Under the pieces are notes generated by a model. That model did not search any database. It saw only the letters and a program-made list of their open reading frames with translations, and was not told where the DNA came from. From Candidatus Omnitrophota bacterium (lineage in GTDB: Bacteria > Omnitrophota > Gorgyraeia > Zapsychrales > Fredricksoniimonadaceae): a DNA stretch of 64,000 nt. This document shows positions 1-64,000 of this stretch, in pieces. Within the stretch, counting starts at the first letter, position 1. Every line of letters starts with the position of its first letter. The DNA lies in contig CAIVRE010000011.1 of the NCBI GenBank assembly GCA_903908245.1, positions 2,411 through 66,410 on the forward strand, written 5' to 3'. The translations under genes were made by a program, and so were the position numbers.

Positions 1-1
1 G

Positions 2-409
2 ATCGGCAAGGAACAGATCGATTTTATTGAAGAGCCTTGCAGCGGGCAGAATGATCACGAGAAGTTCTTCAGGCGTACGGATATGCCTTGGGCGGTTGAA
101 GCGCATTCTTCCGTGCGTCCTTTGAGCGATTGGGAGGGGATCCAGGGGCTTAAAGCCGTGGTCATTAAACCGATGCTTTCGGGAGGGATCAACGGTTTCT
201 TGTCGGTCAAGGACATTGCTTATCGCCTGGGCGCACAGGTGGTCGTGAGTTCATTATTTGAAACTTCGGTAGGGTTTAGAATGCTGGCGAATTGCGCGGC
301 ATTGACGGACACTTGCTGCGGCCTTGGGACAGCGGACTGGTTCGGATCGCCCGCCGCGGGGATCATGCAAAAAGGCGGATTGATCCCGCCGGTCAATTTG
401 ATCGCGTAA
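2..409 (+). CDS. 5'-truncated enolase-superfamily protein, o-succinylbenzoate synthase (MenC)-like C-terminus
   Basis: In-frame from window edge; C-terminal MR/MLE-type motif (KPMLSGGI); followed by MenE and a hotdog thioesterase, fitting a menaquinone operon. Confidence 0.55.
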   Translation: MGKEQIDFIEEPCSGQNDHEKFFRRTDMPWAVEAHSSVRPLSDWEGIQGLKAVVIKPMLSGGINGFLSVKDIAYRLGAQVVVSSLFETSVGFRMLANCAALTDTCCGLGTADWFGSPAAGIMQKGGLIPPVNLIA

Positions 410-412
410 ACT

Positions 413-1768
413 ATGCACCCTTTGGATAGTGCCAGCAATGAAGCGATGGTCTGGAATGACCGGGTATTTTCCTGGTCGCTTCTTGATGAGTATGTTCACA
501 GCACGTCACGCCGTTTAAAGGAGATCGGCGTTAAATATGGGGCAAGGGTGCTGGTTGAAGCGGTGCCGTCGGCCGGGACAGTGATCGTTCTTCTTTCGCT
601 TTGGCATATTGGCGCGGTTGCCTGTCCTTTTGACCCCAGGTTACCGGAAGGCCTGGCGCAGGCGATACGGCGAAAGGTCGCCCCTTTTCTTCTTTTGACC
701 GCGTCTTCTTCCGACAAGCGTTTTCCAGGCCTGCGCACGTTCATGACCGATGATGTTATTTGTCTTGAACCGGTGGAAAGGTTTATGGCGGGATCCTCGG
801 GGAGTAATGGCCTCTCCGACGGGAGGGAGGCCACCGTCCTTTTTACCAGCGGGTCGAGCGGCGATCCAAAAGCGGTCCTGCATACATTCAAGGCGCATTG
901 GATGAACGCCAAAGGAGCGGGGCAGGTCATTCCGTTTGCCGCAGGGGATCGCTGGCTTATGGCGTTGCCTTTACATCGTATTTCCGGGATCGCCGTGATC
1001 TTTCGGGCGTTGTACGGCAGGGGGGCAATGGTCCTGCCGGGCAAGAATTTTCCGGATATCGCGGATGCGATATTGAAATACAAACCTACCCATATTTCCC
1101 TCGTTTCCTCACAATTCCTGCGCCTTCTCGAAGTTCTTCCCCAAGAGGCCTGGAAGCCTTTAAAAGCTGTTTTGATCGGAGGGGCTCCGGTTCCCGAACG
1201 ATTAATGGAAAGAGCGGCGCAATATTCTCTTCCTGTTTTTCTTACTTATGGCATGACCGAGACAGGGTCTCAGATCGCGACCAGTCCGCTCAATGAGGCG
1301 CGGGAATGCGGTGGCGCGAGGGTGATCCCTTTCAGGGAGGTCAATCTTATCAACGGGGAGATCTGTGTCCGGGGGGATATTCTTTTTAAAGGTTATATTG
1401 ACGGAGATGATACGGAGATCCCTTTGGATGAGAATGGCTGGTTCCATACCGGGGATGAGGGGACATTTGCCCCTCCTTTCCTGACGGTAACGGGCCGCAG
1501 GGACCGGATGTTCATATCCGGTGGAGAAAATGTTTTTCCCGAGGTGATCGAGAAAGCGCTTTTGAGCCTTGATCAGGTCGTTTCCGCCAGGGTTGAGCCA
1601 AAAGATGATCCTTTGTTCGGCCGTGTATCCAAAGCGTATATTCGTCTTAAACAAGGCGTTGCGTTTGATGACACGCAGTTTAAAAGGTTGTTAAAGGAGC
1701 GCCTTTTTCCGTTCCAGGTCCCGAAAGAGTTCATTGTTGACCCAGACTATCCGTTCCCGGAAAAATGA
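413..1768 (+). CDS. menE: o-succinylbenzoate--CoA ligase-like AMP-binding enzyme
   Basis: AMP-binding motifs TSGSSGDPKAV, TYGMTETGS, GWFHTGD; 3-nt gap after MenC-like gene. Confidence 0.7.
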   Translation: MHPLDSASNEAMVWNDRVFSWSLLDEYVHSTSRRLKEIGVKYGARVLVEAVPSAGTVIVLLSLWHIGAVACPFDPRLPEGLAQAIRRKVAPFLLLTASSSDKRFPGLRTFMTDDVICLEPVERFMAGSSGSNGLSDGREATVLFTSGSSGDPKAVLHTFKAHWMNAKGAGQVIPFAAGDRWLMALPLHRISGIAVIFRALYGRGAMVLPGKNFPDIADAILKYKPTHISLVSSQFLRLLEVLPQEAWKPLKAVLIGGAPVPERLMERAAQYSLPVFLTYGMTETGSQIATSPLNEARECGGARVIPFREVNLINGEICVRGDILFKGYIDGDDTEIPLDENGWFHTGDEGTFAPPFLTVTGRRDRMFISGGENVFPEVIEKALLSLDQVVSARVEPKDDPLFGRVSKAYIRLKQGVAFDDTQFKRLLKERLFPFQVPKEFIVDPDYPFPEK

Positions 1769-2187
1769 TTCGCAGGAGAAAAGCCATGTTCGAATATAAA
1801 ACACAGATCTTTATTCACCATACCGATGCGGCCGGCCGTTTGTTCTTTGCGAACCAGTTCTATCTTATTCATGAGGCCAAAGAAAGATTTCTTGAGTCGC
1901 TGGGGCTTTCCATCAGACACATTTTGGATGATCCCAGGTTCACTTTCCCTTTGGTTCATGCCGAATCGGATTATAAAGCCCTGCTCCAGGCAGGTGACAG
2001 GATCACCATCCGTGCCGGCATAGAAAGGATCGGGGAGACGTCGGTTACGTTCATTTTCTCTATTTTTAAGGCTGACGGCTCTTTGGCAGGGACTTCCCGG
2101 ACTGTCAGCGTTGCTGTTGATCGAAAAACCCAGGCCAAGACGCGTATTCCTGCGGAGTGGCGGGTAAAGTTTGAACGAGCGATTTAA
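1765..2187 (+). CDS. hotdog-fold (4HBT/YbgC-like) acyl-CoA thioesterase, possible DHNA-CoA hydrolase
   Basis: 140 aa, 4HBT-like sequence; 4-nt overlap with menE; menaquinone context. Confidence 0.55.
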   Translation: MIRRRKAMFEYKTQIFIHHTDAAGRLFFANQFYLIHEAKERFLESLGLSIRHILDDPRFTFPLVHAESDYKALLQAGDRITIRAGIERIGETSVTFIFSIFKADGSLAGTSRTVSVAVDRKTQAKTRIPAEWRVKFERAI

Positions 2188-2199
2188 TTCGTCTCTGCC

Positions 2200-2228
2200 T
2201 TGCAATATATTGTTATAAATGTTATCTT
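2200..2228 (+). promoter_or_regulatory. putative sigma70-like promoter (TTGCAA-17-TATCTT) upstream of large secreted protein gene
   Basis: -35 TTGCAA at 2200-2205, 17-nt spacer, -10 TATCTT at 2223-2228; AT-rich region. Confidence 0.3.
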
Positions 2229-2266
2229 CTAGTATTCAATGACATTTTCCTGCTATGGAGATACTC

Positions 2267-5200
2267 ATGAAGAAAATCGTTTCTTTGTTTCTTGCCTTAA
2301 TCCTTTCGGTTAACCCTGTTATCGTTCATGCGGATGTTCTTGCAGCGGCCCTTCAATTGCCGGCTCCCGGTGTTATGGTCGGCTTGTCGGAGGCATTTAC
2401 GCCTTCTCTTCTGCGGGGCATGATCATTCATCCGGACAAGCCACTTCAATTTGACTTTATCGTTGATCATGGGGACAGCCGTCTTGAGGGAGATGCTTTT
2501 TCTGCGGAATCCCAACGGATGGTGAATTATTTTCTTGCTTCCCTGACCACTCCTCAGAAGGACCTTTGGGTCAACCTTTCACCGGTGGAACAGGATCGTA
2601 TTATTCCTGACGCTCTTATCAGAACGGAACTCGGGAGGGACCTCCTGGCGCAGGATTATATGTTAAAACAGATCACGGCGTCATTGATCTATCCGGAGAG
2701 TGACCTTGGCAAGGGGTTTTGGAAGAGGATCTATGATGAGGCTTACCAGAAATTCGGAGTGACGGAGATCCCTGTGGATGTGTTCAATAAGGTATGGATC
2801 GTTCCCCAGACCGCATCGGTTTTTGAAAAAGGCAATGCGGTTTATATTGTGAGCGCCCATTTGAAAGTCATGCTTGAGGCGGATTATTTTGCCCAGGGAG
2901 CCGAAGGCAATAAAGAACAAGTTTCGGAGGAGGCCGCTCCGGTGGAGGGGCTTTCAAAGCAGGTATTGCGGGAGGTTATTGTCCCGGCGATCGAAAAAGA
3001 GGTCAATCAGGGGAAGAATTTTGCAAAACTCCGTCAGGTTGTTTATGCCATGGTGCTGGCGCAATGGTATCAGGAAGTGCTCAAAGAAAGTGTGTTGAAC
3101 AAGGTTTATTCCGGCCGGAATAAAGTGGCGGGGATCGACCTGAGTGACCCGAAGAATAAAGAGGTCATTTATCAGCAATATATGGACGCCTATAAGAAGG
3201 GCGTGTTCAACTATATTAAGGAAGAGAATGACCGTGTTACAAATGAGCCTGTTCCGAAAAAGTATTTCTCCGGCGGGTTTCAGGAACAGCCGGTTGCCCG
3301 GACCCCTGTAACAGAGGCGGCGCTGGGTTCGTCGGTAAATGATACGGAAGTTTCCCGGGTCATGGTCGAGATCGGACGTTCTGGCGAAGAGTCACAGGGT
3401 GAAATACCGCAAGCCGATGCCCCGAATGCATCGCAAAAAACCGAATCCCATCAGGATTGGAGTAGCCCGGACCGTCCGATCGCTTTGTTGGAAGAGTTGA
3501 GGGACTGTTGGAAGGGCGGCGGGTTTGATCGTGCCAGGATGTTGCAGTTCCTGGCGGAATATTCGCCGCAAGTGGAGCGTGAGACGGATCTGTATCCGGT
3601 AGAGGCTCCGTGGCCGGTGTTCAAAGCGTTTGCCTTGCTGACAAAGGCACAGAAGAAAGAAATGGTGCAGGCTCTCCAGGAGGAGTTCCAGGGGAAAAAG
3701 ATGACACCATTGGTCGAGGGGCTCCTGCTTGTTAATAATATTTATTCGAAAGACTGGGTAAAGGGGCGGACGCCGCATCTTCTTAGAAAACAGGTTTATT
3801 TGATAGCGGCAGAGATCCATCACTGGGCCGGCGGCCTTGGCCCGGTCATGAAGTTCCTGGGGAAAATGATGAAAGAACTGGGAGTGAACGCGGCCTATAT
3901 TGCGCCATGGTATCAGAATACGCGGGAGAACGGTAAGACGGTAAGCCTGGATTATTTCAAGAACGCCGGGGTTACGATCACGAATGAGGACCTTGATGAG
4001 TTCCAGGTCGAGGTGGGGGACTTGAGGGATGAGAATCTGATCCATCATCTTAATGTTAAAGTCGCGGAAGGGATCGACGAGAACGGGGTTACGGTCTATA
4101 TGTTCAAGGATGTCGGGGCGGATGGCAAGTCCCGGTATACGAACATGCTTTATAATTATGATCAGGAATATAATTATTATTTAACAAAAGAAGAGTCCAT
4201 GGCTTTTATTAACGTGGCGAGCGCGAAGTTGCTGCTGCGTCTGGAAGAAAAGAGGAAGAGGGAGGATCCGAAGGCTGAGCCGGCAGTTGTCCATTCCAAT
4301 GACGGTCAATTTGCGCCTTTGCAAGCGGTTACGATGAGCTGGTACGGGCGGCGGAGCGTCATCAAGGATATTGTGTGGGCATTTACGACGCATACGTATT
4401 TGAACCGGGGGAATAATGATAATGTCTCGTGGGGGATCGGGACCTTTTTGAAGCATATGATGGGGGTCACGGGGCGTTATGTTAATGCGTTCCGGCAGTA
4501 CAAGCGTTTTGGCCCCAAGGATGGGTCGTTGACCCAGGGCGCGGAATTCATTGACCATACCAGTGGCGGCGTGGGGTTGGCGGATGTTGTCCTTGCGGTT
4601 GCCGGTCAGCATCGTGACCGGGTGGCGCAGGTTGACAGCGGGACGCCGATCAGGGCGGCTACCAATGGAGCAGCTCCGGAGGAAATGGCAAAGTATCTTA
4701 ATCTGGAACTCAAGGCAATGGGCGCCGATCTTGAGGACCCGACGGCAGCGCAGATAGCGCAAGCCAAAAGGGCCAGCAAGAAAAATCTTAACGAGGCGGG
4801 GATCAAAAGGCATAACGGGAAGATATTCCATGTGGATGAGGATGCGGTCCTGATCGGGTGTGCCAGGCGAGGGGTTTTTGAGAAATCGGGGATCTATGAT
4901 GCTTTTACGCGCAGGAATCTTTATCGTCTTGCGCAGGGGATCCTGGACAGGAAGCATCTCGAGATCAAGTTCGCGAAGTTGTCGCTGGATGGAGGAAGTA
5001 TTTTCGATTGGTTGTTGCGCAGCGGGTATTTGAAAACAGTCGCAGTGACACAGGAAGGCCGTTATTACGATACGGAAAAAGAATATTCTGCGACTGAGGG
5101 GCGGTTGTACGGCGTCGATATGTCGGCGTTGAGGAGTAGCCTGGAGAAGGAGTATCCCGGGAAAGCCCGGCAGATCTTTGATGTTTTGCAAAGGGTGCTC

Positions 5201-6766
5201 AACAGAAGAAAAGCGAGTGTGGGGCCGTTCCTCAATGATCAGGGGGGCGGCAGTGTCGGAGTTTTAAGGTATTTTGGCCCTCTGGAGATGGAAATAGAAA
5301 AAGCCAAAGCTGAATCTCCGGATCAATTCCCGGGTGATTTTCAGCTGGTCAGTTCTTTTGTTGCGGAAAACAAGAAGAGAGAGTTGTCCGGTGCCGATGC
5401 GGATGTCAAGTCGTCCTGGCTGGGGGCGAATGAGGTGACGGAGGAAGATATTGCCGCGAATGGCGGGATCCAGATCGGGACCGATGAGGGGGCGATCATA
5501 AGGCAGGGGATCCGTTTAACGGAAGACCATCCTGGCAATGTTCTGCCTGCGTCCAGCGAGGATGGTTTTTGGGAATCGTTCCTGACCATACTGGAAATGA
5601 CGCCGGAAGAGCTCTCCGAGAATCAGCGGGTTTCTTATCAGTTGGGAAGGACGGTCATGCTGGCAGTGCGTACGGCGGGTGTTAATGCGGAGGCGTATGA
5701 AGATGTTCTGGCGCGCAGGGAGAGGGAGTCCAAAGCAGACACGAAGGCACGGGTTGTGATCGTTGATGGTTTGAAGGGGGACGGAGCGTTGGTGAAGAGT
5801 ATCCTGGAACAGGGCCGTAATGGCGTGAAGGCAAGTTTTGTGTTCCAGGTCAAAGACCAGGGGCGGTTCCCGGCCGATGAGGCGAACAAGCTTAATGGTT
5901 TGAGAAGTTTTATTGAGAAAAAGAACGCCTTGGAAGAGATCTATGGGTATGATTCGCTGCTGGGCCATTTTAAGAGCGGGGACTTTCAAAGATATTTGCT
6001 GGAATTGTTCAGCAAGCTTGATTCCGTCAGCACGTTGAGAGATTGGCTGGCTGCGTTGGACAAGGGGTCCGGGACCGAGATCGAGAAGTACAAGCGCTTC
6101 GGGAGATTCCTCGAAGACCTGGAGGCGGCCCTGGAAGACAGGGTGACCGTCATCACGGTGGACCAGGCAAAGGCGAAATTCCTGTTGGGTGAGGCCGGCG
6201 GTCAGGGCATGAATTTCATCTGGAGAAGCAATATGGGCAATGAGTTGGACCGTAACGGCCCGGGGTTGCTGGCGTTTGTTGATGCTTTTGACCGGATCCA
6301 GGAGCGGCGGGATCGGGAAGATGTCCTGCGGTTCCACAGTATGAACGGGTCGTCGCATATTTTGACTTATTTAAGGGATATTTTAAAAACTGACCCGTTG
6401 ATGGCGGGGTTGCAGTATAAGGTTGAGCAGATGCTGGCGTTGATCGGGAATATCCCGGCGAATCATGTTGAGGAACGGATCGACCTCACTTTCCAAATGA
6501 TGGCCCAGTTGCGGCATTATACGGGGGTCCTGGAGAAGATCGCGGATCCTGCGGGAAAGACAGGAACGGATCCGGTGGACGTCGCGGCCACGGCGGATAC
6601 CGGGGGTATCGATGCCCGTAATATCGGCGTGGACCGTCGGGGGGATCTTGTACCAGGGGTTCTGAGCGATCGGGCCCTTGAGGAGGTGCTGATGAATACG
6701 CCGGGTTTGCGCGGGGTTATCGTCAGTATTACCCCGATCGTGGATCTGCCTGCGATCCTGAAATAA
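2267..6766 (+). CDS. giant (~1500 aa) signal-peptide protein with central alpha-glucan phosphorylase (GT35)-like domain
   Basis: Second in-frame ATG at 2267 gives classic signal peptide MKKIVSLFLALILSVNPVIVHA (ORF track start 2255). Central motifs AGGLGPV...YIAPWYQ and HSNDGQFAPL resemble the GT35 SGGLGVLAGDH and HLNEGHAAF motifs. N- and C-terminal parts unrecognised. Confidence 0.6.
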   Translation: MKKIVSLFLALILSVNPVIVHADVLAAALQLPAPGVMVGLSEAFTPSLLRGMIIHPDKPLQFDFIVDHGDSRLEGDAFSAESQRMVNYFLASLTTPQKDLWVNLSPVEQDRIIPDALIRTELGRDLLAQDYMLKQITASLIYPESDLGKGFWKRIYDEAYQKFGVTEIPVDVFNKVWIVPQTASVFEKGNAVYIVSAHLKVMLEADYFAQGAEGNKEQVSEEAAPVEGLSKQVLREVIVPAIEKEVNQGKNFAKLRQVVYAMVLAQWYQEVLKESVLNKVYSGRNKVAGIDLSDPKNKEVIYQQYMDAYKKGVFNYIKEENDRVTNEPVPKKYFSGGFQEQPVARTPVTEAALGSSVNDTEVSRVMVEIGRSGEESQGEIPQADAPNASQKTESHQDWSSPDRPIALLEELRDCWKGGGFDRARMLQFLAEYSPQVERETDLYPVEAPWPVFKAFALLTKAQKKEMVQALQEEFQGKKMTPLVEGLLLVNNIYSKDWVKGRTPHLLRKQVYLIAAEIHHWAGGLGPVMKFLGKMMKELGVNAAYIAPWYQNTRENGKTVSLDYFKNAGVTITNEDLDEFQVEVGDLRDENLIHHLNVKVAEGIDENGVTVYMFKDVGADGKSRYTNMLYNYDQEYNYYLTKEESMAFINVASAKLLLRLEEKRKREDPKAEPAVVHSNDGQFAPLQAVTMSWYGRRSVIKDIVWAFTTHTYLNRGNNDNVSWGIGTFLKHMMGVTGRYVNAFRQYKRFGPKDGSLTQGAEFIDHTSGGVGLADVVLAVAGQHRDRVAQVDSGTPIRAATNGAAPEEMAKYLNLELKAMGADLEDPTAAQIAQAKRASKKNLNEAGIKRHNGKIFHVDEDAVLIGCARRGVFEKSGIYDAFTRRNLYRLAQGILDRKHLEIKFAKLSLDGGSIFDWLLRSGYLKTVAVTQEGRYYDTEKEYSATEGRLYGVDMSALRSSLEKEYPGKARQIFDVLQRVLNRRKASVGPFLNDQGGGSVGVLRYFGPLEMEIEKAKAESPDQFPGDFQLVSSFVAENKKRELSGADADVKSSWLGANEVTEEDIAANGGIQIGTDEGAIIRQGIRLTEDHPGNVLPASSEDGFWESFLTILEMTPEELSENQRVSYQLGRTVMLAVRTAGVNAEAYEDVLARRERESKADTKARVVIVDGLKGDGALVKSILEQGRNGVKASFVFQVKDQGRFPADEANKLNGLRSFIEKKNALEEIYGYDSLLGHFKSGDFQRYLLELFSKLDSVSTLRDWLAALDKGSGTEIEKYKRFGRFLEDLEAALEDRVTVITVDQAKAKFLLGEAGGQGMNFIWRSNMGNELDRNGPGLLAFVDAFDRIQERRDREDVLRFHSMNGSSHILTYLRDILKTDPLMAGLQYKVEQMLALIGNIPANHVEERIDLTFQMMAQLRHYTGVLEKIADPAGKTGTDPVDVAATADTGGIDARNIGVDRRGDLVPGVLSDRALEEVLMNTPGLRGVIVSITPIVDLPAILK

Positions 6767-6775
6767 AGATAAAGA

Positions 6776-6828
6776 AAAGGCGCGCTATTTTTACATTGAG
6801 AATGTAATGATAGCGCGCTTTATTTCTT
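6776..6828. terminator. bidirectional rho-independent terminator between convergent large-protein gene and ilvN
   Basis: Hairpin GGCGCGCTA...TAGCGCGC with inner hairpin TTACAT-TGAGA-ATGTAA (6779-6818), A-tract upstream and T-tract downstream. Confidence 0.6.
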
Positions 6829-6829
6829 G

Positions 6830-7327
6830 TTACGTTGTTTCTTTTCCCTTGAGCATCAGGAGTTTGCCTGTCCTCACCACTTCAATGAGCCCGTATCTGG
6901 TCATCAGGGTTTCCAGGGCATTGAGTTCTTCCGTTGATCCGGTATGGGCAAGGATCATAAGCCTGTCCGTCTCGTCCACGACCTTGGCATGCTGTTCTTT
7001 GGCGTGCTTGAGGATGATCGTCCGGTAGGAAGGCGTCACTTTCACTTTGAGAAGGGAAAGTTCGCGGTCCACCGCGTTGGAGGTGTCGTGTTCGCTGGCA
7101 TGGATGACATCGATCAGTTTATTGACCTGTTTGATGATCTGCTCGAGGATCGTCGGGTCTCCCTTGGCCGTTATGGTCATGCGCGAGAATTTCGGGTTGT
7201 GGACGGGCGAGACCACCAGGGAGTCGATGTTGTAGCCGCGCCGTGCGAACACGAGCGCCACGCGCACCAGTACGCCGGGCTTATTGGCCACCAGGATACT
7301 TAATGTATGGATATCGGTCGATTTCAT
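6830..7327 (-). CDS. ilvN: acetolactate synthase small (regulatory) subunit
   Basis: ACT-domain protein, ILVANKPGVL motif typical of IlvN/IlvH; directly downstream of ilvB. Confidence 0.85.
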   Translation of the reverse strand: MKSTDIHTLSILVANKPGVLVRVALVFARRGYNIDSLVVSPVHNPKFSRMTITAKGDPTILEQIIKQVNKLIDVIHASEHDTSNAVDRELSLLKVKVTPSYRTIILKHAKEQHAKVVDETDRLMILAHTGSTEELNALETLMTRYGLIEVVRTGKLLMLKGKETT

Positions 7328-7341
7328 AGGGTTCCCTTTTA

Positions 7342-9072
7342 TTATGTCGAACCTGTTGGTTTTTCCATTTTGGTCTTCGGCGCTTCAATGATCATGTGGT
7401 ACGCTGACTTTCCCGCCGGGACCATGGGAAAGACATTCCCCTCTTTGATGACCTCCGCGTGAATTAGGGCTGGCCCGGGATGCTTCATGGCCTGTTCCAG
7501 CACCGATTTGCATTCGTCGACTTTCGAAATGTGGAATCCTTTGATCCCGTAAGCTTCGGCCAGTTTCACAAAGTCGGGGTTGCCTTTAAGGTCAACGCCG
7601 GAAAGCCTGTTGTCGAAGAACAGTTCCTGCCACTGGCGAACCATCCCTAAATATTTGTTATCGATGACGACCACTTTCACCGGTTGTTTGTTGACAGCGG
7701 CGGTCGCGAGTTCACACAATGTCATCTGGAAGCCGCCGTCGCCGACGATCGCCACCACCAGTTCGCCGGGGCGTCCGAACTGTGCGCCGATGGCCGAAGG
7801 GAACCCGAAACCCATGGTGCCGGCGCCGCCGGAAGAGATCCAGTTCACTCCGCGGTCGGTTTTGTAAAATTGCGCGGCCCACATCTGATGCTGGCCCACA
7901 TCTGTTGTTACGACCGCCTTTCCCTTTGTGACGTGATAAAGGTCATCGATCACGCGCTGGGCCGTCAGGCCTTCCGCGTCGGAATAATGCAGGGGGAATT
8001 CCTGTTTGTAGAATTCGAGTTCTTTTAGCCAGTCCGCGGTATTGAGCGGGCTCACATGTTTGAGCAATTCTTCGGCGATCATTTTGGCGTCACCGATGAT
8101 CGAGAGGTCCGGCTTCACGATCTTGTTGATCTCGGCCGGGTCGATGTCGATATGGATCTTTTTGGCGCCGATACAGAACTCGTCGTTGTTGCCGTTGATG
8201 CGGTCGTCCCAGCGGCAGCCGATCGAGCAGATCAGGTCGCAGGAGGTGAGCGCTTTATTGGCGTAGGCCGTACCGTGCATCCCGAGCATCCCCAGTGAAA
8301 GGGGGTGGGATTCCGGAAAGCCGCCTTTACCCAGCAGGGTCATGGTGACCGGGCAACGCATTTTTTCCGCCAGGGCTTTAATGATGTTGTCTGCGCCCGC
8401 GATGACGGCCCCGTGGCCGATCAACAGGAGCGGTTTTTTGGATTGTTTGAACATCTTGGCCAGTTTGACGATGTCCGTTTTATTCCCTTTGCCCGGGAAT
8501 GAGTAGCCGGGCAGGTCCATTTCCGCATCCAGGGACCCGGTAAAGGCGCCGGCGGTCATGTCTTTGGGAAGGTCAATGAGGACGGGCCCTGGCCGGCCGG
8601 TCGAGGCGATATGAAAAGCTTCTTTGATAATGCGCGGGATCGAGTTGATCTCCTTGACCAGGTAGCTGTGTTTGACCACGGGCATGGTGATGCCCGAGAT
8701 ATCTGCTTCCTGGAAGGCGTCTTTCCCGAGCATGGGCGAAATGGTCTGCCCGCAGAGCACCACGATCGGGATCGAATCCATCATGGCGGTCATGATGCCG
8801 GTGACGGCGTTGGTGGCGCCGGGGCCGGAGGTCACGAGCGCCACTCCGACTTTCCCTGTGGCGCGCGCGTAGCCGTCGGCCATATGAGTGGCACCCTGTT
8901 CATGGCGCACCAGGATGGTCTTGATCTTTGATCCGTAGAGCGCATCGAACAGCGGGATCGCTGCGCCGCCGGGAAGGCCGAAGATGTATTGCACGCCATG
9001 GGCTTCCAGGCCTTTGATCAGGGCCTCGGCGCCGGTCATGGTGGCGTTGGACTTTGGGGTTTTCTTTGACAT
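7342..9072 (-). CDS. ilvB: acetolactate synthase large subunit (TPP-dependent)
   Basis: 576 aa; TPP/FAD acetolactate synthase signature regions (GGAAIPLFDAL, GDG...); RBS AAGGA upstream. Confidence 0.9.
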   Translation of the reverse strand: MSKKTPKSNATMTGAEALIKGLEAHGVQYIFGLPGGAAIPLFDALYGSKIKTILVRHEQGATHMADGYARATGKVGVALVTSGPGATNAVTGIMTAMMDSIPIVVLCGQTISPMLGKDAFQEADISGITMPVVKHSYLVKEINSIPRIIKEAFHIASTGRPGPVLIDLPKDMTAGAFTGSLDAEMDLPGYSFPGKGNKTDIVKLAKMFKQSKKPLLLIGHGAVIAGADNIIKALAEKMRCPVTMTLLGKGGFPESHPLSLGMLGMHGTAYANKALTSCDLICSIGCRWDDRINGNNDEFCIGAKKIHIDIDPAEINKIVKPDLSIIGDAKMIAEELLKHVSPLNTADWLKELEFYKQEFPLHYSDAEGLTAQRVIDDLYHVTKGKAVVTTDVGQHQMWAAQFYKTDRGVNWISSGGAGTMGFGFPSAIGAQFGRPGELVVAIVGDGGFQMTLCELATAAVNKQPVKVVVIDNKYLGMVRQWQELFFDNRLSGVDLKGNPDFVKLAEAYGIKGFHISKVDECKSVLEQAMKHPGPALIHAEVIKEGNVFPMVPAGKSAYHMIIEAPKTKMEKPTGST

Positions 9073-9172
9073 ATTGTTTTCCTTTTCTTGGTGGAAACCC
9101 CTTCACCCCGATGGCCTATTGGCCATCAGGAGGTTCAGGGACATTTTGTGAAGAATCCTTCACAAAAAGAAA

Positions 9173-9200
9173 GGCGCTGACTTTGTCAGCGCCTTTTCTC
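9173..9200 (-). terminator. rho-independent terminator downstream of ferredoxin gene (minus strand)
   Basis: Perfect hairpin GGCGCTGAC-TTT-GTCAGCGCC at 9173-9193, flanked by A-tract (plus) and T-tract; on minus-strand RNA followed by UUUCUUUUU. Confidence 0.65.
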
Positions 9201-9218
9201 TGATCATTTCCCGCTTTA

Positions 9219-9494
9219 TTATTTCTTGAGCGGATCTTTTTTTGTGTTGATCATCGGAAGTGAAGGCGCTTTATCCTTGTTAAGCGCTACGTATTTCGCC
9301 CATTGGGCTGGTACGTCGCCATCAGGATAGATCGCCTGTACCGGGCATTCCGAAACGCAGGCGCCGCAATCGATGCAGACTTCAGGGTCGATCACGAGCA
9401 TATTGGCATCCTCGCGGAAAGCTTCCACGGGGCAGACAACGCAGCAATGGGTGTTACGGCAATTCACACAGGGTTCACAAACGACATGTGCCAT
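9219..9494 (-). CDS. 7Fe (3Fe-4S + 4Fe-4S) ferredoxin, Azotobacter FdxA-like
   Basis: CxxCxxxC...CP and CIDCGACVSECP motifs; C-terminal KKDPL tail as in FdxA family. Confidence 0.8.
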   Translation of the reverse strand: MAHVVCEPCVNCRNTHCCVVCPVEAFREDANMLVIDPEVCIDCGACVSECPVQAIYPDGDVPAQWAKYVALNKDKAPSLPMINTKKDPLKK

Positions 9495-9573
9495 CTGAAA
9501 TTCCTCCAGTTAGTTGATCAGAAATAACAGCTGAGAAAATATAACAGACCGGCAGGGGATTGTCAAAATAAAT

Positions 9574-11040
9574 TTAATTTGATGACGACGGGCCGGAGGT
9601 CTTTTTCTGGCCAACGGCTTTTTTCCAGAAATAGTCCAGGAAGGCGCCAAGTCCGTAGATCTTCCTTAAGAGATCTCCGACGCTGTGGATCGTAATGAAC
9701 ATCCGCCAGATCTGTCCTGGGCGAAGGTAGAACTCTTTCAATCCCATATCGACATAGCGGTTGATGTCCTGCGCGGTGAATTGCGGGTAAGAGACCAGGG
9801 TCCGCTGTTCGCCTTCAGGCGTGAGCCAGTCCGACCAGTCGTTGGCCAGGATATAATTATTATCTTTGGCCCATTTGTAAAGAGCCGTGCCGGGATAGGT
9901 GGCGATGCCGGTGATCTGCATGGTATCGAGCGGTAATGATTTCGCGTAATCAATGGTCGCCTGTGCGCTGGCCCCGGTTTCGCCTGGGGCTCCGACCATG
10001 AAACATCCATGGATCGTAAAGCCCAGTTTATGCGCGGTTGTGGCAAAAGTCCGGCCCATTTCGATGCTGACGCCGCCTTTGCGGATCACACGCAGTGCTT
10101 CATTGGTCCCGAATTCGAACCCTACCATCAGCATTCGGCAGTTGGACTGTTTCATCAGGGGCAGGACGCTTAGATCGGTGTTGACGCGCATATTGCATGA
10201 CCAGCCGACCTTCTTGTGGATACCGCGGCGGATGATCTCTGCGCAGACCTGTCGGACATGATCGGGGTTCGCCCCGAATGTGTCGGTCTCGAACATGATC
10301 TCGCGGATCTGTGGAAAGAGCTTGATGTCGTATTCCATTTCATCGACCACTTGAATGGCGGTGCGGTTGCGCAGGGTGTGCCCGTACATCATTTGAGGGT
10401 CGCGGCAGAAGGAACAGGCGTTGTTACATCCCCGGCCGGTCATTAATGTGAGGAAAGGATATCTTTTCCCGGCATCCGGATACCATTCCGGCTTGATCAG
10501 GTGCCAGGCAGGGAACGGAAGACCGGTTACATCCAGCGGAGGCCTGTTGGGGTTATCAATAACCCGGGTACCGTCAAACCAGGAAAGGCCTTGAATGTCA
10601 TTAAGAGCAGCGCCATCGGCCAGGTCCCGCAGGGAATAGTCGTATTCAGAGCGCAGGATATAGTCCACCACGTTCGAACCGATGTCGAAAGTGTTCCGGA
10701 CTTCTGCCGTGACATGTTGACCAACCAGGGCCACTTTACAGCCGGTAAGGCGTTTTATTTCCGCGGCTTGTTTGATGTCTGCGTAAATAGAAGGGGTGGT
10801 CGCGTGAATGACCAGCAGGTCCGGTTTAAAGCTGTGAATGGTCTTGTAGGCTTCTTCAACCGGCATGTTGCGGGCCGCGGCTTCCACGAAAATAACATCA
10901 TGCCCCTTGTTCAGAAGGACCTGGGCAGCGGTTAAAAGGTATTCGGGATGGCGCTGGACCCGGCCGCGGGACCTGGCAGCCCAGCGCGCCACGCGGACAA
11001 AGTTGTTGCCATAAGAGGGGTTAAGGATCGCGACTTTCAT
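9574..11040 (-). CDS. B12-binding (class B) radical SAM protein
   Basis: N-terminal cobalamin-binding Rossmann-like domain, radical SAM CxxxCxxC (CNNACSFC). Confidence 0.8.
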   Translation of the reverse strand: MKVAILNPSYGNNFVRVARWAARSRGRVQRHPEYLLTAAQVLLNKGHDVIFVEAAARNMPVEEAYKTIHSFKPDLLVIHATTPSIYADIKQAAEIKRLTGCKVALVGQHVTAEVRNTFDIGSNVVDYILRSEYDYSLRDLADGAALNDIQGLSWFDGTRVIDNPNRPPLDVTGLPFPAWHLIKPEWYPDAGKRYPFLTLMTGRGCNNACSFCRDPQMMYGHTLRNRTAIQVVDEMEYDIKLFPQIREIMFETDTFGANPDHVRQVCAEIIRRGIHKKVGWSCNMRVNTDLSVLPLMKQSNCRMLMVGFEFGTNEALRVIRKGGVSIEMGRTFATTAHKLGFTIHGCFMVGAPGETGASAQATIDYAKSLPLDTMQITGIATYPGTALYKWAKDNNYILANDWSDWLTPEGEQRTLVSYPQFTAQDINRYVDMGLKEFYLRPGQIWRMFITIHSVGDLLRKIYGLGAFLDYFWKKAVGQKKTSGPSSSN

Positions 11041-11099
11041 GGTTTGAATATCGTACTCGTTCCTGCTGGTTTAGGCAAATAATTAGTCAAGAATGATTG

Positions 11100-11128
11100 T
11101 TGACGCTTGGTAGGCAAATGCCTATAAT
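11100..11128 (+). promoter_or_regulatory. near-consensus sigma70 promoter for acnA (TTGACG-17-TATAAT)
   Basis: -35 TTGACG 11100-11105, 17-nt spacer, -10 TATAAT 11123-11128; GGAG RBS at 11146-11149 before ATG 11155; flanked by direct repeat TAGGCAAAT (11071-11079 and 11111-11119). Confidence 0.5.
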
Positions 11129-11154
11129 TTAACCCTTACACCAATGGAGTTAAT

Positions 11155-13851
11155 ATGAAATTCAATAAAAGAGCCCTTGTACAGCCGTTAAAGGCAGGCA
11201 ATAAGACGTTTAAGATCTATCAGCTTTCGAGGCTTGGCAAGCTTGGATTGGGGGATGTTTCCCGTTTGCCCTTTTCTATCCGTATCCTTCTTGAGAGTGC
11301 GGTCCGGAATTTTGATGATTACCAGGTCACTTTTGATGATATCAGGACCATTGCGGAATGGAAGCCTGTTAATGAGCTTAAGGAGATTGCGTTCAAACCC
11401 GGCAGGGTCATCCTGCAGGATTTTACCGGCGTTCCCTGTGTGGTTGACCTGGCGGCTATGCGTGAGCAGATGAAGCGCATGGGGGGGGATGTCAAAAAGA
11501 TCAACCCTCAGGTGCATTGCGACCTGGTCATTGACCACTCCCTTCAGGTGGATGCTTTTGGTTCGCCCAAAGCTTTTGACAAGAATGTGTCGCTTGAGTT
11601 CAAGCGGAATAAAGAGCGTTATGAGTTCCTGAAATGGGGCCAGAATACGTTCAATAATTTTCGGGTCATCCCTCCGGCTACAGGGATCATCCATCAGGTC
11701 AATCTTGAATATCTGGCTACCGGTGTTCTTCAAAAGAAAGAGGGGAAGGATATTGTCCTTTATCCCGATTCACTGGTAGGGACCGACAGTCATACGACCA
11801 TGATCAACGGGCTTGGCATTGTGGGTTGGGGTGTGGGCGGGATCGAGGCAGAGTCGGTGATGCTGGGCGAGCCTTTGTGCATGGTCATACCTGATGTGAT
11901 CGGTGTCCGGCTGACGGGCAGGATGAAGGAAGGCGTGACCGCGACCGATGTGGTGCTGACGGTCGTTGAGATGCTCAGAAAACGCGGGGTTGTTGATAAA
12001 TTTGTCGAGTTTTTCGGGCCGGGGTTGAAAGGCCTGTCTTTGGCGGACAGGGCGACTATTGCCAACATGTGCCCTGAATATGGCGCCACGATCGGTATTT
12101 TCCCGGTTGATGAGGTCACGCTTGATTATTACAGGCTGACTGGCCGTGTGAAAGAGGCCGTGACCCTTGAGGCATATTCCAGGGCGCAGGGGCTTTTTGA
12201 CCCTTATAAGAAGAATGAGCCGGTTTTTACAGATCTTTTAACACTTGATATCAATACTGTTCAGCCTTGCCTCTCAGGCCCCAAGCGCCCGCAGGACCGT
12301 GTGCTTTTGTCGGATCTGAAGGACGGGTTTACGCAGTCTCTTTCAATGCCGGCGGGGAATAAAGGTTTTGGGTTGCCGCCGGAGGCTTTAGGGAAAGAAG
12401 AGCTTGTTGCCGGGAGTAAAGATGCTATTACGCATGGAAGCGTGGTGTTGGCTGCGATCACCAGTTGTACGAATACATCCAATCCTTCCGTGTTGATCGG
12501 GGCGGGGTTGCTGGCGAAGAACGCTGTTGCCAGGGGGCTCAAGGTCAGGAAGTTTGTCAAGACTTCGCTTACGCCCGGCTCGCAGGTGGTCGATGAATAT
12601 TTGACGAAAAGCGGGCTGATGTCCTCGCTTGAGGCTTTGGGGTTCCATAATGTCGGCTATGGTTGTGCGACATGTATCGGCAACAGCGGGCCCTTGCCGG
12701 AGCCGGTGGCTTTGGCGATCGAGAAAGGATGCCTGATCGCGGCCAGTGTTACGTCGGGCAATCGCAATTTTGAAGGGCGCATCAATCCGCATGTAAAGGC
12801 CAATTATCTGGCTTCTCCATTGTTGGTTGTTGCTTTCGCACTGGCCGGGACGGTCAATATTGACCTGTCCACAGAATCTGTCGGTAAGGATAAGGCCGGG
12901 AACGCTGTTTATCTTCGTGATATCTGGCCGACACAGGATGAGGTGTCTGAATTGACCCGGAAGTTTGTAACACCCGGGGCTTTTAAAGGCCGTTATGCCC
13001 GTGCAGTCAAAGGGAACAGGGACTGGGCGGCGATCAAAACGATCAAGAGTGAGCTGTACCGTTGGAATAAGAAGAGCTCTTATATCCAGGAACCTCCGTA
13101 TTTTGAGGGAATGCTTAACGGCCCAAGGGTGGTTGAAGATATCAAGAACGCCCGGGCCCTGGTGATGGTGGGGGATTCGATCACGACCGATCATATCTCG
13201 CCGGCCGGGAATATTTCTGTCAGGAGTCCCGCGGGAGAGTATTTGATGTCCCTTGGGGTCGAGGCAAACGATTTTAACAGTTATGGCGCGCGCCGCGGCA
13301 ACGACCGTGTGATGAGCCGCGGGACATTTGCCAATATTCGTCTGAAAAACATGCTTGCGCCCGGAACGGAAGGCTCCTGGACCACGCACATTCCGTCCGG
13401 CCAGAAAACAAGTATTTTTGATGCTTCGGTGCGGTATAGAAAAGAAGGCGTTGCGCTGATCGGAATCGCCGGCAAGGAATATGGAACGGGTTCAAGCCGC
13501 GACTGGGCGGCCAAGGGGCCGGCGTTATTGGGGATCAGGGCTGTTATTGCGGAAAGTTTTGAACGCATTCATCGCAGCAATCTGGCCGGAATGGGAATTA
13601 TGCCGCTGCAGTTCAAGCCGGGGGAGAACGCGCAGGCCCTGGGATTGACCGGACAGGAATTGTTCGATATCCTCGGCCTTGATGAAGGGTTGAAGCCTCG
13701 CCGGGAGTTGACCGTCAGGGCAGTATCTTCCGATGGCGTAAAGAAAGAATTTAAAGTGACCGTAAGGCTCGACACGCCTGTTGAGGTTAACTATTACCGT
13801 AACGGCGGTATTTTGCAGACGGTATTGGGGAAGTTAAATGGAGGATCTTGA
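11155..13851 (+). CDS. acnA: aconitate hydratase A
   Basis: 898 aa aconitase/IRP family with Fe-S cluster ligand regions ([16 protein letters not shown]) and swivel domain. Confidence 0.9.
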
Positions 13852-13852
13852 A

Positions 13853-15268
13853 ATGCCGAAGACAATGTACCAGAAGATCTGGGACGCGCATGTGGTGAAC
13901 GAAGGGGAGAATGGTGCGGCCGCGCTCATTTATGTTGATCGCCATTTGATCCATGAAGTGACCAGCCCCCAGGCGTTCGATGGGCTGCGTGTTGCCGGGC
14001 GAAAGGCGCGTTGTCCGAAAAAAACATTTGCCACGATGGATCATAATGTTCCGACGAGAAGCAGGGACCTGGCGCTGGCCGGAGAAGCTTCCCGCCTTCA
14101 GATAACCCAGCTTCAGAAGAATTGCGCGGAGTTCGGGATAAAGTGTTTTGATCTTGCGGATGAAGACCAGGGGGTGGTCCATATCATTGGGCCCGAGCTT
14201 GGCATTACTCAGCCGGGGATGGTCATCGTTTGCGGAGATTCCCATACGGCGACCCATGGCGCTTTCGGTTCACTCGCATTCGGGATCGGGACATCCGAGG
14301 TGGAGCATGTTCTGTCCACCCAGACGCTGCAGCAGAAAATATCGAAGACCATGCTGATCAATGTCAACGGCCGGCTGGACAACGGAGTGACCCCGAAGGA
14401 TGTTATTTTATATATTATCGGCCTTATCGGCACCGCAGGGGCAACGGGGTATGTGATCGAATACGCCGGGTCAACGATTGCGGATATGTCCATGGAGGGC
14501 CGGATGACCGTTTGCAACATGTCGATCGAGGCGGGTGCGCGGGGGGGGATGATCGCTCCCGATGAAGTCACGTATACGTATTTGCAGGGAAGAGACTATT
14601 CTCCCAAGGGGAAGAACTGGGTCAATGCGGTCGCTTACTGGAAAACACTTAAAAGTGATGTGGGCGCAAAATTCGATAAAGTGATCAATATCAAGGCCGA
14701 AGCGATTGCGCCGCAGGTGACCTGGGGGACAAGTCCTGGTCAGGTGGTGAATGTTGACGCCGCGGTCCCCGCGCCTGAAAGTTTCAAGGATCCTGTGGCG
14801 CAATCCGCCGCCAGGAATGCTTTGAAATATATGGACCTCAAGGCCGGCATTAAAATGACGGATATCAGGATCGATGTTGTTTTTATCGGGTCCTGTACGA
14901 ACGGGCGTATTGAAGATCTGCGTGCGGCGTCCGTTGTTGTCAAAGGCAAGGAAGTTGCTCAAGGCGTTCAGGCGATCATTGTTCCCGGTTCCGGACGGGT
15001 GAAACGCCAGGCAGAGAAGGAAGGCCTGGACAAGGTCTTTATTGCCGCCGGGTTTGAATGGCGTCACGCGGGTTGTTCCATGTGTCTCGCCATGAATGAC
15101 GACCAGTTGACGCCCGGTCAGCGCTGCGCCGCCACGTCGAACCGTAATTTTGAGGGCCGTCAAGGCCCCGGCGGGCGAACTCATCTTGTCGGCCCCGAAA
15201 TGGCGGCGGCCGCGGCTATTACGGGCCGGATCACGGACATCAGAGAATTCATGAAGAGAGGAAAATAA
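13853..15268 (+). CDS. leuC: 3-isopropylmalate dehydratase large subunit
   Basis: Start taken at [13 protein letters not shown] (canonical LeuC N-terminus) 1 nt after acnA stop; aconitase-family catalytic domain. Confidence 0.9.
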
Positions 15269-15270
15269 CA

Positions 15271-15882
15271 ATGACCCCTTTTACGATGCTCACGGGCGTT
15301 GCCGCGCCGTTGGACCGTTCCAATGTGGATACCGATGCCATCATCCCCAAGCAGTTCCTGAGGAAGATCGAGCGAACCGGTTTTGGCAAACATTTGTTCC
15401 ATGAGTGGCGGTTCACCGACTATGAAGGCACCAAAGAGAACCCGGACTTTATCCTTAATAAAGAGCCTTTTCGCAGGGCGCCTATTCTTTTGGCCCGGGA
15501 CAATTTTGGTTGTGGATCTTCGCGAGAACATGCGCCCTGGGCGCTGTACGATCATGGTTTTCGCTGCATCATCGCGCCGAGCTTTGCCGATATCTTTTAT
15601 AACAATTGCATCAAGAACGGCATTCTTCTGGTCACGCTCAAATCCGATGAAGTGGACGAACTTTTCGCCGTATCCGCCTTTGGCGCTTCGGGGTTGATCG
15701 CGGTCGACCTGGAGAAGCAGGTGGTCAATGCGGCGGGGAAGAAATTTCATTTCAAGATCGACGCATTTAATAAAGAATGCCTTCTCAAAGGCCTTGACCA
15801 GATCGGCTGGTCATTGCAGTTCGCCGGAAAGATCGACGAGTACGAGGCAGCGCTTGCGGCACAAAAGCCATGGGTGATATGA
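15271..15882 (+). CDS. leuD: 3-isopropylmalate dehydratase small subunit
   Basis: 203 aa aconitase swivel-domain protein immediately after leuC. Confidence 0.9.
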
Positions 15883-17561
15883 GCCCGAAGGCTATTCGTA
15901 CGCATTCCAGTATCGTTGTCGACGGCAAGGGCCGCGCGCCTAACCGGTCGATGCTGCGTGCCGTGGGGTTCAAGACCGCGGATTTTCAAAAGCCGCAGGT
16001 GGGTGTAGCCTCGACCTGGAGCATGGTCACTCCCTGCAATATGCATATCGACGCCCTGGCCCGCGAATCCGAGAAAGGCGTGAATGCTTCCGGTGGTAAA
16101 GCGGTCATCTTTAATACCATTACGGTCTCTGACGCCATTGGTATGGGGACCGAGGGCATGAAATATTCGCTGGTTTCCCGCGAGGTCATTGCGGATTCTA
16201 TTGAAACGGTGGCCGGTTGTGAAGGGTTCGACGGTGTTGTTGCCATCGGCGGCTGCGACAAGAATATGCCAGGGTGTATCATGGCCATGGCTCGGCTCAA
16301 TCGTCCTGCGGTGTTCGTTTATGGCGGGACGATCATGCCGGGCCGGCATAAGGGCAGGAATGTGGATATTGTCTCTGTGTTCGAAGCGGTAGGGGCCAAT
16401 GCGAACCGCCAGATCTCCGACAGGGAGTTGAATGATATCGAGTGTGCCGCGATCCCCGGCCCGGGGTCTTGCGGCGGGATGTACACGGCCAACACGATGG
16501 CTTCGGCCATAGAGGCGCTCGGAATGTCGCTTCCGGGAAGTTCTTCCCAGGCGGCGATCTCGCCGGAAAAGAATACGGATTGCCGTTCGGCGGGAAAGGC
16601 GGTCGTGAACCTGATCGCCAGGGGGATACGCCCTCGCGATATCATGACCCGCAAGGCATTTGAAAATGCCATTACTGTCGTGATGGCCCTGGGCGGTTCA
16701 ACGAATGCCGTCCTTCATTTACTGGCGATCGCGCACAGCATTGGCGTAAAACTTTCTATTGACGATTTTACATTGATCGGCCGGCGTGTGCCGGTATTGG
16801 CGGACCTTAAACCCAGCGGCCGTTTCATGATGGCAGAACTTGCCGCGATCGGGGGGGCCGTGCCACTGATGAAGATGCTGCTCGAGAAGGGACTTTTGCA
16901 CGGGGATTGCCTTACGGTCACGGGCAAGACCCTTCGGGAGAATCTGAGGCTGGTCAATCCTTATCCTCAGGGGCAGGCGATCATCCGTCCGTTCAGTGAT
17001 CCGGTCAAGCCGACGGGGCATCTGGTGATCCTTTACGGGAATCTGGCCGGGACGGGGGCTGTTGCCAAGATCTCGGGGAAGGAAGGCGAAGCCTTCCGCG
17101 GAAAGGCGATCGTGTTTGATTCCGAAGAACGCGCGCTCAAGGCGATCCTCGGCGGGAAAGTTAAAAAAGGGCATGTTGTCGTTATCCGTTATGAGGGGCC
17201 GAGGGGCGGCCCGGGTATGCGCGAAATGCTGGCACCTACCTCCGCTATTATGGGCCGTGGCTTGGGAAAAGATGTCGCCCTGATCACGGACGGGCGGTTC
17301 TCCGGCGGAAGCCACGGTTTCGTTGTCGGGCATATTACCCCCGAAGCTTTTGTTGGCGGAACGCTTGCTATCATTAAAAACAACGATACAATAATTATTG
17401 ACGCAATAAAAAGAACGATCGATGTCGGGATATCCAAATCCGAGATCGTCCGGAGGCTGAAGGCCTGGCGTGCTCCCAGGCCGCGGTATACGCGCGGTGT
17501 CCTGGCAAAATACGCGAAGTGTGTGGCTTCAGCTCATTTGGGCGCGGTAACAGACCTTTAA
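15879..17561 (+). CDS. ilvD: dihydroxy-acid dehydratase
   Basis: IlvD/EDD family; start MSPKAIRTH overlaps leuD stop in ATGA; CGxC Fe-S motifs. Confidence 0.9.
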
Positions 17562-17573
17562 TCAAGGCGGGCT

Positions 17574-18641
17574 ATGGCAGGGAACACCTTTGGTCAGATC
17601 TTTAAAGTTACGACTTTTGGCGAAAGCCACGGAGCGGGGATCGGGTGTGTGATCGACGGAGTTCCGCCGGGCATGCCTCTTTCGGCGGAAGATATCCAGC
17701 AAGACCTTGACCGCCGTAAACCGGGCCAGAGTGAAGTCACGACCCGGCGCAAGGAAAGCGATATCGTCGAGGTCCTTTCCGGCGTTTTTGAAGGCAAGTC
17801 AACCGGCGCGCCTGTGGCATTGTTGATCCGTAATGCCGATCAGCATCCCGGGGATTATGACAACATTAAAGACATTTTCCGTCCGGGGCATGCGGATCAT
17901 ACTTTCTTTCAGAAGTTCGGTCTTCGCGATCATCGGGGCGGAGGGCGTTCGTCCGGCCGTGAGACCGCAGCCCGTGTTGCGGCCGGGGCCATTGCCAAAA
18001 AGATCATTGCGCAAGCGGGCGTGAAGGTTACGGCGTACACTCTCTCCATCGGGGACGTTTGCGTTAAAGATATTGACCTGTCTGTTATTGAAAAGAATAT
18101 TATGCGTGCGCCCGATCTTGTGGCGGCTGCAGCAATGGTCAAGGCTGTTTCTGCTGCCAGGGATGAAGGCGATTCTCTCGGGGGTGTTATCGAGGTCCTG
18201 ATCGAAGGCTGTCCTGCCGGCCTGGGAGACCCTGTTTTTGACAAACTTGAAGCGTGCCTCGCGCATGCCATGATGTCGATCGGCGCTGTCAAAGGTATCG
18301 AATTTGGCGCCGGGTTCAATGCCGCCGCTAAAAAGGGGTCGCAAAACAACGACGAGGTTGTTGTCAAGGATGGCGCGATGGCGACTCGCCATAACTTCGC
18401 GGGTGGCGTTTCAGGCGGGATATCCAACGGGGAGCCTGTTGTCCTGCGGGTCGCTGTCAAGCCGACGTCGTCTATTGCGAAAAAACAGCGGTCCCTGAAC
18501 AAGGATATGGTCATGACGGATATCGAGATCAAGGGCCGCCATGATCCGTGCCTGTGCCCGAGGGTGGTCCCGGTAACAGAAGCCATGGCCGCACTGGTCA
18601 TCGCTGACCGCTTGCTGATCCAGCGAACATTAGGACGATAA
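17574..18641 (+). CDS. aroC: chorismate synthase
   Basis: 355 aa; canonical AroC N-terminus GxxFxxTTFGESHG. Confidence 0.9.
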   Translation: MAGNTFGQIFKVTTFGESHGAGIGCVIDGVPPGMPLSAEDIQQDLDRRKPGQSEVTTRRKESDIVEVLSGVFEGKSTGAPVALLIRNADQHPGDYDNIKDIFRPGHADHTFFQKFGLRDHRGGGRSSGRETAARVAAGAIAKKIIAQAGVKVTAYTLSIGDVCVKDIDLSVIEKNIMRAPDLVAAAAMVKAVSAARDEGDSLGGVIEVLIEGCPAGLGDPVFDKLEACLAHAMMSIGAVKGIEFGAGFNAAAKKGSQNNDEVVVKDGAMATRHNFAGGVSGGISNGEPVVLRVAVKPTSSIAKKQRSLNKDMVMTDIEIKGRHDPCLCPRVVPVTEAMAALVIADRLLIQRTLGR

Positions 18642-18646
18642 CTTCA

Positions 18647-19504
18647 ATGTCAACACCCAAGATCATCCTGATCACCGGCTGTTCCAGTGGTTTCGGGTTG
18701 CTTACGGCCGCCCGACTTGCGTCGAGCGGGCATAAGGTTTATGCCACCATGCGCGATCCGGGCAAGAAAGAATTCCTGGAGATCGAGACAGCCGCTCGTG
18801 GCGGAGAAAAGAGACTTAATATCCTTGCAATGGACGTTTCAAGGCCCGATACCATCAAGGCGGCGGTCAAAGAGATCGTGGCGCGCGAAGGGGTCATCGA
18901 TGTCCTTGTCAATAATGCCGGTTTCGGCATCGGCGGTTTTTTTGAAGACCTCAGCGATGCGGACTGGCGCGCTCAATATGATGTGAATTTCTTCGGGGTT
19001 CTCAATGTTACTCGTGAGGTGCTTCCCATCATGCGGCCGAGGCAGAAGGGCCTGGTCATTAACATTTCCAGCATGGCGGCTTTTTCCGGTACGCCGGCGT
19101 TCGGCGCGTACTGTTCAAGCAAGTTCGCGCTGGAGGGTTTTAGTGAATGCCTTTATATGGAGCTTCGTCCCCACGGGATCAGGGTGGCGCTCGTTGAGCC
19201 CGGGTCCTATCGTACCAAGATATTTGAAGAGAATGCCCGTTACGCGTCGCGGTTCTTTGATGCCGACAGCCCGTATTTCTCCTGGAGTCAGCGCCTGAAG
19301 CTTATGGTGGACCAGCATGCCCGCGCCAATCACCGTGACCCTGAAGAAGTGGCGGCGGAGATCGAGGCGATCATTGACAGCCCCGCCCCTTCGTTCCGCA
19401 ATATTGTCGGGTTCCGGTCCAGGGTCCGTTACTGGTTCGTGCGCCATATCCCTTTTAAATTCTACGCCTGGATGGTCGACCTGGCCCTGCCTTCCAATGC
19501 TTAA
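18647..19504 (+). CDS. short-chain dehydrogenase/reductase (SDR)
   Basis: TGCSSGFG NAD(P)-binding motif, YxxxK active site. Confidence 0.8.
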   Translation: MSTPKIILITGCSSGFGLLTAARLASSGHKVYATMRDPGKKEFLEIETAARGGEKRLNILAMDVSRPDTIKAAVKEIVAREGVIDVLVNNAGFGIGGFFEDLSDADWRAQYDVNFFGVLNVTREVLPIMRPRQKGLVINISSMAAFSGTPAFGAYCSSKFALEGFSECLYMELRPHGIRVALVEPGSYRTKIFEENARYASRFFDADSPYFSWSQRLKLMVDQHARANHRDPEEVAAEIEAIIDSPAPSFRNIVGFRSRVRYWFVRHIPFKFYAWMVDLALPSNA

Positions 19505-21608
19505 AGCCGCTTCCTTTTTTCAGCGTTGTGCCGCGATCAAGAAGATCCCTATCTTTGCTTCGGTTGACATGTTCCGGCTTCAGAGCATCGCGGGCAGCGG
19601 GGATGTGGTCCGTTATAAAAAAGGGGACATGGTCTCGCAGAAGTCGAACGCGCCGGACTTCGTTTTTTTCGTCGTTTCCGGAAGGCTGATCTCCTACACG
19701 CTTGATTCTGACGGGAAGAAAGACGATGTGGAGTTCATTCACCGGGGGATGTTCTTCGGGATCATTTCCGCCCTGACCGGGGAAGTGCACTCGCAGAGCT
19801 TTGAGGCGATCAATGATTCCCTTGTTTTTCAGATCCCGGTGGCCAAATTCCGCAAACTGCTTAAGAAGTCCCCTGACCTGAGCCTGAAATTCAGCAAGGC
19901 TTTGTCCCAGCGCATCCGAAACAAAGTGACCAGGACGGATACCGTTTCCAGGAGCAAGATCATTTCTGTCTTCAGCCCTATTGCTGGTTCCGGGAGTTCA
20001 ACATATGCGCTTAGCCTGGCGCTCAGTTTCTACCAGGAGACGGGGGATCGGGTGATCTACGTCGCGATCACCTCGCGTGATCCGGCCGGCTCTCCTATCA
20101 CACCGGACATGGACGATATCCGGCCCAAATGGAAGAAAGAGCCCGAGGACCTTGTGGCGGTATCCGAAGACCTGGAGAACATATCCCGGCGCGTTGTCCG
20201 CAGCAATGTCGGGGTTGATATCATCAATGTTTCCTTTGATCCCGCGAGCCATCAGGGGCTGGTGCAGAACATCAGTGATTTTGTGGCCAATTTTCTTGAT
20301 GATTACCGTTATATCGTCGTCGATCTTCCCAGTGAGCTTGATGAAGTGGTGATGAAGACATTTTCGCAGTCCGATATTATCCATTTGGTGATGATGCGCA
20401 AGCGCGAAGCGCTGGAGTCCGCCCGGGAGACCCTGGACAAGATAGAGACGTATCTGAAGGATTCTTTCACGGAAGAGCGGGTCCGGGTCGTTATCGGCGG
20501 CGCGCATTCGCACCGTAATCTGACAGACGAGGAAGTGACGGGCCTTCTTGACTATAATGTACTGGCGTTCCTTCCGCATATCCAGCGCAAAGACCTGGCG
20601 ATGGAGATCGAGACGCCGGCCTTCCATTTCTGGGCCATTAATACTTCCAGCCAGTACTGGGGGATGATCACCAGGATATCCCGTCAGATGTCCGGTGTCT
20701 CGGTGGGGCTTGTGCTCGGGGGTGGCGCGGCATTCGGGCTGGCACACATCGGGGTGATCCGTGTCCTGGAAGAAGAAAATATTCCGATCGATGTGGTTGT
20801 CGGCAGTTCCATGGGAGCCCTGATCGGCGGATTATGGGCCGCAGGGTATACGGCGGACGAGCTTGAGGTCATGGCGTATGAATTCCGTGTGCGTTCGAAC
20901 CTTTTTAAACTGATCGATGTTGTCTTTCCTTTGTCGGGCCTTATCAGCGGCAAGGCGGTCACGTCCTGGCTGCGCAGTAAATTCCATCAAAAGACCTTCA
21001 AGGACCTGAAAATCCCTCTGAAAGTGGTGGCCTACGACCTGATCCATCGCCGGGACCTGATCATTGAGGAGGGGCCCCTGGTCGATGCGGTGCGTAAAAG
21101 CATTTCTATCCCCGGCGTTTTTCAGCCTATTGTCAATGACGACCAGCTTATTATCGACGGAGGGGTCATGAACCCGCTTCCGATCAATGTCCTGACGTCG
21201 ACGGATGTCAAGAAGATCATCGCGGTCAACGTGCTGCAATCTCCCGACGATGTTATCCGCGGTTATGAAAAGACCCGCGCCGAACTTAACAAGGCCCTTG
21301 CCGATCCTTTCCTGAAAGACCCCTGGATTTTCCTGGATATCCGTTTCCGGTTTTGGCTTAACAAGGTGTTTTTCCCGAATATTTCTGATATTATCGTCCG
21401 TACGCTTGAAGCGTCCGAATGCGTGATCGCGGAACAAAGCGCGCGCGGTGCGGATATCGTGATCCATCCGGACCTTTCCGGCCTCAACTGGTATGAACTT
21501 TACCAGGCGGATATTCTTATCAAGCGCGGGGAAGAAGCCGCCAGGCTTCAGGTCCCGAAGATCAAGTTAATGATGTCGGCCAAAAAACAAGGACCAGCGA
21601 ATGTCTAA
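19497..21608 (+). CDS. cyclic-nucleotide-binding domain + patatin-like phospholipase (NTE-like)
   Basis: Start set at ATG 19497 overlapping SDR stop (ORF-track 19317 extension overlaps SDR). N-terminal cNMP-binding fold; patatin GxGxxG (GGGAAFGLAHIG), GxSxG (GSSMGA) and DGG motifs. Confidence 0.75.
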   Translation: MLKAASFFQRCAAIKKIPIFASVDMFRLQSIAGSGDVVRYKKGDMVSQKSNAPDFVFFVVSGRLISYTLDSDGKKDDVEFIHRGMFFGIISALTGEVHSQSFEAINDSLVFQIPVAKFRKLLKKSPDLSLKFSKALSQRIRNKVTRTDTVSRSKIISVFSPIAGSGSSTYALSLALSFYQETGDRVIYVAITSRDPAGSPITPDMDDIRPKWKKEPEDLVAVSEDLENISRRVVRSNVGVDIINVSFDPASHQGLVQNISDFVANFLDDYRYIVVDLPSELDEVVMKTFSQSDIIHLVMMRKREALESARETLDKIETYLKDSFTEERVRVVIGGAHSHRNLTDEEVTGLLDYNVLAFLPHIQRKDLAMEIETPAFHFWAINTSSQYWGMITRISRQMSGVSVGLVLGGGAAFGLAHIGVIRVLEEENIPIDVVVGSSMGALIGGLWAAGYTADELEVMAYEFRVRSNLFKLIDVVFPLSGLISGKAVTSWLRSKFHQKTFKDLKIPLKVVAYDLIHRRDLIIEEGPLVDAVRKSISIPGVFQPIVNDDQLIIDGGVMNPLPINVLTSTDVKKIIAVNVLQSPDDVIRGYEKTRAELNKALADPFLKDPWIFLDIRFRFWLNKVFFPNISDIIVRTLEASECVIAEQSARGADIVIHPDLSGLNWYELYQADILIKRGEEAARLQVPKIKLMMSAKKQGPANV

Positions 21609-21969
21609 ACAACCTGTTGTCAAGCGCCCCTGGGGGACATATCACAAGATCTTCCAGGAAGATGAGGTATGGGTCAAGCGTGTCGAGGTGATCTCCGGCC
21701 AGAGGATCTCGTTGCAGAAACACGGGCACCGCTCCGAGAAATGGGTTATCGTTTCCGGGCAGGGCCTGGTAACGGTCAATGAACTCACGGTCACTGTTTC
21801 CAAGGGGTCGATCATCGATATCCCTGTGGGTGTGATCCACCGGATCGCCAACCTGGGCAAGACACCTCTTGTTTTTATTGAAGTGGCCTGCGGGCGGGAG
21901 CTTACGGAAGACGATATCACCCGGTATGAAGACGACTATAAACGGGCGGGAAAACATGCAAAAAAGTGA
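21601..21969 (+). CDS. cupin-domain protein (mannose-6-phosphate isomerase type II C-terminal-domain-like)
   Basis: 122 aa cupin_2 with WGxY...HxH...E pattern; 8-nt overlap with upstream gene. Confidence 0.65.
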   Translation: MSKQPVVKRPWGTYHKIFQEDEVWVKRVEVISGQRISLQKHGHRSEKWVIVSGQGLVTVNELTVTVSKGSIIDIPVGVIHRIANLGKTPLVFIEVACGRELTEDDITRYEDDYKRAGKHAKK

Positions 21970-22759
21970 TCGTTTGCAGTGGTATAAAAATAAGACAGTC
22001 CTTGTGACTGGCGGCACGTCCGGCATCGGGCTGGAGATGGTCCGTCAACTTGCCGGGCTTGGCACCAAAGTTGTTTTTTGCGGAAGGGACCCCCAGGCGA
22101 TAGAGTCTGTGTCCCGCGCGACCGGTGCGGATGGTCTGTGCGTTGACCTTTCCAGGCACGAGGAGCTTCCGCGTTTCCTTACGGCTTTGCGTGCCAAATA
22201 TCGTATTGATATCCTCGTTAACAATGCCGGCCTGGGGGATATTACTGATTTTTGTCAGGCGGATACGCAAACCCTGCTTTCCATGCAGTCGGTGAATATG
22301 GACGCCGTGGTCGTCCTATGTCGTGAATTGTTGCCGGAGATCTCCCGGCAGCCTGGCGGCGGTATTTTGAATGTCGGGTCAGTGGCGTCTTTCTTCCCGA
22401 CCCCGGGGTCGGCTGTTTATGGCGCGACCAAGCATTTCATCGCCGGGTTCACGGACGCCCTTCATGGGGAATTGGCCGGTAAAGGCGTTCATGTTACCGG
22501 GATCTACCCGGGCAAGACCAGTTCGCGTTTTCTGGTGCGTGCGACACGGGGAAAGAATGCCGATTGGGACAAGGCCATGGCCGCCGATGTGGTGGCCCGG
22601 GCGGCGTTGTCGGGTTTGGCGTGCAACAGGATCCGGGTCATTCCCGGGTTGTCCAATAAAGTCATTGTCCTGATCGCGAAGTTCTTGCCGACGCAGATCC
22701 TGCTTCGTGTTACAGGCGTCCGCACAAAATCGCCATCAGGCCAGGGTGGTGCGTCGTGA
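21956..22759 (+). CDS. short-chain dehydrogenase/reductase (SDR)
   Basis: Start at MQKSDRL..., TGGTSGIG motif; ORF-track 21869 extension overlaps cupin gene. Confidence 0.75.
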   Translation: MQKSDRLQWYKNKTVLVTGGTSGIGLEMVRQLAGLGTKVVFCGRDPQAIESVSRATGADGLCVDLSRHEELPRFLTALRAKYRIDILVNNAGLGDITDFCQADTQTLLSMQSVNMDAVVVLCRELLPEISRQPGGGILNVGSVASFFPTPGSAVYGATKHFIAGFTDALHGELAGKGVHVTGIYPGKTSSRFLVRATRGKNADWDKAMAADVVARAALSGLACNRIRVIPGLSNKVIVLIAKFLPTQILLRVTGVRTKSPSGQGGAS

Positions 22760-23865
22760 TGGACAAAGTTTTCCGGTGGATCACCTCGTTCGGCCGGCCG
22801 TCGTATGTTGTGTTCTTTGTTACCGCCCGCTGCAATGCGCGTTGCAAGATGTGTTTTTACTCGCAGAACATGGACGCGAATACCGCCAAAGACGAGCTGA
22901 CGGTCGACGAGTATTCACGGATCGCGCGCGGGCTTGGCCGTTTCAATGTCCTGGGCATCTCCGGCGGAGAGCCTTTTCTGCGGGACGACCTGCATAAAGT
23001 CGTGGCCGCGATCTATGACCACTCTTCACCTCTGGTCCTGGACCTTCCGACAAACGGGTATTTTACGGAAAGTGTTTTGAGGCAGGTTGAACTGATCGCG
23101 AAGTACTGCACCAGAATGACCGTGGATGTGCAGCTTTCCATTGACGGCCCAGAAGCGGTTCATGACGGTATTCGTCAGGTCCAGGGCGGGTTCCGCCGGA
23201 TGTTCGAAACATATCACGGCCTCCTGGAATTGCGAAAGAGGTTTTCCAATTTACGTTTGAAAGCCTGTGTGGTCTATTCCGCCTATAATCAGGACAGCAT
23301 GCCGGAGCTGTTCGACCTGATCGAACGGGACATGTCTGGGATCGACCGCCTTGTCTTTTCCGTCGCGCATGGCACACCGGCCAACCAGAAGGCGTTTGAT
23401 TTTGACTGGGACAAGTATTTCGCTTTTTGCGACCGGCTGCGCGGTTCCCCTTTAATGCAGGGAGGACGGGACCTTCATTCGGTTTTGACCCAGGCGCTCA
23501 GGGTCGTCAAGAACGCTTTTTTGAAGGATATTTTACGGACGAAGGATATGTATCGTTATTGCGGGGCCGGTACAAGTGTGGTGGCGGTGAGCGAAACGGG
23601 CGATGTTTTCCCCTGTGAGCCGTTATGGACCCCGGTTGCCAACTTGCGAAAGTATGGGTATGATCTTTGGGCGGTCCTGCGGTCGCAGGAGATGAAGGAT
23701 TTTCAAAAGGATATCCGCCGCAAGCGCTGTCATTGCCATTGGGGCCTTCCGATGACGAATGCCATCCTTTTCAGCCCGCGGTTTTATCCGCGGGTCGCCT
23801 GGGAAATGGGGCGTGTGGTGGTCCGCAACGCGTGCTGCGCGGGGAAGGGGAGCGGTGGGGTTTAA
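22759..23865 (+). CDS. radical SAM protein with C-terminal SPASM/twitch-like Cys cluster
   Basis: CNARCKMC (CxxxCxxC) near N-terminus, GGEPFL, C-terminal CGAG...C...C cluster; start ATG overlaps SDR stop (TGATG). Confidence 0.75.
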   Translation: MDKVFRWITSFGRPSYVVFFVTARCNARCKMCFYSQNMDANTAKDELTVDEYSRIARGLGRFNVLGISGGEPFLRDDLHKVVAAIYDHSSPLVLDLPTNGYFTESVLRQVELIAKYCTRMTVDVQLSIDGPEAVHDGIRQVQGGFRRMFETYHGLLELRKRFSNLRLKACVVYSAYNQDSMPELFDLIERDMSGIDRLVFSVAHGTPANQKAFDFDWDKYFAFCDRLRGSPLMQGGRDLHSVLTQALRVVKNAFLKDILRTKDMYRYCGAGTSVVAVSETGDVFPCEPLWTPVANLRKYGYDLWAVLRSQEMKDFQKDIRRKRCHCHWGLPMTNAILFSPRFYPRVAWEMGRVVVRNACCAGKGSGGV

Positions 23866-24730
23866 GCTGGACCTTCATGTCCATACGGAGTCTTTCGGGC
23901 GTGTTTATATGGACGAAAAGAGCCTGGCGGCCGCGCTTAAGGCGCGCGGGCTTGACGGGATCGCGGCAACGAATTTTTCCAATATTTCCCATGCCCTGTG
24001 GTTGAAAAAGCAGCTGCCTCAATATCTGATCATTGTTGGACAGGAGGTCTGGTCGTCCAAAGGGCATATCGGGGCGCTGGGGATCACGCGGAAGATCCCC
24101 AATTTTCGTTCGCCGCAGGAGACGATCGAGGAGATCCATCGGCAAGGCGGCCTGGCGGTGGCACATCATCCTTTTCTTGTGATGGGGCTCGGGCGCCTGG
24201 CATTTGATCTGCCGGTCGATCTTATCGAGGGTTATAACGGGATGATCGGGGCGCTTTGGATCCATAATTTTCTTGCGCAGCGCCGCGCGCGCGCGGCAGG
24301 GCGCGTGTGCGTGTCTTCTACGGACACGACCGCGGTTGAATTTATCGGGCAAAGCCGTGTTGAGGTGATGACGGACGACCGGATGGATGTCCTTGCGGCA
24401 TTGCGGGCCGGGCGCCTTCGGATGATCCGTCGGCCCATGCCGGTCCCGGTGGGATTTATCGCCAGGAATTTTCTTGGTTTCAGGAGGCTGGCGCCGTGCC
24501 GTTTACACGCTGCGCCGTGTTTTTTGTGCGGCAATTCAATGACGGTAAGGTTATTCAACCGGAAGGTTGTTTGTGAGGACTGCCGTTGTGAGGAAGTTTC
24601 GCGCGTAGCCTGCGCGCAGGGCCATCATTTCTGCATTCCTTGTGTTATGCGCCGTATCGGCAAGGCGGATGATGCGGTTGATATTTCCAGGATCACGGTT
24701 TATCCGCACGGATACCCGGCGGAAGAATGA
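23855..24730 (+). CDS. PHP-domain metal-dependent phosphoesterase with C-terminal tandem zinc-ribbon
   Basis: LDLHVHT PHP motif; probable GTG start at 23855 (ORF-track ATG 23759 overlaps upstream gene by >100 nt); C-terminal CxxC/CxC clusters. Confidence 0.6.
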   Translation: MGFKLDLHVHTESFGRVYMDEKSLAAALKARGLDGIAATNFSNISHALWLKKQLPQYLIIVGQEVWSSKGHIGALGITRKIPNFRSPQETIEEIHRQGGLAVAHHPFLVMGLGRLAFDLPVDLIEGYNGMIGALWIHNFLAQRRARAAGRVCVSSTDTTAVEFIGQSRVEVMTDDRMDVLAALRAGRLRMIRRPMPVPVGFIARNFLGFRRLAPCRLHAAPCFLCGNSMTVRLFNRKVVCEDCRCEEVSRVACAQGHHFCIPCVMRRIGKADDAVDISRITVYPHGYPAEE

Positions 24731-25770
24731 ACGGAGATAAAATGAAAACATTGCAGAAATTCTTAGGGACTGCGCTTTTATACGCAAAAGTAGGCTTGCC
24801 GCGGATGACACCACGGAAGGCCTGGCATATGGTGTCCTATTGGGTCAAGACAACCTGCCTGGGGCAGAAGATCCCCTGGCTTGTCGAGCTTTCCGTGACA
24901 TACCGATGTCAATGCCGTTGCAAGCACTGTTCGGTCTCAAATTATTTTGAACAGGCGGGGAAAAAGCCTGAGATGACCGGTGATGAGATCAAAAGCATCC
25001 TTCGCCAGTCGGCGTCAATGGGCATTCCGAAGGTTGATTTCTTCGGCGGGGAGCCTTTACTGCGTAAAGATATCATCGAACTTGTGCGTTACGCGGAAGA
25101 GTTGGGGATCTATACATCCGTGACGACCAATGCGTTGCTTCTGGACCGGCCGATGCTAGCGGCCCTTTCGGCGGCCGGGATCAGCTGTATCAATATCAGT
25201 ATCGACAGCACTTCCTCTGCCGAGCATGATCAGTTAAGGGGCGTTGAAGGTATATATACGAAAGCGGTCGATGCGTTCGGTTTTTGTAATGAGGCGCGTA
25301 TCCCGTGCATCTTTTCCACTTATGTCACCCGCAAGAGGATCAACGGGCTTCTTCCCGGCGAGAAGGATGGCAGTTCCTTTACGGAGCTGATCCTTCTGGC
25401 GCGCAAGGTCAAGGCGACCGCGGTGCGCGTTCTGTTCCCGATCATTTCCGGCGAGTGGGTGAAGCAGAAAGAGGTTGAGCTCAACGAGCAGGAAAAAAGT
25501 GCGGTCATTGAAGCGATTGATCCGTCTTTCGTTTTTGTTGAGGGGGCTTATTCGGTCGTTAAAGGCCGTAAAGTCTGCCAGGCGTTAAGCGGGAAGATGA
25601 TCAATATTTCTCCGTACGGGGATATCCAGATCTGCGTGGCTTTCCCGAATTCTTTCGGGAATGTTGTCCGGGAGGGGTTGCGGCCTGCCCTGGAAAAGAT
25701 GTGGGGGCATTCGATCTATCAGAAGAACAAGGATGGCAGTTGCTGTAGTACGGATGACCTTAAGGTGTAA
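24727..25770 (+). CDS. radical SAM protein (MoaA/PqqE-like core) with SPASM/twitch-like C-terminus
   Basis: CQCRCKHC motif after LSVTYRC, GGEPLL; 4-nt overlap with upstream gene. Confidence 0.75.
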   Translation: MNGDKMKTLQKFLGTALLYAKVGLPRMTPRKAWHMVSYWVKTTCLGQKIPWLVELSVTYRCQCRCKHCSVSNYFEQAGKKPEMTGDEIKSILRQSASMGIPKVDFFGGEPLLRKDIIELVRYAEELGIYTSVTTNALLLDRPMLAALSAAGISCINISIDSTSSAEHDQLRGVEGIYTKAVDAFGFCNEARIPCIFSTYVTRKRINGLLPGEKDGSSFTELILLARKVKATAVRVLFPIISGEWVKQKEVELNEQEKSAVIEAIDPSFVFVEGAYSVVKGRKVCQALSGKMINISPYGDIQICVAFPNSFGNVVREGLRPALEKMWGHSIYQKNKDGSCCSTDDLKV

Positions 25771-25773
25771 TTT

Positions 25774-27297
25774 ATGAGAGTGACTCTGATCCGTCCGCCG
25801 GTTTATGGTACCGGGTTCATGGGGGTCCAGCTGGTCCCGTTCCTTGGCGTCGTGTATGTGGCCGCGGCGGCGCGTGCCGCGGGGCATGAGGTTGATGTTA
25901 TTGACATGTGTGCGGAAGATATTGACCGTACGGAATGTGTCGACGGGCGTTTCGTTCAGTATGGCATGTCTTTTGACCGCCTGAGGGAACGTCTGAAGCC
26001 TTCGGATGTGATCGGTTTTACATGTATGTTCTCCCAGGAGTGGCCGTTCCATCGCAGGCTTATGGCCCATGTGGCGGGGCTTGCTCCGGAGAGCGTGATC
26101 TTTGCCGGCGGGGAACATGTGACCGCGCTGCCCGAGTTCTGCCTCCAGGACTGCCCGGAGCTTGACTATTGCATCGTCGGGGAAGGGGAACGCGCGGTGG
26201 TGGCGTTGTTAAATGCGCTGGCCCGCGGTGAAAGCCTGGACCAGGTGCCAAGCCTTGTATCCCGCCTCCCCGATAACGGCGGATATTCCCGTACGCCCCG
26301 TTCTCCCAGGATCTGCGATGTTGACAAGATCGCCCGTCCCGCCTGGGATCTGGTGCCGCTGGAAAACTATCTTTCCCGGGGGTTGAATTATCATTTGGCG
26401 CGGGGCCGTACGATCCCTGTGGTCGCGACGCGCGGATGCCCATATCAGTGCACGTTCTGTTCGAACGCCGGCATGTGGGGCCGGCAATGGGTCGAGCGCA
26501 GTGCCGCCGACCTGGCCGACGAGATCGAGGGTTATGTTGTTAAATACCACGCCGAGAATTTTGTATTCTCCGATTTGACGGCGGTGGTCTCGGCCGGGGA
26601 AATGACGGCGTTCTGCGGGGAATTGATCCGGCGGGACCTTAAGGTGACCTGGCAGCTTCCGACGCTTCGTACCGAGGCGCTTAATAAAGAGAACCTGGCA
26701 TTGATGTACAAGGCCGGTTGCCGGGAGCTGGATGTGGCTATCGAGTCCGGCTCTAAGCGGGTGCTGGAGAGCGTCCATAAAAAGAACGACCCCCTCAGGA
26801 TGGCGCGCGTTGTCCGGGAAGCGGTATCGGTCGGGATGAATGTCAGCAGTAATCTGGTCATCGGTCTACCGCAGGAAGGCTGGGGAGACCTGTGGCATAC
26901 TTACGGGCTCCTGATGAGCCTGGCTTTTCACGGGATGCACGAGGTTAATGTTTTTCCCTTCATCCCTTATCCGGGGTCCAGCCTGTTTTATGAATTGCTG
27001 GAACAGAAGAAAATTAAATTAGATGACGCTTTTTTTCTGTCTTTATTCAGCTATGCTGATTTAAGCCGGTCGGTGTCGTGGTCGCGGACCTTCCGCCCGG
27101 GGGTGCTGGGGTTCATGCGGATTTTTCTGATGGCGAGTTTTTATATGGTCATGCTGGTTTCTCATCCGTCGCGGCTGCTGCGGCTTGTTGTTAATGCCAG
27201 GAGCGGGCGGGCCACGACCAAGCTTGAAGGCGTGCTGAAAAGGATCTTTAAGAATATGAAAGCGTCATCCCGAACAAAGGCCGGTTATGCCAAATGA
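25774..27297 (+). CDS. B12-binding (class B) radical SAM protein
   Basis: N-terminal cobalamin-binding domain, CPYQCTFC radical SAM motif. Confidence 0.8.
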   Translation: MRVTLIRPPVYGTGFMGVQLVPFLGVVYVAAAARAAGHEVDVIDMCAEDIDRTECVDGRFVQYGMSFDRLRERLKPSDVIGFTCMFSQEWPFHRRLMAHVAGLAPESVIFAGGEHVTALPEFCLQDCPELDYCIVGEGERAVVALLNALARGESLDQVPSLVSRLPDNGGYSRTPRSPRICDVDKIARPAWDLVPLENYLSRGLNYHLARGRTIPVVATRGCPYQCTFCSNAGMWGRQWVERSAADLADEIEGYVVKYHAENFVFSDLTAVVSAGEMTAFCGELIRRDLKVTWQLPTLRTEALNKENLALMYKAGCRELDVAIESGSKRVLESVHKKNDPLRMARVVREAVSVGMNVSSNLVIGLPQEGWGDLWHTYGLLMSLAFHGMHEVNVFPFIPYPGSSLFYELLEQKKIKLDDAFFLSLFSYADLSRSVSWSRTFRPGVLGFMRIFLMASFYMVMLVSHPSRLLRLVVNARSGRATTKLEGVLKRIFKNMKASSRTKAGYAK

Positions 27298-28123
27298 TAT
27301 GGTGCCGTTGCAGGAGAAGGCCCGTTTTATCCGCCGGAACATCCTGGAAATGATCGTGGCCGCGAACAAGGGCCATATTGGCGGGGCATTTTCCTGTGTG
27401 GATATTTTGACCGCGCTTTATTACGCGCCTGTTCTGCGGTACGATCCCTGTTGTGCTTCGTGGCCGCAGCGGGACCGTTTCATCCTGAGTAAAGGGCATT
27501 CCTGTGAAGCGCTTTATGTGGTGCTGGCGGATCTTGGGTTTTTCCCGAAAGAGGAGTTGTCCCGTTATCAAAAGGGCGGGCTTCTCGCGGGGCATCCTGA
27601 CCGCCGTGTGCCCGGGATCGAGGCGGATACCGGCTCGCTCGGGCATGGGCTTGGGCTGGCCTGCGGTATTGCTTTGCGCGCAAAAATGGATGTTCAATCT
27701 TACCTGACGGTTGCTTTAATGGGTGACGGTGAGTGTTGCGAGGGGTCGGTATGGGAAGCGGCCATGTTCGCGGCCTATCGCAAGCTTGGCCGGTTAGTGG
27801 GGATCGTGGATGCCAACGGGGTCTGTTCCACGGACCTTTTGTCGGATTGCGCGGCGGTCGAGCCGCTTGTCGATAAATGGCGGGCTTTTGGCTGGGAGGT
27901 TGTTGAGGCCAACGGTCATGATATTGCACAGCTTGTGGCGCTGCTCGGGGGATTCCGCGACCGGGATGTGAATGCCAAGCCCGTCATGGTCATCGCCCGG
28001 ACGGTCAAGGGCAAGGGCGTTTCTTTTATGGAAGGCAGTCCTTCATGGCATCACGGGGTGCCCAAGGGTAAGCAGGTGGATGAAGCGCGTAAAGAACTTG
28101 GCGATACATTGTTGATCGTTTAA
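27287..28123 (+). CDS. transketolase, N-terminal (TPP-binding) subunit
   Basis: GHxGG, TPP-binding GDG...E region; split-transketolase organisation with next gene. Confidence 0.85.
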   Translation: MPNDMVPLQEKARFIRRNILEMIVAANKGHIGGAFSCVDILTALYYAPVLRYDPCCASWPQRDRFILSKGHSCEALYVVLADLGFFPKEELSRYQKGGLLAGHPDRRVPGIEADTGSLGHGLGLACGIALRAKMDVQSYLTVALMGDGECCEGSVWEAAMFAAYRKLGRLVGIVDANGVCSTDLLSDCAAVEPLVDKWRAFGWEVVEANGHDIAQLVALLGGFRDRDVNAKPVMVIARTVKGKGVSFMEGSPSWHHGVPKGKQVDEARKELGDTLLIV

Positions 28124-28136
28124 CCCAAAGACGGTA

Positions 28137-29075
28137 GTGATTATGGTGGATCTAAGAGACGCCTGTTTTGACGAGATCTACGCGCTGGCAAAGAACGACC
28201 CTGATGTTGTTTTTCTGACGGCGGATATGGGCGCATTCAGTTTGCAGCGCTTCAAGAAAGACCTTCCGTTACAGTATTTCAATGTCGGCATTAGCGAACA
28301 GGTCATGATCAGCGTGGCCGCGGGGCTGGCGCTTGAGGGGAAAAAAGTTTTTGTTTACAGTATCGCGCCGTTCGTGACACTGCGTTGTTACGAGCAGATC
28401 AAGGTCGATCTTTGCTGTATGAATTTGACGGTTGTTATCATCGGGATAGGGACCGGGCTTATGTATGGCGGCGACGGCCCGACACACCATTCGGTGGATG
28501 ATATTGCTGTTATGAGGGCATTGCCGAATATGCAGGTCATGGGGCCGTGCGATGTTGTGACCACCCAGGCGGCGGTACGGGCGGCTTACGCAAGTTCATC
28601 CCCGAGCTATATCCGGATCGAGCGTGGGCAACTGCCGGCCTTGTATGATCCTCAGGTCATTGATATGTCCGGCACGATGGCGCAACTGTGGACAGGCAGG
28701 GAAGTGGCTATTGTTTCTACGGGTTATATGACGCATCGGGCGATGTCGGCTGCGGCGATACTGGACGCCGATTCCATATCCACTCGGGTCATTGATGTGG
28801 TGCGTATTCATCCGTTGGATATTGAGAAGCTTTTGTTGCTGGTATCAGGGGTCAGGCTGGTGGTGACGCTGGAGGAGCACTCTTGCGTGGGCGGCCTTGG
28901 AGGGAGCCTGGCCGAGGCCTGGGTTGACCGGAGTATCGGGATCCCCCTGTTGCGGCTGGCGTTGCCTCATGAGAATTGTTTTACGGTGTCCGATCGTGAC
29001 GCCCTTCTGGCGCAGTATGGCCTTGATCCGCAGGCGATCGCCCGTTCGGTGCAGGAGCGGTTGTTTAAAATCTGA
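28137..29075 (+). CDS. transketolase, C-terminal (pyrimidine-binding) subunit
   Basis: Transketolase Pyr and C-terminal domains; follows N-terminal subunit. Confidence 0.85.
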   Translation: MIMVDLRDACFDEIYALAKNDPDVVFLTADMGAFSLQRFKKDLPLQYFNVGISEQVMISVAAGLALEGKKVFVYSIAPFVTLRCYEQIKVDLCCMNLTVVIIGIGTGLMYGGDGPTHHSVDDIAVMRALPNMQVMGPCDVVTTQAAVRAAYASSSPSYIRIERGQLPALYDPQVIDMSGTMAQLWTGREVAIVSTGYMTHRAMSAAAILDADSISTRVIDVVRIHPLDIEKLLLLVSGVRLVVTLEEHSCVGGLGGSLAEAWVDRSIGIPLLRLALPHENCFTVSDRDALLAQYGLDPQAIARSVQERLFKI

Positions 29076-29092
29076 TCGAATACAGGAGAATT

Positions 29093-29878
29093 ATGGATCT
29101 GAAGATCAAAGGCAAAGTTGCGCTGGTGACCGGAGGTACTCACGGGATCGGAAGAGCGATCGCACTTGCGTTGGCCGCGGAAGGCTGCAAGGTGGCCGTT
29201 TGTTCCCGCACGCCGGAGCGCGTGCAGGGCATGGGGGAAGAATTGCGGCAAACGGGCGTTGAATACCTCTCTCTTCAGGCCGATGTCATGCTCGAGGCTG
29301 ACATTGACCGTGTGATGAAGACGGTAACGGACCGTTGGGGGGCATTGCACATCCTGGTCAATAATGTCGGCGGCGGCGGCCGTTGGGGCAGCGATATCAT
29401 TGAAGAGACCGCTGAACGGGTCTGGACAGAAGTCTATGAAAAGAACGTGCTGGCATCTATCCGCTTTACGACCCGGGCTCTCCCCCTCATGCGCCGCCAG
29501 AAATGGGGGCGGGTCATTGCGATCACGTCCATCTTCGGGCGTGAAAGCGGCGGGCGGCCGTGGTTCTGCATGGCCAAGAGCGCCCAGACAAGTTTCATGA
29601 AGGCCATGGCCAAGAAAGATTATTTGATCAAGGACGGGTTGACATTCAACAGCGTGGCGCCGGGGGCTATCATGATCCCCTCGACGGGCTGGGAGAAGAC
29701 CCAGAAGGAAAAGCCCGGTGAGATGGATGATTTTATCCGCCGCGAGCTTCCCCTGGGCCGTTTGGGCACTCCCGAAGAAGTGGGCAGTGTGGTGGCATTC
29801 CTGTGCAGTGATGTGGCGTCCCTGGTCAACGGGGCGTCCATTCCGGTCGATGGCGGACAAAGTAAAAGCATGATTTAG
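29093..29878 (+). CDS. SDR family oxidoreductase (FabG-like)
   Basis: TGGTHGIG motif, classical SDR length. Confidence 0.8.
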   Translation: MDLKIKGKVALVTGGTHGIGRAIALALAAEGCKVAVCSRTPERVQGMGEELRQTGVEYLSLQADVMLEADIDRVMKTVTDRWGALHILVNNVGGGGRWGSDIIEETAERVWTEVYEKNVLASIRFTTRALPLMRRQKWGRVIAITSIFGRESGGRPWFCMAKSAQTSFMKAMAKKDYLIKDGLTFNSVAPGAIMIPSTGWEKTQKEKPGEMDDFIRRELPLGRLGTPEEVGSVVAFLCSDVASLVNGASIPVDGGQSKSMI

Positions 29879-29888
29879 AAAGGGATCC

Positions 29889-30584
29889 ATGGCAGATCAG
29901 GTGAAGGGACAGCCCAAAGTCACTCTTATTCTTTTTACGTGGAACGAGATCGACGGCATGCGTGCGGTGATGCCGGCTATCAAGAAAGAGTGGTATGACC
30001 AGTTGATCATTGTCGACGGCGGTTCTACCGACGGGACAGTGGAGTACGCGAAAGAGAACGGATATTATATTTTTCAACAGAGCGCGCCCGGAGCCGGCGT
30101 GGCTTTCCTGGAATCCATGGCGAAAGCCACGGGGGATATCGTGGTCACGTTCAGTCCCGACGGAAATTCCATGCCGGAGAAGATCCCCGAGGTGGTGGCC
30201 AAAATGCGCGAAGGCTATGATGTTGTCATTGTTTCGCGTTATCTGGACGGCGCAAAAAGTTATGATGATGATGCGGTGACGGCTTTCGGCAACTGGCTTT
30301 TTACGACGATCATCAGCGTCCTGTTCCAGGTGCGGGTCACGGATTCGCTGGTCATGTACCGCGCCATGAGGGGTGATATTGTTGAACGGCTCGGCATTAG
30401 TACGCACACTGTGTCCTGGGGGACCCAGCTTCTGGCGCGGGCCGCGCGCAAGAAGCTGCGGATCGGCGAGATCCCCGGTGACGAGCCGGCGCGTATCGGC
30501 GGTGTCCGCAAGATGCAGCCGCTGAAGAACGGCATCGCGGAGTTGACCATGATCATCAGGGAATTCTTTAACTGGAATTATTGA
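29889..30584 (+). CDS. family 2 glycosyltransferase (polyprenyl-phosphate sugar synthase / Dpm1-ArnC-like)
   Basis: GT-A fold N-terminus, DGGSTDGT motif; soluble 231 aa. Confidence 0.7.
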   Translation: MADQVKGQPKVTLILFTWNEIDGMRAVMPAIKKEWYDQLIIVDGGSTDGTVEYAKENGYYIFQQSAPGAGVAFLESMAKATGDIVVTFSPDGNSMPEKIPEVVAKMREGYDVVIVSRYLDGAKSYDDDAVTAFGNWLFTTIISVLFQVRVTDSLVMYRAMRGDIVERLGISTHTVSWGTQLLARAARKKLRIGEIPGDEPARIGGVRKMQPLKNGIAELTMIIREFFNWNY

Positions 30585-30585
30585 A

Positions 30586-31554
30586 ATGTCTTTCTTCGCG
30601 GGTAAAAAGATCCTGGTGACAGGAGCGACGGGGTTCATTGGCTTCAACCTTCTGGAGCGCCTGTTGACGCAGGGGGCGCGTGTCCGTGCGGTGGTGCATT
30701 CCAGGGAAGCGGCCGTCCGTGACCCGCGGGTAGAATATGTCCGTGGGGACCTGACTCTCATGGATGATTGCCGGCGCGCGGCCAGCGGAGTTGAACTGGT
30801 GTTCCACTGTGCGGCCAGCACATCAGGCGCGGCGGTGATCGAACGGACACCTTTGGTGCATGTGACCCCGAATATCGTGATGAACGCGCAACTTCTGGAG
30901 GCGGCGTACCAGGCTGGCGTCAAAAAGTTCTTGTGGATCAGCAGTTCAACTGGTTATCCGGATACAGGTGACCGCCCGGTGGCGGAATCCGAGATGATGC
31001 GGGGGGATCCGTACGATAAATATTATCATGTCGGCTGGATGAAGCGTTACAGCGAGATCCTTTGCCGGACTTACGGCGAGAAGGTCACTCCGCCCATGAT
31101 GACCGTTGTTTTGAGGCCGACGAATATTTACGGTGAGCATGATGATTTTGACCCGCGGACATCCCATGTCTTCGCCGCGCTTGTCCGCAAGGTCATTGAA
31201 CGGCAGGCGCCTCTTGAGGTCTGGGGGACCGGCGATGATATCCGGGACCTTGTTCATGTGCAGGATCTTGTTGATGCCATGCTCATTGCCATGGAAAAGG
31301 TCCAGCGGCATGATGTTTTTAATATTGGTCTCGGGAAAGGTTATAGCGTGAAGGACCTCTTGAGGCGTATGTTGTCTGTGGAAGGGTATACACAGGCGCA
31401 GGTCGTTTTTAATTTGTCGAAGCCGACAATGATCCCCGTGCGGATGGTGGATATTTCAAAAGCGGAGAAAGTTCTGGGATTCTCGCCAAAGATCGACATT
31501 GACGACGGGATCCGCCGGACAATGGCCTGGTATAAAAAGGGAAAGGGCCTTTAG
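30586..31554 (+). CDS. NAD-dependent epimerase/dehydratase (GDP-fucose synthase / UDP-sugar epimerase-like)
   Basis: VTGATGFIG Rossmann motif, YxxxK. Confidence 0.8.
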   Translation: MSFFAGKKILVTGATGFIGFNLLERLLTQGARVRAVVHSREAAVRDPRVEYVRGDLTLMDDCRRAASGVELVFHCAASTSGAAVIERTPLVHVTPNIVMNAQLLEAAYQAGVKKFLWISSSTGYPDTGDRPVAESEMMRGDPYDKYYHVGWMKRYSEILCRTYGEKVTPPMMTVVLRPTNIYGEHDDFDPRTSHVFAALVRKVIERQAPLEVWGTGDDIRDLVHVQDLVDAMLIAMEKVQRHDVFNIGLGKGYSVKDLLRRMLSVEGYTQAQVVFNLSKPTMIPVRMVDISKAEKVLGFSPKIDIDDGIRRTMAWYKKGKGL

Positions 31555-31555
31555 T

Positions 31556-33112
31556 ATGCCGTTCAGCCATTTATCAACGGATGCGGATGTGATCCTGGTT
31601 TATCCAAGGACCGGCGTTGACCTTGGCGCGACCATTGCTCCGCCGCATGGGTTGCTATCCTTGGCGGCGCCTTTACTTCACAAGGGGTACAAGGTCAGGA
31701 TCATTGACCAGCGGGTCGATCCGCTGTGGCGTGCCCATTTGACAGACGCCTTGCAGAAACGCCCGGTGTGTGTGGGGATATCCACGATGACGGGCACGCA
31801 GATCGCTTTTGCCCTTGAAGCGGCGAAACTTGTCCGGGAGACTGTGGGCGGGAAAGTCCCGCTGGTGTGGGGCGGGGCCCATCCGTCGAGCCTTCCGGAA
31901 CAGACCGTTGAAAGTGAATATGTGGATATTGTCTGTTCCGGTGAAGGGGATATCACTTTTGTGGAATTGGTGGACGCGCTGGCAGGGCATAAGCCGTTGA
32001 ACGGGGTTTCGGGCATTGTATTCAAGGATGGCGGTGCGGTGGTCACGACCCCGGCGCGCCCGCTGCTGGATGTCGAGTTGCTTTTCCCGACACCCTGGGA
32101 ACTGATCGACGTCGAGAAATATATTCACCGGGATTTTTATTTAAAGAACACTTACCGCAGCATGGACATCGGGCAGACGTCCCGTGGCTGTCCCTTCCTG
32201 TGCGGGTTCTGTTCCAGCGCGAGCCTGCGCCAGCGGCGCTGGCGGGCCATGTCGATCGAAAAGTCGCTCGAGGTCATCCTGGAGCCTGTCAAAAGGTTCA
32301 AGCTCGACAGCATCTGGATACGGGATGATGAATTTTATATTTCGCCTGAACGGGTGCACGGGATCTGCGAAGGCATTATCAACAGCGGCATCAAATTGCG
32401 CTGGTATTCTTCGGGGACGCGCGTGGATGTTTTTAACCGTTCCAGTTCCGGGCTTCTGGAGATCATCAAGCGCAGCGGTGCGGATACCCTCAAACTCGGC
32501 GCCGAGTCCGGGTCGGACCGTATCCTGAAGTTGATGAACAAGGGTATTTGCCGGGCGGATACGCTTAAGGCCAACCTCAAAGCGCGTGATCACGGGATCA
32601 TTCCGGTTTACGCCCTCATCATCGGGTTCCCGACGGAGACATTCGAGGACATCCACCAGACCATTGGCCTTTTTGTTCAGCTCAAGAGGGAGAATCCCCG
32701 TGCGCAGTTCGAGCTGATCGGGGCTTATACCGCTTTGCCGAAAACGCCGCTCTATGACCTGGCCATTGAGCATGGCCTTAAACCGCCGCAACGCCTGGAA
32801 GACTGGGTTGACTGGCTTTCGGATGATTATGACCTGACCGGCCAGAAGCTTCCGTGGTTCACTGCCAGGCAGCGGGAATATATCGGGAATATTACTTACA
32901 TGAGTTTATTGGCGAATGCTTCGGGCAATGCCGTTAACAGTATCGGGGATCATTTTTTACGGAATCTTCTCAAGTTCTTTATTACACCGGTCAGTCATTT
33001 TGAGCGGTTCAAGCTGATACGCCGCTGGTATCAATGGGCGCCGGAGATGCAGGTCATCCGGCGTGTACGCCAGGCGGTCTTCTATAAGAAAGAATCTTCG
33101 GGTCCCGCGTGA
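31556..33112 (+). CDS. B12-binding (class B) radical SAM protein
   Basis: Start at MPFSHL 1 nt after epimerase stop; cobalamin-binding domain; CPFLCGFC motif. Confidence 0.8.
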   Translation: MPFSHLSTDADVILVYPRTGVDLGATIAPPHGLLSLAAPLLHKGYKVRIIDQRVDPLWRAHLTDALQKRPVCVGISTMTGTQIAFALEAAKLVRETVGGKVPLVWGGAHPSSLPEQTVESEYVDIVCSGEGDITFVELVDALAGHKPLNGVSGIVFKDGGAVVTTPARPLLDVELLFPTPWELIDVEKYIHRDFYLKNTYRSMDIGQTSRGCPFLCGFCSSASLRQRRWRAMSIEKSLEVILEPVKRFKLDSIWIRDDEFYISPERVHGICEGIINSGIKLRWYSSGTRVDVFNRSSSGLLEIIKRSGADTLKLGAESGSDRILKLMNKGICRADTLKANLKARDHGIIPVYALIIGFPTETFEDIHQTIGLFVQLKRENPRAQFELIGAYTALPKTPLYDLAIEHGLKPPQRLEDWVDWLSDDYDLTGQKLPWFTARQREYIGNITYMSLLANASGNAVNSIGDHFLRNLLKFFITPVSHFERFKLIRRWYQWAPEMQVIRRVRQAVFYKKESSGPA

Positions 33113-34581
33113 AGATCCTTCTGATCTATCCACAGTATTCGCACAGCAGTGAATTCGATTCCCGGGCGCCGTCGATGGCGCTTTTTTATCTGGCGGCGTC
33201 CCTGGAGAAACAGGGGCATACGGTCCGTGTTTTTGACGCATCGCTCGGGCCGATTACGCGGACGGGCAATGTGTTCCGTTACGGCCTGTCGCATGAAGAA
33301 GTCGCGGATGTTTTAAAAGCGGAAATTTTTGACCTGGCGGGTATCAGTTGTTCTTTTACAGCCCGTTGGCCTTTTGTGCGCAAGGTTGCGGAACAGATCA
33401 AGGAGATATATCCCGGTAAGCCGGTTTTGATCGGGGGGTTATACCCAACCTATGCCTGGGAAGATTGCCTTCGTTCCTGCCCGTCGGTCGATGTTGTCCT
33501 TTTGGGAGAAGGAGAACAAAGTTTCGGCCAGTTGGCTTCGGGGATGCAGAAGGGGCTTGGCCTTGCTGATGCCTGCAGAGGAATTGACGGTATTTCCTGG
33601 CGAAAGGCGGATATATTTCAGGTTAACCCAAAAACGAACTATATTGATGCTCTTGATGATCTGCCGTTCCCCTCGTGGCATCTGGCGGACCTGAAAACAT
33701 ATTTTCGTCTGCAGAAAAGCATTTTTGAGCTGCCGGCGCCGTGCCTGCCCATCCTTTCATCGAGAAGCTGTCCGTTCCGGTGTTCTTTCTGTAACATGTA
33801 TATTACCCATGGCCGGCGCTGGCGTGCCCGTTCGGCTGTTAATGTCCTTGATGAACTGCAGTATCTGGTGAAGACCTTTGGCGTCCGGCGGTTTTACTTT
33901 GTGGATGACAATTTCAGTATTGACCTTGAACGGGCGAAAACGATCTGCCGCGGGATCATAGATCGGAAACTCGGGATCAAGTATAATTTTCATAACGGTT
34001 TGAGCATCAAGACCATTGATCGCGAGTTGGTGGAGTTGATGAAAAAGAGCGGCTGTACGAGTGTTTGCCTGGCGATCGAATCCGGCAGCGAGCGGGTGCG
34101 CAACGCGATCTACCGCAAAGGCCTTCCGACACAAAAGATCAAGGATGTGGTCGGCTGGTTCCTTAAGGCGGGGATCCCGACCATCGGGTATTTCATGGTC
34201 GGGGCACCGGGAGAGACGAAGGACGATTTTTTGATGAGCCGGGACCTGGTGGCAACGCTTCCGCTGTCGCTGATAACAGTGGGGATCTATACGCCGTATC
34301 CGCAGACCGAATTGTATGATGAGTGCAAGAAGCGCGGCTGGCTCAAAGAGCCCGGGGCCAATGAAGAGGGGCGGGTGGAAATGTTCTCGACGATGCTGCA
34401 AACGCCGGATTTTACCGTTGATGAGGTGGGGGCCTGGCAAAAAGAGCTGTATTTAACATTCATTCGTCACCATTGGCCGACGTTGATCAGGGAGCTGGTG
34501 CGCCCTTGGGGCGTGGTTAACATGGATATGATCGGGAAGTTCCTGGGGATGATCCGGTTCCGGTCTTTTTTACGCAAATAA
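33109..34581 (+). CDS. B12-binding (class B) radical SAM protein
   Basis: GTG start overlapping previous stop; CPFRCSFC motif; B12-binding N-terminus. Confidence 0.8.
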   Translation: MKILLIYPQYSHSSEFDSRAPSMALFYLAASLEKQGHTVRVFDASLGPITRTGNVFRYGLSHEEVADVLKAEIFDLAGISCSFTARWPFVRKVAEQIKEIYPGKPVLIGGLYPTYAWEDCLRSCPSVDVVLLGEGEQSFGQLASGMQKGLGLADACRGIDGISWRKADIFQVNPKTNYIDALDDLPFPSWHLADLKTYFRLQKSIFELPAPCLPILSSRSCPFRCSFCNMYITHGRRWRARSAVNVLDELQYLVKTFGVRRFYFVDDNFSIDLERAKTICRGIIDRKLGIKYNFHNGLSIKTIDRELVELMKKSGCTSVCLAIESGSERVRNAIYRKGLPTQKIKDVVGWFLKAGIPTIGYFMVGAPGETKDDFLMSRDLVATLPLSLITVGIYTPYPQTELYDECKKRGWLKEPGANEEGRVEMFSTMLQTPDFTVDEVGAWQKELYLTFIRHHWPTLIRELVRPWGVVNMDMIGKFLGMIRFRSFLRK

Positions 34582-34593
34582 AAGCAGGCGCGC

Positions 34594-35634
34594 ATGTTTA
34601 AATATCTTCGCTATTTTTGTTCGATCGTGGCTGGCCATGTTCTGCGCCGGGATATCCCGATCCTTGTTACTTTGTGTGTGACCCATCGTTGCAATATGCG
34701 GTGTATTTATTGTTACGGGCATTTTTACGACCGCAAGGAACCGGATATGTCGACGGAGGACATCCTTCGTTTGATCGATGAAATGGCAGCCGCGGGGACA
34801 CGTTATATTTCGCTCAACGGCGGTGAGGCTCTTTTGAGGGATGATATCGGCGTGATCGTGGACAGGATCCGGTCCAAAGGCATCCTTTGCCATTTGAGTA
34901 CGAACGGGTTATTGATCAGGAACAGGATCGATGTCTTAAGGAAGATCGATTCGCTGGCGGTCAGTATCGACGGGGTAGGCCGGGAGAACGATCTCAACCG
35001 CGGGCAGGGGACATATGCTAGGATCCTCGACGGGCTTTCTTTTCTGCGCGAACAGGGCATTCACTTTCATACGCATACGGTCATTACACGGCATAATGCG
35101 GGAGCGCTGGAGGCGATCCTGGGGCTGGCTGAAAAGTTCGGGTCCCGGGCGCAATTTAGCCTGTGCAGGGTGGCCGATTCGCCTTCCAAGGACATTGGGC
35201 TGGGGGATGAGCAGTTAAAGTGCGTTGTCCACAATATCCTTGAGTTGAAAAGACTGGGCCGCCCGGTATTCTTTTCCGGGCAGGCGTATGAAACGTACCT
35301 TTCCTGGCCGTTCTCTTATGATGTGATCAAAGTCGACGAAAAAAGCACGCCCTCGTTCCCTTCTGCTCCGCCGTGCTATGTCAAGCGGTTCTCCTGCCAT
35401 ATTGAACCTGACGGGGCCGTGTATCCCTGTATTGTATTGTCCGGTAAAGGCCCGGCGTTGAATGCCAGGAAGTCAGGCTTTGCGGAAGTCTGGCGGCAGG
35501 TCACAAAGAGCCCCTGCCGGGCGTGTTACAACATTTGTTGTAACGACCTCAATCATATCTTCAGCCTTAATTTCGATTCGATCAGGAATGCCTGTGGGGT
35601 TGTTTTGGGGCGTTTTCTTCCGGTGAAGAAATAA
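34594..35634 (+). CDS. radical SAM protein with SPASM/twitch-like C-terminus
   Basis: CNMRCIYC after LCVTHRC, GGEALL, C-terminal Cys cluster (CYVKRFSCH...YPC). Confidence 0.75.
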   Translation: MFKYLRYFCSIVAGHVLRRDIPILVTLCVTHRCNMRCIYCYGHFYDRKEPDMSTEDILRLIDEMAAAGTRYISLNGGEALLRDDIGVIVDRIRSKGILCHLSTNGLLIRNRIDVLRKIDSLAVSIDGVGRENDLNRGQGTYARILDGLSFLREQGIHFHTHTVITRHNAGALEAILGLAEKFGSRAQFSLCRVADSPSKDIGLGDEQLKCVVHNILELKRLGRPVFFSGQAYETYLSWPFSYDVIKVDEKSTPSFPSAPPCYVKRFSCHIEPDGAVYPCIVLSGKGPALNARKSGFAEVWRQVTKSPCRACYNICCNDLNHIFSLNFDSIRNACGVVLGRFLPVKK

Positions 35635-35643
35635 CGGCGGGAT

Positions 35644-37923
35644 CTAAAGGGGATCCGGACGGCGCCCGAAGCCTTGTTTGAAGAGATAAAGGACCGCTCC
35701 CGCGATCATCGATATTAAAAGTAAAAGCGCCGTGATGCTCACCCATTGGACCGTTGTCCCGAAAACAAATCGTACCGTCGAGTGCCCGTAAGGGATCATG
35801 ACCGCTTTATATCCGATATTCGTTTGAATGACCGGCTGGCGCTTGCCGTTGACAAAAGCGCTCCAGTTCGGGTCGTAGGCGTCGGCGTAGTACAGGAAAC
35901 CGTTCTGCCCGGGTTTTTCTTCCAGGGCCACATCCACCACCAGTTCGTTGAAAGAGAAAGTTTTGACCTTGATGGGGGCAGAGACAGCTCTGTCATTGGA
36001 GTTGGCGAACGCCCGTGAAGATGTTATACGCAGGACGTCTTTGGGAAGGGGCTGCCCGCCTTTGTTAAGGCTCGCGGGTGTTGTGAAGATCATATTCCCG
36101 GCGAATTCCGGCAGGCAGATGATCCTGAGCAGGTCGGCATTATCCGGTGCGATATTGATGTGTGAAAAAAAGGCGATCTTGTTGCTGTTGAATCCCGAGA
36201 CAGCCTCCAGGATCTTGAACGCGTTTGGTTTGGCCACGATCGCGGCGTTATATTCCATGACCGACCTCTCGGCATAGTCGGTGCGAAAAATGGAAACGAT
36301 ATTGTCTGTGAACAGGAAAGTGTCGGTTGTGTCGTAAAGGGACCCTACCCGCGGCTCGGCGCTCAGGACAGGCAGAAGGATGGCGGAACGCCCGTTTAAG
36401 GTGTTCTTGGTGATGTCCAGGGCGCGTTGTTCGGGGAACGCGTAGGCATACGGGTCAAAGAGTTCAAGGAGGTTCTTTTCAGCGACGGGCATCCGGGTAA
36501 CGATATAGGAATAGCGGTAGAACCAGAGGTCGCAGGAGAGAAGGAGCATGATAATAAAAAAGAACATTTTTGCCTGCCGGTGCTGAAGGATGAAATACAA
36601 AGAGATCAGCGAAAGCAGGAGCAGCGCGAGGAGCCTGGCCGGAAGAAGATCAATAAAGATCCTGTCAAAAGAGGTCATGTGCCAGAACGTTTCCTGGAGC
36701 TGCAGGGCATCCCTGGAAAGCCCCTGGACCGGGATGAAAAGAAAAGCCATGGGCCAGAGTTTTTTTAATTTTGGGAACATGTCTTTTTCGAAGAATTTCG
36801 CGACGCCGAAGCCGGCGTAAAAGACCATGAACAGCTTGGCGACCGGGGCGGTCAGGCCGATGTGCCGGAAACAATTCCCCATGGGGAAAGCGTAATAGAA
36901 CGTCCGGCTTACGACGGAATCCATGCTGAACAGGAAGAGGATGCCGGCCGTACCAAGCAGGACAAGTGCGCGAGGTTCGCGCACATAGAAGATCGCGATG
37001 AGCGCAAAGAACCAGGTCAGGAATCCGCAGTAAAGATTGTTGTCGATATTCTGGTTGCCGGGGTAGCGGGTGAAAGCCGCGTCGAGTTTTCCGAAGCCGG
37101 TATGCCCGCCGTAGGTCAGGAAATTGTCCAGGGGGACGATCCCTGAATCCGAACGGGCGGCCCCCAGGTAATAGATATTGTTACGCCCGTAGATAAAATA
37201 ATAGAGCCCTATTGCGGCAACAAGAAGGAAGGCCAACAGGACGATAATATGCCTGAGGCGGATATTTTTCAGGACCCCCTCCAGGTCATGGTGTTCCATG
37301 ATGATCAGCGGTATGGCGTAAACGAGGACCACAAAGAACGTGAAGATCGAGTCTTGCGGCGGGTTATTGACAACGGATAAAAGTCCCAGTGCGAATGCAC
37401 ACAGCAGAAAGTTCGGCTGGCGGGAATCAAGCCAGCGGTGGATGGCGTATAAGAGGAGAGGCAGGAAATAAAAGTTCTGAAAATTCCACCATATTTGCGG
37501 ATACCAGATGGTGCTGCCGATCAGCGCGAAGGTGGTGAACCAGACGGGCTTGCTTGAGCGGTAATAGACTGTCCCCAGGAGAATGGTCCCGCCGAGGAAT
37601 AACATCTCGTAGCAGAATATCTGGGCGTAGACCATGTAAACGGCGTTCATTTTGATGCCGATGAACCCGAATAAATAATAGAGAGGGGAAAGAAGGTGTA
37701 AAAGGGCGGTGAAGAAATAATTCCCCGGCAGGCCGTGCGAAAGGAACGGGAACCAGAGCGGCAGGGTTTTATGCTGGACCAGTTCATTGTAATAGATGTA
37801 TTGGAGTTGAAGATACTGGAATGTGTCGTGGCTTATTGGGACGCGGTTCTGGATAATAAGACAGAAATAGGTAAGCCCCAGGAAGATACTGCCGGCAAGA
37901 AGGATCCAGTGCGTCTTACGCAT
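35644..37923 (-). CDS. large polytopic membrane protein, YfhO/GT-C-like putative glycosyltransferase
   Basis: ~760 aa, >12 predicted TM helices by hydrophobicity, large C-terminal soluble domain; only 9-nt convergent gap to upstream rSAM gene. Confidence 0.5.
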   Translation of the reverse strand: MRKTHWILLAGSIFLGLTYFCLIIQNRVPISHDTFQYLQLQYIYYNELVQHKTLPLWFPFLSHGLPGNYFFTALLHLLSPLYYLFGFIGIKMNAVYMVYAQIFCYEMLFLGGTILLGTVYYRSSKPVWFTTFALIGSTIWYPQIWWNFQNFYFLPLLLYAIHRWLDSRQPNFLLCAFALGLLSVVNNPPQDSIFTFFVVLVYAIPLIIMEHHDLEGVLKNIRLRHIIVLLAFLLVAAIGLYYFIYGRNNIYYLGAARSDSGIVPLDNFLTYGGHTGFGKLDAAFTRYPGNQNIDNNLYCGFLTWFFALIAIFYVREPRALVLLGTAGILFLFSMDSVVSRTFYYAFPMGNCFRHIGLTAPVAKLFMVFYAGFGVAKFFEKDMFPKLKKLWPMAFLFIPVQGLSRDALQLQETFWHMTSFDRIFIDLLPARLLALLLLSLISLYFILQHRQAKMFFFIIMLLLSCDLWFYRYSYIVTRMPVAEKNLLELFDPYAYAFPEQRALDITKNTLNGRSAILLPVLSAEPRVGSLYDTTDTFLFTDNIVSIFRTDYAERSVMEYNAAIVAKPNAFKILEAVSGFNSNKIAFFSHINIAPDNADLLRIICLPEFAGNMIFTTPASLNKGGQPLPKDVLRITSSRAFANSNDRAVSAPIKVKTFSFNELVVDVALEEKPGQNGFLYYADAYDPNWSAFVNGKRQPVIQTNIGYKAVMIPYGHSTVRFVFGTTVQWVSITALLLLISMIAGAVLYLFKQGFGRRPDPL

Positions 37924-39379
37924 GGGCGGGATCTTCAATGATCCGGCGGCGCAAAGGGGTTTTGATCATATTTAAAATGTGTTCGCGGGTCTGGAGGCCG
38001 AACTTGCGTTCGATCATATCCAGATATTCCGGCCGGCTGTGGTAGCGTATAAAAGAATCATCGCGGAACTTCAGGACTTGAGCTGGAGAAAGTTCCCGGC
38101 TGCCCATGGGGATACATTCGTAGCCGTAAAGGGAGTATTCTTTCCAGGTCTTTGGGATCTTGAGCTGGTTGAAAAGGACAGTGCCGGGGTAGGCGAAGAC
38201 CGGGTATATATTGGCCCATTCGAAATTGTAACGGACCAGGAAGTCGTAGGTTTGCTGCATGGTGTTGGCCGTTTCTTCCCAAAGCCCGCAAACGACATCG
38301 GCACAAATGGAAAGGCCTTCTTCCTGGGTATCCCGAATAACGCGGTCCACATCGGTATCATGGATCCCTTTGCGGGCGTCTTTTAACAGGGCTGCTGCCG
38401 AGGATTCGAAACCATAGGAGATCCAGTTCAGCCCGACTTTCTTGAGGCGTTTGAGCAGGCGGCGGTTGATGGTGTCAACGCGTGAATAGGCCCACATATT
38501 GAGATCGTAACCTTTGGGCTCCAGGAGGTCGCAGAATTCATCCATGCGTTTGTCATTCACTACGAAAAGTTCGTCGAGGATCTTGATGTGGCGGACGCCG
38601 TATTTTTCCCTCAGCAGGCTTATCTCGTCGACAACATTGGCCATGCTGCGGAAGCGCTGGGTGCGTTTTCCAAAAAGATTATTGATGGAACAGAAATTGC
38701 ACGAGAACGGACAGCCGAAGCTGGTCCAGACAATGGCGTAAGGGGTGCGGTGGTCCAGGTCGCCGAACGTGTGCCAGTTGTGCGCGCGGTAATTCGCGGG
38801 CTTCATAAGCTCCCAGTCGATCGGGGGGAGCGTGTTCAGGTCATTCAAGAGGACGGCATCCGGTGTCTGATGATACCCGGCTTGCGCGTCAAGATAGGAA
38901 ATCCCGGGGATATTGTCGACCGGAAGTCTTTCTTTAACAGAGCGGAATAAAGCCGGAATGGTTTCCCAGCCTTCATTGCGGACGACAAAGTCGGCGCCTG
39001 TTTCCCGCAGGGTCCTCTCCGGCAGTACTGTCGGATGCGGGCCCCAGACAAATGTTTTCAGTCCGGTGTTGCGGGCGTTGAACTTTTCATAGAATGCGTT
39101 GACCCCGGCCATCGCCATGGTGGAAGACGCCGGGTTGGCGCCCGTGCAGATAACGCCGGTGAGCGCCGGTTTCTTTGTTTCGATGATGGCGATCAACTCG
39201 TCGATAAGGATATTGTCGACGTCAGCTTCAATGATCTCAACGTGAAGGCCTTTGGCTTTAAGGGAACTGTTCAAAAGCCCTTGCTGGATGTTGGGAGGGA
39301 CTGAAGAATATACGTCGGAAGTGGCGGCGTAAAGGTCTTTTTTGAAATTGATCGTTGTCAGCAGAATGAGGTCGTTCAT
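37916..39379 (-). CDS. B12-binding (class B) radical SAM protein
   Basis: CPFSCNFC motif; N-terminal B12-binding domain; 8-nt overlap with downstream membrane protein gene. Confidence 0.8.
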   Translation of the reverse strand: MNDLILLTTINFKKDLYAATSDVYSSVPPNIQQGLLNSSLKAKGLHVEIIEADVDNILIDELIAIIETKKPALTGVICTGANPASSTMAMAGVNAFYEKFNARNTGLKTFVWGPHPTVLPERTLRETGADFVVRNEGWETIPALFRSVKERLPVDNIPGISYLDAQAGYHQTPDAVLLNDLNTLPPIDWELMKPANYRAHNWHTFGDLDHRTPYAIVWTSFGCPFSCNFCSINNLFGKRTQRFRSMANVVDEISLLREKYGVRHIKILDELFVVNDKRMDEFCDLLEPKGYDLNMWAYSRVDTINRRLLKRLKKVGLNWISYGFESSAAALLKDARKGIHDTDVDRVIRDTQEEGLSICADVVCGLWEETANTMQQTYDFLVRYNFEWANIYPVFAYPGTVLFNQLKIPKTWKEYSLYGYECIPMGSRELSPAQVLKFRDDSFIRYHSRPEYLDMIERKFGLQTREHILNMIKTPLRRRIIEDPAHA

Positions 39380-39445
39380 AAATATTGCGGTTATATTAAC
39401 ATGAGTAAAATTTTCCCGGAAGCACTATTTCCAGATTTATACCTT

Positions 39446-39466
39446 CCTTCATCCCGGGGATGAAGG
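39446..39466 (+). promoter_or_regulatory. perfect 10-bp inverted repeat (CCTTCATCCC-G-GGGATGAAGG) overlapping the Shine-Dalgarno of a small ORF
   Basis: Read directly; right arm contains GAAGG of the AGGAGG SD upstream of ATG 39474; lies in divergent intergenic region. Confidence 0.5.
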
Positions 39467-39473
39467 AGGGGGA

Positions 39474-39566
39474 ATGCCTCTTGTTTGGAAAAATAGTCTT
39501 GTTTGTTGCTGTATAGTTTTGTATGCTCTTTTTTCAGAGGATTTAACGGAGATCAGGGATCATTAG
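39474..39566 (+). CDS. candidate 30-aa Cys-rich small ORF (MPLVWKNSLVCCCIVLYALFSEDLTEIRDH)
   Basis: Not in 60-aa ORF track. Strong SD GGAGG 4-6 nt upstream, stop TAG 39564-66, 13 nt before downstream membrane GT gene. Confidence 0.3.
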   Translation: MPLVWKNSLVCCCIVLYALFSEDLTEIRDH

Positions 39567-39579
39567 GTAAAGGCGTGCC

Positions 39580-41334
39580 ATGCCGGTCAAAAGTTTTCTT
39601 AGAAGCAAGGTCGCGATTATCGTTGTTTTGGCTTTGGCCACGGCATTGACATTTCAATGCGTCCGGCGGTTTCAGTTCCTGGGCATGGACGATCATGTTT
39701 ATGTCTGGAACAATGACGCTGTCAAGAAGGGCTTCACGCCCGAAGGCATTCGATGGGCGTTGTGCGCCGACCTGTGTTTTCCCGACAATCAGGCCGATTA
39801 TTGGCAGCCCATGACGTTCCTTTCCAGGATGCTGGATGTTCAGCTTTTCGGGATGGATCCGGGGGCGCATCATCTGGTCAATTTGTTCTTCCATATTCTT
39901 AATGCCAGCCTTTTATTCATCATCCTCTGGCTTTTTACCCGACGACAATACTTGAGCTTTCTGGCCGCATTATTATTTGCCCTGCACCCTTTGAACAGTG
40001 AGGTTTTGGGGTGGGTTACCGCGCGGAAAGACGTCTTGTCCCATTTCTTTGCTTTAACGTCCATGGCCTTATATTTTTATTGGGGGAAGATCTCCTGGAA
40101 AAAATACGCGCTGCTCGTTGTCATCTTTGCTTTTGGCCTGATGTCCAAGCCGACAGTGATCGTCTTGCCTGCGCTTTTGTTCATGATGGAATGCATGCGT
40201 TTTGACGGCCAGTTTTGGCTGGAGAATATAAAGAGCGCCTTGCGCAAGACCTGGCCGTTCTTCTTGGTCGCACTGGCGTATTTCCCAATCCCATGGATAG
40301 GCCAGCCGCATGCATTTAAGGACGCTGTTAATCCGCCGGTTCTAAAGGCGGTGTCCGCTTATGGGTTTTATCTTCAAAAGATCCTTTGGCCATCGGATTT
40401 AACATTGTACGGCCCTGTGCCGTATAGTCCGGTGAATGGGAGGGGGGTTGGCATTACTGTTTTTGTTCTTGGTTCCATCACGGCGCTGGCCATGAAATTC
40501 TATCGACGGGAGAAAATGCTGGCGGTGGGGTGGGGGGTGTTCCTGATATGTATGTTGCCGTCTGTTTTTATCGACTGGCCGGCAGATCGGTTCACCTATT
40601 TATCCAAGGCCGGGATATTGATCATGCTTGTCTGGGCTTTTGCCTTATGGCGTCCGAAGGTTCGGCTTCTCTGCCTGGCATTGGCGGGTGTTATTGCCTA
40701 TATTGTTTTATCTGTACATGCCATTATGTTTTGGCAGAATGACCAGATCCTTATGGAACGCGCGCTGAGGTTCTACCCCAATAATTACGCGGCGCATAAC
40801 CTTTTAGGCGTCTGGTATGGCCAAAGGAGCGATCTGGTCAAGGCGGAGGGCCATCTTCAGAATGCGATCGATATTTATCCCGGCCGCGATAAGCCCTGGG
40901 CTAACTTGGGCAATATCCGCATGGAACAAAAACGCTACGATGAGGCCAGGCGCTTGTTTCGGGAATCCTTGAAACGCAACCCTGATGACTATCAAACGAT
41001 CACAAATCTGGGTAATGCGTACATCAATTTAAAGGATTATAAAAGGGCTATAGAGGTTTATCAGGAAGCCCTGAAGCTGCGGCCTAATGAGCGTCAGATC
41101 CTTAATAATATGGCTATAGCGTATTTGGCGGATGGTGATCCTCAAGAGGCCTTAAAGCTTGCGGAAGGCCTTCAGGATGCCCGGTTGTATTTTTTTCTGG
41201 GAGCCAGGGCTTATGAGGCGGGCGATAAGTCGTTGGCCATTGAAATGCTGGAAAGGTCTGTTAACTTAAACCCGGAGAGTGGCGCCAGGGCTGTTGAATT
41301 GATCAGAAAGATCCAAGGGGGCGATTCCAATTGA
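39580..41334 (+). CDS. PMT/ArnT-like (GT-C) polytopic membrane domain fused to C-terminal TPR repeats
   Basis: ~11 TM N-terminal domain resembling PMT_2 family, C-terminal TPR repeats (e.g. ...YDEARRLFRESLKRNPDDYQTITNLGNAYINLKDY...). Confidence 0.65.
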   Translation: MPVKSFLRSKVAIIVVLALATALTFQCVRRFQFLGMDDHVYVWNNDAVKKGFTPEGIRWALCADLCFPDNQADYWQPMTFLSRMLDVQLFGMDPGAHHLVNLFFHILNASLLFIILWLFTRRQYLSFLAALLFALHPLNSEVLGWVTARKDVLSHFFALTSMALYFYWGKISWKKYALLVVIFAFGLMSKPTVIVLPALLFMMECMRFDGQFWLENIKSALRKTWPFFLVALAYFPIPWIGQPHAFKDAVNPPVLKAVSAYGFYLQKILWPSDLTLYGPVPYSPVNGRGVGITVFVLGSITALAMKFYRREKMLAVGWGVFLICMLPSVFIDWPADRFTYLSKAGILIMLVWAFALWRPKVRLLCLALAGVIAYIVLSVHAIMFWQNDQILMERALRFYPNNYAAHNLLGVWYGQRSDLVKAEGHLQNAIDIYPGRDKPWANLGNIRMEQKRYDEARRLFRESLKRNPDDYQTITNLGNAYINLKDYKRAIEVYQEALKLRPNERQILNNMAIAYLADGDPQEALKLAEGLQDARLYFFLGARAYEAGDKSLAIEMLERSVNLNPESGARAVELIRKIQGGDSN

Positions 41335-41419
41335 TCTAATATGTTATGTTCACTGTACCAAAAGGCGTTTCCCTGTGTGCGTAGTTAACATAACACATAT
41401 TATAGGAAGTTGTCGGGAT

Positions 41420-41450
41420 GTGAAAAAGTCGGCCTTCCTGGGCCGCTGAA
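41420..41450 (-). terminator. weak candidate terminator after Fe-ADH gene
   Basis: Minus-strand CGGCC-CAGGAA-GGCCG hairpin followed by ACTTTTT. Confidence 0.25.
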
Positions 41451-41457
41451 GCTTATA

Positions 41458-42600
41458 TTAAGCCCGCATCAGAATGATCTTTTCTGCCGCTTCTGGCGTA
41501 ATGTCCCCATGTTCGCCAAAGACAACACCCCGTTTGGTGAATCGTGCGCGGATTTCACGGCCCGCCTCTTCGGCGTTGATCTTATACTCCGAGAAGCGCG
41601 TCTTCATCCCTAATGACCTGAAGAATGCCTCTGTCCGATCGATGGCATCCTGGGCTGAATTGGCCTGCCAGACATTCCGGCCGTATTGTTCCAGTTTGGC
41701 CTGTTTGTCCTTGAATTTGTATTCCCAGACTCCAAAGAGCACAATTGCGAGGGTTTCGGCATGGTCCAGGCCGTATAAAGCCGTTATTTCAACGGAAATA
41801 CGATGGGTGGACCAATCCTGCGGAACTCCGACGCTGATAAGGTAATTTAAGGCCAATGTGGCGCTCCACATGAAAGTCGCGCGGGCTTCATAATTGGCCG
41901 GATCCTTTAAAGTAACGGGCCCGACTTCAGCCAAAGTCTGCAATAACGATTCAGCCCAGCGGTCCTGTAAAGGTGCCGACGACGGATAAGTGATGTATTG
42001 TTCCAGGACATGCGTGAATGCATCGACAATACCGTTACGGACCTGTTTTTGAGGAATTGTCAAAGTCACTGCCGGATCCAGAATAGCGAACCTTGGATAT
42101 ACATGCGGCGATACGAACATTAATTTTTCCTGAGTGTCTCGTCGGGAAATGACTGCGTTGCCGTTATTCTCGGATCCCGTGGCCGGGATGGTGAGCACAA
42201 CGCCCACCGGCAGGGCTTTCGTGATATTGGCCCCTTTATGCAGAATGATCTCCCAGGGGTCTTTGCCCTGGAAATAGGCTGCCGCCGCAATGAACTTCCC
42301 GGAATCGATCACTGACCCTCCCCCGACCGCCAGAATAAATCCGACGGACTCGCGTCGGACAATATCCAAAGCTTTCAGGCAGGTTCCTAGCTGGGGGTTG
42401 GGCTCTACCCCGCCGAATTCAATGATATTTCGCCCGGCCAATGCTGCCCGGACCTGGTCATAGACGCCGTTCTTCTTGATCGACCCGCCGCCGTACAGGA
42501 ATAGGACGGGCTTGTCCGCAGGAACGCGTGTAACAAGTTCTTTGATCATGCCCTGGCCGAAAATGATCTCGGTTGGATTTTTATAAATAAAATTCTTCAT
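41458..42600 (-). CDS. iron-containing (group III) alcohol dehydrogenase
   Basis: GGGSVIDSGK NAD-binding motif and metal-binding His residues of Fe-ADH family. Confidence 0.85.
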   Translation of the reverse strand: MKNFIYKNPTEIIFGQGMIKELVTRVPADKPVLFLYGGGSIKKNGVYDQVRAALAGRNIIEFGGVEPNPQLGTCLKALDIVRRESVGFILAVGGGSVIDSGKFIAAAAYFQGKDPWEIILHKGANITKALPVGVVLTIPATGSENNGNAVISRRDTQEKLMFVSPHVYPRFAILDPAVTLTIPQKQVRNGIVDAFTHVLEQYITYPSSAPLQDRWAESLLQTLAEVGPVTLKDPANYEARATFMWSATLALNYLISVGVPQDWSTHRISVEITALYGLDHAETLAIVLFGVWEYKFKDKQAKLEQYGRNVWQANSAQDAIDRTEAFFRSLGMKTRFSEYKINAEEAGREIRARFTKRGVVFGEHGDITPEAAEKIILMRA

Positions 42601-42612
42601 GTATCCTTTCCG

Positions 42613-43662
42613 TTATAGTTCTTTCTTTCGCGCCCAACGTAATGTTGCACTCTTGGAGCGTGGATTGTCATATCGTTCCTCGGATGTAGCCCGGATAGGT
42701 TCGCGGCTTATATCGGCATACACCCCGGATTTTAATCCTTCCTGGAAGGAATGGACAACGCGATCATCCTCTCCGGAATGGAAAGTAAGAATAGCAACCT
42801 TACCATTGGGCTTAAGGCATGCGGGCAGGTTCTTCAGGAATTGTTCCAGGACAAAGAATTCGTCATTAACAGCGATACGCAAAGCCTGGAATGTCCTTCG
42901 GATAGACCGTATCCGTTCTTCTTTGTCGGCATCGGAGAATGCACGGGGCAGTGCCCGCCGTACGGCCTCAGCCAGTTCTGTGGTGGTGGATATCTTCATG
43001 CGCGATTTAAAAACAATTTTTGCGATCTGTTGTGCGTATGGTTCATCCGAATTGGTCTGTAGCATTTCTTCGAGGCCTTGTTCCGACAGTGACTGCAGCA
43101 GGGTTGATGCCGGTTGGCCGCGTTCGGGGTTGAGCCGCAGATCAAGCGGCCCTTCCCTTTTGAAGGTGAACCCTCGCGCAGGGTCGTCCAACTGCATGGA
43201 GGATATGCCCAGGTCCGCCAGGATGAGGTCAAACCCGCCCCCTGCTTCGGGCAGGATCTTTTGGACGCCGGCGAAGTTGATCCGCCTGAGAATGAGGCTC
43301 TGTTCGGTGTATCCCTGTGCCCGCAGACGTGCTTGAGTCCGTTTTATTTCAATAGGATCAACATCGATCCCCCACAGGCATCCATTCGGGGTGATGCGCG
43401 CAAGGATCTCGCGGGCATGTCCGCCGTACCCGAGCGTTGCGTCAAGGGCGGTCTGGCCTGGGCATGGATCAAGGACCTTAAGGATCTCCTGGACGAGGAT
43501 CGGACGGTGCGAGCCTGCCGGAGTTTTCCCGCTTTGAATGATCTTTTGCACATCATCCGCATAGTGTTCAGGGTCGAGCTCCTTGTATTTCTCGTTGAAC
43601 CGGCGCGGATTCTTGCCTTTGTAACGTTCACGGCGCTTTTTTTGTGGGGCTTCGCTGCCCAT
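42613..43662 (-). CDS. rsmH: 16S rRNA (cytosine1402-N4)-methyltransferase
   Basis: MraW family motifs (DATLGYGGH, LADLGISS, SGEDD). Confidence 0.85.
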   Translation of the reverse strand: MGSEAPQKKRRERYKGKNPRRFNEKYKELDPEHYADDVQKIIQSGKTPAGSHRPILVQEILKVLDPCPGQTALDATLGYGGHAREILARITPNGCLWGIDVDPIEIKRTQARLRAQGYTEQSLILRRINFAGVQKILPEAGGGFDLILADLGISSMQLDDPARGFTFKREGPLDLRLNPERGQPASTLLQSLSEQGLEEMLQTNSDEPYAQQIAKIVFKSRMKISTTTELAEAVRRALPRAFSDADKEERIRSIRRTFQALRIAVNDEFFVLEQFLKNLPACLKPNGKVAILTFHSGEDDRVVHSFQEGLKSGVYADISREPIRATSEERYDNPRSKSATLRWARKKEL

Positions 43663-43677
43663 GGAGCACTTTCCTTT

Positions 43678-44151
43678 TTATTTTGCCTGGCTTTGACCCA
43701 TTGGCTGAGTTTGGACTGTTACTTTCCCTTGTTGCCCCTGTTGTTCCTTCATTTCCTGGTGATGTTCCCTGCGGTTTTCATCAAAATGACGCAGGCTTCT
43801 TTCGTCTTTTTCGATATTCTTGTGGATAAAGCGCATCTGTTTTTCCAGCGGATTAGCCTTTGCCTGTATTTTCTGAACCTGTTCCCTTAATGGACTTATT
43901 TGTGCCTGGAGTTTCTTGATTTGATCATTCAACGGTTTCATTTGGGCCTGAAGAGGTTGAAGTTGGTCCTGTAATTGCTTTTCTTGTATACGTAATAACT
44001 GGATCTGCTGGCGAATTTCCTTGGCTTCTCCTTGTTTCCCATATTCGTTCACCGCAGGGGTTGCTGTCTGTTGGGCACGGACTGGGGATACAGCAATAAA
44101 TATCATGGGCAGAGCAATGATCGTCGTTAAGAATGCTTTTGATACCTTCAT
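43678..44151 (-). CDS. secreted coiled-coil protein with ~11-aa Q/L/K-rich repeats
   Basis: Signal peptide; repeats LQPLQAQMKP / LNDQIKKLQAQISP / LREQVQKIQAKANP. Confidence 0.55.
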   Translation of the reverse strand: MKVSKAFLTTIIALPMIFIAVSPVRAQQTATPAVNEYGKQGEAKEIRQQIQLLRIQEKQLQDQLQPLQAQMKPLNDQIKKLQAQISPLREQVQKIQAKANPLEKQMRFIHKNIEKDERSLRHFDENRREHHQEMKEQQGQQGKVTVQTQPMGQSQAK

Positions 44152-44202
44152 ATTACCTCCATTGGTTGTCCTGACATGAGTTGTCCCTGTGTAATTGTAT
44201 TA

Positions 44203-44763
44203 TTATTTGCTAGTTCCAGTCTTAGTTAAGGGCGGCTTCTGGGTTTCGTTCTTTTGAGGAACTTCTTTGGAAGAAGATTCTTTACTTAACAGCTCTTGTG
44301 CTTTTTGAAGGTCGCTCTTGTCTTGATAACAACGAGCAAGTTCCTCTTTGGTGCTCTGCAATTCACTTTTTGCCGCGCCCGAATTCTTACTCAAAGCACT
44401 CAGGTCTTTTTGAAGGGAGTCTTTGTCTTTTTGGGTAGCTTGTAATTCATTCGTTGTTGCCTTTAATGCGTCATTTAACTGATCCTGCTTTTTTTGAAGC
44501 GTGTCCCTGTCCTCTTTAGTGGTCTGCAATCTGTCTTTTATCGCATCCATATCTTTGGTTAACTCATCTTGTTTTTTCTGAAGAGAGTCCTTGTCTTGTT
44601 TAATGCGGGCCATTTCGGTTTTTGTCCCGGACAGTTGTTCGTTTGTATCGTCCAACTCTTTTTGTTTCGCGTTCAATGCTCCGTTACAAATAAAATATAT
44701 ACTCCCCAAAAACAGAAGCACGACAACTAAAAATACGATAAAGATCATTTTCTTCTTTTCCAT
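44203..44763 (-). CDS. membrane-anchored coiled-coil protein with four ~28-aa tandem repeats
   Basis: N-terminal TM helix; repeats KDSLQKKQDELTKD.../RDTLQKKQDQLNDA.../KDSLQKDLSALSKN... Confidence 0.55.
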   Translation of the reverse strand: MEKKKMIFIVFLVVVLLFLGSIYFICNGALNAKQKELDDTNEQLSGTKTEMARIKQDKDSLQKKQDELTKDMDAIKDRLQTTKEDRDTLQKKQDQLNDALKATTNELQATQKDKDSLQKDLSALSKNSGAAKSELQSTKEELARCYQDKSDLQKAQELLSKESSSKEVPQKNETQKPPLTKTGTSK

Positions 44764-44791
44764 ATATCCTCCTGGTTTTATTAATTAAAGA

Positions 44792-45346
44792 TCATTTCTT
44801 TTTCTCGTCCGGGTGGGGCAAAATATCAGTTGTGGCTGAAAGCGGCGGAGCTTTTTCTTCTTTCATCTTTTTTTGATGGTGATGGGTCACCCGTTCTTCA
44901 GCCAGAACTTTTAACTTTGCCTGGGATTCAGTCCGTATCGCGTACAGTTTCTTTCGCTGTTCCGGCGTTAAGATCCCCCGGAGCTTGAACAAATAGTCAA
45001 TGCGATTATCGATAAGCTTCTCTTGAACTGCCAGGATCTCGTGTGCCATGGAATGAAGTTGGGCTTGATCAGGATCTTCCAATGATAATTCCTGCCTCAG
45101 GGCCGCATGTTTTGTCTTTATCTGCTCCCGCAAGGTGCTTTGATCGGCCAGAAATCCCTTGCTGAGTGCCTCTTTTTTCTGCGACTGCAGATTGGAAAAT
45201 CCAAAGCCCCCCTCTTCCAGCGTATTTATGTCATAGCCGACCGCAGCAATGTCCACTTCGACAGATTGTGCTGACGCCCGTCCTGTCAAAGGAAGGGTCA
45301 TGGCCAAAGCCAAGAAAAGAGTACTTAAATTAAGGCTTGATCGCAC
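44792..45346 (-). CDS. periplasmic Spy/CpxP-family (LTxxQ motif) protein
   Basis: Signal peptide; LTPEQRKKL LTxxQ-type motif in helical protein. Confidence 0.5.
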   Translation of the reverse strand: MRSSLNLSTLFLALAMTLPLTGRASAQSVEVDIAAVGYDINTLEEGGFGFSNLQSQKKEALSKGFLADQSTLREQIKTKHAALRQELSLEDPDQAQLHSMAHEILAVQEKLIDNRIDYLFKLRGILTPEQRKKLYAIRTESQAKLKVLAEERVTHHHQKKMKEEKAPPLSATTDILPHPDEKKK

Positions 45347-45352
45347 GGCCGT

Positions 45353-45730
45353 TCAACCTTTGCTGAGAATGACGATAATAATGCCAACCAGGATAAGCCC
45401 TGTGCCCAGGATCCGTTTCTTGGTGATGTGTTCTTTAAAGATGAAGTGTGATGCCGCCAGGATCATGATGTACTGAATGCTGTCGAGCGGGAAGGCAATG
45501 CTCAGGTCCATTTGAGCCAGGACCGTCATCCAGATCGTCATCCCGCAAGCCACAGACAACAGGCCCAGCCATGTTGTTGGCAGCCGGAGGACGGATTTGA
45601 AAAAGAGCAGGTATCCCCTGATATCCTCAGGATGAGTGTCGGGTAGGCTGTTGACGCTCTTTTTAAAGAGAACGTGCATGCAGGCGCCGAACAATTCAGT
45701 GAGAAGGATAAGACAAAAAACTTTAATCAT
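45353..45730 (-). CDS. small 4-TM EamA-like protein, ArnE/ArnF-like flippase subunit
   Basis: Start at MIKVF (8-nt overlap with upstream paralog); 4 hydrophobic helices; pairs with next gene. Confidence 0.55.
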   Translation of the reverse strand: MIKVFCLILLTELFGACMHVLFKKSVNSLPDTHPEDIRGYLLFFKSVLRLPTTWLGLLSVACGMTIWMTVLAQMDLSIAFPLDSIQYIMILAASHFIFKEHITKKRILGTGLILVGIIIVILSKG

Positions 45731-46148
45731 GATCCGATCCTGCCCGTTTGCGCGTTGATTGAAAGATGAAATAAATGCCAAGGATAATAAAACAAACTCC
45801 TACCCACCTTAACGGACTGATATTTTCATGCAGGAAGACCAGTGATAATACCATGACGATAATGTAGTTCGTGCTGCCGATCGGGTAAACAACGCTTAGG
45901 TCCGCCTTGGAAAGAGCCGTGATCCAAAAGAAGAAGTTGAGGATATAGAGGCTGATGCCGATCCATAAATAACCGCTGTGGCATATTCCTGTTATGAATA
46001 ATGCGAGATTGCTGAAGGTGATATTGTCGAGCCCCGAAGCCAGGGCGGCTTTCTTATAAAACAGTTCTCCGAGGGATTCAAGGATATCCGAAAAGAGGAC
46101 AAGGAATATGATGCCAAAAGATAGAATATTGATGTTAGGCTTTTTCAT
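45723..46148 (-). CDS. small 4-TM EamA-like protein, ArnE/ArnF-like flippase subunit
   Basis: 141 aa; EamA-type motif SKADLSVVYPIGSTNYI. Confidence 0.55.
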   Translation of the reverse strand: MKKPNINILSFGIIFLVLFSDILESLGELFYKKAALASGLDNITFSNLALFITGICHSGYLWIGISLYILNFFFWITALSKADLSVVYPIGSTNYIIVMVLSLVFLHENISPLRWVGVCFIILGIYFIFQSTRKRAGSDHD

Positions 46149-47281
46149 GATGATCCGGCTTTCACGGATTTTAGGACAGGGTCGAAATTCTCCGGTTTAA
46201 GAACAAGGCCTAAAAGCCCGAAGAAAATATTGATAACAGGATTTCTGTGTTTCGCGTAGATATATTGTGGGGTAAAAACAAAATCCAGGCGTTTCTTGGG
46301 TTCGTAATTCAAGGCTCCGGCTTCGTAACTTTGAATGCCGTTCTCGATACACCATCGGATAATAACACGGTATGTGTCAAAGTAAAGGTGGTATTGATAA
46401 GCTACGGAATAATCCAGGCCGATATATTCATCGACCATTTGGTTATGGGATACCAGACAAAGGTCAAAGGCCACTAATTTCCCGTTGAGTTTCCAAAGAA
46501 AGAATTTTGCCTCCCCTGGCATGCGGGCAGCGATCTGCTCAAAGAATGATCTGGGCAGGACTTCAAACTGGATTTCGCTTTTTTGAAGAGTGTTCAGGTA
46601 AAGCTGGTAAGCGTCATCTGCCAATTCCCCGAGGTTGTCCTGCACTTCCACTTTCAGGAGTGGCTGGTCGTCAATTTCTTTAAACTTCTTTTTAAGGCTT
46701 TTGCGGGTAGATTTGCTGAGTGAGGCGAGGTAATCATCGAAAGATCTGAAGTTTATCTTCAGTTCAACTGAAGGGAAACTGCGTATTTTATGGAAACTGT
46801 AAGTTGAAAGGTTGTCGAGGAATCCTGTATAGGCCTGATGAAAATCTTTAAAGGCTAAAATATTGATCTTTTCCTGGCGGGCCAGTGAAGAAATGGTTTC
46901 ATTCAGGGCCCGGGCGATCTCCGGCTGATCCTGCCCGATCACCCCCAGCTTTCCACCGGACAAGGGGGATCCGCAAATAAACACCTTAAGGTTGAACAAA
47001 TGCGGCAGTCTTTTTTTAATTGCGCGGGTGAGCTTTTTGAAGGGGCCCTTGATCGTTGTATCAAGAGCAACTTCGGTGACGAACGCGGGAACAAGGCATA
47101 TGATCTGGGAGCCTTTGCAGATCGTCAGGTAATAAAATTTATATTCATCGGAGAAGGATTCCTCGACAACTTTATAGAAGGCATAGTTCTCTGGAACAGA
47201 AGGAAAGATGCTCGCCCATGTCGCCGGGGCGATCTCATCAATCGATCGAAAGATCACAGTTGTTAATCCGGGTCTTTCCAT
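46145..47281 (-). CDS. FemAB/BioF2-like GNAT-fold acyl/aminoacyl-transferase
   Basis: 378 aa; overall similarity pattern to PF13480/FemAB-type acetyltransferases; 4-nt overlap with flippase-like gene. Confidence 0.4.
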   Translation of the reverse strand: MERPGLTTVIFRSIDEIAPATWASIFPSVPENYAFYKVVEESFSDEYKFYYLTICKGSQIICLVPAFVTEVALDTTIKGPFKKLTRAIKKRLPHLFNLKVFICGSPLSGGKLGVIGQDQPEIARALNETISSLARQEKINILAFKDFHQAYTGFLDNLSTYSFHKIRSFPSVELKINFRSFDDYLASLSKSTRKSLKKKFKEIDDQPLLKVEVQDNLGELADDAYQLYLNTLQKSEIQFEVLPRSFFEQIAARMPGEAKFFLWKLNGKLVAFDLCLVSHNQMVDEYIGLDYSVAYQYHLYFDTYRVIIRWCIENGIQSYEAGALNYEPKKRLDFVFTPQYIYAKHRNPVINIFFGLLGLVLKPENFDPVLKSVKAGSS

Positions 47282-47282
47282 T

Positions 47283-48686
47283 CTACATAGCCGTGGCTAT
47301 CGCTTTTTGTAGTGCTTCTTCAAAAAGGTCCACCGCCAGGTCGATCTCCTGTTCCGTGATGTAAAGCGATGGCGCGAGCGTAAAAACGTTCTTGTAGTAT
47401 CCGCCCACATCCAGGACAAGCCCGTGTTTTTTGCCGCCGGCTTTTAATTCACCGCTGAGCCCGATGTTCATGATCGCATCCGTTAACTCCCGGTTTGGCG
47501 TAAATCCGTCTTTCTGGCATATTTCGATCCGCAGGGCCAATCCCATCCCTTCGACTTCGCCGATCTGCGGATATTTCTTTTGGAGGTTTTTAAGCCGGGA
47601 CACGAAATACCGGCCTTTAAGCGGAACGGATGTCGCGAAGTCCGATCCCTCGATCAGGTCCATGACTTCCAGCCCGACCGCGGTCCCCAGCGGATTCGAA
47701 GAGAATGTTGCGTGGGTCATCCCCGGAGGAAAGACTTCCGGCGAGATCAGTTCTTCTTTTGCCCAGATCGCCGAGATCGGGTTAAGGCCATTGGTCAGGG
47801 CTTTGCCGAACACCATGATATCCGGTGTAACTCCGTAATTTTCGATCGCCCAAAGTTTGCCTGTCCGATAAAATCCCATTTGGATCTCGTCATCCACCAG
47901 CAGGATCTTGTAGCGGTCGAGGATCTTCTTCAATTCCACAAAATAATCTTTTGGCGGGATGACATAACCGCCTGTTGCCTGGATCGGTTCCACGAAGAAT
48001 GCGCCGTATTCACACTGGCGCGTTTTTGTATTAACAAGCGAATAATATTCCGACTCAAAAAGCCGTTCGAACTGCCGCAGGCATGCGAACTGGCAGGTCT
48101 CTTTCTTCTTCCCCAGCGGGCAGCGGAAACAATACGGATACGGGACAAAATTGGCCCGGTCCGCGAAATGCCCGAACTTTTCACGGTAGCGATAACTCGA
48201 GGTGATCGCGGTCGCGCCCAATGTACGGCCATGGTAGCTTCCCATGAACGCAAAGACCGGATTCTTTTTTGTATGATTACGGACGACCTTGATGGCATCT
48301 TCGATCGCAGAGGCCCCTCCGACATTAAAATGCACCCGGCCTTTGGCTTTGAATTTTTGCTCAATATCCCGGGAGATCTTGGCCGACAACAGGATCTTTT
48401 CTTTGTGCAGATACTGACAGGCCAGTTGAGGTAAAGTATTGACCTGCCTGGTAAGCGCCGTTCTCAGGCGTGGATGGTTATAGCCGAATGTCGCCGCCGA
48501 ATACCACATCTGAAGGTCAAAGAACGGGGTGCCTTTTTCATCGTAGAGATAGCTGCCTTCACAGCGGGTAAAAATATTCAGTTCTTTGGCATAATGGACC
48601 GTATCACCCCATGAGCAATACTGCGACTCCAGTTTCAATAATTCCTGATCAGAGAGCTTCTTGTCTTCTTTTTTCGTTTTATTCAT
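47283..48686 (-). CDS. class III PLP-dependent aminotransferase
   Basis: DEIQMGFYRTGKLWA and FGK PLP-lysine motifs. Confidence 0.8.
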   Translation of the reverse strand: MNKTKKEDKKLSDQELLKLESQYCSWGDTVHYAKELNIFTRCEGSYLYDEKGTPFFDLQMWYSAATFGYNHPRLRTALTRQVNTLPQLACQYLHKEKILLSAKISRDIEQKFKAKGRVHFNVGGASAIEDAIKVVRNHTKKNPVFAFMGSYHGRTLGATAITSSYRYREKFGHFADRANFVPYPYCFRCPLGKKKETCQFACLRQFERLFESEYYSLVNTKTRQCEYGAFFVEPIQATGGYVIPPKDYFVELKKILDRYKILLVDDEIQMGFYRTGKLWAIENYGVTPDIMVFGKALTNGLNPISAIWAKEELISPEVFPPGMTHATFSSNPLGTAVGLEVMDLIEGSDFATSVPLKGRYFVSRLKNLQKKYPQIGEVEGMGLALRIEICQKDGFTPNRELTDAIMNIGLSGELKAGGKKHGLVLDVGGYYKNVFTLAPSLYITEQEIDLAVDLFEEALQKAIATAM

Positions 48687-49458
48687 GTGACAATCCTTTC
48701 AAAACTTTGTACACATCTTTTAAAGTTTCATACGGAATGAATTTCTTGCCCTTATTGCGTAGATATTCGGCCAGGCTGTCTTTGGCAAAAACCATGTGCG
48801 CTGAAAGAGAGGCGCAATAATCCGAACGGCCGTCACCGATATAAACCAGCACTTTCTTAAGGCTGTCTTCATTGCACAAGAGTGATGTCTTACAGTTGGC
48901 GCAACGCAGGCATGCCTGGTTTCGATATGGGAATGAGGGAATAAGGCGGTCCCCTTCAATGCGCAGAGAGTTCGCCAGGATATTGATCCCCTGTACGTCA
49001 TGATTTTTCAATATTGTTTCGATCAGCAGATCAAAACTGTCGCTGGCGATCAGCGGGGCCACCCCCGCCTTCTTTAAAAGATTAAAAATGCGATAAAAAT
49101 CAGGGTCGATCGCGATGCCCAGGAGATATTCTCTCAGTTTCTCTTGTGTAACGCGTACCGATCGGAATTGGCCGCGCAGGCATTCTTCCGAACCGATCTC
49201 GCCGGACTGCCAGCGCTGCTCAAGATCCCGCCATTTTTGGTCGACGGCAAAATGTTCGATCAGGTCATCGATCACATCGATCTTTGATATTGTGTGGTCA
49301 AAATCAAAGAAAAAACGGCACTGGGACAGGTTCAGGCGTTGTTCTATGGCGTCCGACATGTCCCATCCGGTGGATGAAGCGCGTAACAGGGAACTTGTCT
49401 TTTCAGAGAGAGACAGATCAAGCATGTGCCGGCTCCAAGTGCGGGACAATGTGTTCAA
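48679..49458 (-). CDS. HAD-superfamily subfamily IB phosphatase (MtnX/PSP-like)
   Basis: FFDFDHT (DxDxT) motif I, GDGRSD motif. Confidence 0.65.
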   Translation of the reverse strand: MNTLSRTWSRHMLDLSLSEKTSSLLRASSTGWDMSDAIEQRLNLSQCRFFFDFDHTISKIDVIDDLIEHFAVDQKWRDLEQRWQSGEIGSEECLRGQFRSVRVTQEKLREYLLGIAIDPDFYRIFNLLKKAGVAPLIASDSFDLLIETILKNHDVQGINILANSLRIEGDRLIPSFPYRNQACLRCANCKTSLLCNEDSLKKVLVYIGDGRSDYCASLSAHMVFAKDSLAEYLRNKGKKFIPYETLKDVYKVLKGLSHE

Positions 49459-50317
49459 AAAATTGCTGCATTTTTTCTAAGACGGTGCCCCGTTCCTGGT
49501 CTGCAGTAATTATATGGTAGGAATTTTCCAGGATCACAAGTTCCTTTTGCCGGGAAGCCACATGGTCATAAATAAATTGGCCGTTCTTTACGCTGGTCAT
49601 GTCGTCATCTTTTGCCTGAATGACCTGGACCGGTGTTGTGATCCGGGGAAGCCTGGTCCTAAGATGCTTCACCAGGAGTTCCATCTGTCGCAGAAGGCTG
49701 ACCGGAAAGTAGGGGTAGCCAAAACGATCAATATCAGAAGTGTCATCGGCATTGATCTTGGTAAAATATTCGTGTGCTTTTTGACGGACGGCCGCATTCT
49801 TTATTCCGTATGGAGGGCTTTCCTGAAAAAAAACGACACGATGGAGCTGAGACCAGTACAGGGCCGGGAGAAAACAGCGGTACCACGGGCAATTCCATCC
49901 GTCATAAAACAGTGTCGGAGACAGGCAACTTACGCCGGAAATCGCCTGCGGGAATTCATCGGCTAACAAAAGCGCCAATAAAGCGCCCATCGAGAGCCCC
50001 CCGACGAAAATAGTGTCGCTGTGCTCCCTGGCTTTGAAATACGCCTGGCGGACGGTTGCGTAAAAATCCTGCCACGGGGTATTTTTTAGTACGTTTAAGG
50101 GACGGTCATGATTGGCCAGCCGCGGGCATGATATTGAGAAACCGCCGCGATTGAGCCGGCTGGCAAGGAAACGCATTTCGTTCGGTGTCCCGGTCAAGCC
50201 ATGAATAAGAATGACCGCCTTGCCGTTGCGGCCACGAATGGAGATATTGCGTCCAACGGGAATAGTGATCGATTCCTTGAGGGCTTTGGAGATCTGGAAA
50301 GAGAATTTAACGGCCAT
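49418..50317 (-). CDS. alpha/beta hydrolase (esterase/lipase-like)
   Basis: HGLTG oxyanion region, GGLSMGA GxSxG nucleophile motif. Confidence 0.7.
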   Translation of the reverse strand: MAVKFSFQISKALKESITIPVGRNISIRGRNGKAVILIHGLTGTPNEMRFLASRLNRGGFSISCPRLANHDRPLNVLKNTPWQDFYATVRQAYFKAREHSDTIFVGGLSMGALLALLLADEFPQAISGVSCLSPTLFYDGWNCPWYRCFLPALYWSQLHRVVFFQESPPYGIKNAAVRQKAHEYFTKINADDTSDIDRFGYPYFPVSLLRQMELLVKHLRTRLPRITTPVQVIQAKDDDMTSVKNGQFIYDHVASRQKELVILENSYHIITADQERGTVLEKMQQFFEHIVPHLEPAHA

Positions 50318-50375
50318 AGGTTGATCGCGAACAGAGATCGACAGATCAGGCTGCTCTTGTTTAAAGATTTATGCG

Positions 50376-50445
50376 TTAAGTATAACTTAATGAACATTAA
50401 GTTAAGATTAAGAATGTCTTTGATTTTCTTAATGTTGGGAATGGC
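50376..50445. repeat. AT-rich element with four direct TTAAG repeats and a perfect 9-bp palindrome AACTTAATG-AA-CATTAAGTT
   Basis: TTAAG at 50376, 50397, 50402, 50408; inverted copies at 50386 and ~50438; palindrome 50384-50403; between histidine-kinase stop and hydrolase start. Confidence 0.5.
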
Positions 50446-50465
50446 GATCTGTGCGCGAATGGACT

Positions 50466-51902
50466 TCAGGTCTGGTGGATCGGGATAGAAATAATGAATG
50501 TTGTGCCTTGGGCAGGTTCACTTTCGACCCGGATGGTCCCTTTGTGCGCGGTCACGATCCCTTTGGCAATACTTAGGCCAAGGCCGAATCCCGGGCTGCT
50601 TCGTGATTTCTCAGCGCGGAAGAATCTGTCAAAGACCCGTGGCAGATCTTCTTTGGCGATGCCTATTCCTGTGTCATTGACCGTGATCTCACCCAAAGGA
50701 CCCTTTTGACTGACCCTGATGGAGATATGGCCATCCTGAGGAGTGTATTTCACAGCATTATCGATAATATTGCAAAGCACCCGCCTAAGCTGGCCTTTAT
50801 CTGCGTCTATCACCACCTCATTACTTGATAACAGGGCTAATGTTATCCCTTTCTGCTCGGCCTGAGGCTGGGCATCACTGATAACCTGCCGCATTATGTC
50901 TGTCAGGTCTTCTTTCTGGAATTTTAGATTGATCTCAGCGCTGTCGAGCTGTGCCAGGGTCAGCAGGTTCTCGACCAGTGCGTTCATTTTATCGATCTCT
51001 TCGAGGTTGACAGACAGGATATCCTGGTATTCCTCCTGGGTCCGTTGTTTGTTCAGGGCGATCTCCTGTTTCCCTTTTAGGACGGTCAGCGGAGTCCTTA
51101 ATTCGTGTGAAACATCCTGGATGAGTTGTTGCTGAAGAGAAAAAGCATTGTCAAGACGGGTAAGCATGTCATTGAAGGTTTCGGCAAGCCTTCGGGTCTC
51201 ATCATTGACAGCGGGGATATTGATCCGTTGTTTTAAATTCCGGGAGGTGATCTGGCGCATGGTCCTGGTCATATTATCGACCGGTTTCAGTGTTGCCCTG
51301 GTCAGGAAGAATCCCATTATCGTAACCAGGATCATGGCTAAAGGCAGGAAGAATACCAGGACGGTCTTGATCCGGCCCAGTTTGACACATAGCGGCCTTA
51401 AAGACGCCGTGACCTGAATGAAATGGGAATTGCCGTCTTCTTTGACACGCAGGACGAGCGTTCTAAAAGGCCAAATTTCATTCTTGGACGAAGGAAATCC
51501 GGGAGTGTCAAAGAATGTTTCCCCGGGGACCGAGGCTTTCATCAGTGACATTGGGAAGAACATATTACTGGACCGGACCACTTCTTTGCCATCCTGGCGG
51601 AAGACCTGGATGAACAGCCCGTCTCCCCTGCTCCATTCCACGGCATTATGAAGAGTGCTTGTAAATTCCACGTTGGAGAAATCAACAGTCGTTTCATTCT
51701 TTTTGTTACGTATTGCGTCTTTAAGCTCTTCATCAATGACCTGCGCGATGTCCTGGGCTCTGGATTCCAGTAAATGATCGAAATCTTTGTTTAAAACGCG
51801 GCTGAAATTAACATACAGGAATATGCTCAAAATACCGGCGATGACCCCCAGGGCAAGGACATACCAGAATGTCATCCTGAAATATATCGAATTGATCAGC
51901 AT
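50466..51902 (-). CDS. sensor histidine kinase (HAMP-HisKA-HATPase)
   Basis: H-box SHELRTPL, G-box GFGLGLSIAKG; two TM segments. Confidence 0.85.
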   Translation of the reverse strand: MLINSIYFRMTFWYVLALGVIAGILSIFLYVNFSRVLNKDFDHLLESRAQDIAQVIDEELKDAIRNKKNETTVDFSNVEFTSTLHNAVEWSRGDGLFIQVFRQDGKEVVRSSNMFFPMSLMKASVPGETFFDTPGFPSSKNEIWPFRTLVLRVKEDGNSHFIQVTASLRPLCVKLGRIKTVLVFFLPLAMILVTIMGFFLTRATLKPVDNMTRTMRQITSRNLKQRINIPAVNDETRRLAETFNDMLTRLDNAFSLQQQLIQDVSHELRTPLTVLKGKQEIALNKQRTQEEYQDILSVNLEEIDKMNALVENLLTLAQLDSAEINLKFQKEDLTDIMRQVISDAQPQAEQKGITLALLSSNEVVIDADKGQLRRVLCNIIDNAVKYTPQDGHISIRVSQKGPLGEITVNDTGIGIAKEDLPRVFDRFFRAEKSRSSPGFGLGLSIAKGIVTAHKGTIRVESEPAQGTTFIISIPIHQT

Positions 51903-51903
51903 G

Positions 51904-52572
51904 TCATGTCCTTATCATGTATCCGCGGCCTCTGATGGTCTCGATGAGCTGTTTCTTGCGGCCGGAATCGATCTTTTTACGCAAAGCGTTGATATGGACA
52001 TCAATGACATTGGTGGTTGTATCAAAATTGACATCCCACACATGTTCCGAGATCGCTGTCCTCGTGACCACTTCGTTCGCGTGTTGTAGCAGGAATTCAA
52101 GAAGAAAGAATTCTTTTGTCGTCAGAATGATCTCTTCCCCTCCTCTTATGGTTTTGTGTGCGGCTACATCTATCATGAGATCGTCGGCCTGCAGAATGAG
52201 CGCTGTTTCGACACGGCTTTGTCTTAACAGGGCACGGATCCTGGCCAGCAGCTCTTTAAAGGCAAAAGGTTTTGTCAGGTAATCGTTGGCTCCGGCATCC
52301 AGCCCGGCGACTTTATTGTCCACGCTGTGTTTTGCGGTCAGCATAATGATCGGGATACTGATCTTGTCCCGCCGAAGGTTCTTGCAAAGGGTAAGGCCGT
52401 CGATCTTCGGGATCATCAGGTCCAGGATAATGACGTCATAAGATTCCGTGCCGGCCAGAAAATATCCTTTTTCGCCGTCATAAGCCACATCGACGGCATA
52501 GCCTTCTTCTTTTAAACCCTGCCGGATAAAGTCGGCAATATGTTTCTCATCTTCAATGACAAGTATCCGCAT
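51904..52572 (-). CDS. OmpR-family response regulator
   Basis: Receiver domain (DLMIP...) + winged-helix C-terminus. Confidence 0.85.
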   Translation of the reverse strand: MRILVIEDEKHIADFIRQGLKEEGYAVDVAYDGEKGYFLAGTESYDVIILDLMIPKIDGLTLCKNLRRDKISIPIIMLTAKHSVDNKVAGLDAGANDYLTKPFAFKELLARIRALLRQSRVETALILQADDLMIDVAAHKTIRGGEEIILTTKEFFLLEFLLQHANEVVTRTAISEHVWDVNFDTTTNVIDVHINALRKKIDSGRKKQLIETIRGRGYMIRT

Positions 52573-53290
52573 CCTGGCTCCAGTCCATATTATGTTTCTC
52601 CGGCAGTATCCGGACCCCTTCCACCCAGCATTCTCTTGAGGCTTTGGAAGGGGTTTTGGCGATCCTGGCCTTCAGTTTTTGAAGAGCCGCCTGTTGACCT
52701 TCGCACAGCGGGTTAAAAAGCGGTACTGCACTCATGTCGTTAACCAGGATCGTGGCCGGCGACGTAATATCCCCGGCCTTCTTCAAGGCCCGCCCCATCA
52801 GTGAGTAGAGGCTCCCCGGTTCATCGGCCAGGATCTCGGCAGAGGCAGTAAGACTTATTTTACCCCAGGCCTCCTCCACCAGTTTGCGCAGGATACCATA
52901 TACCGAGGAATAACGGATCATTATTTCTTCACCCGGGCGTAATCTGAGGGAGGAATTCACCAGGACCTGGGCAAGTTCATTGAAATTGAAACTGCGCAAT
53001 TCCTTGAGGGCATTGAATGCCAGCAGTTCAAAGGAATAGATCCCCCTGGCACGGCCAGCCGCGTCTTTGACCGCCCGATTTAAAAGGTCTTTGGCCCCTT
53101 CCCACATCAATGCTTCATCCCGGCGGATAATGTTGGCGACAAGAATGACGTGGTCTGTCCCATGTGTAACCGCTTTATATTTTTGGAAATGCGGCAGAAG
53201 GATACCCTGATAAAGAAGCGTTTCGTTCTTCGGCAGTCCCGAAAAGAGGCAGCAGGAAGAGAACTCTGTTGTCATCAGGTCGATCGGCAT
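52553..53290 (-). CDS. hypothetical protein
   Basis: 245-aa ORF with no recognisable motifs; overlaps response regulator gene by 20 nt. Confidence 0.4.
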   Translation of the reverse strand: MPIDLMTTEFSSCCLFSGLPKNETLLYQGILLPHFQKYKAVTHGTDHVILVANIIRRDEALMWEGAKDLLNRAVKDAAGRARGIYSFELLAFNALKELRSFNFNELAQVLVNSSLRLRPGEEIMIRYSSVYGILRKLVEEAWGKISLTASAEILADEPGSLYSLMGRALKKAGDITSPATILVNDMSAVPLFNPLCEGQQAALQKLKARIAKTPSKASRECWVEGVRILPEKHNMDWSQDADTCH

Positions 53291-53291
53291 A

Positions 53292-54257
53292 TTATCTCAA
53301 CGATTTGAATAATCTTATCGAGGCGTGAAGATACTTGTTCTGGAGGACCTCATGGGTCCACTTCATCCTGACGAACTCGTTGGCCTGGACCCTGGCGTCG
53401 CCCCAGCCTTGCCCTTTGAACATCGGGATGGCTTCCCAGTCAAAATTGATATAGGAAACGATCTGGACCTTCTCATCGGTGATGAATTGAAAGAATGGGG
53501 CGAACCAATGATCCCAGGAGGCTTCGCCATAACCTGTTCCGATGCCTTTAGGGGTTGATTCCGCGATCATGAACCCTTTATGATGTTCGCGCGCGAGCGC
53601 CGCAAATCCTTTCATGTAACTGTTCGGCTTTCCGAAGACGGAGACGGCGAACCAGTCCACATAATCATCCCCCGGGTACCAGTCTTCCCAGGGATGTTGC
53701 GGGAGGTTGGCATAGGAATGCCAGACAAAAGCCGCATTGGTGACCGCGGATTTCCTGAACCGGTCGACGATATAACGGAAGGCCTGGCGGTAGGCTTCGG
53801 GGGCATACCTGTTCTCCGGAAGGTCGAATTCATAACCGATACGCAGGAATACCGGCCTTTTTGCTTTTTTGATCCATGCACCGAGCCTGTCGATATTCCC
53901 GTCGTATTTGCCCTGGATGATCCCGTCAAGGCCGTCGACCATCCAGAGGCCGATCTGAAGGACGCTGTTCGGGTACTGATCGAGCAGATACTGCCCATGA
54001 TGGATCCCGCCGCCATTATTCACGGCTGTTTCCAGCCCTTCGGTATCCTGGATCGAGGTATACAGCATTGTCCCTCCGGGGACAGCTTTGATGGCGGCAA
54101 CATAATCATCGATCGAGGCTTTATCCTGTCCGATAATAAGAAGGACCTGCCCTTCCGGCGGAGCGAAGGGCACCTTGCGGGTTTCCGCTGCGCAATCGCT
54201 TGTGCCTGTGAAAGACAGTATCCCGATCAGGGAGAATAATATCGGGATCAGTTTCAT
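53292..54257 (-). CDS. secreted GH26-like glycoside hydrolase (mannanase family-like)
   Basis: Start at MKLIPILFSL (signal peptide); RIGYEFD and MIAEST motifs resemble GH26 catalytic acid/nucleophile regions. Confidence 0.5.
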   Translation of the reverse strand: MKLIPILFSLIGILSFTGTSDCAAETRKVPFAPPEGQVLLIIGQDKASIDDYVAAIKAVPGGTMLYTSIQDTEGLETAVNNGGGIHHGQYLLDQYPNSVLQIGLWMVDGLDGIIQGKYDGNIDRLGAWIKKAKRPVFLRIGYEFDLPENRYAPEAYRQAFRYIVDRFRKSAVTNAAFVWHSYANLPQHPWEDWYPGDDYVDWFAVSVFGKPNSYMKGFAALAREHHKGFMIAESTPKGIGTGYGEASWDHWFAPFFQFITDEKVQIVSYINFDWEAIPMFKGQGWGDARVQANEFVRMKWTHEVLQNKYLHASIRLFKSLR

Positions 54258-54490
54258 GTGCTTTTGATCCCGGGATTTAAAGAGTGGATATACAGGGCTT
54301 CGACCTTCTTTCTGGCCCACGGCGTCTGGCGCAGGAATGCCAGGCTGGACTTCATACTGGGGCCTTTGGCAAAGCAATTGATCCTGATCCGCCGGGACAT
54401 ATTCTCCCAGCCGTATTTTTCGACGAGAGATGTCAGGATCGCTTCGAGAGTTATTCCATGCAATGGGTCTTTATGTTTTATGTCGGGCAT
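54254..54490 (-). CDS. VF530/DUF2132-family small protein
   Basis: 78 aa with DPLHGITLE...YGWE...KSSL.FLR.TPWAR.KVE.LY pattern; stop overlaps downstream ATG (ATGA). Confidence 0.55.
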   Translation of the reverse strand: MPDIKHKDPLHGITLEAILTSLVEKYGWENMSRRIRINCFAKGPSMKSSLAFLRQTPWARKKVEALYIHSLNPGIKST

Positions 54491-54509
54491 ACAGGTTCCG
54501 GGAGCGGGG

Positions 54510-56411
54510 TTATAGACCCGTAATTTCCTTATCTTTAAGTTGCAGTTTGAGTGTTTCGAGTTCGTTCTTCAGGCTGATGATCCGTTCTTCACGGTTCACG
54601 CTGGCTTTGAAAAAGACATCGAGTTCGTGCAGCTGTTGTTCTTTTTCTGTTTCCGTATTCTTCCGTTCGGTGATGTTCACCAGCGAAAAGAGTATATGCC
54701 GTTCATTCTTGAATTCGATCGGGCTGGCATTGATCTCCAGCCAGGCAAGTTTCTTTTCTCCGCCCGGTGAAGATATTATTAAGGGGATCTCTTCTCCCCG
54801 TATGTTCTGGCCGGTCTTAAGGACCCTGTCGGCGGTTTTGCCAAGCGTGTTCTTCGATTCATTATCCGCGCTGGAGAAAAATTTCTGTCCGCACATGTTA
54901 AGGACGACCTGGTTCAGGCGTTTGACCTCGCAGTTGCTGTCTACCAGCAAAAGGCCGACCTGTGTTGAATCAAAGATCGCTTCCAGGTTTTTTTGTTCCT
55001 CTTCCAGTTGGGCCATAAGCTTCTTGAGCTTGAGTTCCCCGGCCTGCGCGTCCTGGCTGACCTCGCGTTCACGTCTGTAGGAGAAAAAAGATCCGATAAA
55101 AAGAACGGTGAACAGGAGCGTGGTCAATATAGGGGAAAGGCGATGACGCTGGATCATTAAAGCCCATTCATTGGCGTCATAATCCATTCCGATGACCGCG
55201 ATGATCTTTCCGTTTGTCGGATCGTGGATCGCGGCCAGGCTGGAAATGAACGTTCCCCATTTGCCTGTCTCCGGGCCGACCGTGACAGCCCCACCGGAGC
55301 GGAATATTTGCCCAAGGAGCTTGGCATCTTCCCGGTACTTCTCTCCCGGGATAGCGAAGGGCTCGGAAGATGTTTTCTTTCCTGGTGGTGCCACGTCGAT
55401 CAGAAAGACATTCTTTCCGTTCTCGAGACCGAAGAGATAGACGGAAAGCACTCCCGGCTGGGTTTTAAGGATGTTGTGGAACTGTTGTTGAATGAACTTA
55501 TAATTATTATTTTCAAGATCATCCGGAGTCCCGGAAAGCGCCTTGATACGCGCAGGATCAACCATTGCGGCCGCGACCGTGACACGGTTAAGCAGGGCCT
55601 GACGTTCTTTCGTTTCTGTGTTCTGGTGGATATACTCAACAAGGATCCATCCAACCAGCAAAACAGCGATGAGACCTATCGTGAGCCATGGTTTCTTTTG
55701 GGCCTTATTTTTTACATTTGTCCCTGTTAATAGGGCAAGCCTCTCTTCGGTATATTCTCTCCAGGCCATGGCCGCCAATATGCCGGCGAGAGCCATCCGC
55801 GGGAGCTGGAGGGGGAATCCCATTACAGCGATGAACGTGTTCGTATTGATCAGTGAGGCGGGCAGAAAAGCTCCCCCTGTTGGGGCAATGAATTGCGTTG
55901 TTGCGTAACACCCCAGTAGCCAGGCGAAGGGTGTCAGGGAATGGCTTTTAGGGCTTGATTGGGCCATTGATGTCATGATGGCCCTGGCTGCCAGGAGTCC
56001 GCCGATAAAGCCGAGGATATAGCGTGAAAGAATATCAATGCCTGTCAGTCCATCCATCATCCATCCGAAGCCAAGTATAATAAACAAAAGAGGTGCATAT
56101 ATCCATTTCCCGAATATCTTTCCCCAGCGCTTTTGCGCTTCTTCCCGGGCGATCTCGATGAAACACAGGAAAGACAAGACCAGAAAAGTAACCTTGAGGG
56201 GTATCAACGGGATGTTGTCTTCAAGGCTCAGGGCGCACATGTCCAGCCATTCCGTGACCCCGTGCAGGAGTCCGAACAGGGCGATCCATTTCCAGAAGGT
56301 CTGGAAGGGGCGCAAGCGATAAATAAAGTGCGATGTTATGGCCAAAAGGAGGAATGCCAGGCCGTAAACAAAGAAAATATAATCTGTTTGAGCAGTAAAG
56401 AATTCACGCAT
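54510..56411 (-). CDS. membrane sensor protein (multi-TM + Cache/PAS-like + coiled coil) lacking kinase or other output domain
   Basis: ~8 N-terminal TM helices, second membrane segment, PAS-like region (FDSTQVGLLLVD...), C-terminal heptad coiled coil; no H-box or ATPase motifs. Confidence 0.6.
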   Translation of the reverse strand: MREFFTAQTDYIFFVYGLAFLLLAITSHFIYRLRPFQTFWKWIALFGLLHGVTEWLDMCALSLEDNIPLIPLKVTFLVLSFLCFIEIAREEAQKRWGKIFGKWIYAPLLFIILGFGWMMDGLTGIDILSRYILGFIGGLLAARAIMTSMAQSSPKSHSLTPFAWLLGCYATTQFIAPTGGAFLPASLINTNTFIAVMGFPLQLPRMALAGILAAMAWREYTEERLALLTGTNVKNKAQKKPWLTIGLIAVLLVGWILVEYIHQNTETKERQALLNRVTVAAAMVDPARIKALSGTPDDLENNNYKFIQQQFHNILKTQPGVLSVYLFGLENGKNVFLIDVAPPGKKTSSEPFAIPGEKYREDAKLLGQIFRSGGAVTVGPETGKWGTFISSLAAIHDPTNGKIIAVIGMDYDANEWALMIQRHRLSPILTTLLFTVLFIGSFFSYRREREVSQDAQAGELKLKKLMAQLEEEQKNLEAIFDSTQVGLLLVDSNCEVKRLNQVVLNMCGQKFFSSADNESKNTLGKTADRVLKTGQNIRGEEIPLIISSPGGEKKLAWLEINASPIEFKNERHILFSLVNITERKNTETEKEQQLHELDVFFKASVNREERIISLKNELETLKLQLKDKEITGL

Positions 56412-56437
56412 ATATTTTTTCCTAAAGACGCATTAGG

Positions 56438-56809
56438 TCAAGAATCCAGGATCTGCCGGACTATTTTCATTAGCTTCCGGATATCTCCGGCTTTTGAAAT
56501 ATAAGTGCGGTTAGGGAACTTGCTGCTTTGTTTCATGGCTTCCTCTTCGGAAATGGCGCCGGTCAGGAAGATCACCGGGATATAGCTTGTTTTTTCATTC
56601 TCCAGCAGATTGGCCGCGATATCCCCCCCGTCCATTCCGGGCATCATGACGTCCAGAATGATCAGGTCGGGAGCAGACTTCTTTGCCAGGTCGATGGCAT
56701 TGATCCCGTTGGTCGCTGTCAGGACCTCGAAACCTTCCCGGGAAAGGAATTTGGACATCATATCGAGGATGTTCTTTTCATTGTCAACTACGAGCACTTT
56801 TTTTGCCAT
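56438..56809 (-). CDS. single-domain response regulator receiver (CheY-like)
   Basis: D-D-K receiver pattern (LVVDNE..., ILDVMMPGMDG, ...FLTG). Confidence 0.8.
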   Translation of the reverse strand: MAKKVLVVDNEKNILDMMSKFLSREGFEVLTATNGINAIDLAKKSAPDLIILDVMMPGMDGGDIAANLLENEKTSYIPVIFLTGAISEEEAMKQSSKFPNRTYISKAGDIRKLMKIVRQILDS

Positions 56810-56856
56810 TTAGAAAACCCCCTCTTATTCTATGATCCTTGTTGTTGATAAATAAA

Positions 56857-57234
56857 TTACAGGCTCATCCCCAGTTTATTTTTGACCATGGCCAGGAGGA
56901 TGAACAGGTCGACCGGTTTATATACCACATCTTCCAGCTGTATCCCCAGTGTTTCCGGGTTGACATTGGTCTTGTTCCAGGCGGTGTTCCCTGTCAAGAG
57001 GAGGACCGGGCTTGTATTTTTCAGGCTTTTTTTCTCCTTGAGAACATCTGCTCCGGTCACTTTAGGCATTGTCATGTCCAGGATCATCAGGTCGATCAGT
57101 ATGCCGGATTTAAGCAGGCGTACCGCCTCTTCCCCGCCGGAGGCCAGGGTGACCTCGAACCCCGTTCGGGTGAAGAAGGAGGCCAGGAGCCCGCGGATCT
57201 GTTCTTCGTCATCGACCACCAGGATCCTAGCCAT
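56857..57234 (-). CDS. single-domain response regulator receiver (CheY-like)
   Basis: Receiver motifs (LVVDDEE, ILDMTMPKVTG, LLLTG). Confidence 0.8.
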   Translation of the reverse strand: MARILVVDDEEQIRGLLASFFTRTGFEVTLASGGEEAVRLLKSGILIDLMILDMTMPKVTGADVLKEKKSLKNTSPVLLLTGNTAWNKTNVNPETLGIQLEDVVYKPVDLFILLAMVKNKLGMSL

Positions 57235-59296
57235 TGCGTGGGGTCTCCATTAACGGGAGCAATATTGTCGCAACCGTTCCCTGGCCCAATTTGCTCGTGA
57301 ATGTTAATTTGCCTTTATGCGCCTTGATGATCCCGTAACAGATCGCAAGCCCAAGCCCTGTTCCGGTCTCTTTGGTCGTAAAGAATGGTTCCATGATCTT
57401 GCGCAGGACATCGTCCGGCATGCCCTGGCCCGTGTCCTTGAAATCGATCCGCAAGTAGCCGCCTTCCGAAGAAGTGGTGACCGTAATGATCCCGCCTTCC
57501 GGCATGGCTTCTTTGGCGTTGTTGAGAAGGTTCATGAATACTTCCTGGATCTGCTGTTCATCCGCTTGCACAATAGCCTCTTTGTCCATGTATTGCCGCA
57601 GGATCTGCACATTTTCGACCAGGAGGAACTGCTTCTCAAGCATGCAGATGAAGCTTTCGATGCTCTGGCGGATATCCATTTCCTTGAGCTCTCCCCGGCT
57701 CGGCCGGGAGAATCGCAGGACCCTGCGGATAACATTCTTGGCCCGTTGGCATTCTTTTATAATGATATCCAGATTATTTCTTTCCTCATCGTTGATCGAT
57801 TCCGACATCAGCGAAAGCTGTGCATTTCCGGAAATGATCATCAATGGATTATTGACCTCGTGGGCGATCTCGGAGATCAGCCGGCCCAGAGAGGCCAGCT
57901 TTTCAGACTGGATGAGCATGTTCTGTGAGGCCTTTAATTCCATCAGGTTCTGCTCCAGGTCTTTTCGGGCCTTGTTATTGTCTTCCAGCATGCTGATCAT
58001 GATCCGGCGGGCCTTGATGGACTCTTTAAGCGCGTTCTTCAGTTCCCGTTCCTGCTGGTCGATCTTTTCCTGCGCCTGTTTCTGGTCAGTGATATCTCTG
58101 ATGATCCCGACAATGAATTTATTGCCGGAGTTGTCCGTGTATAAAGTTTTCTTTGTGACAATAAGATTGATCTTTCCGCTCGCGTTTGTGAACAACTCTT
58201 TGTTGATCACTTCGGCTCCGTTCGTGAAGACTTCTTCATCTTTGTTCCAGAAAACATCCGCTTGTTCTTTGGGGAAGAAATCATGGTCAGACTTCCCCTG
58301 GATCTCCTCGGGTTTGCGCTCCATTAGTCCGGAAAAAGCAGGATTGAACAATACCCAGCGATGGGATTTATCTTTGACGAATATCGGGTCAGCCACGGCA
58401 TTGATGATCTTTTCCAGATGTTCCCGGGATGCGGTCGTCTGGCCTTCCATTTCTTTGCGTTTGATATCTGAACGATTTAACATGACCGAGAACGAATAAA
58501 TAAAGATCGTCAGTAAAGAAAGGTTTCCCATGATAACCAGTAACACGCCGAACTCATTGTTGAACAGGCTGGATCTTTCAGCGGACAATTTCAGCAATTC
58601 CATGCCGATCGGGATAAGGATCGCCACTGGAAGGATGCGGCGCAGCATCCTTCCTCCTGCAAGGTCGCAGGTGACCTGGACCATCAGGCCGCTGTCAGGG
58701 CGAAGGAACAATATTCCGAACGCGGCCAGGATAAGCAGGACCGTGGTATGAAGAGGCATCGCTGTGTTGAGCTGCTGGCCGATATAGAGAGGGGGCTTTC
58801 CGTAACAATAAGCGATCAGGCTCAAGATGGCGATGCAGGTGACAGCAAGGGCGCAAGACTGCATGATATAACTGGGCCATGGTTTTTTCGGGCTTGAGAA
58901 CAGCAATGAAATGCCGATCAGTATAAAACAGATCGCGCCAGGGAAGGCTATTCTTTCGGGGGTTATCAGGCTGATCGTTAGCAGCACAGATACGGATAAT
59001 CCGGCGGTAAGGCGAAAGTTCGGGCTGTTGATCCGTTTTGTCTGCAGGCACCACAGCGCCGCTCCGGTCAGAATGAAACAGAGCGCCGTATTGGCTTTCA
59101 TGGCGACTATTTCAGGGATAACATTTTTTAATGCCGGGATGTCCCCTACCCGGCCAAGGAGCCCGGCGCATCCGCTGAAAAAGACCAGGATACTGATGGC
59201 TTCGGAAGCGGTTCTCGTTATTTCAACGCTGCGCCCGGCTGGCGGGGTATCTTTCGTGCGAGAAAGAAGCGCATCGTTAACAATTGCCATGGCCAT
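57227..59296 (-). CDS. multi-TM PAS sensor histidine kinase
   Basis: ~7 TM N-terminus, PAS, H-box EIAHEVNNPL, G-box GTGLGLAICYG. Confidence 0.8.
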   Translation of the reverse strand: MAMAIVNDALLSRTKDTPPAGRSVEITRTASEAISILVFFSGCAGLLGRVGDIPALKNVIPEIVAMKANTALCFILTGAALWCLQTKRINSPNFRLTAGLSVSVLLTISLITPERIAFPGAICFILIGISLLFSSPKKPWPSYIMQSCALAVTCIAILSLIAYCYGKPPLYIGQQLNTAMPLHTTVLLILAAFGILFLRPDSGLMVQVTCDLAGGRMLRRILPVAILIPIGMELLKLSAERSSLFNNEFGVLLVIMGNLSLLTIFIYSFSVMLNRSDIKRKEMEGQTTASREHLEKIINAVADPIFVKDKSHRWVLFNPAFSGLMERKPEEIQGKSDHDFFPKEQADVFWNKDEEVFTNGAEVINKELFTNASGKINLIVTKKTLYTDNSGNKFIVGIIRDITDQKQAQEKIDQQERELKNALKESIKARRIMISMLEDNNKARKDLEQNLMELKASQNMLIQSEKLASLGRLISEIAHEVNNPLMIISGNAQLSLMSESINDEERNNLDIIIKECQRAKNVIRRVLRFSRPSRGELKEMDIRQSIESFICMLEKQFLLVENVQILRQYMDKEAIVQADEQQIQEVFMNLLNNAKEAMPEGGIITVTTSSEGGYLRIDFKDTGQGMPDDVLRKIMEPFFTTKETGTGLGLAICYGIIKAHKGKLTFTSKLGQGTVATILLPLMETPRNG

Positions 59297-60360
59297 TATG
59301 TCCTTAATATATATTTGTCAACCAATTTGGCGCTGCCCGATGGCATCGGATATTTCTTTAAGTCTTTTTTGCTAACCAGCTGTAACCGGCTTGTTTGCCG
59401 GATATTTTCTTCACAGGAGCAGTCAAAGGCTGTGAGTTTTACTTTGAATTGCGTATAGTAATGAACAACTTGTGCTATTTTACTATGGACACACACTTTA
59501 AGTCCAGTTTCTTCAAGGACTTCACGTTTTAAGGCCTCCTGAGGGCTTTGGTCTTGCGGTTCGATCTTCCCTCCGGGGAATTCCCAAAGGCCGGCCAAAA
59601 GCCCTTTCTCGGGCCGTTGCCGGATAAGGATTTTATTCTTGACCTGAATGATCGCCACCACAGCTTCGATCTTTTTAATGATCTTGATCTTAGGTTCCGG
59701 AATAAGTTCCTGGATCCCCCTCGCGTACGCTTTGCAGAACGGCCGGACCGGGCATTGATTGCATAGCGGCTCATTAGACCGGCATATCAACGCGCCCAGC
59801 TCCATCATCGCCTGGTTGAAATGGCCCGGATGTCGGGCAGGAATAATGGAGCTTAGCCGGTTCAAGATGCGCCGGTCGTATTGTGTCGATGCCTTGGCCC
59901 TGATCGCGAGGACCCTCATCATGACACGACGGACATTGGCGTCCACCAGTGGCACCGGGCGGTTGAACGCGATACTCGCGACCGCGGCGGCCGTATATGG
60001 CCCAAATCCGGGAAGTTCTTGCAATTCATCGGCGGTATCCGGGAGTTGTCCTTTATTTGTCGCCACCAGAAGCTGCGCGCATTTCAGGAGGTTCCGTGCC
60101 CTGCTGTAATAGCCGAGCCCTTGCCATTCTTTAAGGACCCCTTGTTCACTGGAACTGGCCAGAGTCTGGATTGAGGGATAGACGTTTAACCATTGTTCGT
60201 AACGGTTCAAGATGGCGGCGACTGTTGTCTGTTGCAGCATGATCTCCGAGATCCAGACACGATACGGGTCGGCACGGCCTTTTAAGACGCGCCAGGGCAT
60301 CGCGCGCGCGTTCTTCAGGAACCATTGAACGAGCCGGGTAGAAAATAAATGGTCAGGCAT
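59296..60360 (-). CDS. mutY: A/G-specific adenine DNA glycosylase
   Basis: HhH-GPD domain with 4Fe-4S Cys loop (CxxxxxxCxxCxxxxxC) and NUDIX-like C-terminus. Confidence 0.85.
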   Translation of the reverse strand: MPDHLFSTRLVQWFLKNARAMPWRVLKGRADPYRVWISEIMLQQTTVAAILNRYEQWLNVYPSIQTLASSSEQGVLKEWQGLGYYSRARNLLKCAQLLVATNKGQLPDTADELQELPGFGPYTAAAVASIAFNRPVPLVDANVRRVMMRVLAIRAKASTQYDRRILNRLSSIIPARHPGHFNQAMMELGALICRSNEPLCNQCPVRPFCKAYARGIQELIPEPKIKIIKKIEAVVAIIQVKNKILIRQRPEKGLLAGLWEFPGGKIEPQDQSPQEALKREVLEETGLKVCVHSKIAQVVHYYTQFKVKLTAFDCSCEENIRQTSRLQLVSKKDLKKYPMPSGSAKLVDKYILRT

Positions 60361-61198
60361 GGATCATCCGCACATAATGCGGGGATGTGCTGATACGGAG
60401 GGTTTTCCCGAATGTCAGGGGATATTTGATATGAGCTCCATCGAGAAAGACGCGGCCGTGAGACATCCGTGATGTGATGTCGATCGACGCGCCGGTTCTT
60501 ATCCGGCCGCCGTTCAGTTTGTATGCTGTCCCTATCCCGTGATAAAGCTCACGGGGTTTATACTGGATGTTTTTACTGCCCAAAGGCAGTTTGACCCCGC
60601 CGGCGGAAGAAATGGCGCCGGTAGATCCCGCCGCCGAAGAAAACCATACGCCGGAGCTGCGTTGTTCTTCAAAGGCCCGGCCGACCGCCAGGCTGTAACG
60701 GCTCATGGCGGCCGGATTGGCATGGCAGACCAGGATGTCATTGAGGCATTCAACGGTCCGGGGAGGTTTTTCGTCAAGGAAAGTGGCGCGCAGTTTATAG
60801 ACTTTCTTGAAATGCGGCGTGGCCAATGTTTGGCGCAAGACCCTTTCAAATGAATCCGCATCGGCTACGCAGAATTGCCCCACGCTCCATGTGGGATCGG
60901 AGTTTACCCCCAGGATCAGCTGTTCTTCTGTTGCCGGTCGGGCAGCGTCCAGGAATGTTCCGTCCCCCCCGACAGTGATGATCAGCCCGCATTGCTGACG
61001 ATTGCAGGAAGAACCTCTTAACTGAAGGCAATGATCGATGCCCAGGACTTTCAGGATCATTTCGACTTTTCGCAAAGCGGCATAATGGCAGGCATGGTTT
61101 TGGCGGAACCGTGCGTTAGCGGCGGCGATCGATGTCCCGGCCGCGAGCAACGGGCTGCGTTTGTAAATGATCAGCGCTTTAAAGTTCTTTTTGTTCAT
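60353..61198 (-). CDS. nadK: NAD(+) kinase
   Basis: GGDGT motif, NadK length/architecture. Confidence 0.8.
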   Translation of the reverse strand: MNKKNFKALIIYKRSPLLAAGTSIAAANARFRQNHACHYAALRKVEMILKVLGIDHCLQLRGSSCNRQQCGLIITVGGDGTFLDAARPATEEQLILGVNSDPTWSVGQFCVADADSFERVLRQTLATPHFKKVYKLRATFLDEKPPRTVECLNDILVCHANPAAMSRYSLAVGRAFEEQRSSGVWFSSAAGSTGAISSAGGVKLPLGSKNIQYKPRELYHGIGTAYKLNGGRIRTGASIDITSRMSHGRVFLDGAHIKYPLTFGKTLRISTSPHYVRMIHA

Positions 61199-61860
61199 TT
61201 CTTGTCCAGGGCTTTCTGCAGGACTCCGGAAAGGCTTTTGAGGTCTTTAAAGGTCCTGTCCGCGCCCTTAAGATATTTTGCAGGCAAGGAAGTGGAAACA
61301 GCGTAACATTTTATCCCGGCCGCTTTGGCGGACATTATACCAAAAGGAGCGTTCTCTATGACAATAGCTTCTTCTCCGCTGATCTTAAGGGCTTTGAGTG
61401 CGTTAAGATAAGGCTCCGGATGCGGCTTTCCCAATAGGACATCGCTGCCCGTGACGGTGGCTTCGAACATGGCCAGAAGTTTTTTTGGCATTGTTCGTTC
61501 AACCTCATGGCGGGAGGTCCCTGTTACCAGGGCTAATCGAACGCCATTATGATAAAGCTTTTTGATGAGCGTCCTTGATCCGGGAATGAACCGCTGGCGG
61601 ATGATCTGTTTAAAAAATCGTTCTTTATCATCAATGATCCGCTGAGCCTGGCTGGTAGATATGGTCATTGCGCTCTGCGCGAATATTTCACGGATACTTT
61701 CCGTCCCCTTTTGCCCTTCCCGGCTATAAATATCGAATTTTGATACGGTTAGACCGTTATTACGAAGTATCTTGCGCCATGCACGGAAATGATAGGGCAT
61801 GGTGTCGGTAATGACGCCGTCCATGTCAAACATAACGGCTTTTAGAGTGGTTTTTTCCAT
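61195..61860 (-). CDS. HAD-family hydrolase (beta-phosphoglucomutase-like)
   Basis: FDMDGVITDT motif I, motif III K, motif IV. Confidence 0.75.
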   Translation of the reverse strand: MEKTTLKAVMFDMDGVITDTMPYHFRAWRKILRNNGLTVSKFDIYSREGQKGTESIREIFAQSAMTISTSQAQRIIDDKERFFKQIIRQRFIPGSRTLIKKLYHNGVRLALVTGTSRHEVERTMPKKLLAMFEATVTGSDVLLGKPHPEPYLNALKALKISGEEAIVIENAPFGIMSAKAAGIKCYAVSTSLPAKYLKGADRTFKDLKSLSGVLQKALDKK

Positions 61861-61875
61861 TCGTGCAGTATTTTT

Positions 61876-62346
61876 TTAATGCGTCTTTTGCGTGCGGGAT
61901 TTCTGTTGGCGTTTGAGCTCTCTGAGCTCCTTTTCGCGTTTCTTTTTCATATCGGATATTTGTTTGTCGCGGACCCGTTTTTCATTGGCCAGGGCTTTAA
62001 CGCGGTTTTCTTCGATCTTGGCGATCTCGTTGGCTTTCTTTTGGCGAGCCCTCTCAGCTGCCGCAGTGCTTTTTTCGAGCTTGGCACGTTCTTTATCCTG
62101 TGCTGTCTTGGCTTCAATGGCTGCTTTACGTGAATCTTCCCATTTTAACAGAAAATCTTTTCTGGATGCTGCCGTGACATCGTACCAGGAAAAGCCTGTT
62201 TCATTCTGGAACTTGAGGCGTGCGGATGCCGGTGCGGTCAACAGGTCTTGACCGTAAAGAGATTCAAGCGCGACCCCATCCGCCAGGCATGGCTTCCAAG
62301 GGGCTAAAAAAAACAAGAAAATGATCGTTACGAGCAGATTCTTCAT
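61876..62346 (-). CDS. secreted/membrane-anchored protein with K/E/R-rich charged helical tail (TolA-like low complexity)
   Basis: Start at MKNLLV with signal/anchor; C-terminal ~70 aa highly charged (KERAKLEKSTAAAERARQKKANEIAK...). Confidence 0.45.
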   Translation of the reverse strand: MKNLLVTIIFLFFLAPWKPCLADGVALESLYGQDLLTAPASARLKFQNETGFSWYDVTAASRKDFLLKWEDSRKAAIEAKTAQDKERAKLEKSTAAAERARQKKANEIAKIEENRVKALANEKRVRDKQISDMKKKREKELRELKRQQKSRTQKTH

Positions 62347-62394
62347 AATAAAAGTATAACACAACATGTTTTAAAAGGCATATTCAGGGAGAAT

Positions 62395-63333
62395 TTAAAG
62401 AATGCCTAAAGGCGTAGCATCTTTAACAAAGAACTTCAGGACAGCGGAAGAAGTGCTTCCGTCCGGCCATTGTGCGATCAGATTGATCAAATATTCTCCG
62501 GGGGTTTGATCCAGGGGGACATTGATGTCATAAACGTTATTGGTTTTTGGCGACGGATCATTATAAGTATTATTTAAAGCGATCAAAATGATGTTCTTGG
62601 GCAGTTGCCTTCCGGAAACCGTTACTTCCACTCGTGCGGACTGGCCCTGGTCCCAGACCACCCCCGGGTCAGGAGATACGATCTTGATCTCAAAAGGGCC
62701 GGAGAGCACAGGTTCCGGAAAACTGGAGGCGGGCTGTATTGTTTGGGCGGAGGTTTCCCTGGCAGAGACCGGTTCGGGCCCCGGCCCCTGTTCGGGTATC
62801 TGGTCGCGCTCAAATACCAGTTCTACCGGCCGTGAAAGCTTGAGGGATTGTGATGCGATAAGGAGTTTCAGGGTCCTTGCTTTTGCGATAGGGGCTTCAA
62901 AGAAGAGCGTTTCTCCGTATTGCTCTCCCGGGTATAAGCTTGGGAAATTCTTGGAAACGGACAAGACCGCGGTTTTGTAATTATCGGGCTTTCTCATTGC
63001 CCGGTAACGGTTCCCGAATTCATCGAACAATTGATATTCGATCGTTTCGTCCAGGTCGATCTTTTTTGATTCGTTGGTATTATTGATGGTAAAGGAGACC
63101 GCGATATAGGAAAGGACTTCCCCGGTATTGTCGGGATGTTCAACCATATCATTGATCATGTGATGCCGCGGTTTTGCCCATTCCCCGCTGGAGATCCGGA
63201 CGATATTAAAAGACAGCCCGTCGATATTCACGGGATGGGCGGCAAGGACGGGCAAAGAAAAGGCAAAGGTCAGAAGCGCGAACGCAAGAATGCGCGTATT
63301 TTTGTATGGGCGGGCCATATTTTTTTTCATTGA
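62395..63333 (-). CDS. secreted hypothetical protein
   Basis: Start MKKNMARPY... followed by signal peptide (alternative ATG 63354); beta-rich, no known motifs. Confidence 0.45.
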   Translation of the reverse strand, partial: SMKKNMARPYKNTRILAFALLTFAFSLPVLAAHPVNIDGLSFNIVRISSGEWAKPRHHMINDMVEHPDNTGEVLSYIAVSFTINNTNESKKIDLDETIEYQLFDEFGNRYRAMRKPDNYKTAVLSVSKNFPSLYPGEQYGETLFFEAPIAKARTLKLLIASQSLKLSRPVELVFERDQIPEQGPGPEPVSARETSAQTIQPASSFPEPVLSGPFEIKIVSPDPGVVWDQGQSARVEVTVSGRQLPKNIILIALNNTYNDPSPKTNNVYDINVPLDQTPGEYLINLIAQWPDGSTSSAVLKFFVKDATPLGIL

Positions 63334-63388
63334 TTTTAGTATAACAAAAGGCAATAATACTCACAATAAACAAGTTGGATTTTATTCT

Positions 63389-63958
63389 ATGCCGGCTATC
63401 AACCTATCCGACGACAAGACGGTCCTCCTGCATACCTGCTGTGCGCCATGCAGCTGCGCGATCATTGAGCAACTTTTATCTGAAGGTATCCGTCCGGACC
63501 TGTTCTTCTATAATCCCAATGTGCATCCTTTTGATGAATATCTTCAGCGCAAAGCTTCGGTCATCGCGTATGCCCGTAAAAAGAAGCTTGATCTTATTGA
63601 CGCGGATTATGACCCGGAAACCTGGCTTGCCCTTGTTAAAGGTTTTGAGAATGAACCGGAACGCGGCAAGCGCTGTTCCATTTGTTTCGATATTCGGCTG
63701 AAGAAGACGGCTGAATATGCCAGTACGCATCAATACAAGCTCTTTGCGACCACTAATGGCATAAGCCGCTGGAAAGATATGGATCAGGTGAATCATTCCG
63801 GCCGCCTGGCGGCCTTGCCTTATTCAGGGTTAGCCTTTCTTGACCGCAACTGGCGTTTGGACCATGCCCAGGCCAAAGCTTCACGCATTACCAAAGAAGA
63901 ACAATTTCATACTCAGAACTATTGCGGTTGTATTTTTTCTTTTCGGCCAGGCAAATAA
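63389..63958 (+). CDS. queH: epoxyqueuosine reductase QueH (DUF208)
   Basis: LLHTCCAPCS motif and conserved Cys pattern of QueH; ORF-track 63290 start is an unsupported upstream extension. Confidence 0.75.
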   Translation: MPAINLSDDKTVLLHTCCAPCSCAIIEQLLSEGIRPDLFFYNPNVHPFDEYLQRKASVIAYARKKKLDLIDADYDPETWLALVKGFENEPERGKRCSICFDIRLKKTAEYASTHQYKLFATTNGISRWKDMDQVNHSGRLAALPYSGLAFLDRNWRLDHAQAKASRITKEEQFHTQNYCGCIFSFRPGK

Positions 63959-63995
63959 AAAACCCCATTTCTGTATTGAAACGGGGTTTTTACAG
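63959..63995 (+). terminator. rho-independent terminator after queH
   Basis: AAAACCCCATTTC...GAAACGGGGTTTTT hairpin plus T-tract immediately after stop. Confidence 0.7.
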
Positions 63996-64000
63996 CCAAA

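Follow-up and report, generated by a model that had tools for sequence, protein, structure and literature searches.

A conserved radical SAM-rich operon of an uncultivated Omnitrophota bacterium that appears to serve the tailoring of a surface sugar

Results

When the ORFs of 100 aa or more in the window, i.e. the whole 64-kb stretch of DNA analyzed here from an uncultivated Omnitrophota bacterium, were all scanned, exactly eight proved to combine a CX3CX2C motif with radical SAM (rSAM) homology. Seven of them lie between 21.6 and 39.4 kb and the remaining one at 9574-11040 on the minus strand, the same count as that of an earlier sequence-only reading of this DNA. If one rSAM gene in every 100 kb to one in every 20 kb is assumed as background, the Poisson probability of seven rSAM genes in 17.8 kb is 1e-9 to 4e-5. 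The plus-strand operon comprises 14 genes separated by gaps or overlaps of up to about 20 nt, so that the tight packing described previously was observed, but with a wider limit than the 1-13 nt given then. The sole spacer in the cluster is 200 nt long (39380-39579), and housekeeping genes surround the cluster.

Three of the rSAM proteins had been described as SPASM/twitch enzymes, i.e. g04 (22756-23865, plus strand; twitch/SPASM-type, 369 aa; Radical_SAM E 8e-10), g06 (24727-25770, plus strand; twitch-like, 347 aa; E 3e-21) and g15 (34594-35634, plus strand; SPASM, 346 aa; E 2.4e-26). The Radical_SAM domain was recovered in all three, but the SPASM domain was marginal, since at a Pfam cut-off of 21.5 bits g04 scored 20.1 bits, g15 scored 23.3 bits and g06 gave no match. 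The C-terminal Cys sets of these proteins are all kept in the respective orthologs. Thus, C26/C30/C33 and C225, C269, C287, C325 and C327 are invariant in eight orthologs of g04, which belongs to the minimal conserved gene set; C61/C65/C68 and C284, C303 and C340 are conserved in the orthologs of g06; and C33/C37/C40 and C261, C268, C279, C308, C311 and C315 are invariant in ten orthologs of g15. The closest solved structures of g06 are PqqE, BlsE and MoaA, all weak matches, and BlsE is also among the best solved relatives of g15.

The other four rSAM proteins of the cluster, g07 (25774-27297, plus strand; 507 aa; B12-binding E 3.6e-20, Radical_SAM E 5.5e-16), g13 (31556-33112, plus strand; 518 aa), g14 (33109-34581, plus strand; 490 aa) and g17 (37916-39379, minus strand; 487 aa), carry both B12-binding and Radical_SAM domains according to Pfam, as had been read from the sequence, and share a mutual identity of merely 24-29%. 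The HMM search against rSAM subfamilies that the earlier reading had proposed showed that none of the rSAMs reaches a curated NCBIfam cut-off (the top match of g07 is 156 bits versus 575 bits), which bears out its statement that no pathway could be named. The g07 orthologs in syntenic loci are 57-77% identical, and those of g13 (52-83% identity) are located directly upstream of g17 in loci L087, L088, L093 and L094. The database contains about 58 clusters that share 49% identity or more with g14, after which identity drops sharply to 36%, a distribution that marks g14 as a rare orthologous group. The core rSAM of the system is g17, which is widespread, with 490 homologs at E ≤ 1e-30.

The sub-threshold matches of the B12-binding proteins include HpnJ, HpnR and the 'ladder' lipid rSAM TIGR04072, HpnJ being the best or near-best match of g14, g17 and especially g19, and the SPASM-type proteins weakly match GDGT-MAS/Tes (PDB 7TOL). 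Together with the Mss/Hbs homologs reported in Omnitrophota (10.1101/2023.10.20.563219), these matches would favor a role in membrane-lipid tailoring, where the rSAMs cross-link, cyclise or methylate the chains of tetraether (membrane-spanning), hopanoid or ladderane lipids and the sugar genes add a head group. However, the scores are a fraction of the cut-offs (for HpnJ, with a cut-off of 578 bits, g17 and g14 score 140-154 bits and g19 scores 312 bits), and PqqE, MoaA and SkfB are matched at least as well as Tes. Moreover, genes for a squalene-hopene cyclase, fatty acids, ether lipids or isoprenoids were found neither in the window nor in at least 12 related loci, which carry sugar-activation genes instead, and the cluster is present in only one 'Brocadiaceae' MAG and hence does not track anammox bacteria. 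We therefore consider lipid tailoring very unlikely, in agreement with the previous view that the neighboring genes support neither a Tes nor a hopanoid function.

SPASM and B12-binding rSAM enzymes are also a classic pair in RiPP tailoring, and sub-threshold matches to ApyD, PqqE and the mycofactocin and sactipeptide maturases, as well as a pair of small ORFs (89 and 92 aa) that precede a B12-rSAM gene in locus L092, could point to the maturation of a ribosomal peptide that is glycosylated afterwards. Nevertheless, the short intergenic gaps and the single 200-nt spacer leave no space for a precursor gene, none of the proteins reaches a curated maturase cut-off, the conserved partners of the rSAMs are sugar enzymes, and a RiPP recognition element, a protease and an ABC exporter are all missing, which makes this explanation the most improbable of those considered.

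The genes interleaved with the rSAM genes point to sugar metabolism. The mannose-6-P-isomerase-like cupin described previously corresponds to g02 (21601-21969, plus strand), a stand-alone PMI-type protein of 122 aa that scores 107 bits with PF01050 MannoseP_isomer (cut-off 23.6) and matches the C-terminal PMI portion of the GMP/PMI model TIGR01479; it is a candidate ketose-P/aldose-P isomerase, and tblastn retrieved no orthologs of it in related syntenic loci. Three SDRs had been placed in the cluster, and two of them, g03 and g10, are indeed there, but the third (18647-19504) lies upstream of it. The g03 gene (21869-22759, plus strand; true start probably the ATG at 21926 or 21956) encodes a classical SDR (adh_short E 1.5e-42) and is always located directly upstream of g04, its orthologs (45-61% identity) adjoining those of g04 in L009, L010, L013, L019 and L089. 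The FabG-like SDR g10 (29093-29878, plus strand; 261 aa; adh_short_C2 E 4.7e-47) is the best-conserved protein of the cluster, with orthologs that are 64-87% identical. The NAD-dependent epimerase/dehydratase was recovered as g12 (30586-31554, plus strand), a GDP-fucose-synthase-like extended SDR (Epimerase E 3.4e-50; 161 bits versus a 500-bit cut-off with the GDP-L-fucose synthase model; PDB 8DU0, E 1.6e-39) whose sequence is most similar to nucleotide-sugar reductases.

The proposed PHP phosphoesterase, g05 (23855-24730, plus strand; 291 aa, with a C-terminal 8-Cys/2-His domain), has no match among PDB sequences and weak HMM support (PHP_C E 8e-4; CehA/McbA 55.9 bits versus an 80-bit cut-off), but its PHP ligands DLHxH, E64, H71, H95, H105 and D157 are invariant in five orthologs, as is C215...C263, and this metal hydrolase is a candidate sugar-phosphate phosphatase. 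The split transketolase also proved correct, with an N-terminal, ThDP-binding chain encoded by g08 (27287-28123, plus strand; Transketolase_N E 4e-40), which matches PDB 6YAK (E 1.5e-70), itself the N-terminal half of a transketolase that is split in two, and a C-terminal, pyrimidine-binding chain encoded by g09 (28137-29075, plus strand; Transket_pyr and Transketolase_C domains), which matches PDB 6YAJ (E 1.3e-54). Its role is probably precursor supply rather than tailoring.

The enzymes that could load and transfer the sugar are g11, g16 and g18. In agreement with the Dpm1/ArnC-like GT2 described before, g11 (29889-30584, plus strand) is a short GT2 that matches AglJ (96 bits) and, over its full length, dolichyl-phosphate hexose transferase (89 bits), both under their NCBIfam cut-offs; among solved structures, Pyrococcus DPMS and ArnC are nearest to it, and no TM segments are predicted in it. 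It is thus a candidate polyprenyl-phosphate hexose (or heptose) transferase, and its homologs (49-84% identity) adjoin every g17 homolog examined. The g16 gene (35644-37923, minus strand) encodes a polytopic, weakly YfhO-like membrane glycosyltransferase of 759 aa with a GT-C fold; the AF2 model is of moderate quality (pLDDT 66), and Foldseek gave no match at E ≤ 0.001. Since g17 overlaps g16 by 8 nt and g17 orthologs (59-62% identity) are found immediately upstream of g16 homologs, both minus-strand genes form a conserved, apparently translationally coupled B12-rSAM/GT-C pair that in relatives is located inside the operon. The other large membrane proteins of related loci have no detectable homology to g16. 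Divergent from g17, g18 (39580-41334, plus strand; 584 aa) combines a PMT_2-type GT-C membrane domain (27.6 bits versus a 26.1-bit cut-off; seven predicted TM segments) with a C-terminal TPR region matched by many TPR models. Hence, the run does contain one terminal GT-C enzyme, g16, but the second begins just beyond the 39.4-kb end proposed for it. No flippase gene was identified within the cluster. An ArnE/F-like pair is encoded 6 kb away in a different operon.

Synteny of the gene set was observed in more than 12 metagenomic genomes, most of them from Omnitrophota, so that co-localization, whose loss in relatives was to speak against the earlier reading, is maintained. Syntenic orthologs with 45-87% identity were found in L005/L009, L008, L010-L015 and L019, and the order g13-g17-g16 is kept within the operon of L087, L088, L093 and L094. 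In L093 (Ca. Saelkia) the whole set is a single colinear operon, followed by purine genes, at whose end lie the genes for a kinase similar to HddA (168 bits), a transferase similar to HddC (162 bits), an RfbH-like enzyme and a PMT_2 protein; a PMT_2 protein also occurs in L013. A minimal version in L089 consists of a GHMP kinase, an NTP transferase, an RfbH-like enzyme, g03, g04, transketolase, g10, g11, g12, g17 and g16. A smaller and more widespread module includes the B12-rSAM g17, the GT2 g11, the reductase g12 and a polytopic membrane protein, and distant g17 homologs (46-50% identity) retain GT2, reductase and large membrane-protein neighbors; by sequence comparison, the window cluster appears as an expanded form of this module. 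In L090 and L092 the module sits with GmhA-, GmhB-, HddA- and HddC-like genes, which in L092 adjoin a split transketolase. These heptose-type genes have HddA, HddC, GmhA and GmhB as best NCBIfam matches, all under equivalog cut-offs, and those like GmhA/GmhB were seen only in the more distant relatives. L012 and L014 carry a ferredoxin-like DUF362-Fer4 protein, which fits the role of an rSAM reductant. Ordinary polysaccharide genes (GT1, GT-D, DegT, hexapeptide transferase and methyltransferases) flank L087, L088 and L094.

Antibiotic clusters typically show a high rSAM density, and a diffusible, secreted aminoglycoside-, cyclitol- or nucleoside-like compound, with a sugar scaffold tailored by the rSAMs and SDRs, could account for several of these data. 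Among solved structures, the profile of the g14 group matches best the aminoglycoside diol-dehydratase AprD4 (PDB 6FD2, E 1e-25), BlsE appears among the SPASM-type matches, and we take the rSAM and SDR pairs to resemble AprD4/AprD3. In contrast, the AprD4 match is confined to the rSAM domain and far under the family cut-off; the cluster, surrounded by housekeeping genes, lacks a resistance gene, an exporter, a regulator and a DOIS/EEVS-type scaffold synthase, and the window has no aminotransferase; and the GT-C membrane transferases and the Dpm1-like GT2 are conserved components, in relatives' loci flanked by polysaccharide genes. A secondary metabolite is, therefore, rather improbable.

Discussion

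Taken together, these results lead us to favor, with somewhat better than even confidence, an envelope glycan system in which a single unusual sugar is made, tailored and then exported for attachment outside the cell via a lipid carrier. The GT2 affinity, the g16 fold and the synteny support the previous suggestion of an rSAM-tailored, polyprenyl-phosphate-linked sugar transferred by GT-C enzymes. Because every protein stays below the curated equivalog cut-offs, all substrate assignments rest on analogy.

In the envelope glycan pathway, g08/g09 would supply a ketose phosphate, with sedoheptulose-7-P as leading candidate, that g02 would turn into an aldose phosphate. The sugar, possibly a heptose, would then be activated by a GHMP kinase and a nucleotidyltransferase, both of which are encoded within the operon of L089 and L093. 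Kinase, nucleotidyltransferase, SIS and HAD heptose enzymes are absent from the cluster and the rest of the 64 kb, and the first two are presumably encoded elsewhere in the host genome. After removal of the distal phosphate, a reaction that g05 would carry out, the nucleotide sugar would be tailored by g12, g03, g10 and the rSAMs: the g03-g04 pair may deoxygenate it by radical dehydration and reduction, by analogy with AprD4/AprD3; g07, g13, g14 and g17 may perform C-methylation or skeletal rearrangement; and g06 and g15 may catalyze oxidation, epimerization or C-C bond formation. The GT2 g11 would move the sugar onto polyprenyl phosphate and, once flipped, g16 and g18 would attach it to a periplasmic or surface acceptor, which the TPR domain of g18 hints is a protein.

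Alternatively, the rSAMs might act on the polyprenyl-phosphate-linked rather than the nucleotide sugar, as DprE1/E2 and ArnD act on lipid-linked sugars, with the transketolase and SDRs making a precursor other than a heptose, for example a polyol phosphate or a sugar that is branched or chain-extended. The coupling of g17 to the GT-C gene g16, its constant proximity to g11, the missing kinase and nucleotidyltransferase and the sub-threshold scores of the relatives' heptose genes are in agreement with such an order of reactions. However, the order of reactions does not follow from gene adjacency, g12 most closely resembles nucleotide-sugar reductases, and the close relatives L089 and L093 do have both activation genes in the operon. 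We regard this variant as unlikely; the HddA-like kinase, HddC-like nucleotidyltransferase and GmhA/GmhB-like genes of relatives argue that a nucleotide-sugar stage precedes the lipid-linked stage.

No characterized pathway matches this cluster. In hopanoid side-chain tailoring (HpnJ/HpnI/HpnK/HpnA), the B12-rSAM HpnJ, the GT2 HpnI and the epimerase-like SDR HpnA jointly process a lipid-bound sugar, and a comparable B12-rSAM, GT2 and SDR combination exists here, but the HpnJ scores are far from the cut-off, and squalene-hopene cyclase, HpnH, HpnG and HpnK are absent from the window and the related loci. Among the enzymes of antibiotic biosynthesis, AprD4/AprD3, BtrN, BlsE, GenK, Fom3 and OxsB include rSAMs and B12-rSAMs whose substrates are sugars or small polar compounds. 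The g03-g04 pairing resembles AprD4/AprD3, and AprD4 and BlsE are near the g14 family and g06 and g15, respectively, although the likeness does not extend beyond the core rSAM domain, the scores are far under the family cut-offs, and the setting here is envelope glycan assembly instead of an antibiotic cluster.

The Campylobacter capsule pathway to GDP-D-glycero-alpha-D-manno-heptose uses GmhA, HddA, GmhB and HddC, followed by a dehydratase, a cupin epimerase and a C4 reductase. It resembles our system in the relatives' best matches, in the sedoheptulose-7-P that the transketolase would provide and in g12, whose GDP-fucose-synthase likeness recalls the Campylobacter C4 reductases; the PMI-type cupin could run a C7 analogue of the PMI reaction. 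In contrast, the window lacks the SIS isomerase, GHMP kinase, HAD phosphatase and nucleotidyltransferase, two of which the PHP hydrolase and the cupin would have to replace, the matches are all under equivalog cut-offs and, to our knowledge, the GDP-heptose pathway uses no rSAM enzyme.

Three-component periplasmic glycosylation systems (GtrA/GtrB/GtrC, ArnC/ArnE-F/ArnT, CsbB/GtcA/YfhO and PpgS/Rv3779) likewise pair a small Dol-P/Und-P-type GT2 with GT-C-fold membrane transferases. The weak YfhO signature of g16 and its homologs recalls CsbB/GtcA/YfhO, and SDR-type enzymes tailor the sugar ahead of transfer in the Arn pathway as well. Unlike these systems, the cluster has no flippase gene of its own, and g11 lacks the C-terminal TM helices of GtrB and ArnC. 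We know of no rSAM enzymes in three-component systems, and literature searches found none, whereas the cluster described here contains seven, one of them apparently translationally coupled to the GT-C enzyme.

Organization of the radical SAM cluster and its surroundings

ORF listing and domain searches placed 14 plus-strand genes within positions 21601-35634, packed so tightly that adjacent genes are separated or overlapped by no more than about 20 nt. In order, they encode a cupin (g02), an SDR (g03), a twitch/SPASM radical SAM (rSAM) enzyme (g04), a PHP hydrolase (g05), a twitch-like rSAM enzyme (g06), a predicted B12-binding class B rSAM enzyme (B12-rSAM; g07), a split transketolase (TK; g08/g09), another SDR (g10), a GT2 (g11), an extended-SDR reductase (g12), two B12-rSAMs (g13 and g14) and a SPASM rSAM (g15). 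Convergent to this run lies a minus-strand pair that overlaps by 8 nt, encoding the B12-rSAM g17 (37916-39379) and the membrane protein g16 (35644-37923), and the divergent gene g18 (39580-41334) codes for a protein with a PMT_2 membrane domain and TPR repeats. The coordinates of the cluster genes matched gene calls on identical metagenome contigs. A motif and homology scan of all ORFs of at least 100 aa counted exactly eight rSAM genes across the window; seven fall between 21.6 and 39.4 kb, which bears out the rSAM-dense island described in the sequence-only reading. With an assumed background between one rSAM gene in 100 kb and one in 20 kb, the clustering of seven such genes gave Poisson probabilities of 1e-9 to 4e-5, and it is very unlikely that this density arose by chance.

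The stop codons of g15 (35634 (+)) and g16 (35644 (-)) converge 9 nt apart, leaving no space for a separate terminator on either strand. A consensus scan for promoters and terminators over 21.5-41.5 kb returned intragenic matches only and was hence uninformative on the operon boundaries, and an Rfam scan detected no RNA family in the whole window. Maturation of a RiPP, in which the rSAMs would act on a peptide, is disfavoured because the operon is gap-free and has no space for a precursor gene; moreover, no conserved short ORF that could be such a precursor was found in the window operon or in the syntenic loci.

The island is flanked by housekeeping genes, with ilvBN, aconitase, leuCD, ilvD and aroC upstream and Fe-ADH and rsmH downstream. 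The composition profile revealed no compositional island: the GC content of the cluster (0.53-0.575) is close to that of the upstream housekeeping genes, and lower values are reached only beyond 44 kb. This housekeeping context and the conserved GT2/GT-C pair described below argue against a diffusible antibiotic-like product, as does the absence of genes for resistance, export or a scaffold, and that reading is disfavoured.

Immediately upstream, a 763-aa ORF (19317-21608 (+)) contains cNMP-binding, AAA_31 and patatin phospholipase domains. Since it overlaps the first 8 nt of g02, it may be co-transcribed with the cluster; its true start probably lies 3' of 19504, given that the ORF as called runs into the SDR before it. 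The ORF is absent from every syntenic locus. Further upstream, a 1503-aa protein (2255-6766 (+)) has a starch-synthase catalytic domain (residues 514-722) as its sole recognisable domain and recalls the sugar-metabolism 'Module 2' long proteins that have been reported from Omnitrophota (10.64898/2026.06.07.730766).

Radical SAM enzymes of the island

The four B12-rSAMs of the island (g07, g13, g14 and g17) show the class B architecture, i.e. an N-terminal B12-binding Rossmann domain (PF02310, 45-72 bits; cut-off, 32.1) followed by an rSAM core (PF04055) with a CX3CX2C motif that is invariant among their orthologs. These four proteins and g19, the eighth rSAM of the window (9574-11040 (-)), are 24-29% identical to one another, which rules out recent duplication; judged from this divergence, they are old, functionally distinct paralogs. 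The NCBIfam cut-offs of the named B12-rSAM families (HpnJ, HpnR, BchE, PhpK/Sden_1168, the ladderane family TIGR04072, ApyD, AprD4 and BzaD) were never reached by g07, g13, g14 or g17. The highest NCBIfam score of any island rSAM was 183 bits against a cut-off of 575 bits, and the other scores of these four proteins were still lower relative to their cut-offs. When compared with solved structures, the g14-family profile matched AprD4 (E = 1e-25) over the rSAM domain only. The g14 orthologous group is small, with about 58 database clusters at least 49% identical and the next at 36%, and the g17 family is large (490 matches at E <= 1e-30).

The remaining three island rSAMs, g04, g06 and g15, combine the CX3CX2C core with a Cys-rich C-terminal auxiliary-cluster domain, the hallmark of SPASM/twitch enzymes. 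The SPASM model scored 23.3 bits with g15 (cut-off, 21.5), which has six invariant C-terminal Cys residues, and 20.1 bits, just under the cut-off, with g04, which has five; g06 gave no SPASM match but keeps three to four conserved C-terminal Cys residues and is thus twitch-like. None of the three reached the NCBIfam cut-off of a named maturase family. The island rSAMs match many curated NCBIfam families, which besides most of those named above include PqqE, NirJ/AhbD, MftC and MoaA, none of them near the cut-off; among solved structures, the SPASM proteins matched PqqE, BlsE, MoaA, SkfB and Tes only, with generic and weak scores of 25-53 bits. These comparisons indicated that none of the island rSAMs is a known enzyme.

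Outside the island, g19 adjoins ilvBN and is a full-length HpnJ-like B12-rSAM (312 bits; HpnJ cut-off, 578) that lies much nearer HpnJ than any island paralog does. The window contains no hopanoid genes.

Sugar enzymes

The adjacent genes g08 and g09 encode the ThDP-binding and the pyrimidine-binding/C-terminal halves of a TK, and they matched the split TK PDB 6YAK / 6YAJ over the full length (E = 1.5e-70 / 1.3e-54); by this similarity, they clearly belong with the characterised split-chain TKs. Alignment of g09 (28137-29075 (+)) to the Carboxydothermus split TK and human TK indicated that the DGPTH motif is kept, and two Arg residues that are presumably phosphate ligands of TK also appear to be kept. 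At about residue 100, upstream of DGPTH, Gly replaces a His that presumably binds the phosphate of the substrate (E. coli H461 / human H416), a substitution that may point to a changed preference for the acceptor.

The reductase g12 is nearest to GDP-L-fucose synthases in the PDB (E = 1.6e-39). The best matches of the GT2 g11 were archaeal AglJ, a Dol-P hexose transferase, PpgS, Pyrococcus DPMS and ArnC, all below cut-offs; its PDB matches span residues 9-125 only, and no TM helix is predicted. The HMM scores of g05 (23855-24730 (+)) were weak and no PDB sequence matched it, yet the PHP metal-ligand residues are kept in all five orthologs. Residues ~215-263 of this protein form a C-terminal 8-Cys/2-His module with three CxxC pairs, invariant in 5/5 aligned orthologs, which resembles a double zinc ribbon or Fe-S site and is an unusual fusion on a PHP enzyme.

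Membrane enzymes and candidate flippase

GT-C enzymes have a polytopic fold common to ArnT, PglB, PMT, Aft and ALG, and their first extracytoplasmic loop carries an acidic residue. An AlphaFold2 model of g16, of moderate quality (pLDDT 66, pTM 0.73; nine-sequence alignment), was compared with solved structures, and Foldseek ranked ArnT first, followed by AftA and DPY19, with weak E-values. In the nine-sequence alignment, D33, just after TM1, is invariant and occupies what we take to be the site of the catalytic acidic residue in GT-C enzymes. The model and this residue identify g16 as a predicted GT-C-fold transferase. Its match to the YfhO family (PF09586) is restricted to the C-terminal 85 residues and scores 20.7 bits, under the 28.5 cut-off that its homolog in L010 (3201-5432) passes with 31.6 bits, and g16 would be at best a distant YfhO relative. 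The second membrane enzyme, g18, passes the PMT_2 gathering score and is assigned on this basis as a GT-C transferase.

No dedicated flippase (GtrA, ArnE/F or GtcA) is encoded within 21.6-41.3 kb. Two adjacent small EamA-type membrane proteins at 45353-45781 (-) and 45723-46148 (-) have as best NCBIfam matches ArnE and ArnF, the subunits of the Und-P-Ara4N flippase, at 40-48 bits against cut-offs of 92-99. They belong to another operon, closing a minus-strand set whose other genes (46145-50317) encode a FemAB-like protein, a class III aminotransferase, a phosphatase and an alpha/beta hydrolase. The pair could be the missing flippase of the cluster or part of a separate lipid-modification system.

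Conservation of the cluster in related genomes

A scan of one genome per species (185,579 species representatives) detected g14 orthologs in about 12 MAGs, mostly of Omnitrophota together with single 'Firestonebacteria', 'Brocadiaceae' and 'Patescibacteria group' bins. The best identity to the window protein was 72%, from which an Omnitrophota species is the most likely origin of the window. When all window proteins were used as tblastn queries, a common block was found at 45-87% identity in loci L005/L009, L008, L010-L015 and L019, comprising g03, g04, g05, g14, g15, g06, g07, both TK halves (TK-N and TK-C), g10, g11, g12 and g13. The possibility that g16, g17 and g18 lie outside the conserved set was rejected, since look-ups from g16/g17 homologs place them inside the operon. 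L087, L088 and L094 show the order g12-g13-g17-g16-GT2 followed by ordinary polysaccharide genes, and L089 represents a minimal version with a GHMP kinase, an NTP transferase, an RfbH-like enzyme, g03, g04, TK, g10, g11, g12, g17 and g16. In Ca. Saelkia tenebricola (L093), g04 through g16 form a single colinear operon, and after g16 come an HddA-like kinase, an HddC-like nucleotidyltransferase, an RfbH-like enzyme and a PMT_2 protein, directly followed by purine genes. Relative to these relatives, the g17-g16 pair is inverted in the window.

Lipid tailoring would direct the rSAMs to tetraether (Tes/Grs/Mss), hopanoid or ladderane chemistry. The rSAM matches to lipid families are all sub-threshold, and no lipid-backbone genes were found in the window or in at least 12 related loci, which counts against a lipid pathway and leaves this reading disfavoured. 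Its ladderane version, prompted by the one 'Brocadiaceae' MAG, was rejected because only 1 such genome occurs among the species representatives.

Recurrent neighbours of the cluster are further polytopic membrane proteins (~700 and ~950 aa), small TPR proteins and a protein with DUF362 and 4Fe-4S ferredoxin domains. The last of these lies in the cluster of L012 (5506-6594) and L014 (=L007) (6690-7832) and is absent from the window; a role as dedicated electron donor for the rSAMs is plausible. In L008 (7113-9962) and L013 (12536-15445), the operon contains 950-970-aa proteins with 12-13 predicted TM segments and 37% mutual identity, a family with no Pfam match and not detectably related to g16. 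A g14 ortholog in L006/L017 (10001-11503; 50% identical) is located away from the rest of the cluster, next to two YfhO-like/TPR gene pairs, two ~700-aa membrane paralogs, GT2s, a ThDP enzyme and a methyltransferase, a context which suggests that g14, on its own, is able to act together with GT-C systems.

The wider g17 module and the heptose question

More distant g17 homologs (46-50% identity) in L090 (a deltaproteobacterial MAG), L091 and L092 keep their neighbours in all three loci: a g11-like GT2 (49-61% identical), a g12-like reductase (34-38%), a second short epimerase-family protein and a 655-998-aa protein with 8-11 predicted TM segments. The GDP-D-glycero-D-manno-heptose route consists of four enzymes, the SIS isomerase GmhA, the kinase HddA, the phosphatase GmhB and the nucleotidyltransferase HddC. 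L090 and L092 contain genes whose best NCBIfam matches are these four enzymes, just or well below the cut-offs; the scores (cut-offs) in L092 were 234 (276) bits for GmhA, 161 (600) for HddA, 165 (178) for GmhB and 227 (300) for HddC, and those in L093 were 168 (600) for HddA and 162 (300) for HddC. The heptose-type genes of L092 adjoin a split TK, which suggests that the role of TK is to supply sedoheptulose-7-P. The smaller and widespread g17 core suggests that the substrate is a nucleotide sugar, which may be a heptose.

In the window itself, none of GmhA, HddA, GmhB and HddC is encoded, and the flanks of L010 and L013 contain no heptose-activation genes. By analogy, a heptose route in the window is possible via the PMI-type cupin g02, which could catalyze a C7 analogue of fructose-6-P/mannose-6-P isomerisation, and the PHP hydrolase g05, which could take the place of GmhB, the HAD phosphatase. 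Against these roles, g02 has no counterpart in the other loci by tblastn, and the kinase and nucleotidyltransferase are absent from the window. Identification of the sugar as a heptose is tentative and rated less likely than not. Two small ORFs of 89 and 92 aa, with no window counterpart, lie in L092 (3040-3618) directly upstream of the g17-like B12-rSAM and a membrane protein with an F5/8 type C domain.

Proposed pathway and comparison with known systems

On balance, we slightly favour a scheme in which a TK-fed sugar is NDP-activated, tailored by rSAMs and SDRs, loaded onto a lipid and attached to the envelope. Its observed basis is the family and fold assignment of the components, the conserved clustering of their genes and the g17-g16 coupling. 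A TK-derived sugar phosphate would be isomerised and activated to an NDP-sugar, with trimming of the distal phosphate, and the SDRs and rSAMs would tailor this NDP-sugar: g03/g04 may perform radical dehydration and reduction, as in AprD4/AprD3, the B12-rSAMs may catalyze C-methylation or rearrangement, and g06 and g15 may contribute oxidation, epimerisation or C-C chemistry. The GT2 g11 would transfer the sugar to polyprenyl phosphate, a flippase outside the gene set of the cluster would translocate it, and g16 and g18 would attach it to an envelope acceptor, which the TPR domain of g18 suggests to be a protein. Tailoring of the lipid-linked sugar instead of the NDP-sugar would fit the tight g17-g11-g16 association equally well, and the steps could be ordered either way with respect to the g11 transfer.

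Within the scheme of envelope attachment, a more specific and rather doubtful proposal is that the product is a sugar novel to cell envelopes, a heptose-derived or other higher-carbon unit on which as many as seven rSAMs would perform several C-methylations, deoxygenation and perhaps ring rearrangement. The g17/g11/g12/GT-C module would then be the first cobalamin-dependent rSAM step wired into polyprenyl-phosphate/GT-C glycosylation, and the acceptor could be Omnitrophota surface proteins, as the TPR-bearing PMT-like g18 hints.

rSAM chemistry is familiar from antibiotics, cofactors, lipids and RiPPs; no example in the assembly of envelope glycans is known to us, and none emerged from the literature searched. 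A B12-rSAM translationally coupled to a GT-C, in a pairing that recurs in several phyla, represents a new setting for this chemistry. The cluster, whose proteins are mislabelled BchE, YgiQ or 'hypothetical' in source databases, is a conserved, well-defined and experimentally tractable orphan whose sugar chemistry is probably new. Its minimal 9-gene and expanded ~17-gene versions are defined targets for heterologous expression and rSAM enzymology that could yield new sugar structures, e.g. C-methylated or rearranged heptoses, and they open an initial way into the surface chemistry of the Omnitrophota, for which metagenomes are almost the sole source of knowledge on the phylum.

No description of such a cluster was found in the literature searched, in which subscription journals are incompletely covered, and the Omnitrophota complete-genome preprint mentions rSAM domains solely inside giant proteins. 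The cluster follows the same logic as the Gtr/Arn/YfhO three-component periplasmic glycosylation systems, here fed by a nucleotide-sugar pathway. In contrast to those systems, it has no flippase of its own, its GT2 is TM-less, and it includes seven rSAMs (at least two in the minimal form), one of them a B12-rSAM coupled to the GT-C.

Follow-up and report, generated by a model that had tools for sequence, protein, structure and literature searches.

Layout of the locus

A 200-nt spacer between two divergent genes (39380-39579) was analysed in a stretch of 64,000 nucleotides from an Omnitrophota bacterium, the whole of which is referred to here as the window. The left neighbour of the spacer encodes a B12-binding radical SAM protein and is the first gene of its two-gene unit, and the right neighbour encodes a membrane glycosyltransferase (Table 1). 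The spacer contains a palindrome that folds into a stem-loop, a Shine-Dalgarno (SD)-like site within the stem, and a short open reading frame (ORF), the stop codon of which lies 13 nt before the glycosyltransferase start (39580). A previous reading of the window, made from the sequence alone (the sequence-only reading), had described the palindrome within this divergent intergenic region, the coordinates and translation of the small ORF and the 13-nt distance to the glycosyltransferase start, and all of its sequence claims have been verified; its interpretation was supported in part.

Table 1. Features of the spacer, its flanking genes and a reference terminator (positions in the window)
Feature	Position	Strand	Remarks
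Canonical terminator	9170-9196		One of three + strand loci reaching -20 kcal/mol
Membrane protein gene, YfhO-like	35644-37938	-	764 aa; two-gene unit with the radical SAM gene 37916-39379
B12-binding radical SAM gene	37916-39379	-	Left neighbour, divergent
Possible extended -10 (TGnTAATAT) of the radical SAM gene	39393-39401	-	Within the stretch alignable with locus L013
Stem-loop	39442-39470	+	13 bp including one G.U; predicted fold, -20.6 kcal/mol
Stem, left arm	39442-39454	+	CCUUCCUUCAUCC; anti-SD-like, pyrimidine-rich
Loop	39455-39457	+	CGG
Stem, right arm	39458-39470	+	GGAUGAAGGAGGG
SD-like core GGAGG	39465-39469	+	Wholly within the right arm, 4 nt before ATG 39474
Candidate short ORF	39474-39566	+	30 codons + TAG; ATG 39474, TAG 39564-39566; encodes MPLVWKNSLVCCCIVLYALFSEDLTEIRDH
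Predicted helix over glycosyltransferase ribosome-binding site and start	39566-39621	+	39566-39583 with early coding 39605-39621; pair probabilities ~0.7
PMT_2/TPR membrane glycosyltransferase gene (GT-C type)	39580-41334	+	584 aa; TPR repeats C-terminal

Two other large genes of the window were also annotated. The gene at 2255-6766 (+) encodes a 1503-aa protein in which Pfam recognizes a single domain, Glyco_transf_5 of the starch-synthase type (residues 514-722). The product of the 763-aa ORF at 19317-21608 (+) combines a cyclic-nucleotide-binding domain with a patatin-like phospholipase in one fusion protein. The listed start of this ORF overlaps the preceding SDR gene by ~190 nt; therefore, the true start is probably later.

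The palindrome and the stem-loop

The palindrome CCTTCATCCC-G-GGGATGAAGG is located at 39446-39466. Perfect complementarity is wider than first described, extending over 23 bp (39445-39467; 11-1-11), and a repeat with one T.G position covers 14 nt on each side (39442-39455 and 39457-39470; 93%). The centre of the palindrome (39453-39458) is a CCCGGG site of the SmaI/XmaI type.

Folding of the RNA, which the sequence-only reading had suggested as a check, gave a 13-bp stem closed by the loop CGG at -20.6 kcal/mol on the + strand. The hairpin of the - strand RNA reaches -16.7 kcal/mol, a difference of 3.9 kcal/mol, because the G.U pair becomes C.A on that strand. When the 200-nt spacer was shuffled 400 times with its dinucleotides preserved, no 29-nt hairpin of this stability arose (mean -9.2, sd 2.1, z -5.45); therefore, the hairpin is a real feature and is far beyond chance expectation. 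Only three + strand loci in the 64 kb reach -20 kcal/mol, and the spacer hairpin is among them.

One of the other loci is the terminator listed in Table 1, which has the sequence AAAGGCGCTGAC-TTT-GTCAGCGCCTTTT, is canonical and bidirectional, and is located 3' of a ferredoxin gene. This terminator has a U tract, which indicates that intrinsic terminators of this genome carry one. The spacer hairpin has no terminator-type U tract, unlike the genuine terminators of the genome, and it is therefore not a terminator.

Another very stable hairpin (-20.1 kcal/mol) was observed in the - strand RNA at 9105-9133. Its 5' arm holds CCUCC, and it is located ~35 nt upstream of an acetolactate-synthase-like (ilvB-like) gene (7342-9072, -). 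It could be a leader element of an ilvB/ilvN-like gene pair.

A search of Rfam gave no match at E values up to 10 within or beside the spacer. A scan of metagenomes for the combined pattern of hairpin and SD returned two chance matches, which fell within a coding region and a repeat region, respectively.

The Shine-Dalgarno-like site and its occlusion

The right arm of the palindrome had been claimed to supply the SD of the small ORF, and the GGAGG core is indeed located there. The duplex formed by this site with the 3' tail of 16S rRNA has an energy of -12.6 kcal/mol and is stronger than that of any other of the 52 starts tested (median -4.9). SD usage across the window is weak, with a median duplex energy of -4.9 kcal/mol for the 51 definable genes. 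Strong GGAGG sites are present in few genes, including 43678-44151 and 44203-44763, which have the lowest GC content at third codon positions (GC3, 0.43-0.44), and 56438-56809 (GC3 0.64).

The site is predicted to be almost completely occluded, as the sequence-only reading had proposed with its SD-sequestering hairpin. The stem covers the SD at functional spacing from the ATG with a stable helix, and the probability that GGAGG is unpaired is 0.002 at 37 °C. The predicted cost of opening positions -18 to +10 around ATG 39474 is 25.7 kcal/mol, the highest of all starts; across 51 genes the median is 7.8 kcal/mol and the maximum is 16.5-20.6 kcal/mol, depending on the context used. A Salis-type model would place initiation at ATG 39474 ~100-fold below that of the median gene, according to our estimate.

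The same reading had offered several devices that could make use of such a hairpin, and these were compared with the predicted behaviour of the stem. An RNA thermometer is contradicted by the melting profile, in which GGAGG is unpaired with a probability of 0.004 at 45 °C, rising to 0.106 at 85 °C (~90% still paired), and the stem does not melt below 95 °C; melting does not fall in the physiological range. A riboswitch expression platform fares no better, since there is no Rfam match, only 62 nt are available upstream of the stem, which must also hold the divergent promoter, and no mutually exclusive pairing was found. A search of the leader and early coding region revealed no alternative pairing partner beyond chance for either arm. 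Given the lack of melting, of an alternative partner and of room for an aptamer, the stem is best described as a static lock. Because transcription reaches the anti-SD arm before the SD arm and only 3 nt of loop separate them, no co-transcriptional window for initiation would be expected.

A third sensing device, a ribosome-stalling attenuator of the polycysteine type, is suggested by the three consecutive Cys codons of the short ORF, for which there is a parallel in the Cys attenuators of mycobacteria (bioRxiv 10.1101/834739). However, the short ORF is not leaderless and has an SD, the downstream gene encodes a PMT_2/TPR protein and is outside cysteine metabolism, and the ribosome-binding site (RBS) of the glycosyltransferase is predicted to pair with 39605-39621 of its own coding region and not with the Cys codons. 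The mycobacterial design is thus inapplicable, since this RBS is ordinary and its pairing does not involve the Cys tract, and the polycysteine attenuator was rejected. A leader that senses temperature, a ligand or cysteine supply would explain why the SD is base-paired, but it is very unlikely to be the function of this stem in view of a helix that remains ~90% closed at 85 °C, the absence of an Rfam match and of an alternative partner for either arm, and the position of the glycosyltransferase RBS pairing.

The short ORF and its peptide

The short ORF would encode a peptide that had been called Cys-rich, a description that amounts to three consecutive Cys among 30 residues. A single hydrophobic stretch, with a Kyte-Doolittle mean of up to 1.75 over 19 residues, is long enough for a membrane helix, and the tail of the peptide is acidic. 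The hydrophobicity is trivial because the sequence is T-rich.

The composition of the ORF looks non-coding. Its GC content is 0.36 and its GC3 is 0.30, whereas the genes have a mean GC3 of 0.62 and a minimum of 0.43; the spacers have GC contents of 0.30-0.56. On codon log-odds it ranks at the 4th percentile when compared with segments of real genes and in the top 20% when compared with spurious short ORFs. Gene calling in the source assemblies had not annotated the ORF.

No relative of the peptide was detected in any of the collections searched. The exact peptide is absent from a collection of 15 billion proteins, phmmer against 1.84 billion representatives gave 0 hits, and the back-translated CCCIVLYALF pattern gave 0 hits in JGI metagenome DNA. 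A tblastn search of all fetched related loci returned noise only, and the window holds no paralogue. Two further interpretations of the ORF were rejected. A frameshifted N-terminus of the glycosyltransferase was discarded because the N-termini of homologues align with 39580, and a lipoprotein signal was discarded on reading of the sequence, which has no lipobox ahead of the Cys run.

Only one other ATG ORF with a strong SD was found outside the first-pass list of long genes, and it is a genuine ferredoxin gene. This gene (9219-9494, -) encodes a 91-aa 4Fe-4S ferredoxin, starts with ATG and has the SD TGGAGGA; the first gene list treated the region as intergenic.

The short ORF might nevertheless be a real gene for a small membrane peptide, either toxin-like (type I) or a subunit or partner of the GT-C enzyme, the SD of which is occluded and which is made after processing or trans-activation. 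The peptide has 30 residues with the hydrophobic stretch and the acidic tail, the ORF lies directly upstream of a polytopic membrane enzyme, and the strongest SD of the window is trapped by an anti-SD a few nucleotides upstream, which has been described as a hallmark of the primary transcripts of type I toxins (PMC6733600, PMC5066626). When the locus was compared with type I toxin-antitoxin systems, the small hydrophobic peptide and the predicted occlusion of its SD were found, but neither a transcription unit of its own, ending in a terminator, nor an RNA antitoxin in antisense or divergent orientation was detected. The ORF has no terminator-like site or separate transcription unit, and the next start is 13 nt away. 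No antisense promoter-like site was detected within or beside it; the nearest promoter-like site on the - strand, and the sole one nearby, is inside the glycosyltransferase gene (39826-39797). The non-coding composition, the hydrophobicity that T-rich sequence gives for free, the lack of paralogues (in the window and in related loci) and of homologues, and the existence of glycosyltransferase homologues without such a partner further argue against a real peptide, which we regard as improbable. The peptide most likely has no function of its own.

The radical SAM genes

The window contains eight radical SAM genes, which are located within 9574-11040, 22756-27297, 31499-35634 and 37916-39379. Four of them also have a B12-binding domain by Pfam (25774-27297, 31499-33112, 33109-34581 and 37916-39379). 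The best named relatives of the radical SAM proteins of the window are from Omnitrophota metagenome-assembled genomes. The radical SAM genes are interleaved with genes for a split transketolase, SDRs, a GT2 enzyme similar to dolichyl-phosphate-hexose transferases, an NAD-epimerase and the YfhO-like 764-aa membrane protein, and this cassette is partly conserved in other Omnitrophota (loci L015-L017). Its product is probably a modified glycan or lipid.

The sequence-only reading had suggested that a CCC-containing peptide next to SPASM-type radical SAM enzymes could be a precursor of the ranthipeptide or sactipeptide kind, modified by the neighbouring enzymes. The adjoining radical SAM enzyme, however, is of the B12 type, and the sole SPASM enzyme of the window (34594-35634) is encoded 3.8 kb away. 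With eight radical SAM genes, one of them with SPASM, some weak sub-threshold similarity to the maturases ApyD, PapB and StsB is present, but every score is far under its cut-off (e.g., PapB 58 vs 340, ApyD 126 vs 750). The SPASM protein itself scores 58-110 bits against cut-offs of 265-625, and the product of the divergent B12 radical SAM gene is far under every cut-off for ribosomally synthesized and post-translationally modified peptide (RiPP) maturases. No cognate adjacent SPASM maturase and no co-occurring peptide family were found. The peptide has no leader/core architecture and belongs to no family, and the radical SAM cassette recurs in other Omnitrophota without it. The reading is unsupported because the peptide is absent beside every orthologous radical SAM gene (L013-L017), and a RiPP precursor is considered extremely unlikely.

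Relatives of the locus

The identical glycosyltransferase was found on ten contigs, three of which have DNA available and are 99.98-100% identical to the window. All contigs carrying the spacer are of the same strain. No related genome examined carries the spacer, which thus occurs in this one strain only. The P0242 contigs contain the opposite end of the radical SAM gene. A scan of the genome contigs for the glycosyltransferase gave TPR matches only. The nearest relatives of the glycosyltransferase have at most 44% identity and occur in unrelated contexts, where they abut or overlap their upstream genes; these homologues therefore have no leader.

The nearest relative of the radical SAM gene (80% identity; L013) has an HU gene upstream, from which it is separated by a 193-nt spacer. 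That spacer has no palindrome and no similar ORF, and only ~40 nt by the radical SAM start align with the spacer of the window. In relatives with ~60% identity (L015-L017), the gene is part of a same-strand cassette consisting of genes for GT2, epimerase, radical SAM, radical SAM and a large membrane protein, and neither the palindrome nor such a peptide occurs close to it. The orthologous radical SAM genes thus have other neighbours, and the spacer is a lineage-specific junction.

A motif ~14-22 nt upstream of the radical SAM ATG (TGnTAATAT in the window and TGnTAGCAT in L013, at 4960-5000) is common to the two loci. The radical SAM gene 37916-39379 has no SD (+1.0 kcal/mol). The lack of an SD, together with the closeness of the -10-like motif to the ATG, suggests that the leader of the radical SAM mRNA may be very short or absent.

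These comparisons bear on two explanations in which the RNA hairpin has no role. The first is a DNA operator, in which the 23-bp dyad would bind a dimeric transcription factor for both divergent promoters and the SD arm, the ATG and the ORF would be coincidental. Relative to the radical SAM start, the dyad lies 63-90 nt upstream, in the centre of the divergent promoter region, and the likely radical SAM promoter is directly beside it. In addition, the complementarity includes C39455 and G39457 around the centre, which are unable to pair in the RNA loop. However, copies of the half-site in the window occur only inside coding regions and in no other intergenic region, and the palindrome is missing upstream of the 80%-identical radical SAM orthologue. 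No helix-turn-helix regulator gene is nearby; the nearest regulator is of the OmpR type, a family that binds direct repeats, and is encoded 12 kb away. The complementarity of the stem is contiguous over its full length, which a nucleic-acid helix would require and a protein operator usually would not. An operator also needs three coincidences, namely GGAGG in an arm, the spacing of the ATG and 30 open codons, and the last two alone (an ATG at SD spacing followed by at least 30 open codons) were obtained together in 1.7% of cases when the downstream 109 nt were shuffled with the hairpin fixed, although this figure is not decisive because the finding was picked for being striking. An operator function seems unlikely.

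The second explanation is that the palindrome arose as a neutral by-product of an event at the DNA level, such as template switching at a rearrangement junction, and is functionless, with a spurious ORF. The lineage-specific junction is in line with such an origin, as the neighbours of the orthologues are HU (L013) or another radical SAM gene (L015-L017), the composition of the ORF is intergenic and nothing is conserved. Against this, the joint occurrence of a hairpin at z -5.5, the strongest SD-like site and a well-spaced ATG ORF is improbable, and a search for flanking repeats that would mark an inversion at the palindrome found none. A neutral origin is given about the same low weight as the operator.

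The glycosyltransferase start and possible coupling

The RBS of the glycosyltransferase is ordinary. Its SD duplex has an energy of -5.2 kcal/mol (median -4.9), and its opening energy of 9.4-9.6 kcal/mol ranks 15-17 among 51 genes. The sequence-only reading had offered a cis-regulatory leader for this gene as a further function of the short ORF, and the geometry, with a stop codon 13 nt before the start, is compatible with it. The stop near the downstream start is what a coupled leader ORF would have, whereas a dependence of the downstream gene on upstream translation was not found. Coupling is not required, since the RBS is ordinary; on the predicted structures, coupling of the short ORF to the glycosyltransferase is possible.

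A promoter scan reported no + strand promoter upstream of the stem. By eye, a weak promoter-like match (TTGCGG-N15-TAAAAT, 8/12) can be recognized there. Because this match is weak, the stem may be absent from the glycosyltransferase mRNA altogether.

Comparison with known systems

Hairpins formed by an SD and an anti-SD render the primary transcripts of type I toxins untranslatable, as described for aapA3/IsoA3 of Helicobacter pylori (PMC6733600) and dinQ of E. coli (PMC5066626). The spacer resembles these transcripts in having a hydrophobic ORF of ~30 codons with an SD locked by a complementary sequence a few nucleotides upstream. It differs from them in three respects: neither an antisense RNA gene nor a dedicated terminator nor repeated copies are visible, the ORF meets a large gene 13 nt later, and the structure is a single, very stable and static stem rather than one of several metastable or mutually exclusive folds.

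Coupled upstream leader ORFs share with this locus the short distance between stop and start, and a ribosome reaching the stop of the short ORF would open the helix predicted at the start of the glycosyltransferase gene. Here, however, the downstream RBS is ordinary and coupling is unneeded, and the RBS of the leader ORF itself is locked, unlike those of the classical examples. The polycysteine attenuators of mycobacteria are leaderless short ORFs (bioRxiv 10.1101/834739). They have in common with the present ORF three consecutive Cys codons and, probably, a position first on the transcript, whereas the ORF of the spacer is not leaderless, is followed by a glycosyltransferase gene rather than a cysteine-metabolism gene, and precedes an RBS that is not paired with the region covered by a stalled ribosome.

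RNA thermometers such as ROSE and fourU elements are imperfect, weak helices that melt at 30-45 °C. They also hold the SD paired in a hairpin, but the 13-bp stem of the spacer is predicted to remain closed above 85 °C and has no match in Rfam.

The STAB-SD of cryIIIA is an example of the protection of mRNA from 5' decay. Such protection by a 5'-proximal stem-loop or by ribosome binding to a strong SD has also been described for hbs of B. subtilis (PMC5737220). The spacer is similar to these systems in that its putative 5' leader, ahead of the main gene, combines a stable structure with an SD-like sequence of exceptional strength, but this SD-like site is inside the stem, so that 30S binding would be impossible while the stem is folded.

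Proposed model and significance

The reading that we tentatively prefer, although we hold it to be somewhat less than probable, is that the palindrome acts as RNA of the + strand, where it would form a static SD:anti-SD stem-loop in the glycosyltransferase leader and keep the short upstream ORF silent. The left arm would pair with the very strong RBS preceding ATG 39474; because of this pairing, the 30-codon ORF would be essentially untranslated unless a trans-acting factor removes or opens the left arm. Such a factor might be a helicase, a trans-acting RNA or a nuclease that cuts the arm. The glycosyltransferase would be translated from its own ordinary RBS. If the lock were opened, ribosomes ending the short ORF could unwind the helix over the glycosyltransferase start, and translation of the glycosyltransferase would increase. 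The analysis establishes the stem and how stable it is, the occlusion, and the strength and spacing of the SD-like site, whereas three elements of this model are inferred, namely co-transcription of the stem with the glycosyltransferase gene, the use of ATG 39474 as a true start, and the coupling. The model is favoured by a hairpin that exceeds chance and is more stable as + strand RNA, by the contiguous complementarity of the stem, by the strongest SD-like site with its well-spaced ATG and by the outlying opening cost; the weak promoter-like match, the composition of the ORF, the ordinary glycosyltransferase RBS and the leaderless glycosyltransferase homologues argue against it.

No cis element that could unlock the stem was found, since both arms lack an alternative pairing partner. 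In the absence of a trans factor, it would be odd for a strong RBS to be shut permanently by 20 kcal/mol. In a more elaborate version of the static lock, which is distinctly doubtful, the leader of the glycosyltransferase would be a gene for a membrane peptide of 30 residues (toxin-like or a GT-C subunit) that is locked by the hairpin and unlocked by processing or by a trans RNA. A hairpin-locked SD is a known device, and the present case is a further instance of it in one strain. The main value of the feature is that it defines a cheap reporter experiment, and it is not a discovery in itself.

Omnitrophota is an uncultivated phylum of ultra-small cells, and to our knowledge nothing is known of its translational control. 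The phylum is known from metagenomes only (PMC10066038). If the stem-loop is transcribed, it would be a clear example of RBS occlusion in Omnitrophota. A locked membrane-peptide gene, if true, would offer an initial view of small proteins and of post-transcriptional control in this phylum, and a locked, very strong SD before a glycosyltransferase of the cell envelope would be a hint that surface glycosylation can be switched.

Follow-up and report, generated by a model that had tools for sequence, protein, structure and literature searches.

What is encoded by the stretch of lowered GC content at positions 43678-50445 of a 64,000-nucleotide sequence from a Candidatus Omnitrophota bacterium (the window), and did it reach this genome from elsewhere? 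A first-pass annotation had taken this block for a horizontally acquired surface modification module that follows the logic of the Arn pathway. We find that most of it belongs to a conserved, uncharacterized eight-gene Omnitrophota unit, which is lineage-typical and not a foreign Arn-type island. With a probability of about 0.45, we consider this cassette to be a stress-controlled split system resembling MprF, which most likely adds an amino group to a membrane lipid. The evidence agrees with the general notion of a module that modifies the surface or a lipid with amino groups, but not with its specific Arn version or with horizontal acquisition.

Extent and conservation of the cassette

All genes of the block and the cassette are located on the minus strand, and Pfam and NCBIfam assignments confirmed the gene content and domain calls of the initial description. 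The boundaries had to be redrawn, since they left out two conserved genes of a two-component system and took in three small nonconserved ones. The functional unit is 52572..45353 (-), with the gene order response regulator, sensor histidine kinase, hydrolase, HAD phosphatase, aminotransferase, FemAB_like transferase (referred to as FEM here), EamA, and EamA. According to the ORF coordinates, the sole sizeable gap in the cassette is the one of 148 nt between kinase and hydrolase (50318..50465), where a promoter consensus scan gave no matches above shuffle expectation.

Of 22 nonredundant loci, 15 combine FEM with the EamA pair and 13 with the hydrolase; FEM is accompanied by the aminotransferase in 9 to 10, the HAD phosphatase in 9 (each time together with the aminotransferase), the kinase in 8 to 9, and the regulator in 5; the latter adjoins the cassette in L008, L019, L026, L027, and L030. 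All eight genes are found in identical order but with different flanks in L030 (74% identity), whereas L002 (69% identity) keeps four of them and has the EamA pair close by. A minimal operon of FEM, both EamA genes, kinase, and hydrolase is present in L015, L020, and L024. The variable neighbors in relatives are envelope-lipid genes, namely, PAP2, PIG-L, DegT, PMT_2 with polysaccharide deacetylase, MGDG synthase, an LpxL-like acyltransferase, FabF/ACP, and RND pumps.

The first cassette gene (51904..52572, minus strand) encodes an OmpR-type response regulator with Response_reg and Trans_reg_C domains. Among NCBIfam models, it scores best with TIGR01387, which describes heavy-metal response regulators (268 bits; cutoff, 279). 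The adjacent kinase (50466..51902, minus strand) has HAMP, HisKA, and HATPase domains in Pfam and a periplasmic loop between two transmembrane (TM) segments (residues 6-22 and 181-197). Its best NCBIfam model is TIGR01386 for heavy-metal sensor kinases (291.5 bits; cutoff, 292.55), ahead of those for CpxA and BaeS. By their sequences, kinase and regulator hence resemble heavy-metal sensor pairs, at ∼1 and 11 bits short of the respective subfamily cutoffs, and a CpxP/ZraP-like gene follows downstream of the cassette.

Base composition and horizontal transfer

With 46.8% GC, positions 43678-50445 have the lowest value of all windows of the same size (6.8 kb) in the stretch, so that the direction of the proposed GC drop is correct. 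Its size was overstated: flanks of 57 to 65% GC had been assumed, but they lie at 50 to 54%, given that the left part has 53.8% and the right part 50.1% (window mean, 52.3%), and the two 60-nt examples cited (48661-48720 and 26101-26160) are extreme spots with 28% and 68% GC. There is also no sharp right-hand edge, because the whole of 39-64 kb, the right third of the window, has ∼49% GC. The drop is strongest at 43.6-47.3 kb (44.5%), and the remainder at 47.3-50.4 kb (49.3%) equals the right flank. The GC3 of the block genes is 0.534, compared to 0.636 for the left genes (p = 3e-4) and 0.578 for the right genes (p = 0.11); for the six genes encoding enzymes and transporters, it is 0.572, which is not distinguishable from the right flank (p = 0.66). 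Amino acid composition alone predicts 49.4% GC for the block and 53.2% for the reference genes, with 47.2% observed in the block; therefore, ∼63% of the GC dip is compositional at the protein level. Synonymous codon usage is ordinary in the six core genes (z, -0.5 to 1.8) and mildly atypical in two coiled-coil genes (z, 3 to 4), with several housekeeping-side genes deviating more. It is the three small nonconserved genes for secreted proteins, and not the enzymes, that hold the low-GC extreme.

Cassette flanks that vary among close relatives and homologous cassettes in bins labeled Verrucomicrobiota, Planctomycetia, Actinomycetota, and Deltaproteobacteria would suit a recently acquired genomic island whose low GC content marks foreign DNA, as would the GC minimum itself and the codon usage of the coiled-coil genes. 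We nevertheless consider this highly improbable. Besides the share of the dip explained by amino acid composition and the ordinary codon usage and GC3 of the core genes, no tRNA was found, none of the ORFs scanned encodes an integrase or transposase, and no repeats bound the block. Moreover, the homologs are overwhelmingly from Omnitrophota, with identities graded from 77% down to 40%. Horizontal acquisition thus lacks support.

A transferase with the fold of aminoacyl-tRNA-dependent enzymes

FEM (46145..47281, minus strand) is a tandem-GNAT transferase of the Fem/MprF fold that matches PF04339 FemAB_like (E 6e-21) and PF13480/Acetyltransf_6. We found no biochemically characterized member of PF04339 in the literature, and for COG3146 one functional prediction was put to the test and failed (PMC3223725). 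No sequence-detectable relative was found among solved structures. When an AF2 model (pLDDT 91.3, pTM 0.88) was compared to the PDB with Foldseek, the best 12 matches were all aminoacyl-tRNA transferases (E 1e-13 to 1e-9), with modest TM-scores (0.5 to 0.6) and 10 to 14% identity, whereas acetyl-CoA-using tandem GNATs appeared from rank 13 onward. FemX of Weissella viridescens and Sbb17/Sba18 were the best of these matches (E 1e-13 to 1e-10), which further included FemA and the C-terminal domain of MprF (E 1e-10 to 1e-9).

GNAT-fold aminoacyl-tRNA transferases are distinguished from other GNATs by a basic helix and a conserved Lys (PMC9351520). In 92 FEM homologs, the interdomain helix 190-204 has a mean net charge of +5.3, and its positions R193, K197, R198, K199, and K201 are basic in 93 to 100%. 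K329 is invariant among the homologs and may correspond to FemX K305, but it is preceded by Pro instead of the aromatic residue of Fem and Ate1 enzymes. A conserved copy of the CoA motif Q/RxxGxG/A was not found in the homologs. From the modeled fold and these features, FEM is probably a tRNA-dependent amino acid transferase. Despite the tandem GNAT fold, basic helix, and Lys that it has in common with FemXAB proteins, FEM belongs to PF04339 and not to PF02388 (FemAB), scores only 22.9 bits against the NCBIfam FemX model (cutoff, 500), and lacks the coiled-coil arm of FemA. Its genetic context is not peptidoglycan synthesis, and it is coupled to a flippase-like pair instead.

The EamA pair and the comparison with the Arn pathway

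The two overlapping EamA half-transporters (both PF00892, minus strand) were rightly described as ArnE/ArnF-like, since the ArnE and ArnF models are the best ones for both halves (E 1e-12 to 4e-10). Half a (45723..46148; 141 amino acids), whose first 4 nt coincide with the last 4 of the FEM gene, scores 40 bits for ArnF and 39 bits for ArnE (cutoffs, 99 and 92). Half b (45353..45730; 125 amino acids from the ATG at 45730, with an ORF reaching 45781 if a TTG start is used) overlaps half a and scores 47.8 bits for ArnE and 41.9 bits for ArnF, also under the cutoffs. These scores are mostly less than half of the cutoffs (92 to 99), and both halves show weak matches to MdtI/MdtJ, a spermidine exporter. 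The distribution of K/R residues suggests an N-in/C-in orientation for half a and the opposite one for half b. In 17 of 120 homologs, FEM is fused to an EamA half, which is of the half a type.

Apart from this pair, the cassette shares with the Arn system (PmrHFIJKLM) a dedicated OmpR two-component system of the metal-sensing type, as PmrAB is for Arn, and the presumed purpose of placing an amine on the cell surface. The remainder of the pathway is not reproduced: the aminotransferase is of class III and not of the DegT family of ArnB, and the block has no equivalent of ArnA, ArnC (GT2), or ArnD. For the GT2 and epimerase assigned to the rSAM island, no Pfam match was found among the ORFs at 24.7-43.7 kb. 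The candidate for the ArnT-like GT-C proposed there, a PMT_2/TPR protein (39580-41334), is distant and lies on the strand opposite to the cassette beyond RsmH and an Fe-ADH. Its PMT_2 score is as low as 27.6 bits, and no NCBIfam ArnT model matches it. The Arn analogy is therefore valid only for the ArnE/F-like pair.

A carrier-lipid-linked aminosugar is still a possible acceptor for FEM, because DegT and PMT_2 with polysaccharide deacetylase adjoin the loci of some relatives. An Arn-like route without horizontal transfer would use a polyprenyl-phosphate-linked aminosugar, whose amine would be acylated or aminoacylated by FEM on the cytoplasmic side, flipped by the ArnE/F-like pair, and transferred by a PMT_2-type GT-C to lipid A or a different acceptor in the periplasm. 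This agrees with the best matches of both EamA halves, with a DegT (ArnB-family) aminotransferase located divergently beside FEM in 4 of 22 loci, with ArnT-like PMT_2 and ArnD-like polysaccharide deacetylase genes adjoining the cassette in L003 (fused) and L029, with a PIG-L deacetylase in L027 and a GT2 in L029, and with the PMT_2/TPR protein 4 kb away in the window. We consider the route unlikely all the same: in the window, DegT, ArnA, GT2, and deacetylase are neither in nor adjoining the cassette, the PMT_2 protein has the shortcomings given above, and the polysaccharide deacetylases match PgaB/IcaB best and not ArnD. Furthermore, each sugar-related neighbor occurs in only a minority of loci (2 to 4 of 22 to 24), much less regularly than hydrolase and kinase.

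Hydrolase, phosphatase, and class III PLP enzyme

The alpha/beta hydrolase (49418..50317, minus strand; Hydrolase_4, E 1.6e-19) is of the monoacylglycerol lipase/Est30 type, with bacterial monoacylglycerol lipases, LipS, and Est30 as its nearest solved structures (E about 1e-30). Its sequence was scanned for an N-terminal signal and TM segments and contains neither, which places it, by prediction, in the cytoplasm. The aminoacyl-PG hydrolases known so far are periplasmic; in this, and in being lipase-like, the hydrolase speaks against an MprF-type scheme.

The HAD-IB phosphatase (48679..49458, minus strand; the gene-caller start at 49425 gives 248 amino acids) is MtnX/PHOSPHO-like, with matches to PF06888 (Put_Phosphatase), PF12710, and TIGR01489 (97 bits, above the cutoff of 81.6); among PDB entries, it is related to MtnX and to phosphoserine phosphatases. 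Its stop overlaps by 8 nt the start of the class III PLP enzyme (47283..48686, minus strand; PF00202, E 9e-79), which remains under every NCBIfam equivalog cutoff. The nearest solved structures of the latter are an archaeal class III Ala/Ser racemase, a broad-specificity racemase, and GABA-AT-like proteins, so that it may be either a transaminase or a racemase. In many relatives an arginase-fold protein joins these two. All three are soluble enzymes acting on small molecules, for which an MprF-type scheme offers no evident role.

Such enzymes could instead make a soluble amine, e.g., an amino alcohol or a polyamine-like compound, which FEM would aminoacylate or acylate like Sbb17/Sba18 in streptothricin-type pathways and the EamA pair would export in the manner of SMR/DMT-type transporters. 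Small solutes are also exported by 4-TM EamA/SMR-type pairs. In line with this, two of the best fold matches of FEM, Sbb17 and Sba18, have a soluble amine as their substrate. Further points in favor are the MdtI/MdtJ matches, a GH3 amino acid conjugating enzyme after the cassette in L015, and the COG3146 and PF13480 GNATs in the argolaphos phosphonopeptide cluster (PMC8976061). Yet the minimal set of FEM, EamA pair, kinase, and hydrolase contains no scaffold-building enzyme, the hydrolase is lipase-like, and the fusions of FEM to a half-transporter, the metal/envelope-type sensor, and the lipid/envelope neighbors point to a membrane substrate, making biosynthesis and export of a small molecule quite unlikely.

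Homologs of FEM carry the JGI annotation "predicted N-acyltransferase," and a FabF-type KAS gene, usually with an ACP gene, adjoins the cassette in L003, L004, L021, L022, and L029. This adjacency may be incidental, because the KAS is above the housekeeping FabF equivalog cutoff. It could also indicate that FEM uses fatty acyl-ACP to N-acylate an amine or amino acid from the three soluble enzymes, yielding a phosphorus-free aminolipid by an ornithine-lipid-like logic; the lipase-like hydrolase would add or remove a second acyl chain, the EamA pair would take the lipid outward, and ornithine could come from the pairing of arginase-like and ornithine-AT-like proteins. We regard this as very unlikely, given that the best fold matches of FEM are aminoacyl-tRNA users, that acyl-ACP use does not involve a basic helix like the conserved one of FEM, which is typical of tRNA-binding proteins, that a CoA/pantetheine-binding motif is not conserved, and that KAS, ACP, and arginase-like genes are missing from the window and the nearest relatives.

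A proposed split system comparable to MprF

In the MprF-like system that we favor, the CusS/CopS-like kinase would sense periplasmic cation or envelope stress and switch on the operon via the OmpR-type regulator. FEM, as its fold, basic tRNA-type helix, and invariant Lys suggest, would then act on the cytoplasmic side of the inner membrane and move an amino acid from aminoacyl-tRNA to a membrane-anchored acceptor, possibly the head group of a glycerolipid or glycolipid or else an amine linked to a carrier lipid. The EamA halves, which are associated with and in many relatives fused to FEM and probably have opposite topologies, would flip the modified lipid. By analogy to AcvB and PA0919, which accompany MprF-type enzymes, the cytoplasmic, monoacylglycerol-lipase-like hydrolase may remove an ester-linked group or acyl chain and thereby balance the modified lipid. 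Class III PLP enzyme and HAD phosphatase might form an accessory submodule that supplies or tailors the amine or amino acid moiety, conceivably from a keto-phosphate via an amino-phosphate to a dephosphorylated product.

Such a system would be comparable to MprF plus hydrolase under GraRS/PmrAB-type control, built from different protein families. The likeness to MprF comprises the tandem GNAT with basic helix and conserved Lys, the coupling of the synthase to a membrane translocator (by fusion in relatives and by overlapping genes here), presumed stress-responsive control, and an alpha/beta hydrolase in the operon, as for LpiA/AcvB, a synthase/flippase with its hydrolase, and PA0920/PA0919 (PMC13197417). 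In contrast, the cassette has no match to PF09924/DUF2156 or the MprF TM domain, a 4-TM EamA pair takes the place of the 14-TM flippase domain, and the fusions have the synthase N terminal and the transporter C terminal, the reverse of MprF. The hydrolase is not of the periplasmic AcvB/VirJ type, and the PLP and HAD enzymes are additional. In fungi, ErdS reportedly synthesizes an ergosteryl-amino acid in a tRNA-dependent manner and ErdH is its hydrolase (PMC8913301), a similar combination of lipid aminoacylation enzyme and dedicated hydrolase; this system differs in being eukaryotic, in using a DUF2156 domain that forms a fusion with an aminoacyl-tRNA synthetase, and in having a sterol acceptor and no flippase.

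Small secreted proteins at 43678-45346

The first 1.7 kb of the block (43678-45346) had been left without description and contain three small genes, all on the minus strand. The one next to the cassette (44792..45346) encodes a secreted periplasmic protein of the CpxP/ZraP/Spy family (LTXXQ), with a hydrophobic segment at the N terminus and matches to PF13801 (29.4 bits; cutoff, 29.2) and PF07813 (23.9 bits) but only weak ones to the CpxP and ZraP models of NCBIfam. It is missing from the corresponding position in L002 and L030 and is thus local to this genome and outside the conserved cassette. The second (44203..44763), an N-terminally anchored coiled-coil protein with weak coiled-coil-type matches only, contains degenerate 84- to 105-nt repeats (repeat family D1) and has the lowest GC content of all genes in the window (39.8%; GC3, 0.433; codon usage z, 4.1). 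The third (43678..44151) encodes a secreted Q/K/E-rich coiled-coil protein with a signal-like N terminus and coiled-coil matches only (GC3, 0.437; codon usage z, 3.0).

Gene content of the cassette and its surroundings

All genes from 54377 down to 41458 lie on the minus strand and are closely packed. They include a cassette of eight genes (52572..45353) that opens with a two-component system (TCS), composed of an OmpR-type response regulator (RR, 51904-52572) and a histidine kinase (HK, 50466-51902). After a gap of 148 nt there follow an alpha/beta hydrolase (ABH, 49418-50317), a HAD-IB phosphatase (HAD, 48679-49458, with the gene caller's start at 49425), a class III PLP enzyme (AT3, 47283-48686, PF00202), a putative FemAB_like transferase (FEM, 46145-47281, PF04339 and PF13480), and two EamA half-transporters, EamA_a (45723-46148) and EamA_b (45353-45730). 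RR, HK, ABH, and HAD were assigned with Pfam and NCBIfam. Start/stop overlaps of 4 to 8 nt join ABH, HAD, and AT3, and likewise FEM, EamA_a, and EamA_b. The cassette is followed by genes for a CpxP/ZraP-like secreted protein (44792-45346) and two coiled-coil proteins that are secreted or anchored (44203-44763 and 43678-44151), and then by RsmH and an Fe-alcohol dehydrogenase on the same strand. Promoter and terminator scans gave no excess over the shuffle expectation, and the tandem-repeat finder was negative.

The first-pass annotation, made from the sequence by eye, had delimited a block at 43678-50445. Pfam and NCBIfam searches of each protein showed its domain calls to be correct and confirmed the gene content within the block, but its extent omits the TCS, and the three small genes at its lower end had not been described.

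Upstream of RR lie a gene for a 245-amino-acid protein without Pfam or NCBIfam match (52553-53290), whose stop overlaps the RR start by 20 nt, and a gene for a GH26-like secreted protein with a weak match (53292-54377). Both are co-oriented with the cassette, and the relatives lack both. The coiled-coil protein encoded at 44203-44763 is membrane anchored, and its gene contains four degenerate DNA repeats with a period of 84 to 105 nt, corresponding to the peptide motif DKDSLQKKQDEL.

Conservation of the cassette among relatives

A metagenomic contig of 327.7 kb encodes a protein 100% identical to FEM and shares the gene order of the window. A word index returned 132 FEM homologs, nearly all from Omnitrophota metagenome-assembled genomes, with identities from 77% down to ∼30%, and genomes were also scanned with a 12-sequence alignment. 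We gathered 30 loci, searched them with the window proteins, and clustered all of their open reading frames (ORFs); the counts below refer to 22 nonredundant FEM loci. In GCA_015232235.1 (74% identity), all eight genes (RR-HK-ABH-HAD-AT3-FEM-EamA-EamA) are kept in the same order and orientation between wholly different flanks, and GCA_015233115.1 (69% identity) retains ABH-HAD-AT3-FEM at a distance of 1 kb from the EamA pair. The partner most often adjacent to FEM is the EamA pair (15/22 loci), followed by ABH (13/22), AT3 (9 to 10/22), HAD (9/22), HK (8 to 9/22), and RR (5/22), and a minimal FEM-EamA-EamA-HK-ABH operon occurs at three loci (L015, L020, and L024). Moreover, 17 of the 120 homologs listed are FEM-EamA single chains of ∼510 to 530 amino acids, with FEM at the N terminus and an EamA half at the C terminus. 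Because the same gene set recurs across related loci, we take 52572..45353 as the conserved unit; the CpxP-like and coiled-coil genes, the source of most of the GC dip discussed below, are local additions.

The variable neighbors in the relatives are overwhelmingly envelope-lipid genes, encoding RND pumps with OEP, PAP2, PIG-L, DegT, and PMT_2 with polysaccharide deacetylase, as well as MGDG synthase, an LpxL-like acyltransferase, GT2, and FabF with ACP. A divergent arginase-fold protein accompanies FEM in 6 to 8 of the 22 loci. When we searched the window for the relatives' arginase-like, KAS, ACP, DUF347, and PMT_2-deacetylase genes, none was found.

The arginase-fold protein (∼310 amino acids; L003 9917-10852 and L008 6251-7192, also L012, L013, L014, L021, L026, and L027) matches PF00491 at only 23 to 31 bits and has no NCBIfam match. 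Its gene follows AT3 in most relatives, but neither the window nor the two relatives closest to it have this gene; an arginase-like protein beside an ornithine-aminotransferase-like enzyme is reminiscent of the RocF/RocD pair. Contigs with the cassette also occur in bins labeled Actinomycetota, Deltaproteobacteria, Planctomycetia, and Chthoniobacteraceae (L014, L016, L018, L019, and L021). One of these, L021 (Verrucomicrobiota label, 34% identity), carries KAS, AT3, ABH, HAD, FEM, EamA, and the arginase-like gene. Either these labels reflect misbinning or the range of the cassette is wider than Omnitrophota. One Omnitrophota locus (L017 7103-12547) has two FEM paralogs, which flank ABH-HK-EamA; genes for a DegT aminotransferase and an MFS_3 transporter lie beside them. 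Insertions within or beside the cassette were each seen at a single locus: in L015 (14290-15951) a GH3-family amino-acid-conjugating enzyme follows ABH, in L019 (8130-8978) a PAP2 lipid phosphatase separates HK from ABH, and in L027 (7565-8938) a PIG-L deacetylase separates RR from ABH. B12-binding radical-SAM genes are also found near FEM in L004 and L016.

Base composition and the question of horizontal origin

The block had been described as markedly AT rich and as possibly acquired horizontally. It is indeed the minimum among all windows of equal length (46.8% GC, versus 52.3% for the whole window), but its contrast with the flanks is smaller than claimed, with 53.8% GC in the left 43.7 kb, 50.1% in the right 13.6 kb, and ∼49% throughout the right third of the window. 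The dip is centered on 43.6 to 47.3 kb (44.5%), while 47.3 to 50.4 kb (49.3%) is similar to the right flank. At the level of single genes, GC3 is 0.43 to 0.51 in the three small genes (43678-45346) and 0.52 to 0.63 in the six enzyme and transporter genes, whose values are indistinguishable from those of the right-flank genes (P = 0.66). We also computed the GC that each protein's amino acid sequence would give if codons were used as in the remainder of the window. For the block, 49.4% was expected and 47.2% observed, compared to 53.2% in the reference genes, and ∼63% of the dip is thus due to the K/Q/E-rich coiled-coil and I/L/F-rich membrane character of the encoded proteins. The length-corrected synonymous codon usage distance is ordinary for the six core genes (z of −0.5 to 1.8). 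The two coiled-coil genes show a mild increase (3.0 and 4.1), and several other genes of the window deviate far more (z up to 13.9).

A tRNA scan of the window found none, Pfam scans covering nearly all ORFs of the window detected neither integrase nor transposase domains, and a repeat search within the window found no repeats bounding the block. We therefore reject horizontal transfer as an explanation, since GC, GC3, codon z scores, amino-acid-expected GC, and the tRNA, repeat, and Pfam scans lend it no support; what speaks for it is nothing beyond a modest GC dip centered on three small secreted-protein genes. A recent acquisition, which concerns the origin of the cassette and is compatible with any functional reading, is highly improbable, and the GC anomaly that prompted this analysis is minor, whatever the cassette does. 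The gene at 44203-44763 has the lowest GC (39.8%) and GC3 (0.43) in the window and was not seen adjoining the cassette in relatives; together with 43678-44151 it makes up the deepest stretch of the dip.

FEM as a candidate aminoacyl-tRNA-dependent transferase

Pfam assigns FEM to PF04339 (FemAB_like, 75 bits) and PF13480 only, with no match to FemAB (PF02388) or DUF2156 (PF09924), and it differs in this from FemXAB and MprF, which belong to those families; the NCBIfam FemX model reaches 22.9 bits versus a cutoff of 500. Among solved structures in the PDB, no relative of FEM was detectable by sequence or with a 92-sequence profile, both of which gave chance-level matches only. According to an AlphaFold (AF2) model built on the 92-sequence alignment (pLDDT 91.3, pTM 0.88), FEM has a predicted tandem GNAT fold. 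Its best Foldseek match in the PDB is FemX of Weissella viridescens (E value of 1e-13), followed by Sbb17/Sba18 (aminoacyl-tRNA-dependent peptide synthases), FemX and FemA of Staphylococcus aureus, and the synthase domains at the C terminus of MprF (from Lys-PG and Ala-PG synthases). FemX, Sbb17/Sba18, FemA, and the MprF domains were matched with a probability of 1.00 and TM-scores of 0.5 to 0.7; acetyl-CoA-using tandem GNATs appear from rank 13 onward.

FemXAB, the MprF synthase domain, Sbb17/Sba18, L/F-transferase, and Ate1 make up the GNAT-fold aminoacyl-tRNA transferases used here for comparison. Enzymes of this group contain a positively charged tRNA-binding helix not found in other GNAT enzymes and a strictly conserved catalytic lysine, namely, K305 in FemX, K840 in A-PGS, and K813 in L-PGS (PMC9351520). 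Among the 92 FEM homologs, helix 190-204 between the GNAT halves has a mean net charge of +5.3 (range, +3 to +8), with lysine or arginine at positions R193, K197, R198, K199, and K201 in 93 to 100% of sequences. As placed in the model, this helix would correspond to the charged helix of the aminoacyl-tRNA transferases, and contact with tRNA is predicted. K329, located in a Y-E/D-P-K-K/R-R-L motif in the second GNAT half, is invariant (92/92) and would be the counterpart of FemX K305. The Q/RxxGxG/A motif that binds the CoA pyrophosphate is not conserved in the family, being present in 10 of 92 sequences at scattered positions. An acyl-ACP-dependent aminolipid synthase, a role that would suit the KAS and ACP genes of some relatives, is a very doubtful alternative for a protein with this helix and these structural neighbors, in a window without either gene.

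A literature search for PF04339, DUF482, COG3146, PF13480, and Acetyltransf_6 found no functional characterization. The PF04339/COG3146 family comprises 2,449 representative clusters at an E value of ≤1e-3 and includes plant homologs (PMC3223725).

The EamA pair and comparison with the Arn system

EamA_a and EamA_b, both PF00892, are encoded by overlapping genes and have about four hydrophobic segments each by simple hydropathy. For both halves the best NCBIfam matches are ArnE (39.0 bits for EamA_a and 47.8 for EamA_b, versus a cutoff of 92) and ArnF (40.1 and 41.9 bits, respectively, versus 99). Lysine and arginine are distributed in opposite ways, concentrated at the termini of EamA_a and in the loops of EamA_b, and this crude topology call suggests an antiparallel pair with the N terminus of EamA_a in the cytoplasm, a placement also demanded by the fusion to FEM. 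The stop of FEM overlaps the start of EamA_a by 4 nt. As judged from gene arrangement and fusions, a putative synthase is here physically coupled to a putative lipid translocator of a different family than that of MprF.

ArnE/ArnF flip undecaprenyl-phosphate-L-Ara4N. With them the cassette shares two adjacent genes for EamA/SMR-like membrane proteins of ∼110 to 140 amino acids, for which a heterodimer is predicted, although its halves fail both equivalog cutoffs. ArnE and ArnF sit in an arnBCADT-type operon, whereas the neighbors here are a FemAB_like protein, a class III aminotransferase, HAD, a hydrolase, and a TCS; ArnB is a DegT/DnrJ/EryC1-family sugar aminotransferase, in contrast to the PF00202 enzyme of the window. 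Among ORFs of at least 90 amino acids between 24.7 and 60.4 kb, Pfam (E value of ≤1e-4) found no ArnA (dehydrogenase/formyltransferase), ArnC (GT2), or ArnD (deformylase). DegT was not found in the Pfam-scanned surroundings of the cassette either, and DegT genes lie near FEM in only four related loci. The gene at 39580-41334 matches PMT_2 at 27.6 bits (cutoff, 26.1), carries TPR repeats, and has no ArnT NCBIfam match; it is on the opposite strand, with RsmH and the Fe-alcohol dehydrogenase between it and the cassette. A full Arn pathway in the window is rejected, with no DegT, GT2, ArnA, or ArnD among the ORFs scanned. The proposal that the region reproduces Arn pathway logic is not supported: ArnA, ArnB, ArnC, and ArnD were not found there, and the candidate for ArnT, a GT-C enzyme, is the weak PMT_2 match that lies apart from the cassette. 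An Arn-like carrier-lipid aminosugar as the acceptor of FEM would agree with the ArnE/ArnF matches of the EamA pair and is, next to these absences, unlikely.

ABH, AT3, HAD, and the two-component system

ABH has no signal peptide, and its nearest relatives are bacterial monoacylglycerol lipases, LipS, and Est30 (E value of ∼1e-30). AT3 stays under every NCBIfam equivalog cutoff; its nearest solved structures are an archaeal class III Ala/Ser racemase, broad-specificity racemases, and GABA-aminotransferase-like proteins, and from its sequence it would be either a transaminase or a racemase. HAD passes the cutoff of the MtnX-like HAD-IB subfamily and resembles phosphoserine phosphatases. HK and RR score ∼1 and 11 bits from the cutoffs of the heavy-metal sensor (CztS/SilS/CopS) subfamilies, and the CpxA, BaeS, and PmrA models score lower than the heavy-metal models on this TCS. 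The protein encoded at 44792-45346 belongs to the CpxP/ZraP/Spy group (LTXXQ, Metal_resist).

Two other pathways were considered for these enzymes and rejected. A biotin reading (BioF2-, BioA-, and BioH-like) fails in that the BioA model gives 205 bits versus a cutoff of 405, under several other class III models, and neither BioD nor BioB is present. A phosphonate reading, by analogy to PhnW/PhnX, fails with scores far under the cutoffs (PbfA-like, 244 bits versus 525; phn_DUF6, 34 versus 288) and without a PEP mutase or decarboxylase. COG3146 and PF13480 GNATs are present in a phosphonopeptide cluster. Synthesis and export of a soluble, aminoacylated amine, for which these GNATs would offer a parallel, is a decidedly unlikely function of the cassette, set against lipase-like matches of ABH and envelope-lipid neighbors in the relatives.

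A putative split counterpart of MprF

Through a conserved operon and recurrent fusion, one PF04339 subfamily is associated with a flippase-like pair, a hydrolase resembling lipases, and a putative stress sensor, and this association leads to a testable hypothesis of tRNA-dependent lipid aminoacylation followed by flipping. The most economical reading, to which we give a probability of about 45%, is that the cassette encodes a split counterpart of MprF that is built differently. A stress-sensing kinase would switch the operon on, and FEM would move an amino acid from aminoacyl-tRNA onto a membrane-anchored acceptor in the inner leaflet, from where the EamA heterodimer would flip the product. 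ABH may cleave the product for homeostasis, comparable to AcvB, which hydrolyzes the product in the lpiA-acvB operon (PMC13197417), while AT3, HAD, and the arginase-like enzyme would provide or tailor the amine. The analysis shows that the cassette is conserved and that FEM is fused to EamA halves in some homologs; it also shows the modeled fold of FEM, its basic helix and invariant lysine, and the families of the remaining parts. The donor, the acceptor, the flipping step, what ABH does, and which signal is sensed are inferred. By analogy, the cassette appears to resemble PmrAB-Arn and MprF/AcvB in purpose and layout while belonging to neither. The earlier suggestion of a surface or lipid amine modification module is plausible, while its Arn mimicry and horizontal acquisition are not supported.

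A more detailed version is tentative and, taken as a whole, somewhat unlikely. It states that Omnitrophota and some PVC-type relatives own an undescribed aminoacyl-lipid system of MprF-independent origin, in which a tRNA-dependent PF04339 Fem-fold transferase is joined, by coupling or by fusion, to an ArnE/F-like heterodimer of antiparallel EamA halves, offset by a cytoplasmic lipase-like esterase, and triggered by a metal or envelope stress TCS, with the acceptor or amino acid moiety made by the class III PLP enzyme, the HAD-IB phosphatase, and the arginase-fold enzyme.

Omnitrophota are mostly uncultured, ultrasmall bacteria, and to our knowledge their envelope chemistry is essentially not known. 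If the hypothesis is true, it would assign a first function to PF04339/COG3146 and a second substrate class to ArnE/F-like half-transporters, and surface charge remodeling of the MprF/Arn type would have arisen once more from different parts; if it is false, the region is an uncharacterized metabolic operon.

Other genes in the window

The window contains a dense set of genes of the radical-SAM type (9574-11040, 22756-23865, 24727-25770, 25774-27297, 31499-33112, 33109-34581, 34594-35634 [SPASM], and 37916-39379), and many of these also encode a B12-binding domain. The GT2 and epimerase that the first-pass annotation had placed in this island were not recovered by Pfam, which found only a split transketolase (27287-29075) and an SDR (29093-29878) between the radical-SAM genes. 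Three ORFs among them have no family match (29826-30923, 30946-31311, and 35644-37938, the last of 764 amino acids).

By far the strongest deviation in synonymous codon usage within the window (z of 13.9) is that of the ORF at 2255-6766 (1,503 amino acids), whose sole Pfam match is a starch-synthase (Glyco_transf_5) domain at 49 bits, and a TPP enzyme (7342-9072) is also strongly deviant (z of 11.5). A second signaling cluster (54510-59296) includes a 633-amino-acid multitransmembrane protein without family match, single-domain response regulators at 56438-56809 and ∼56863-57228 (the latter by tblastn), and a PAS histidine kinase (57227-59296). Finally, the 763-amino-acid protein encoded at 19317-21608 is a fusion of a patatin-like phospholipase with a cyclic-nucleotide-binding domain.
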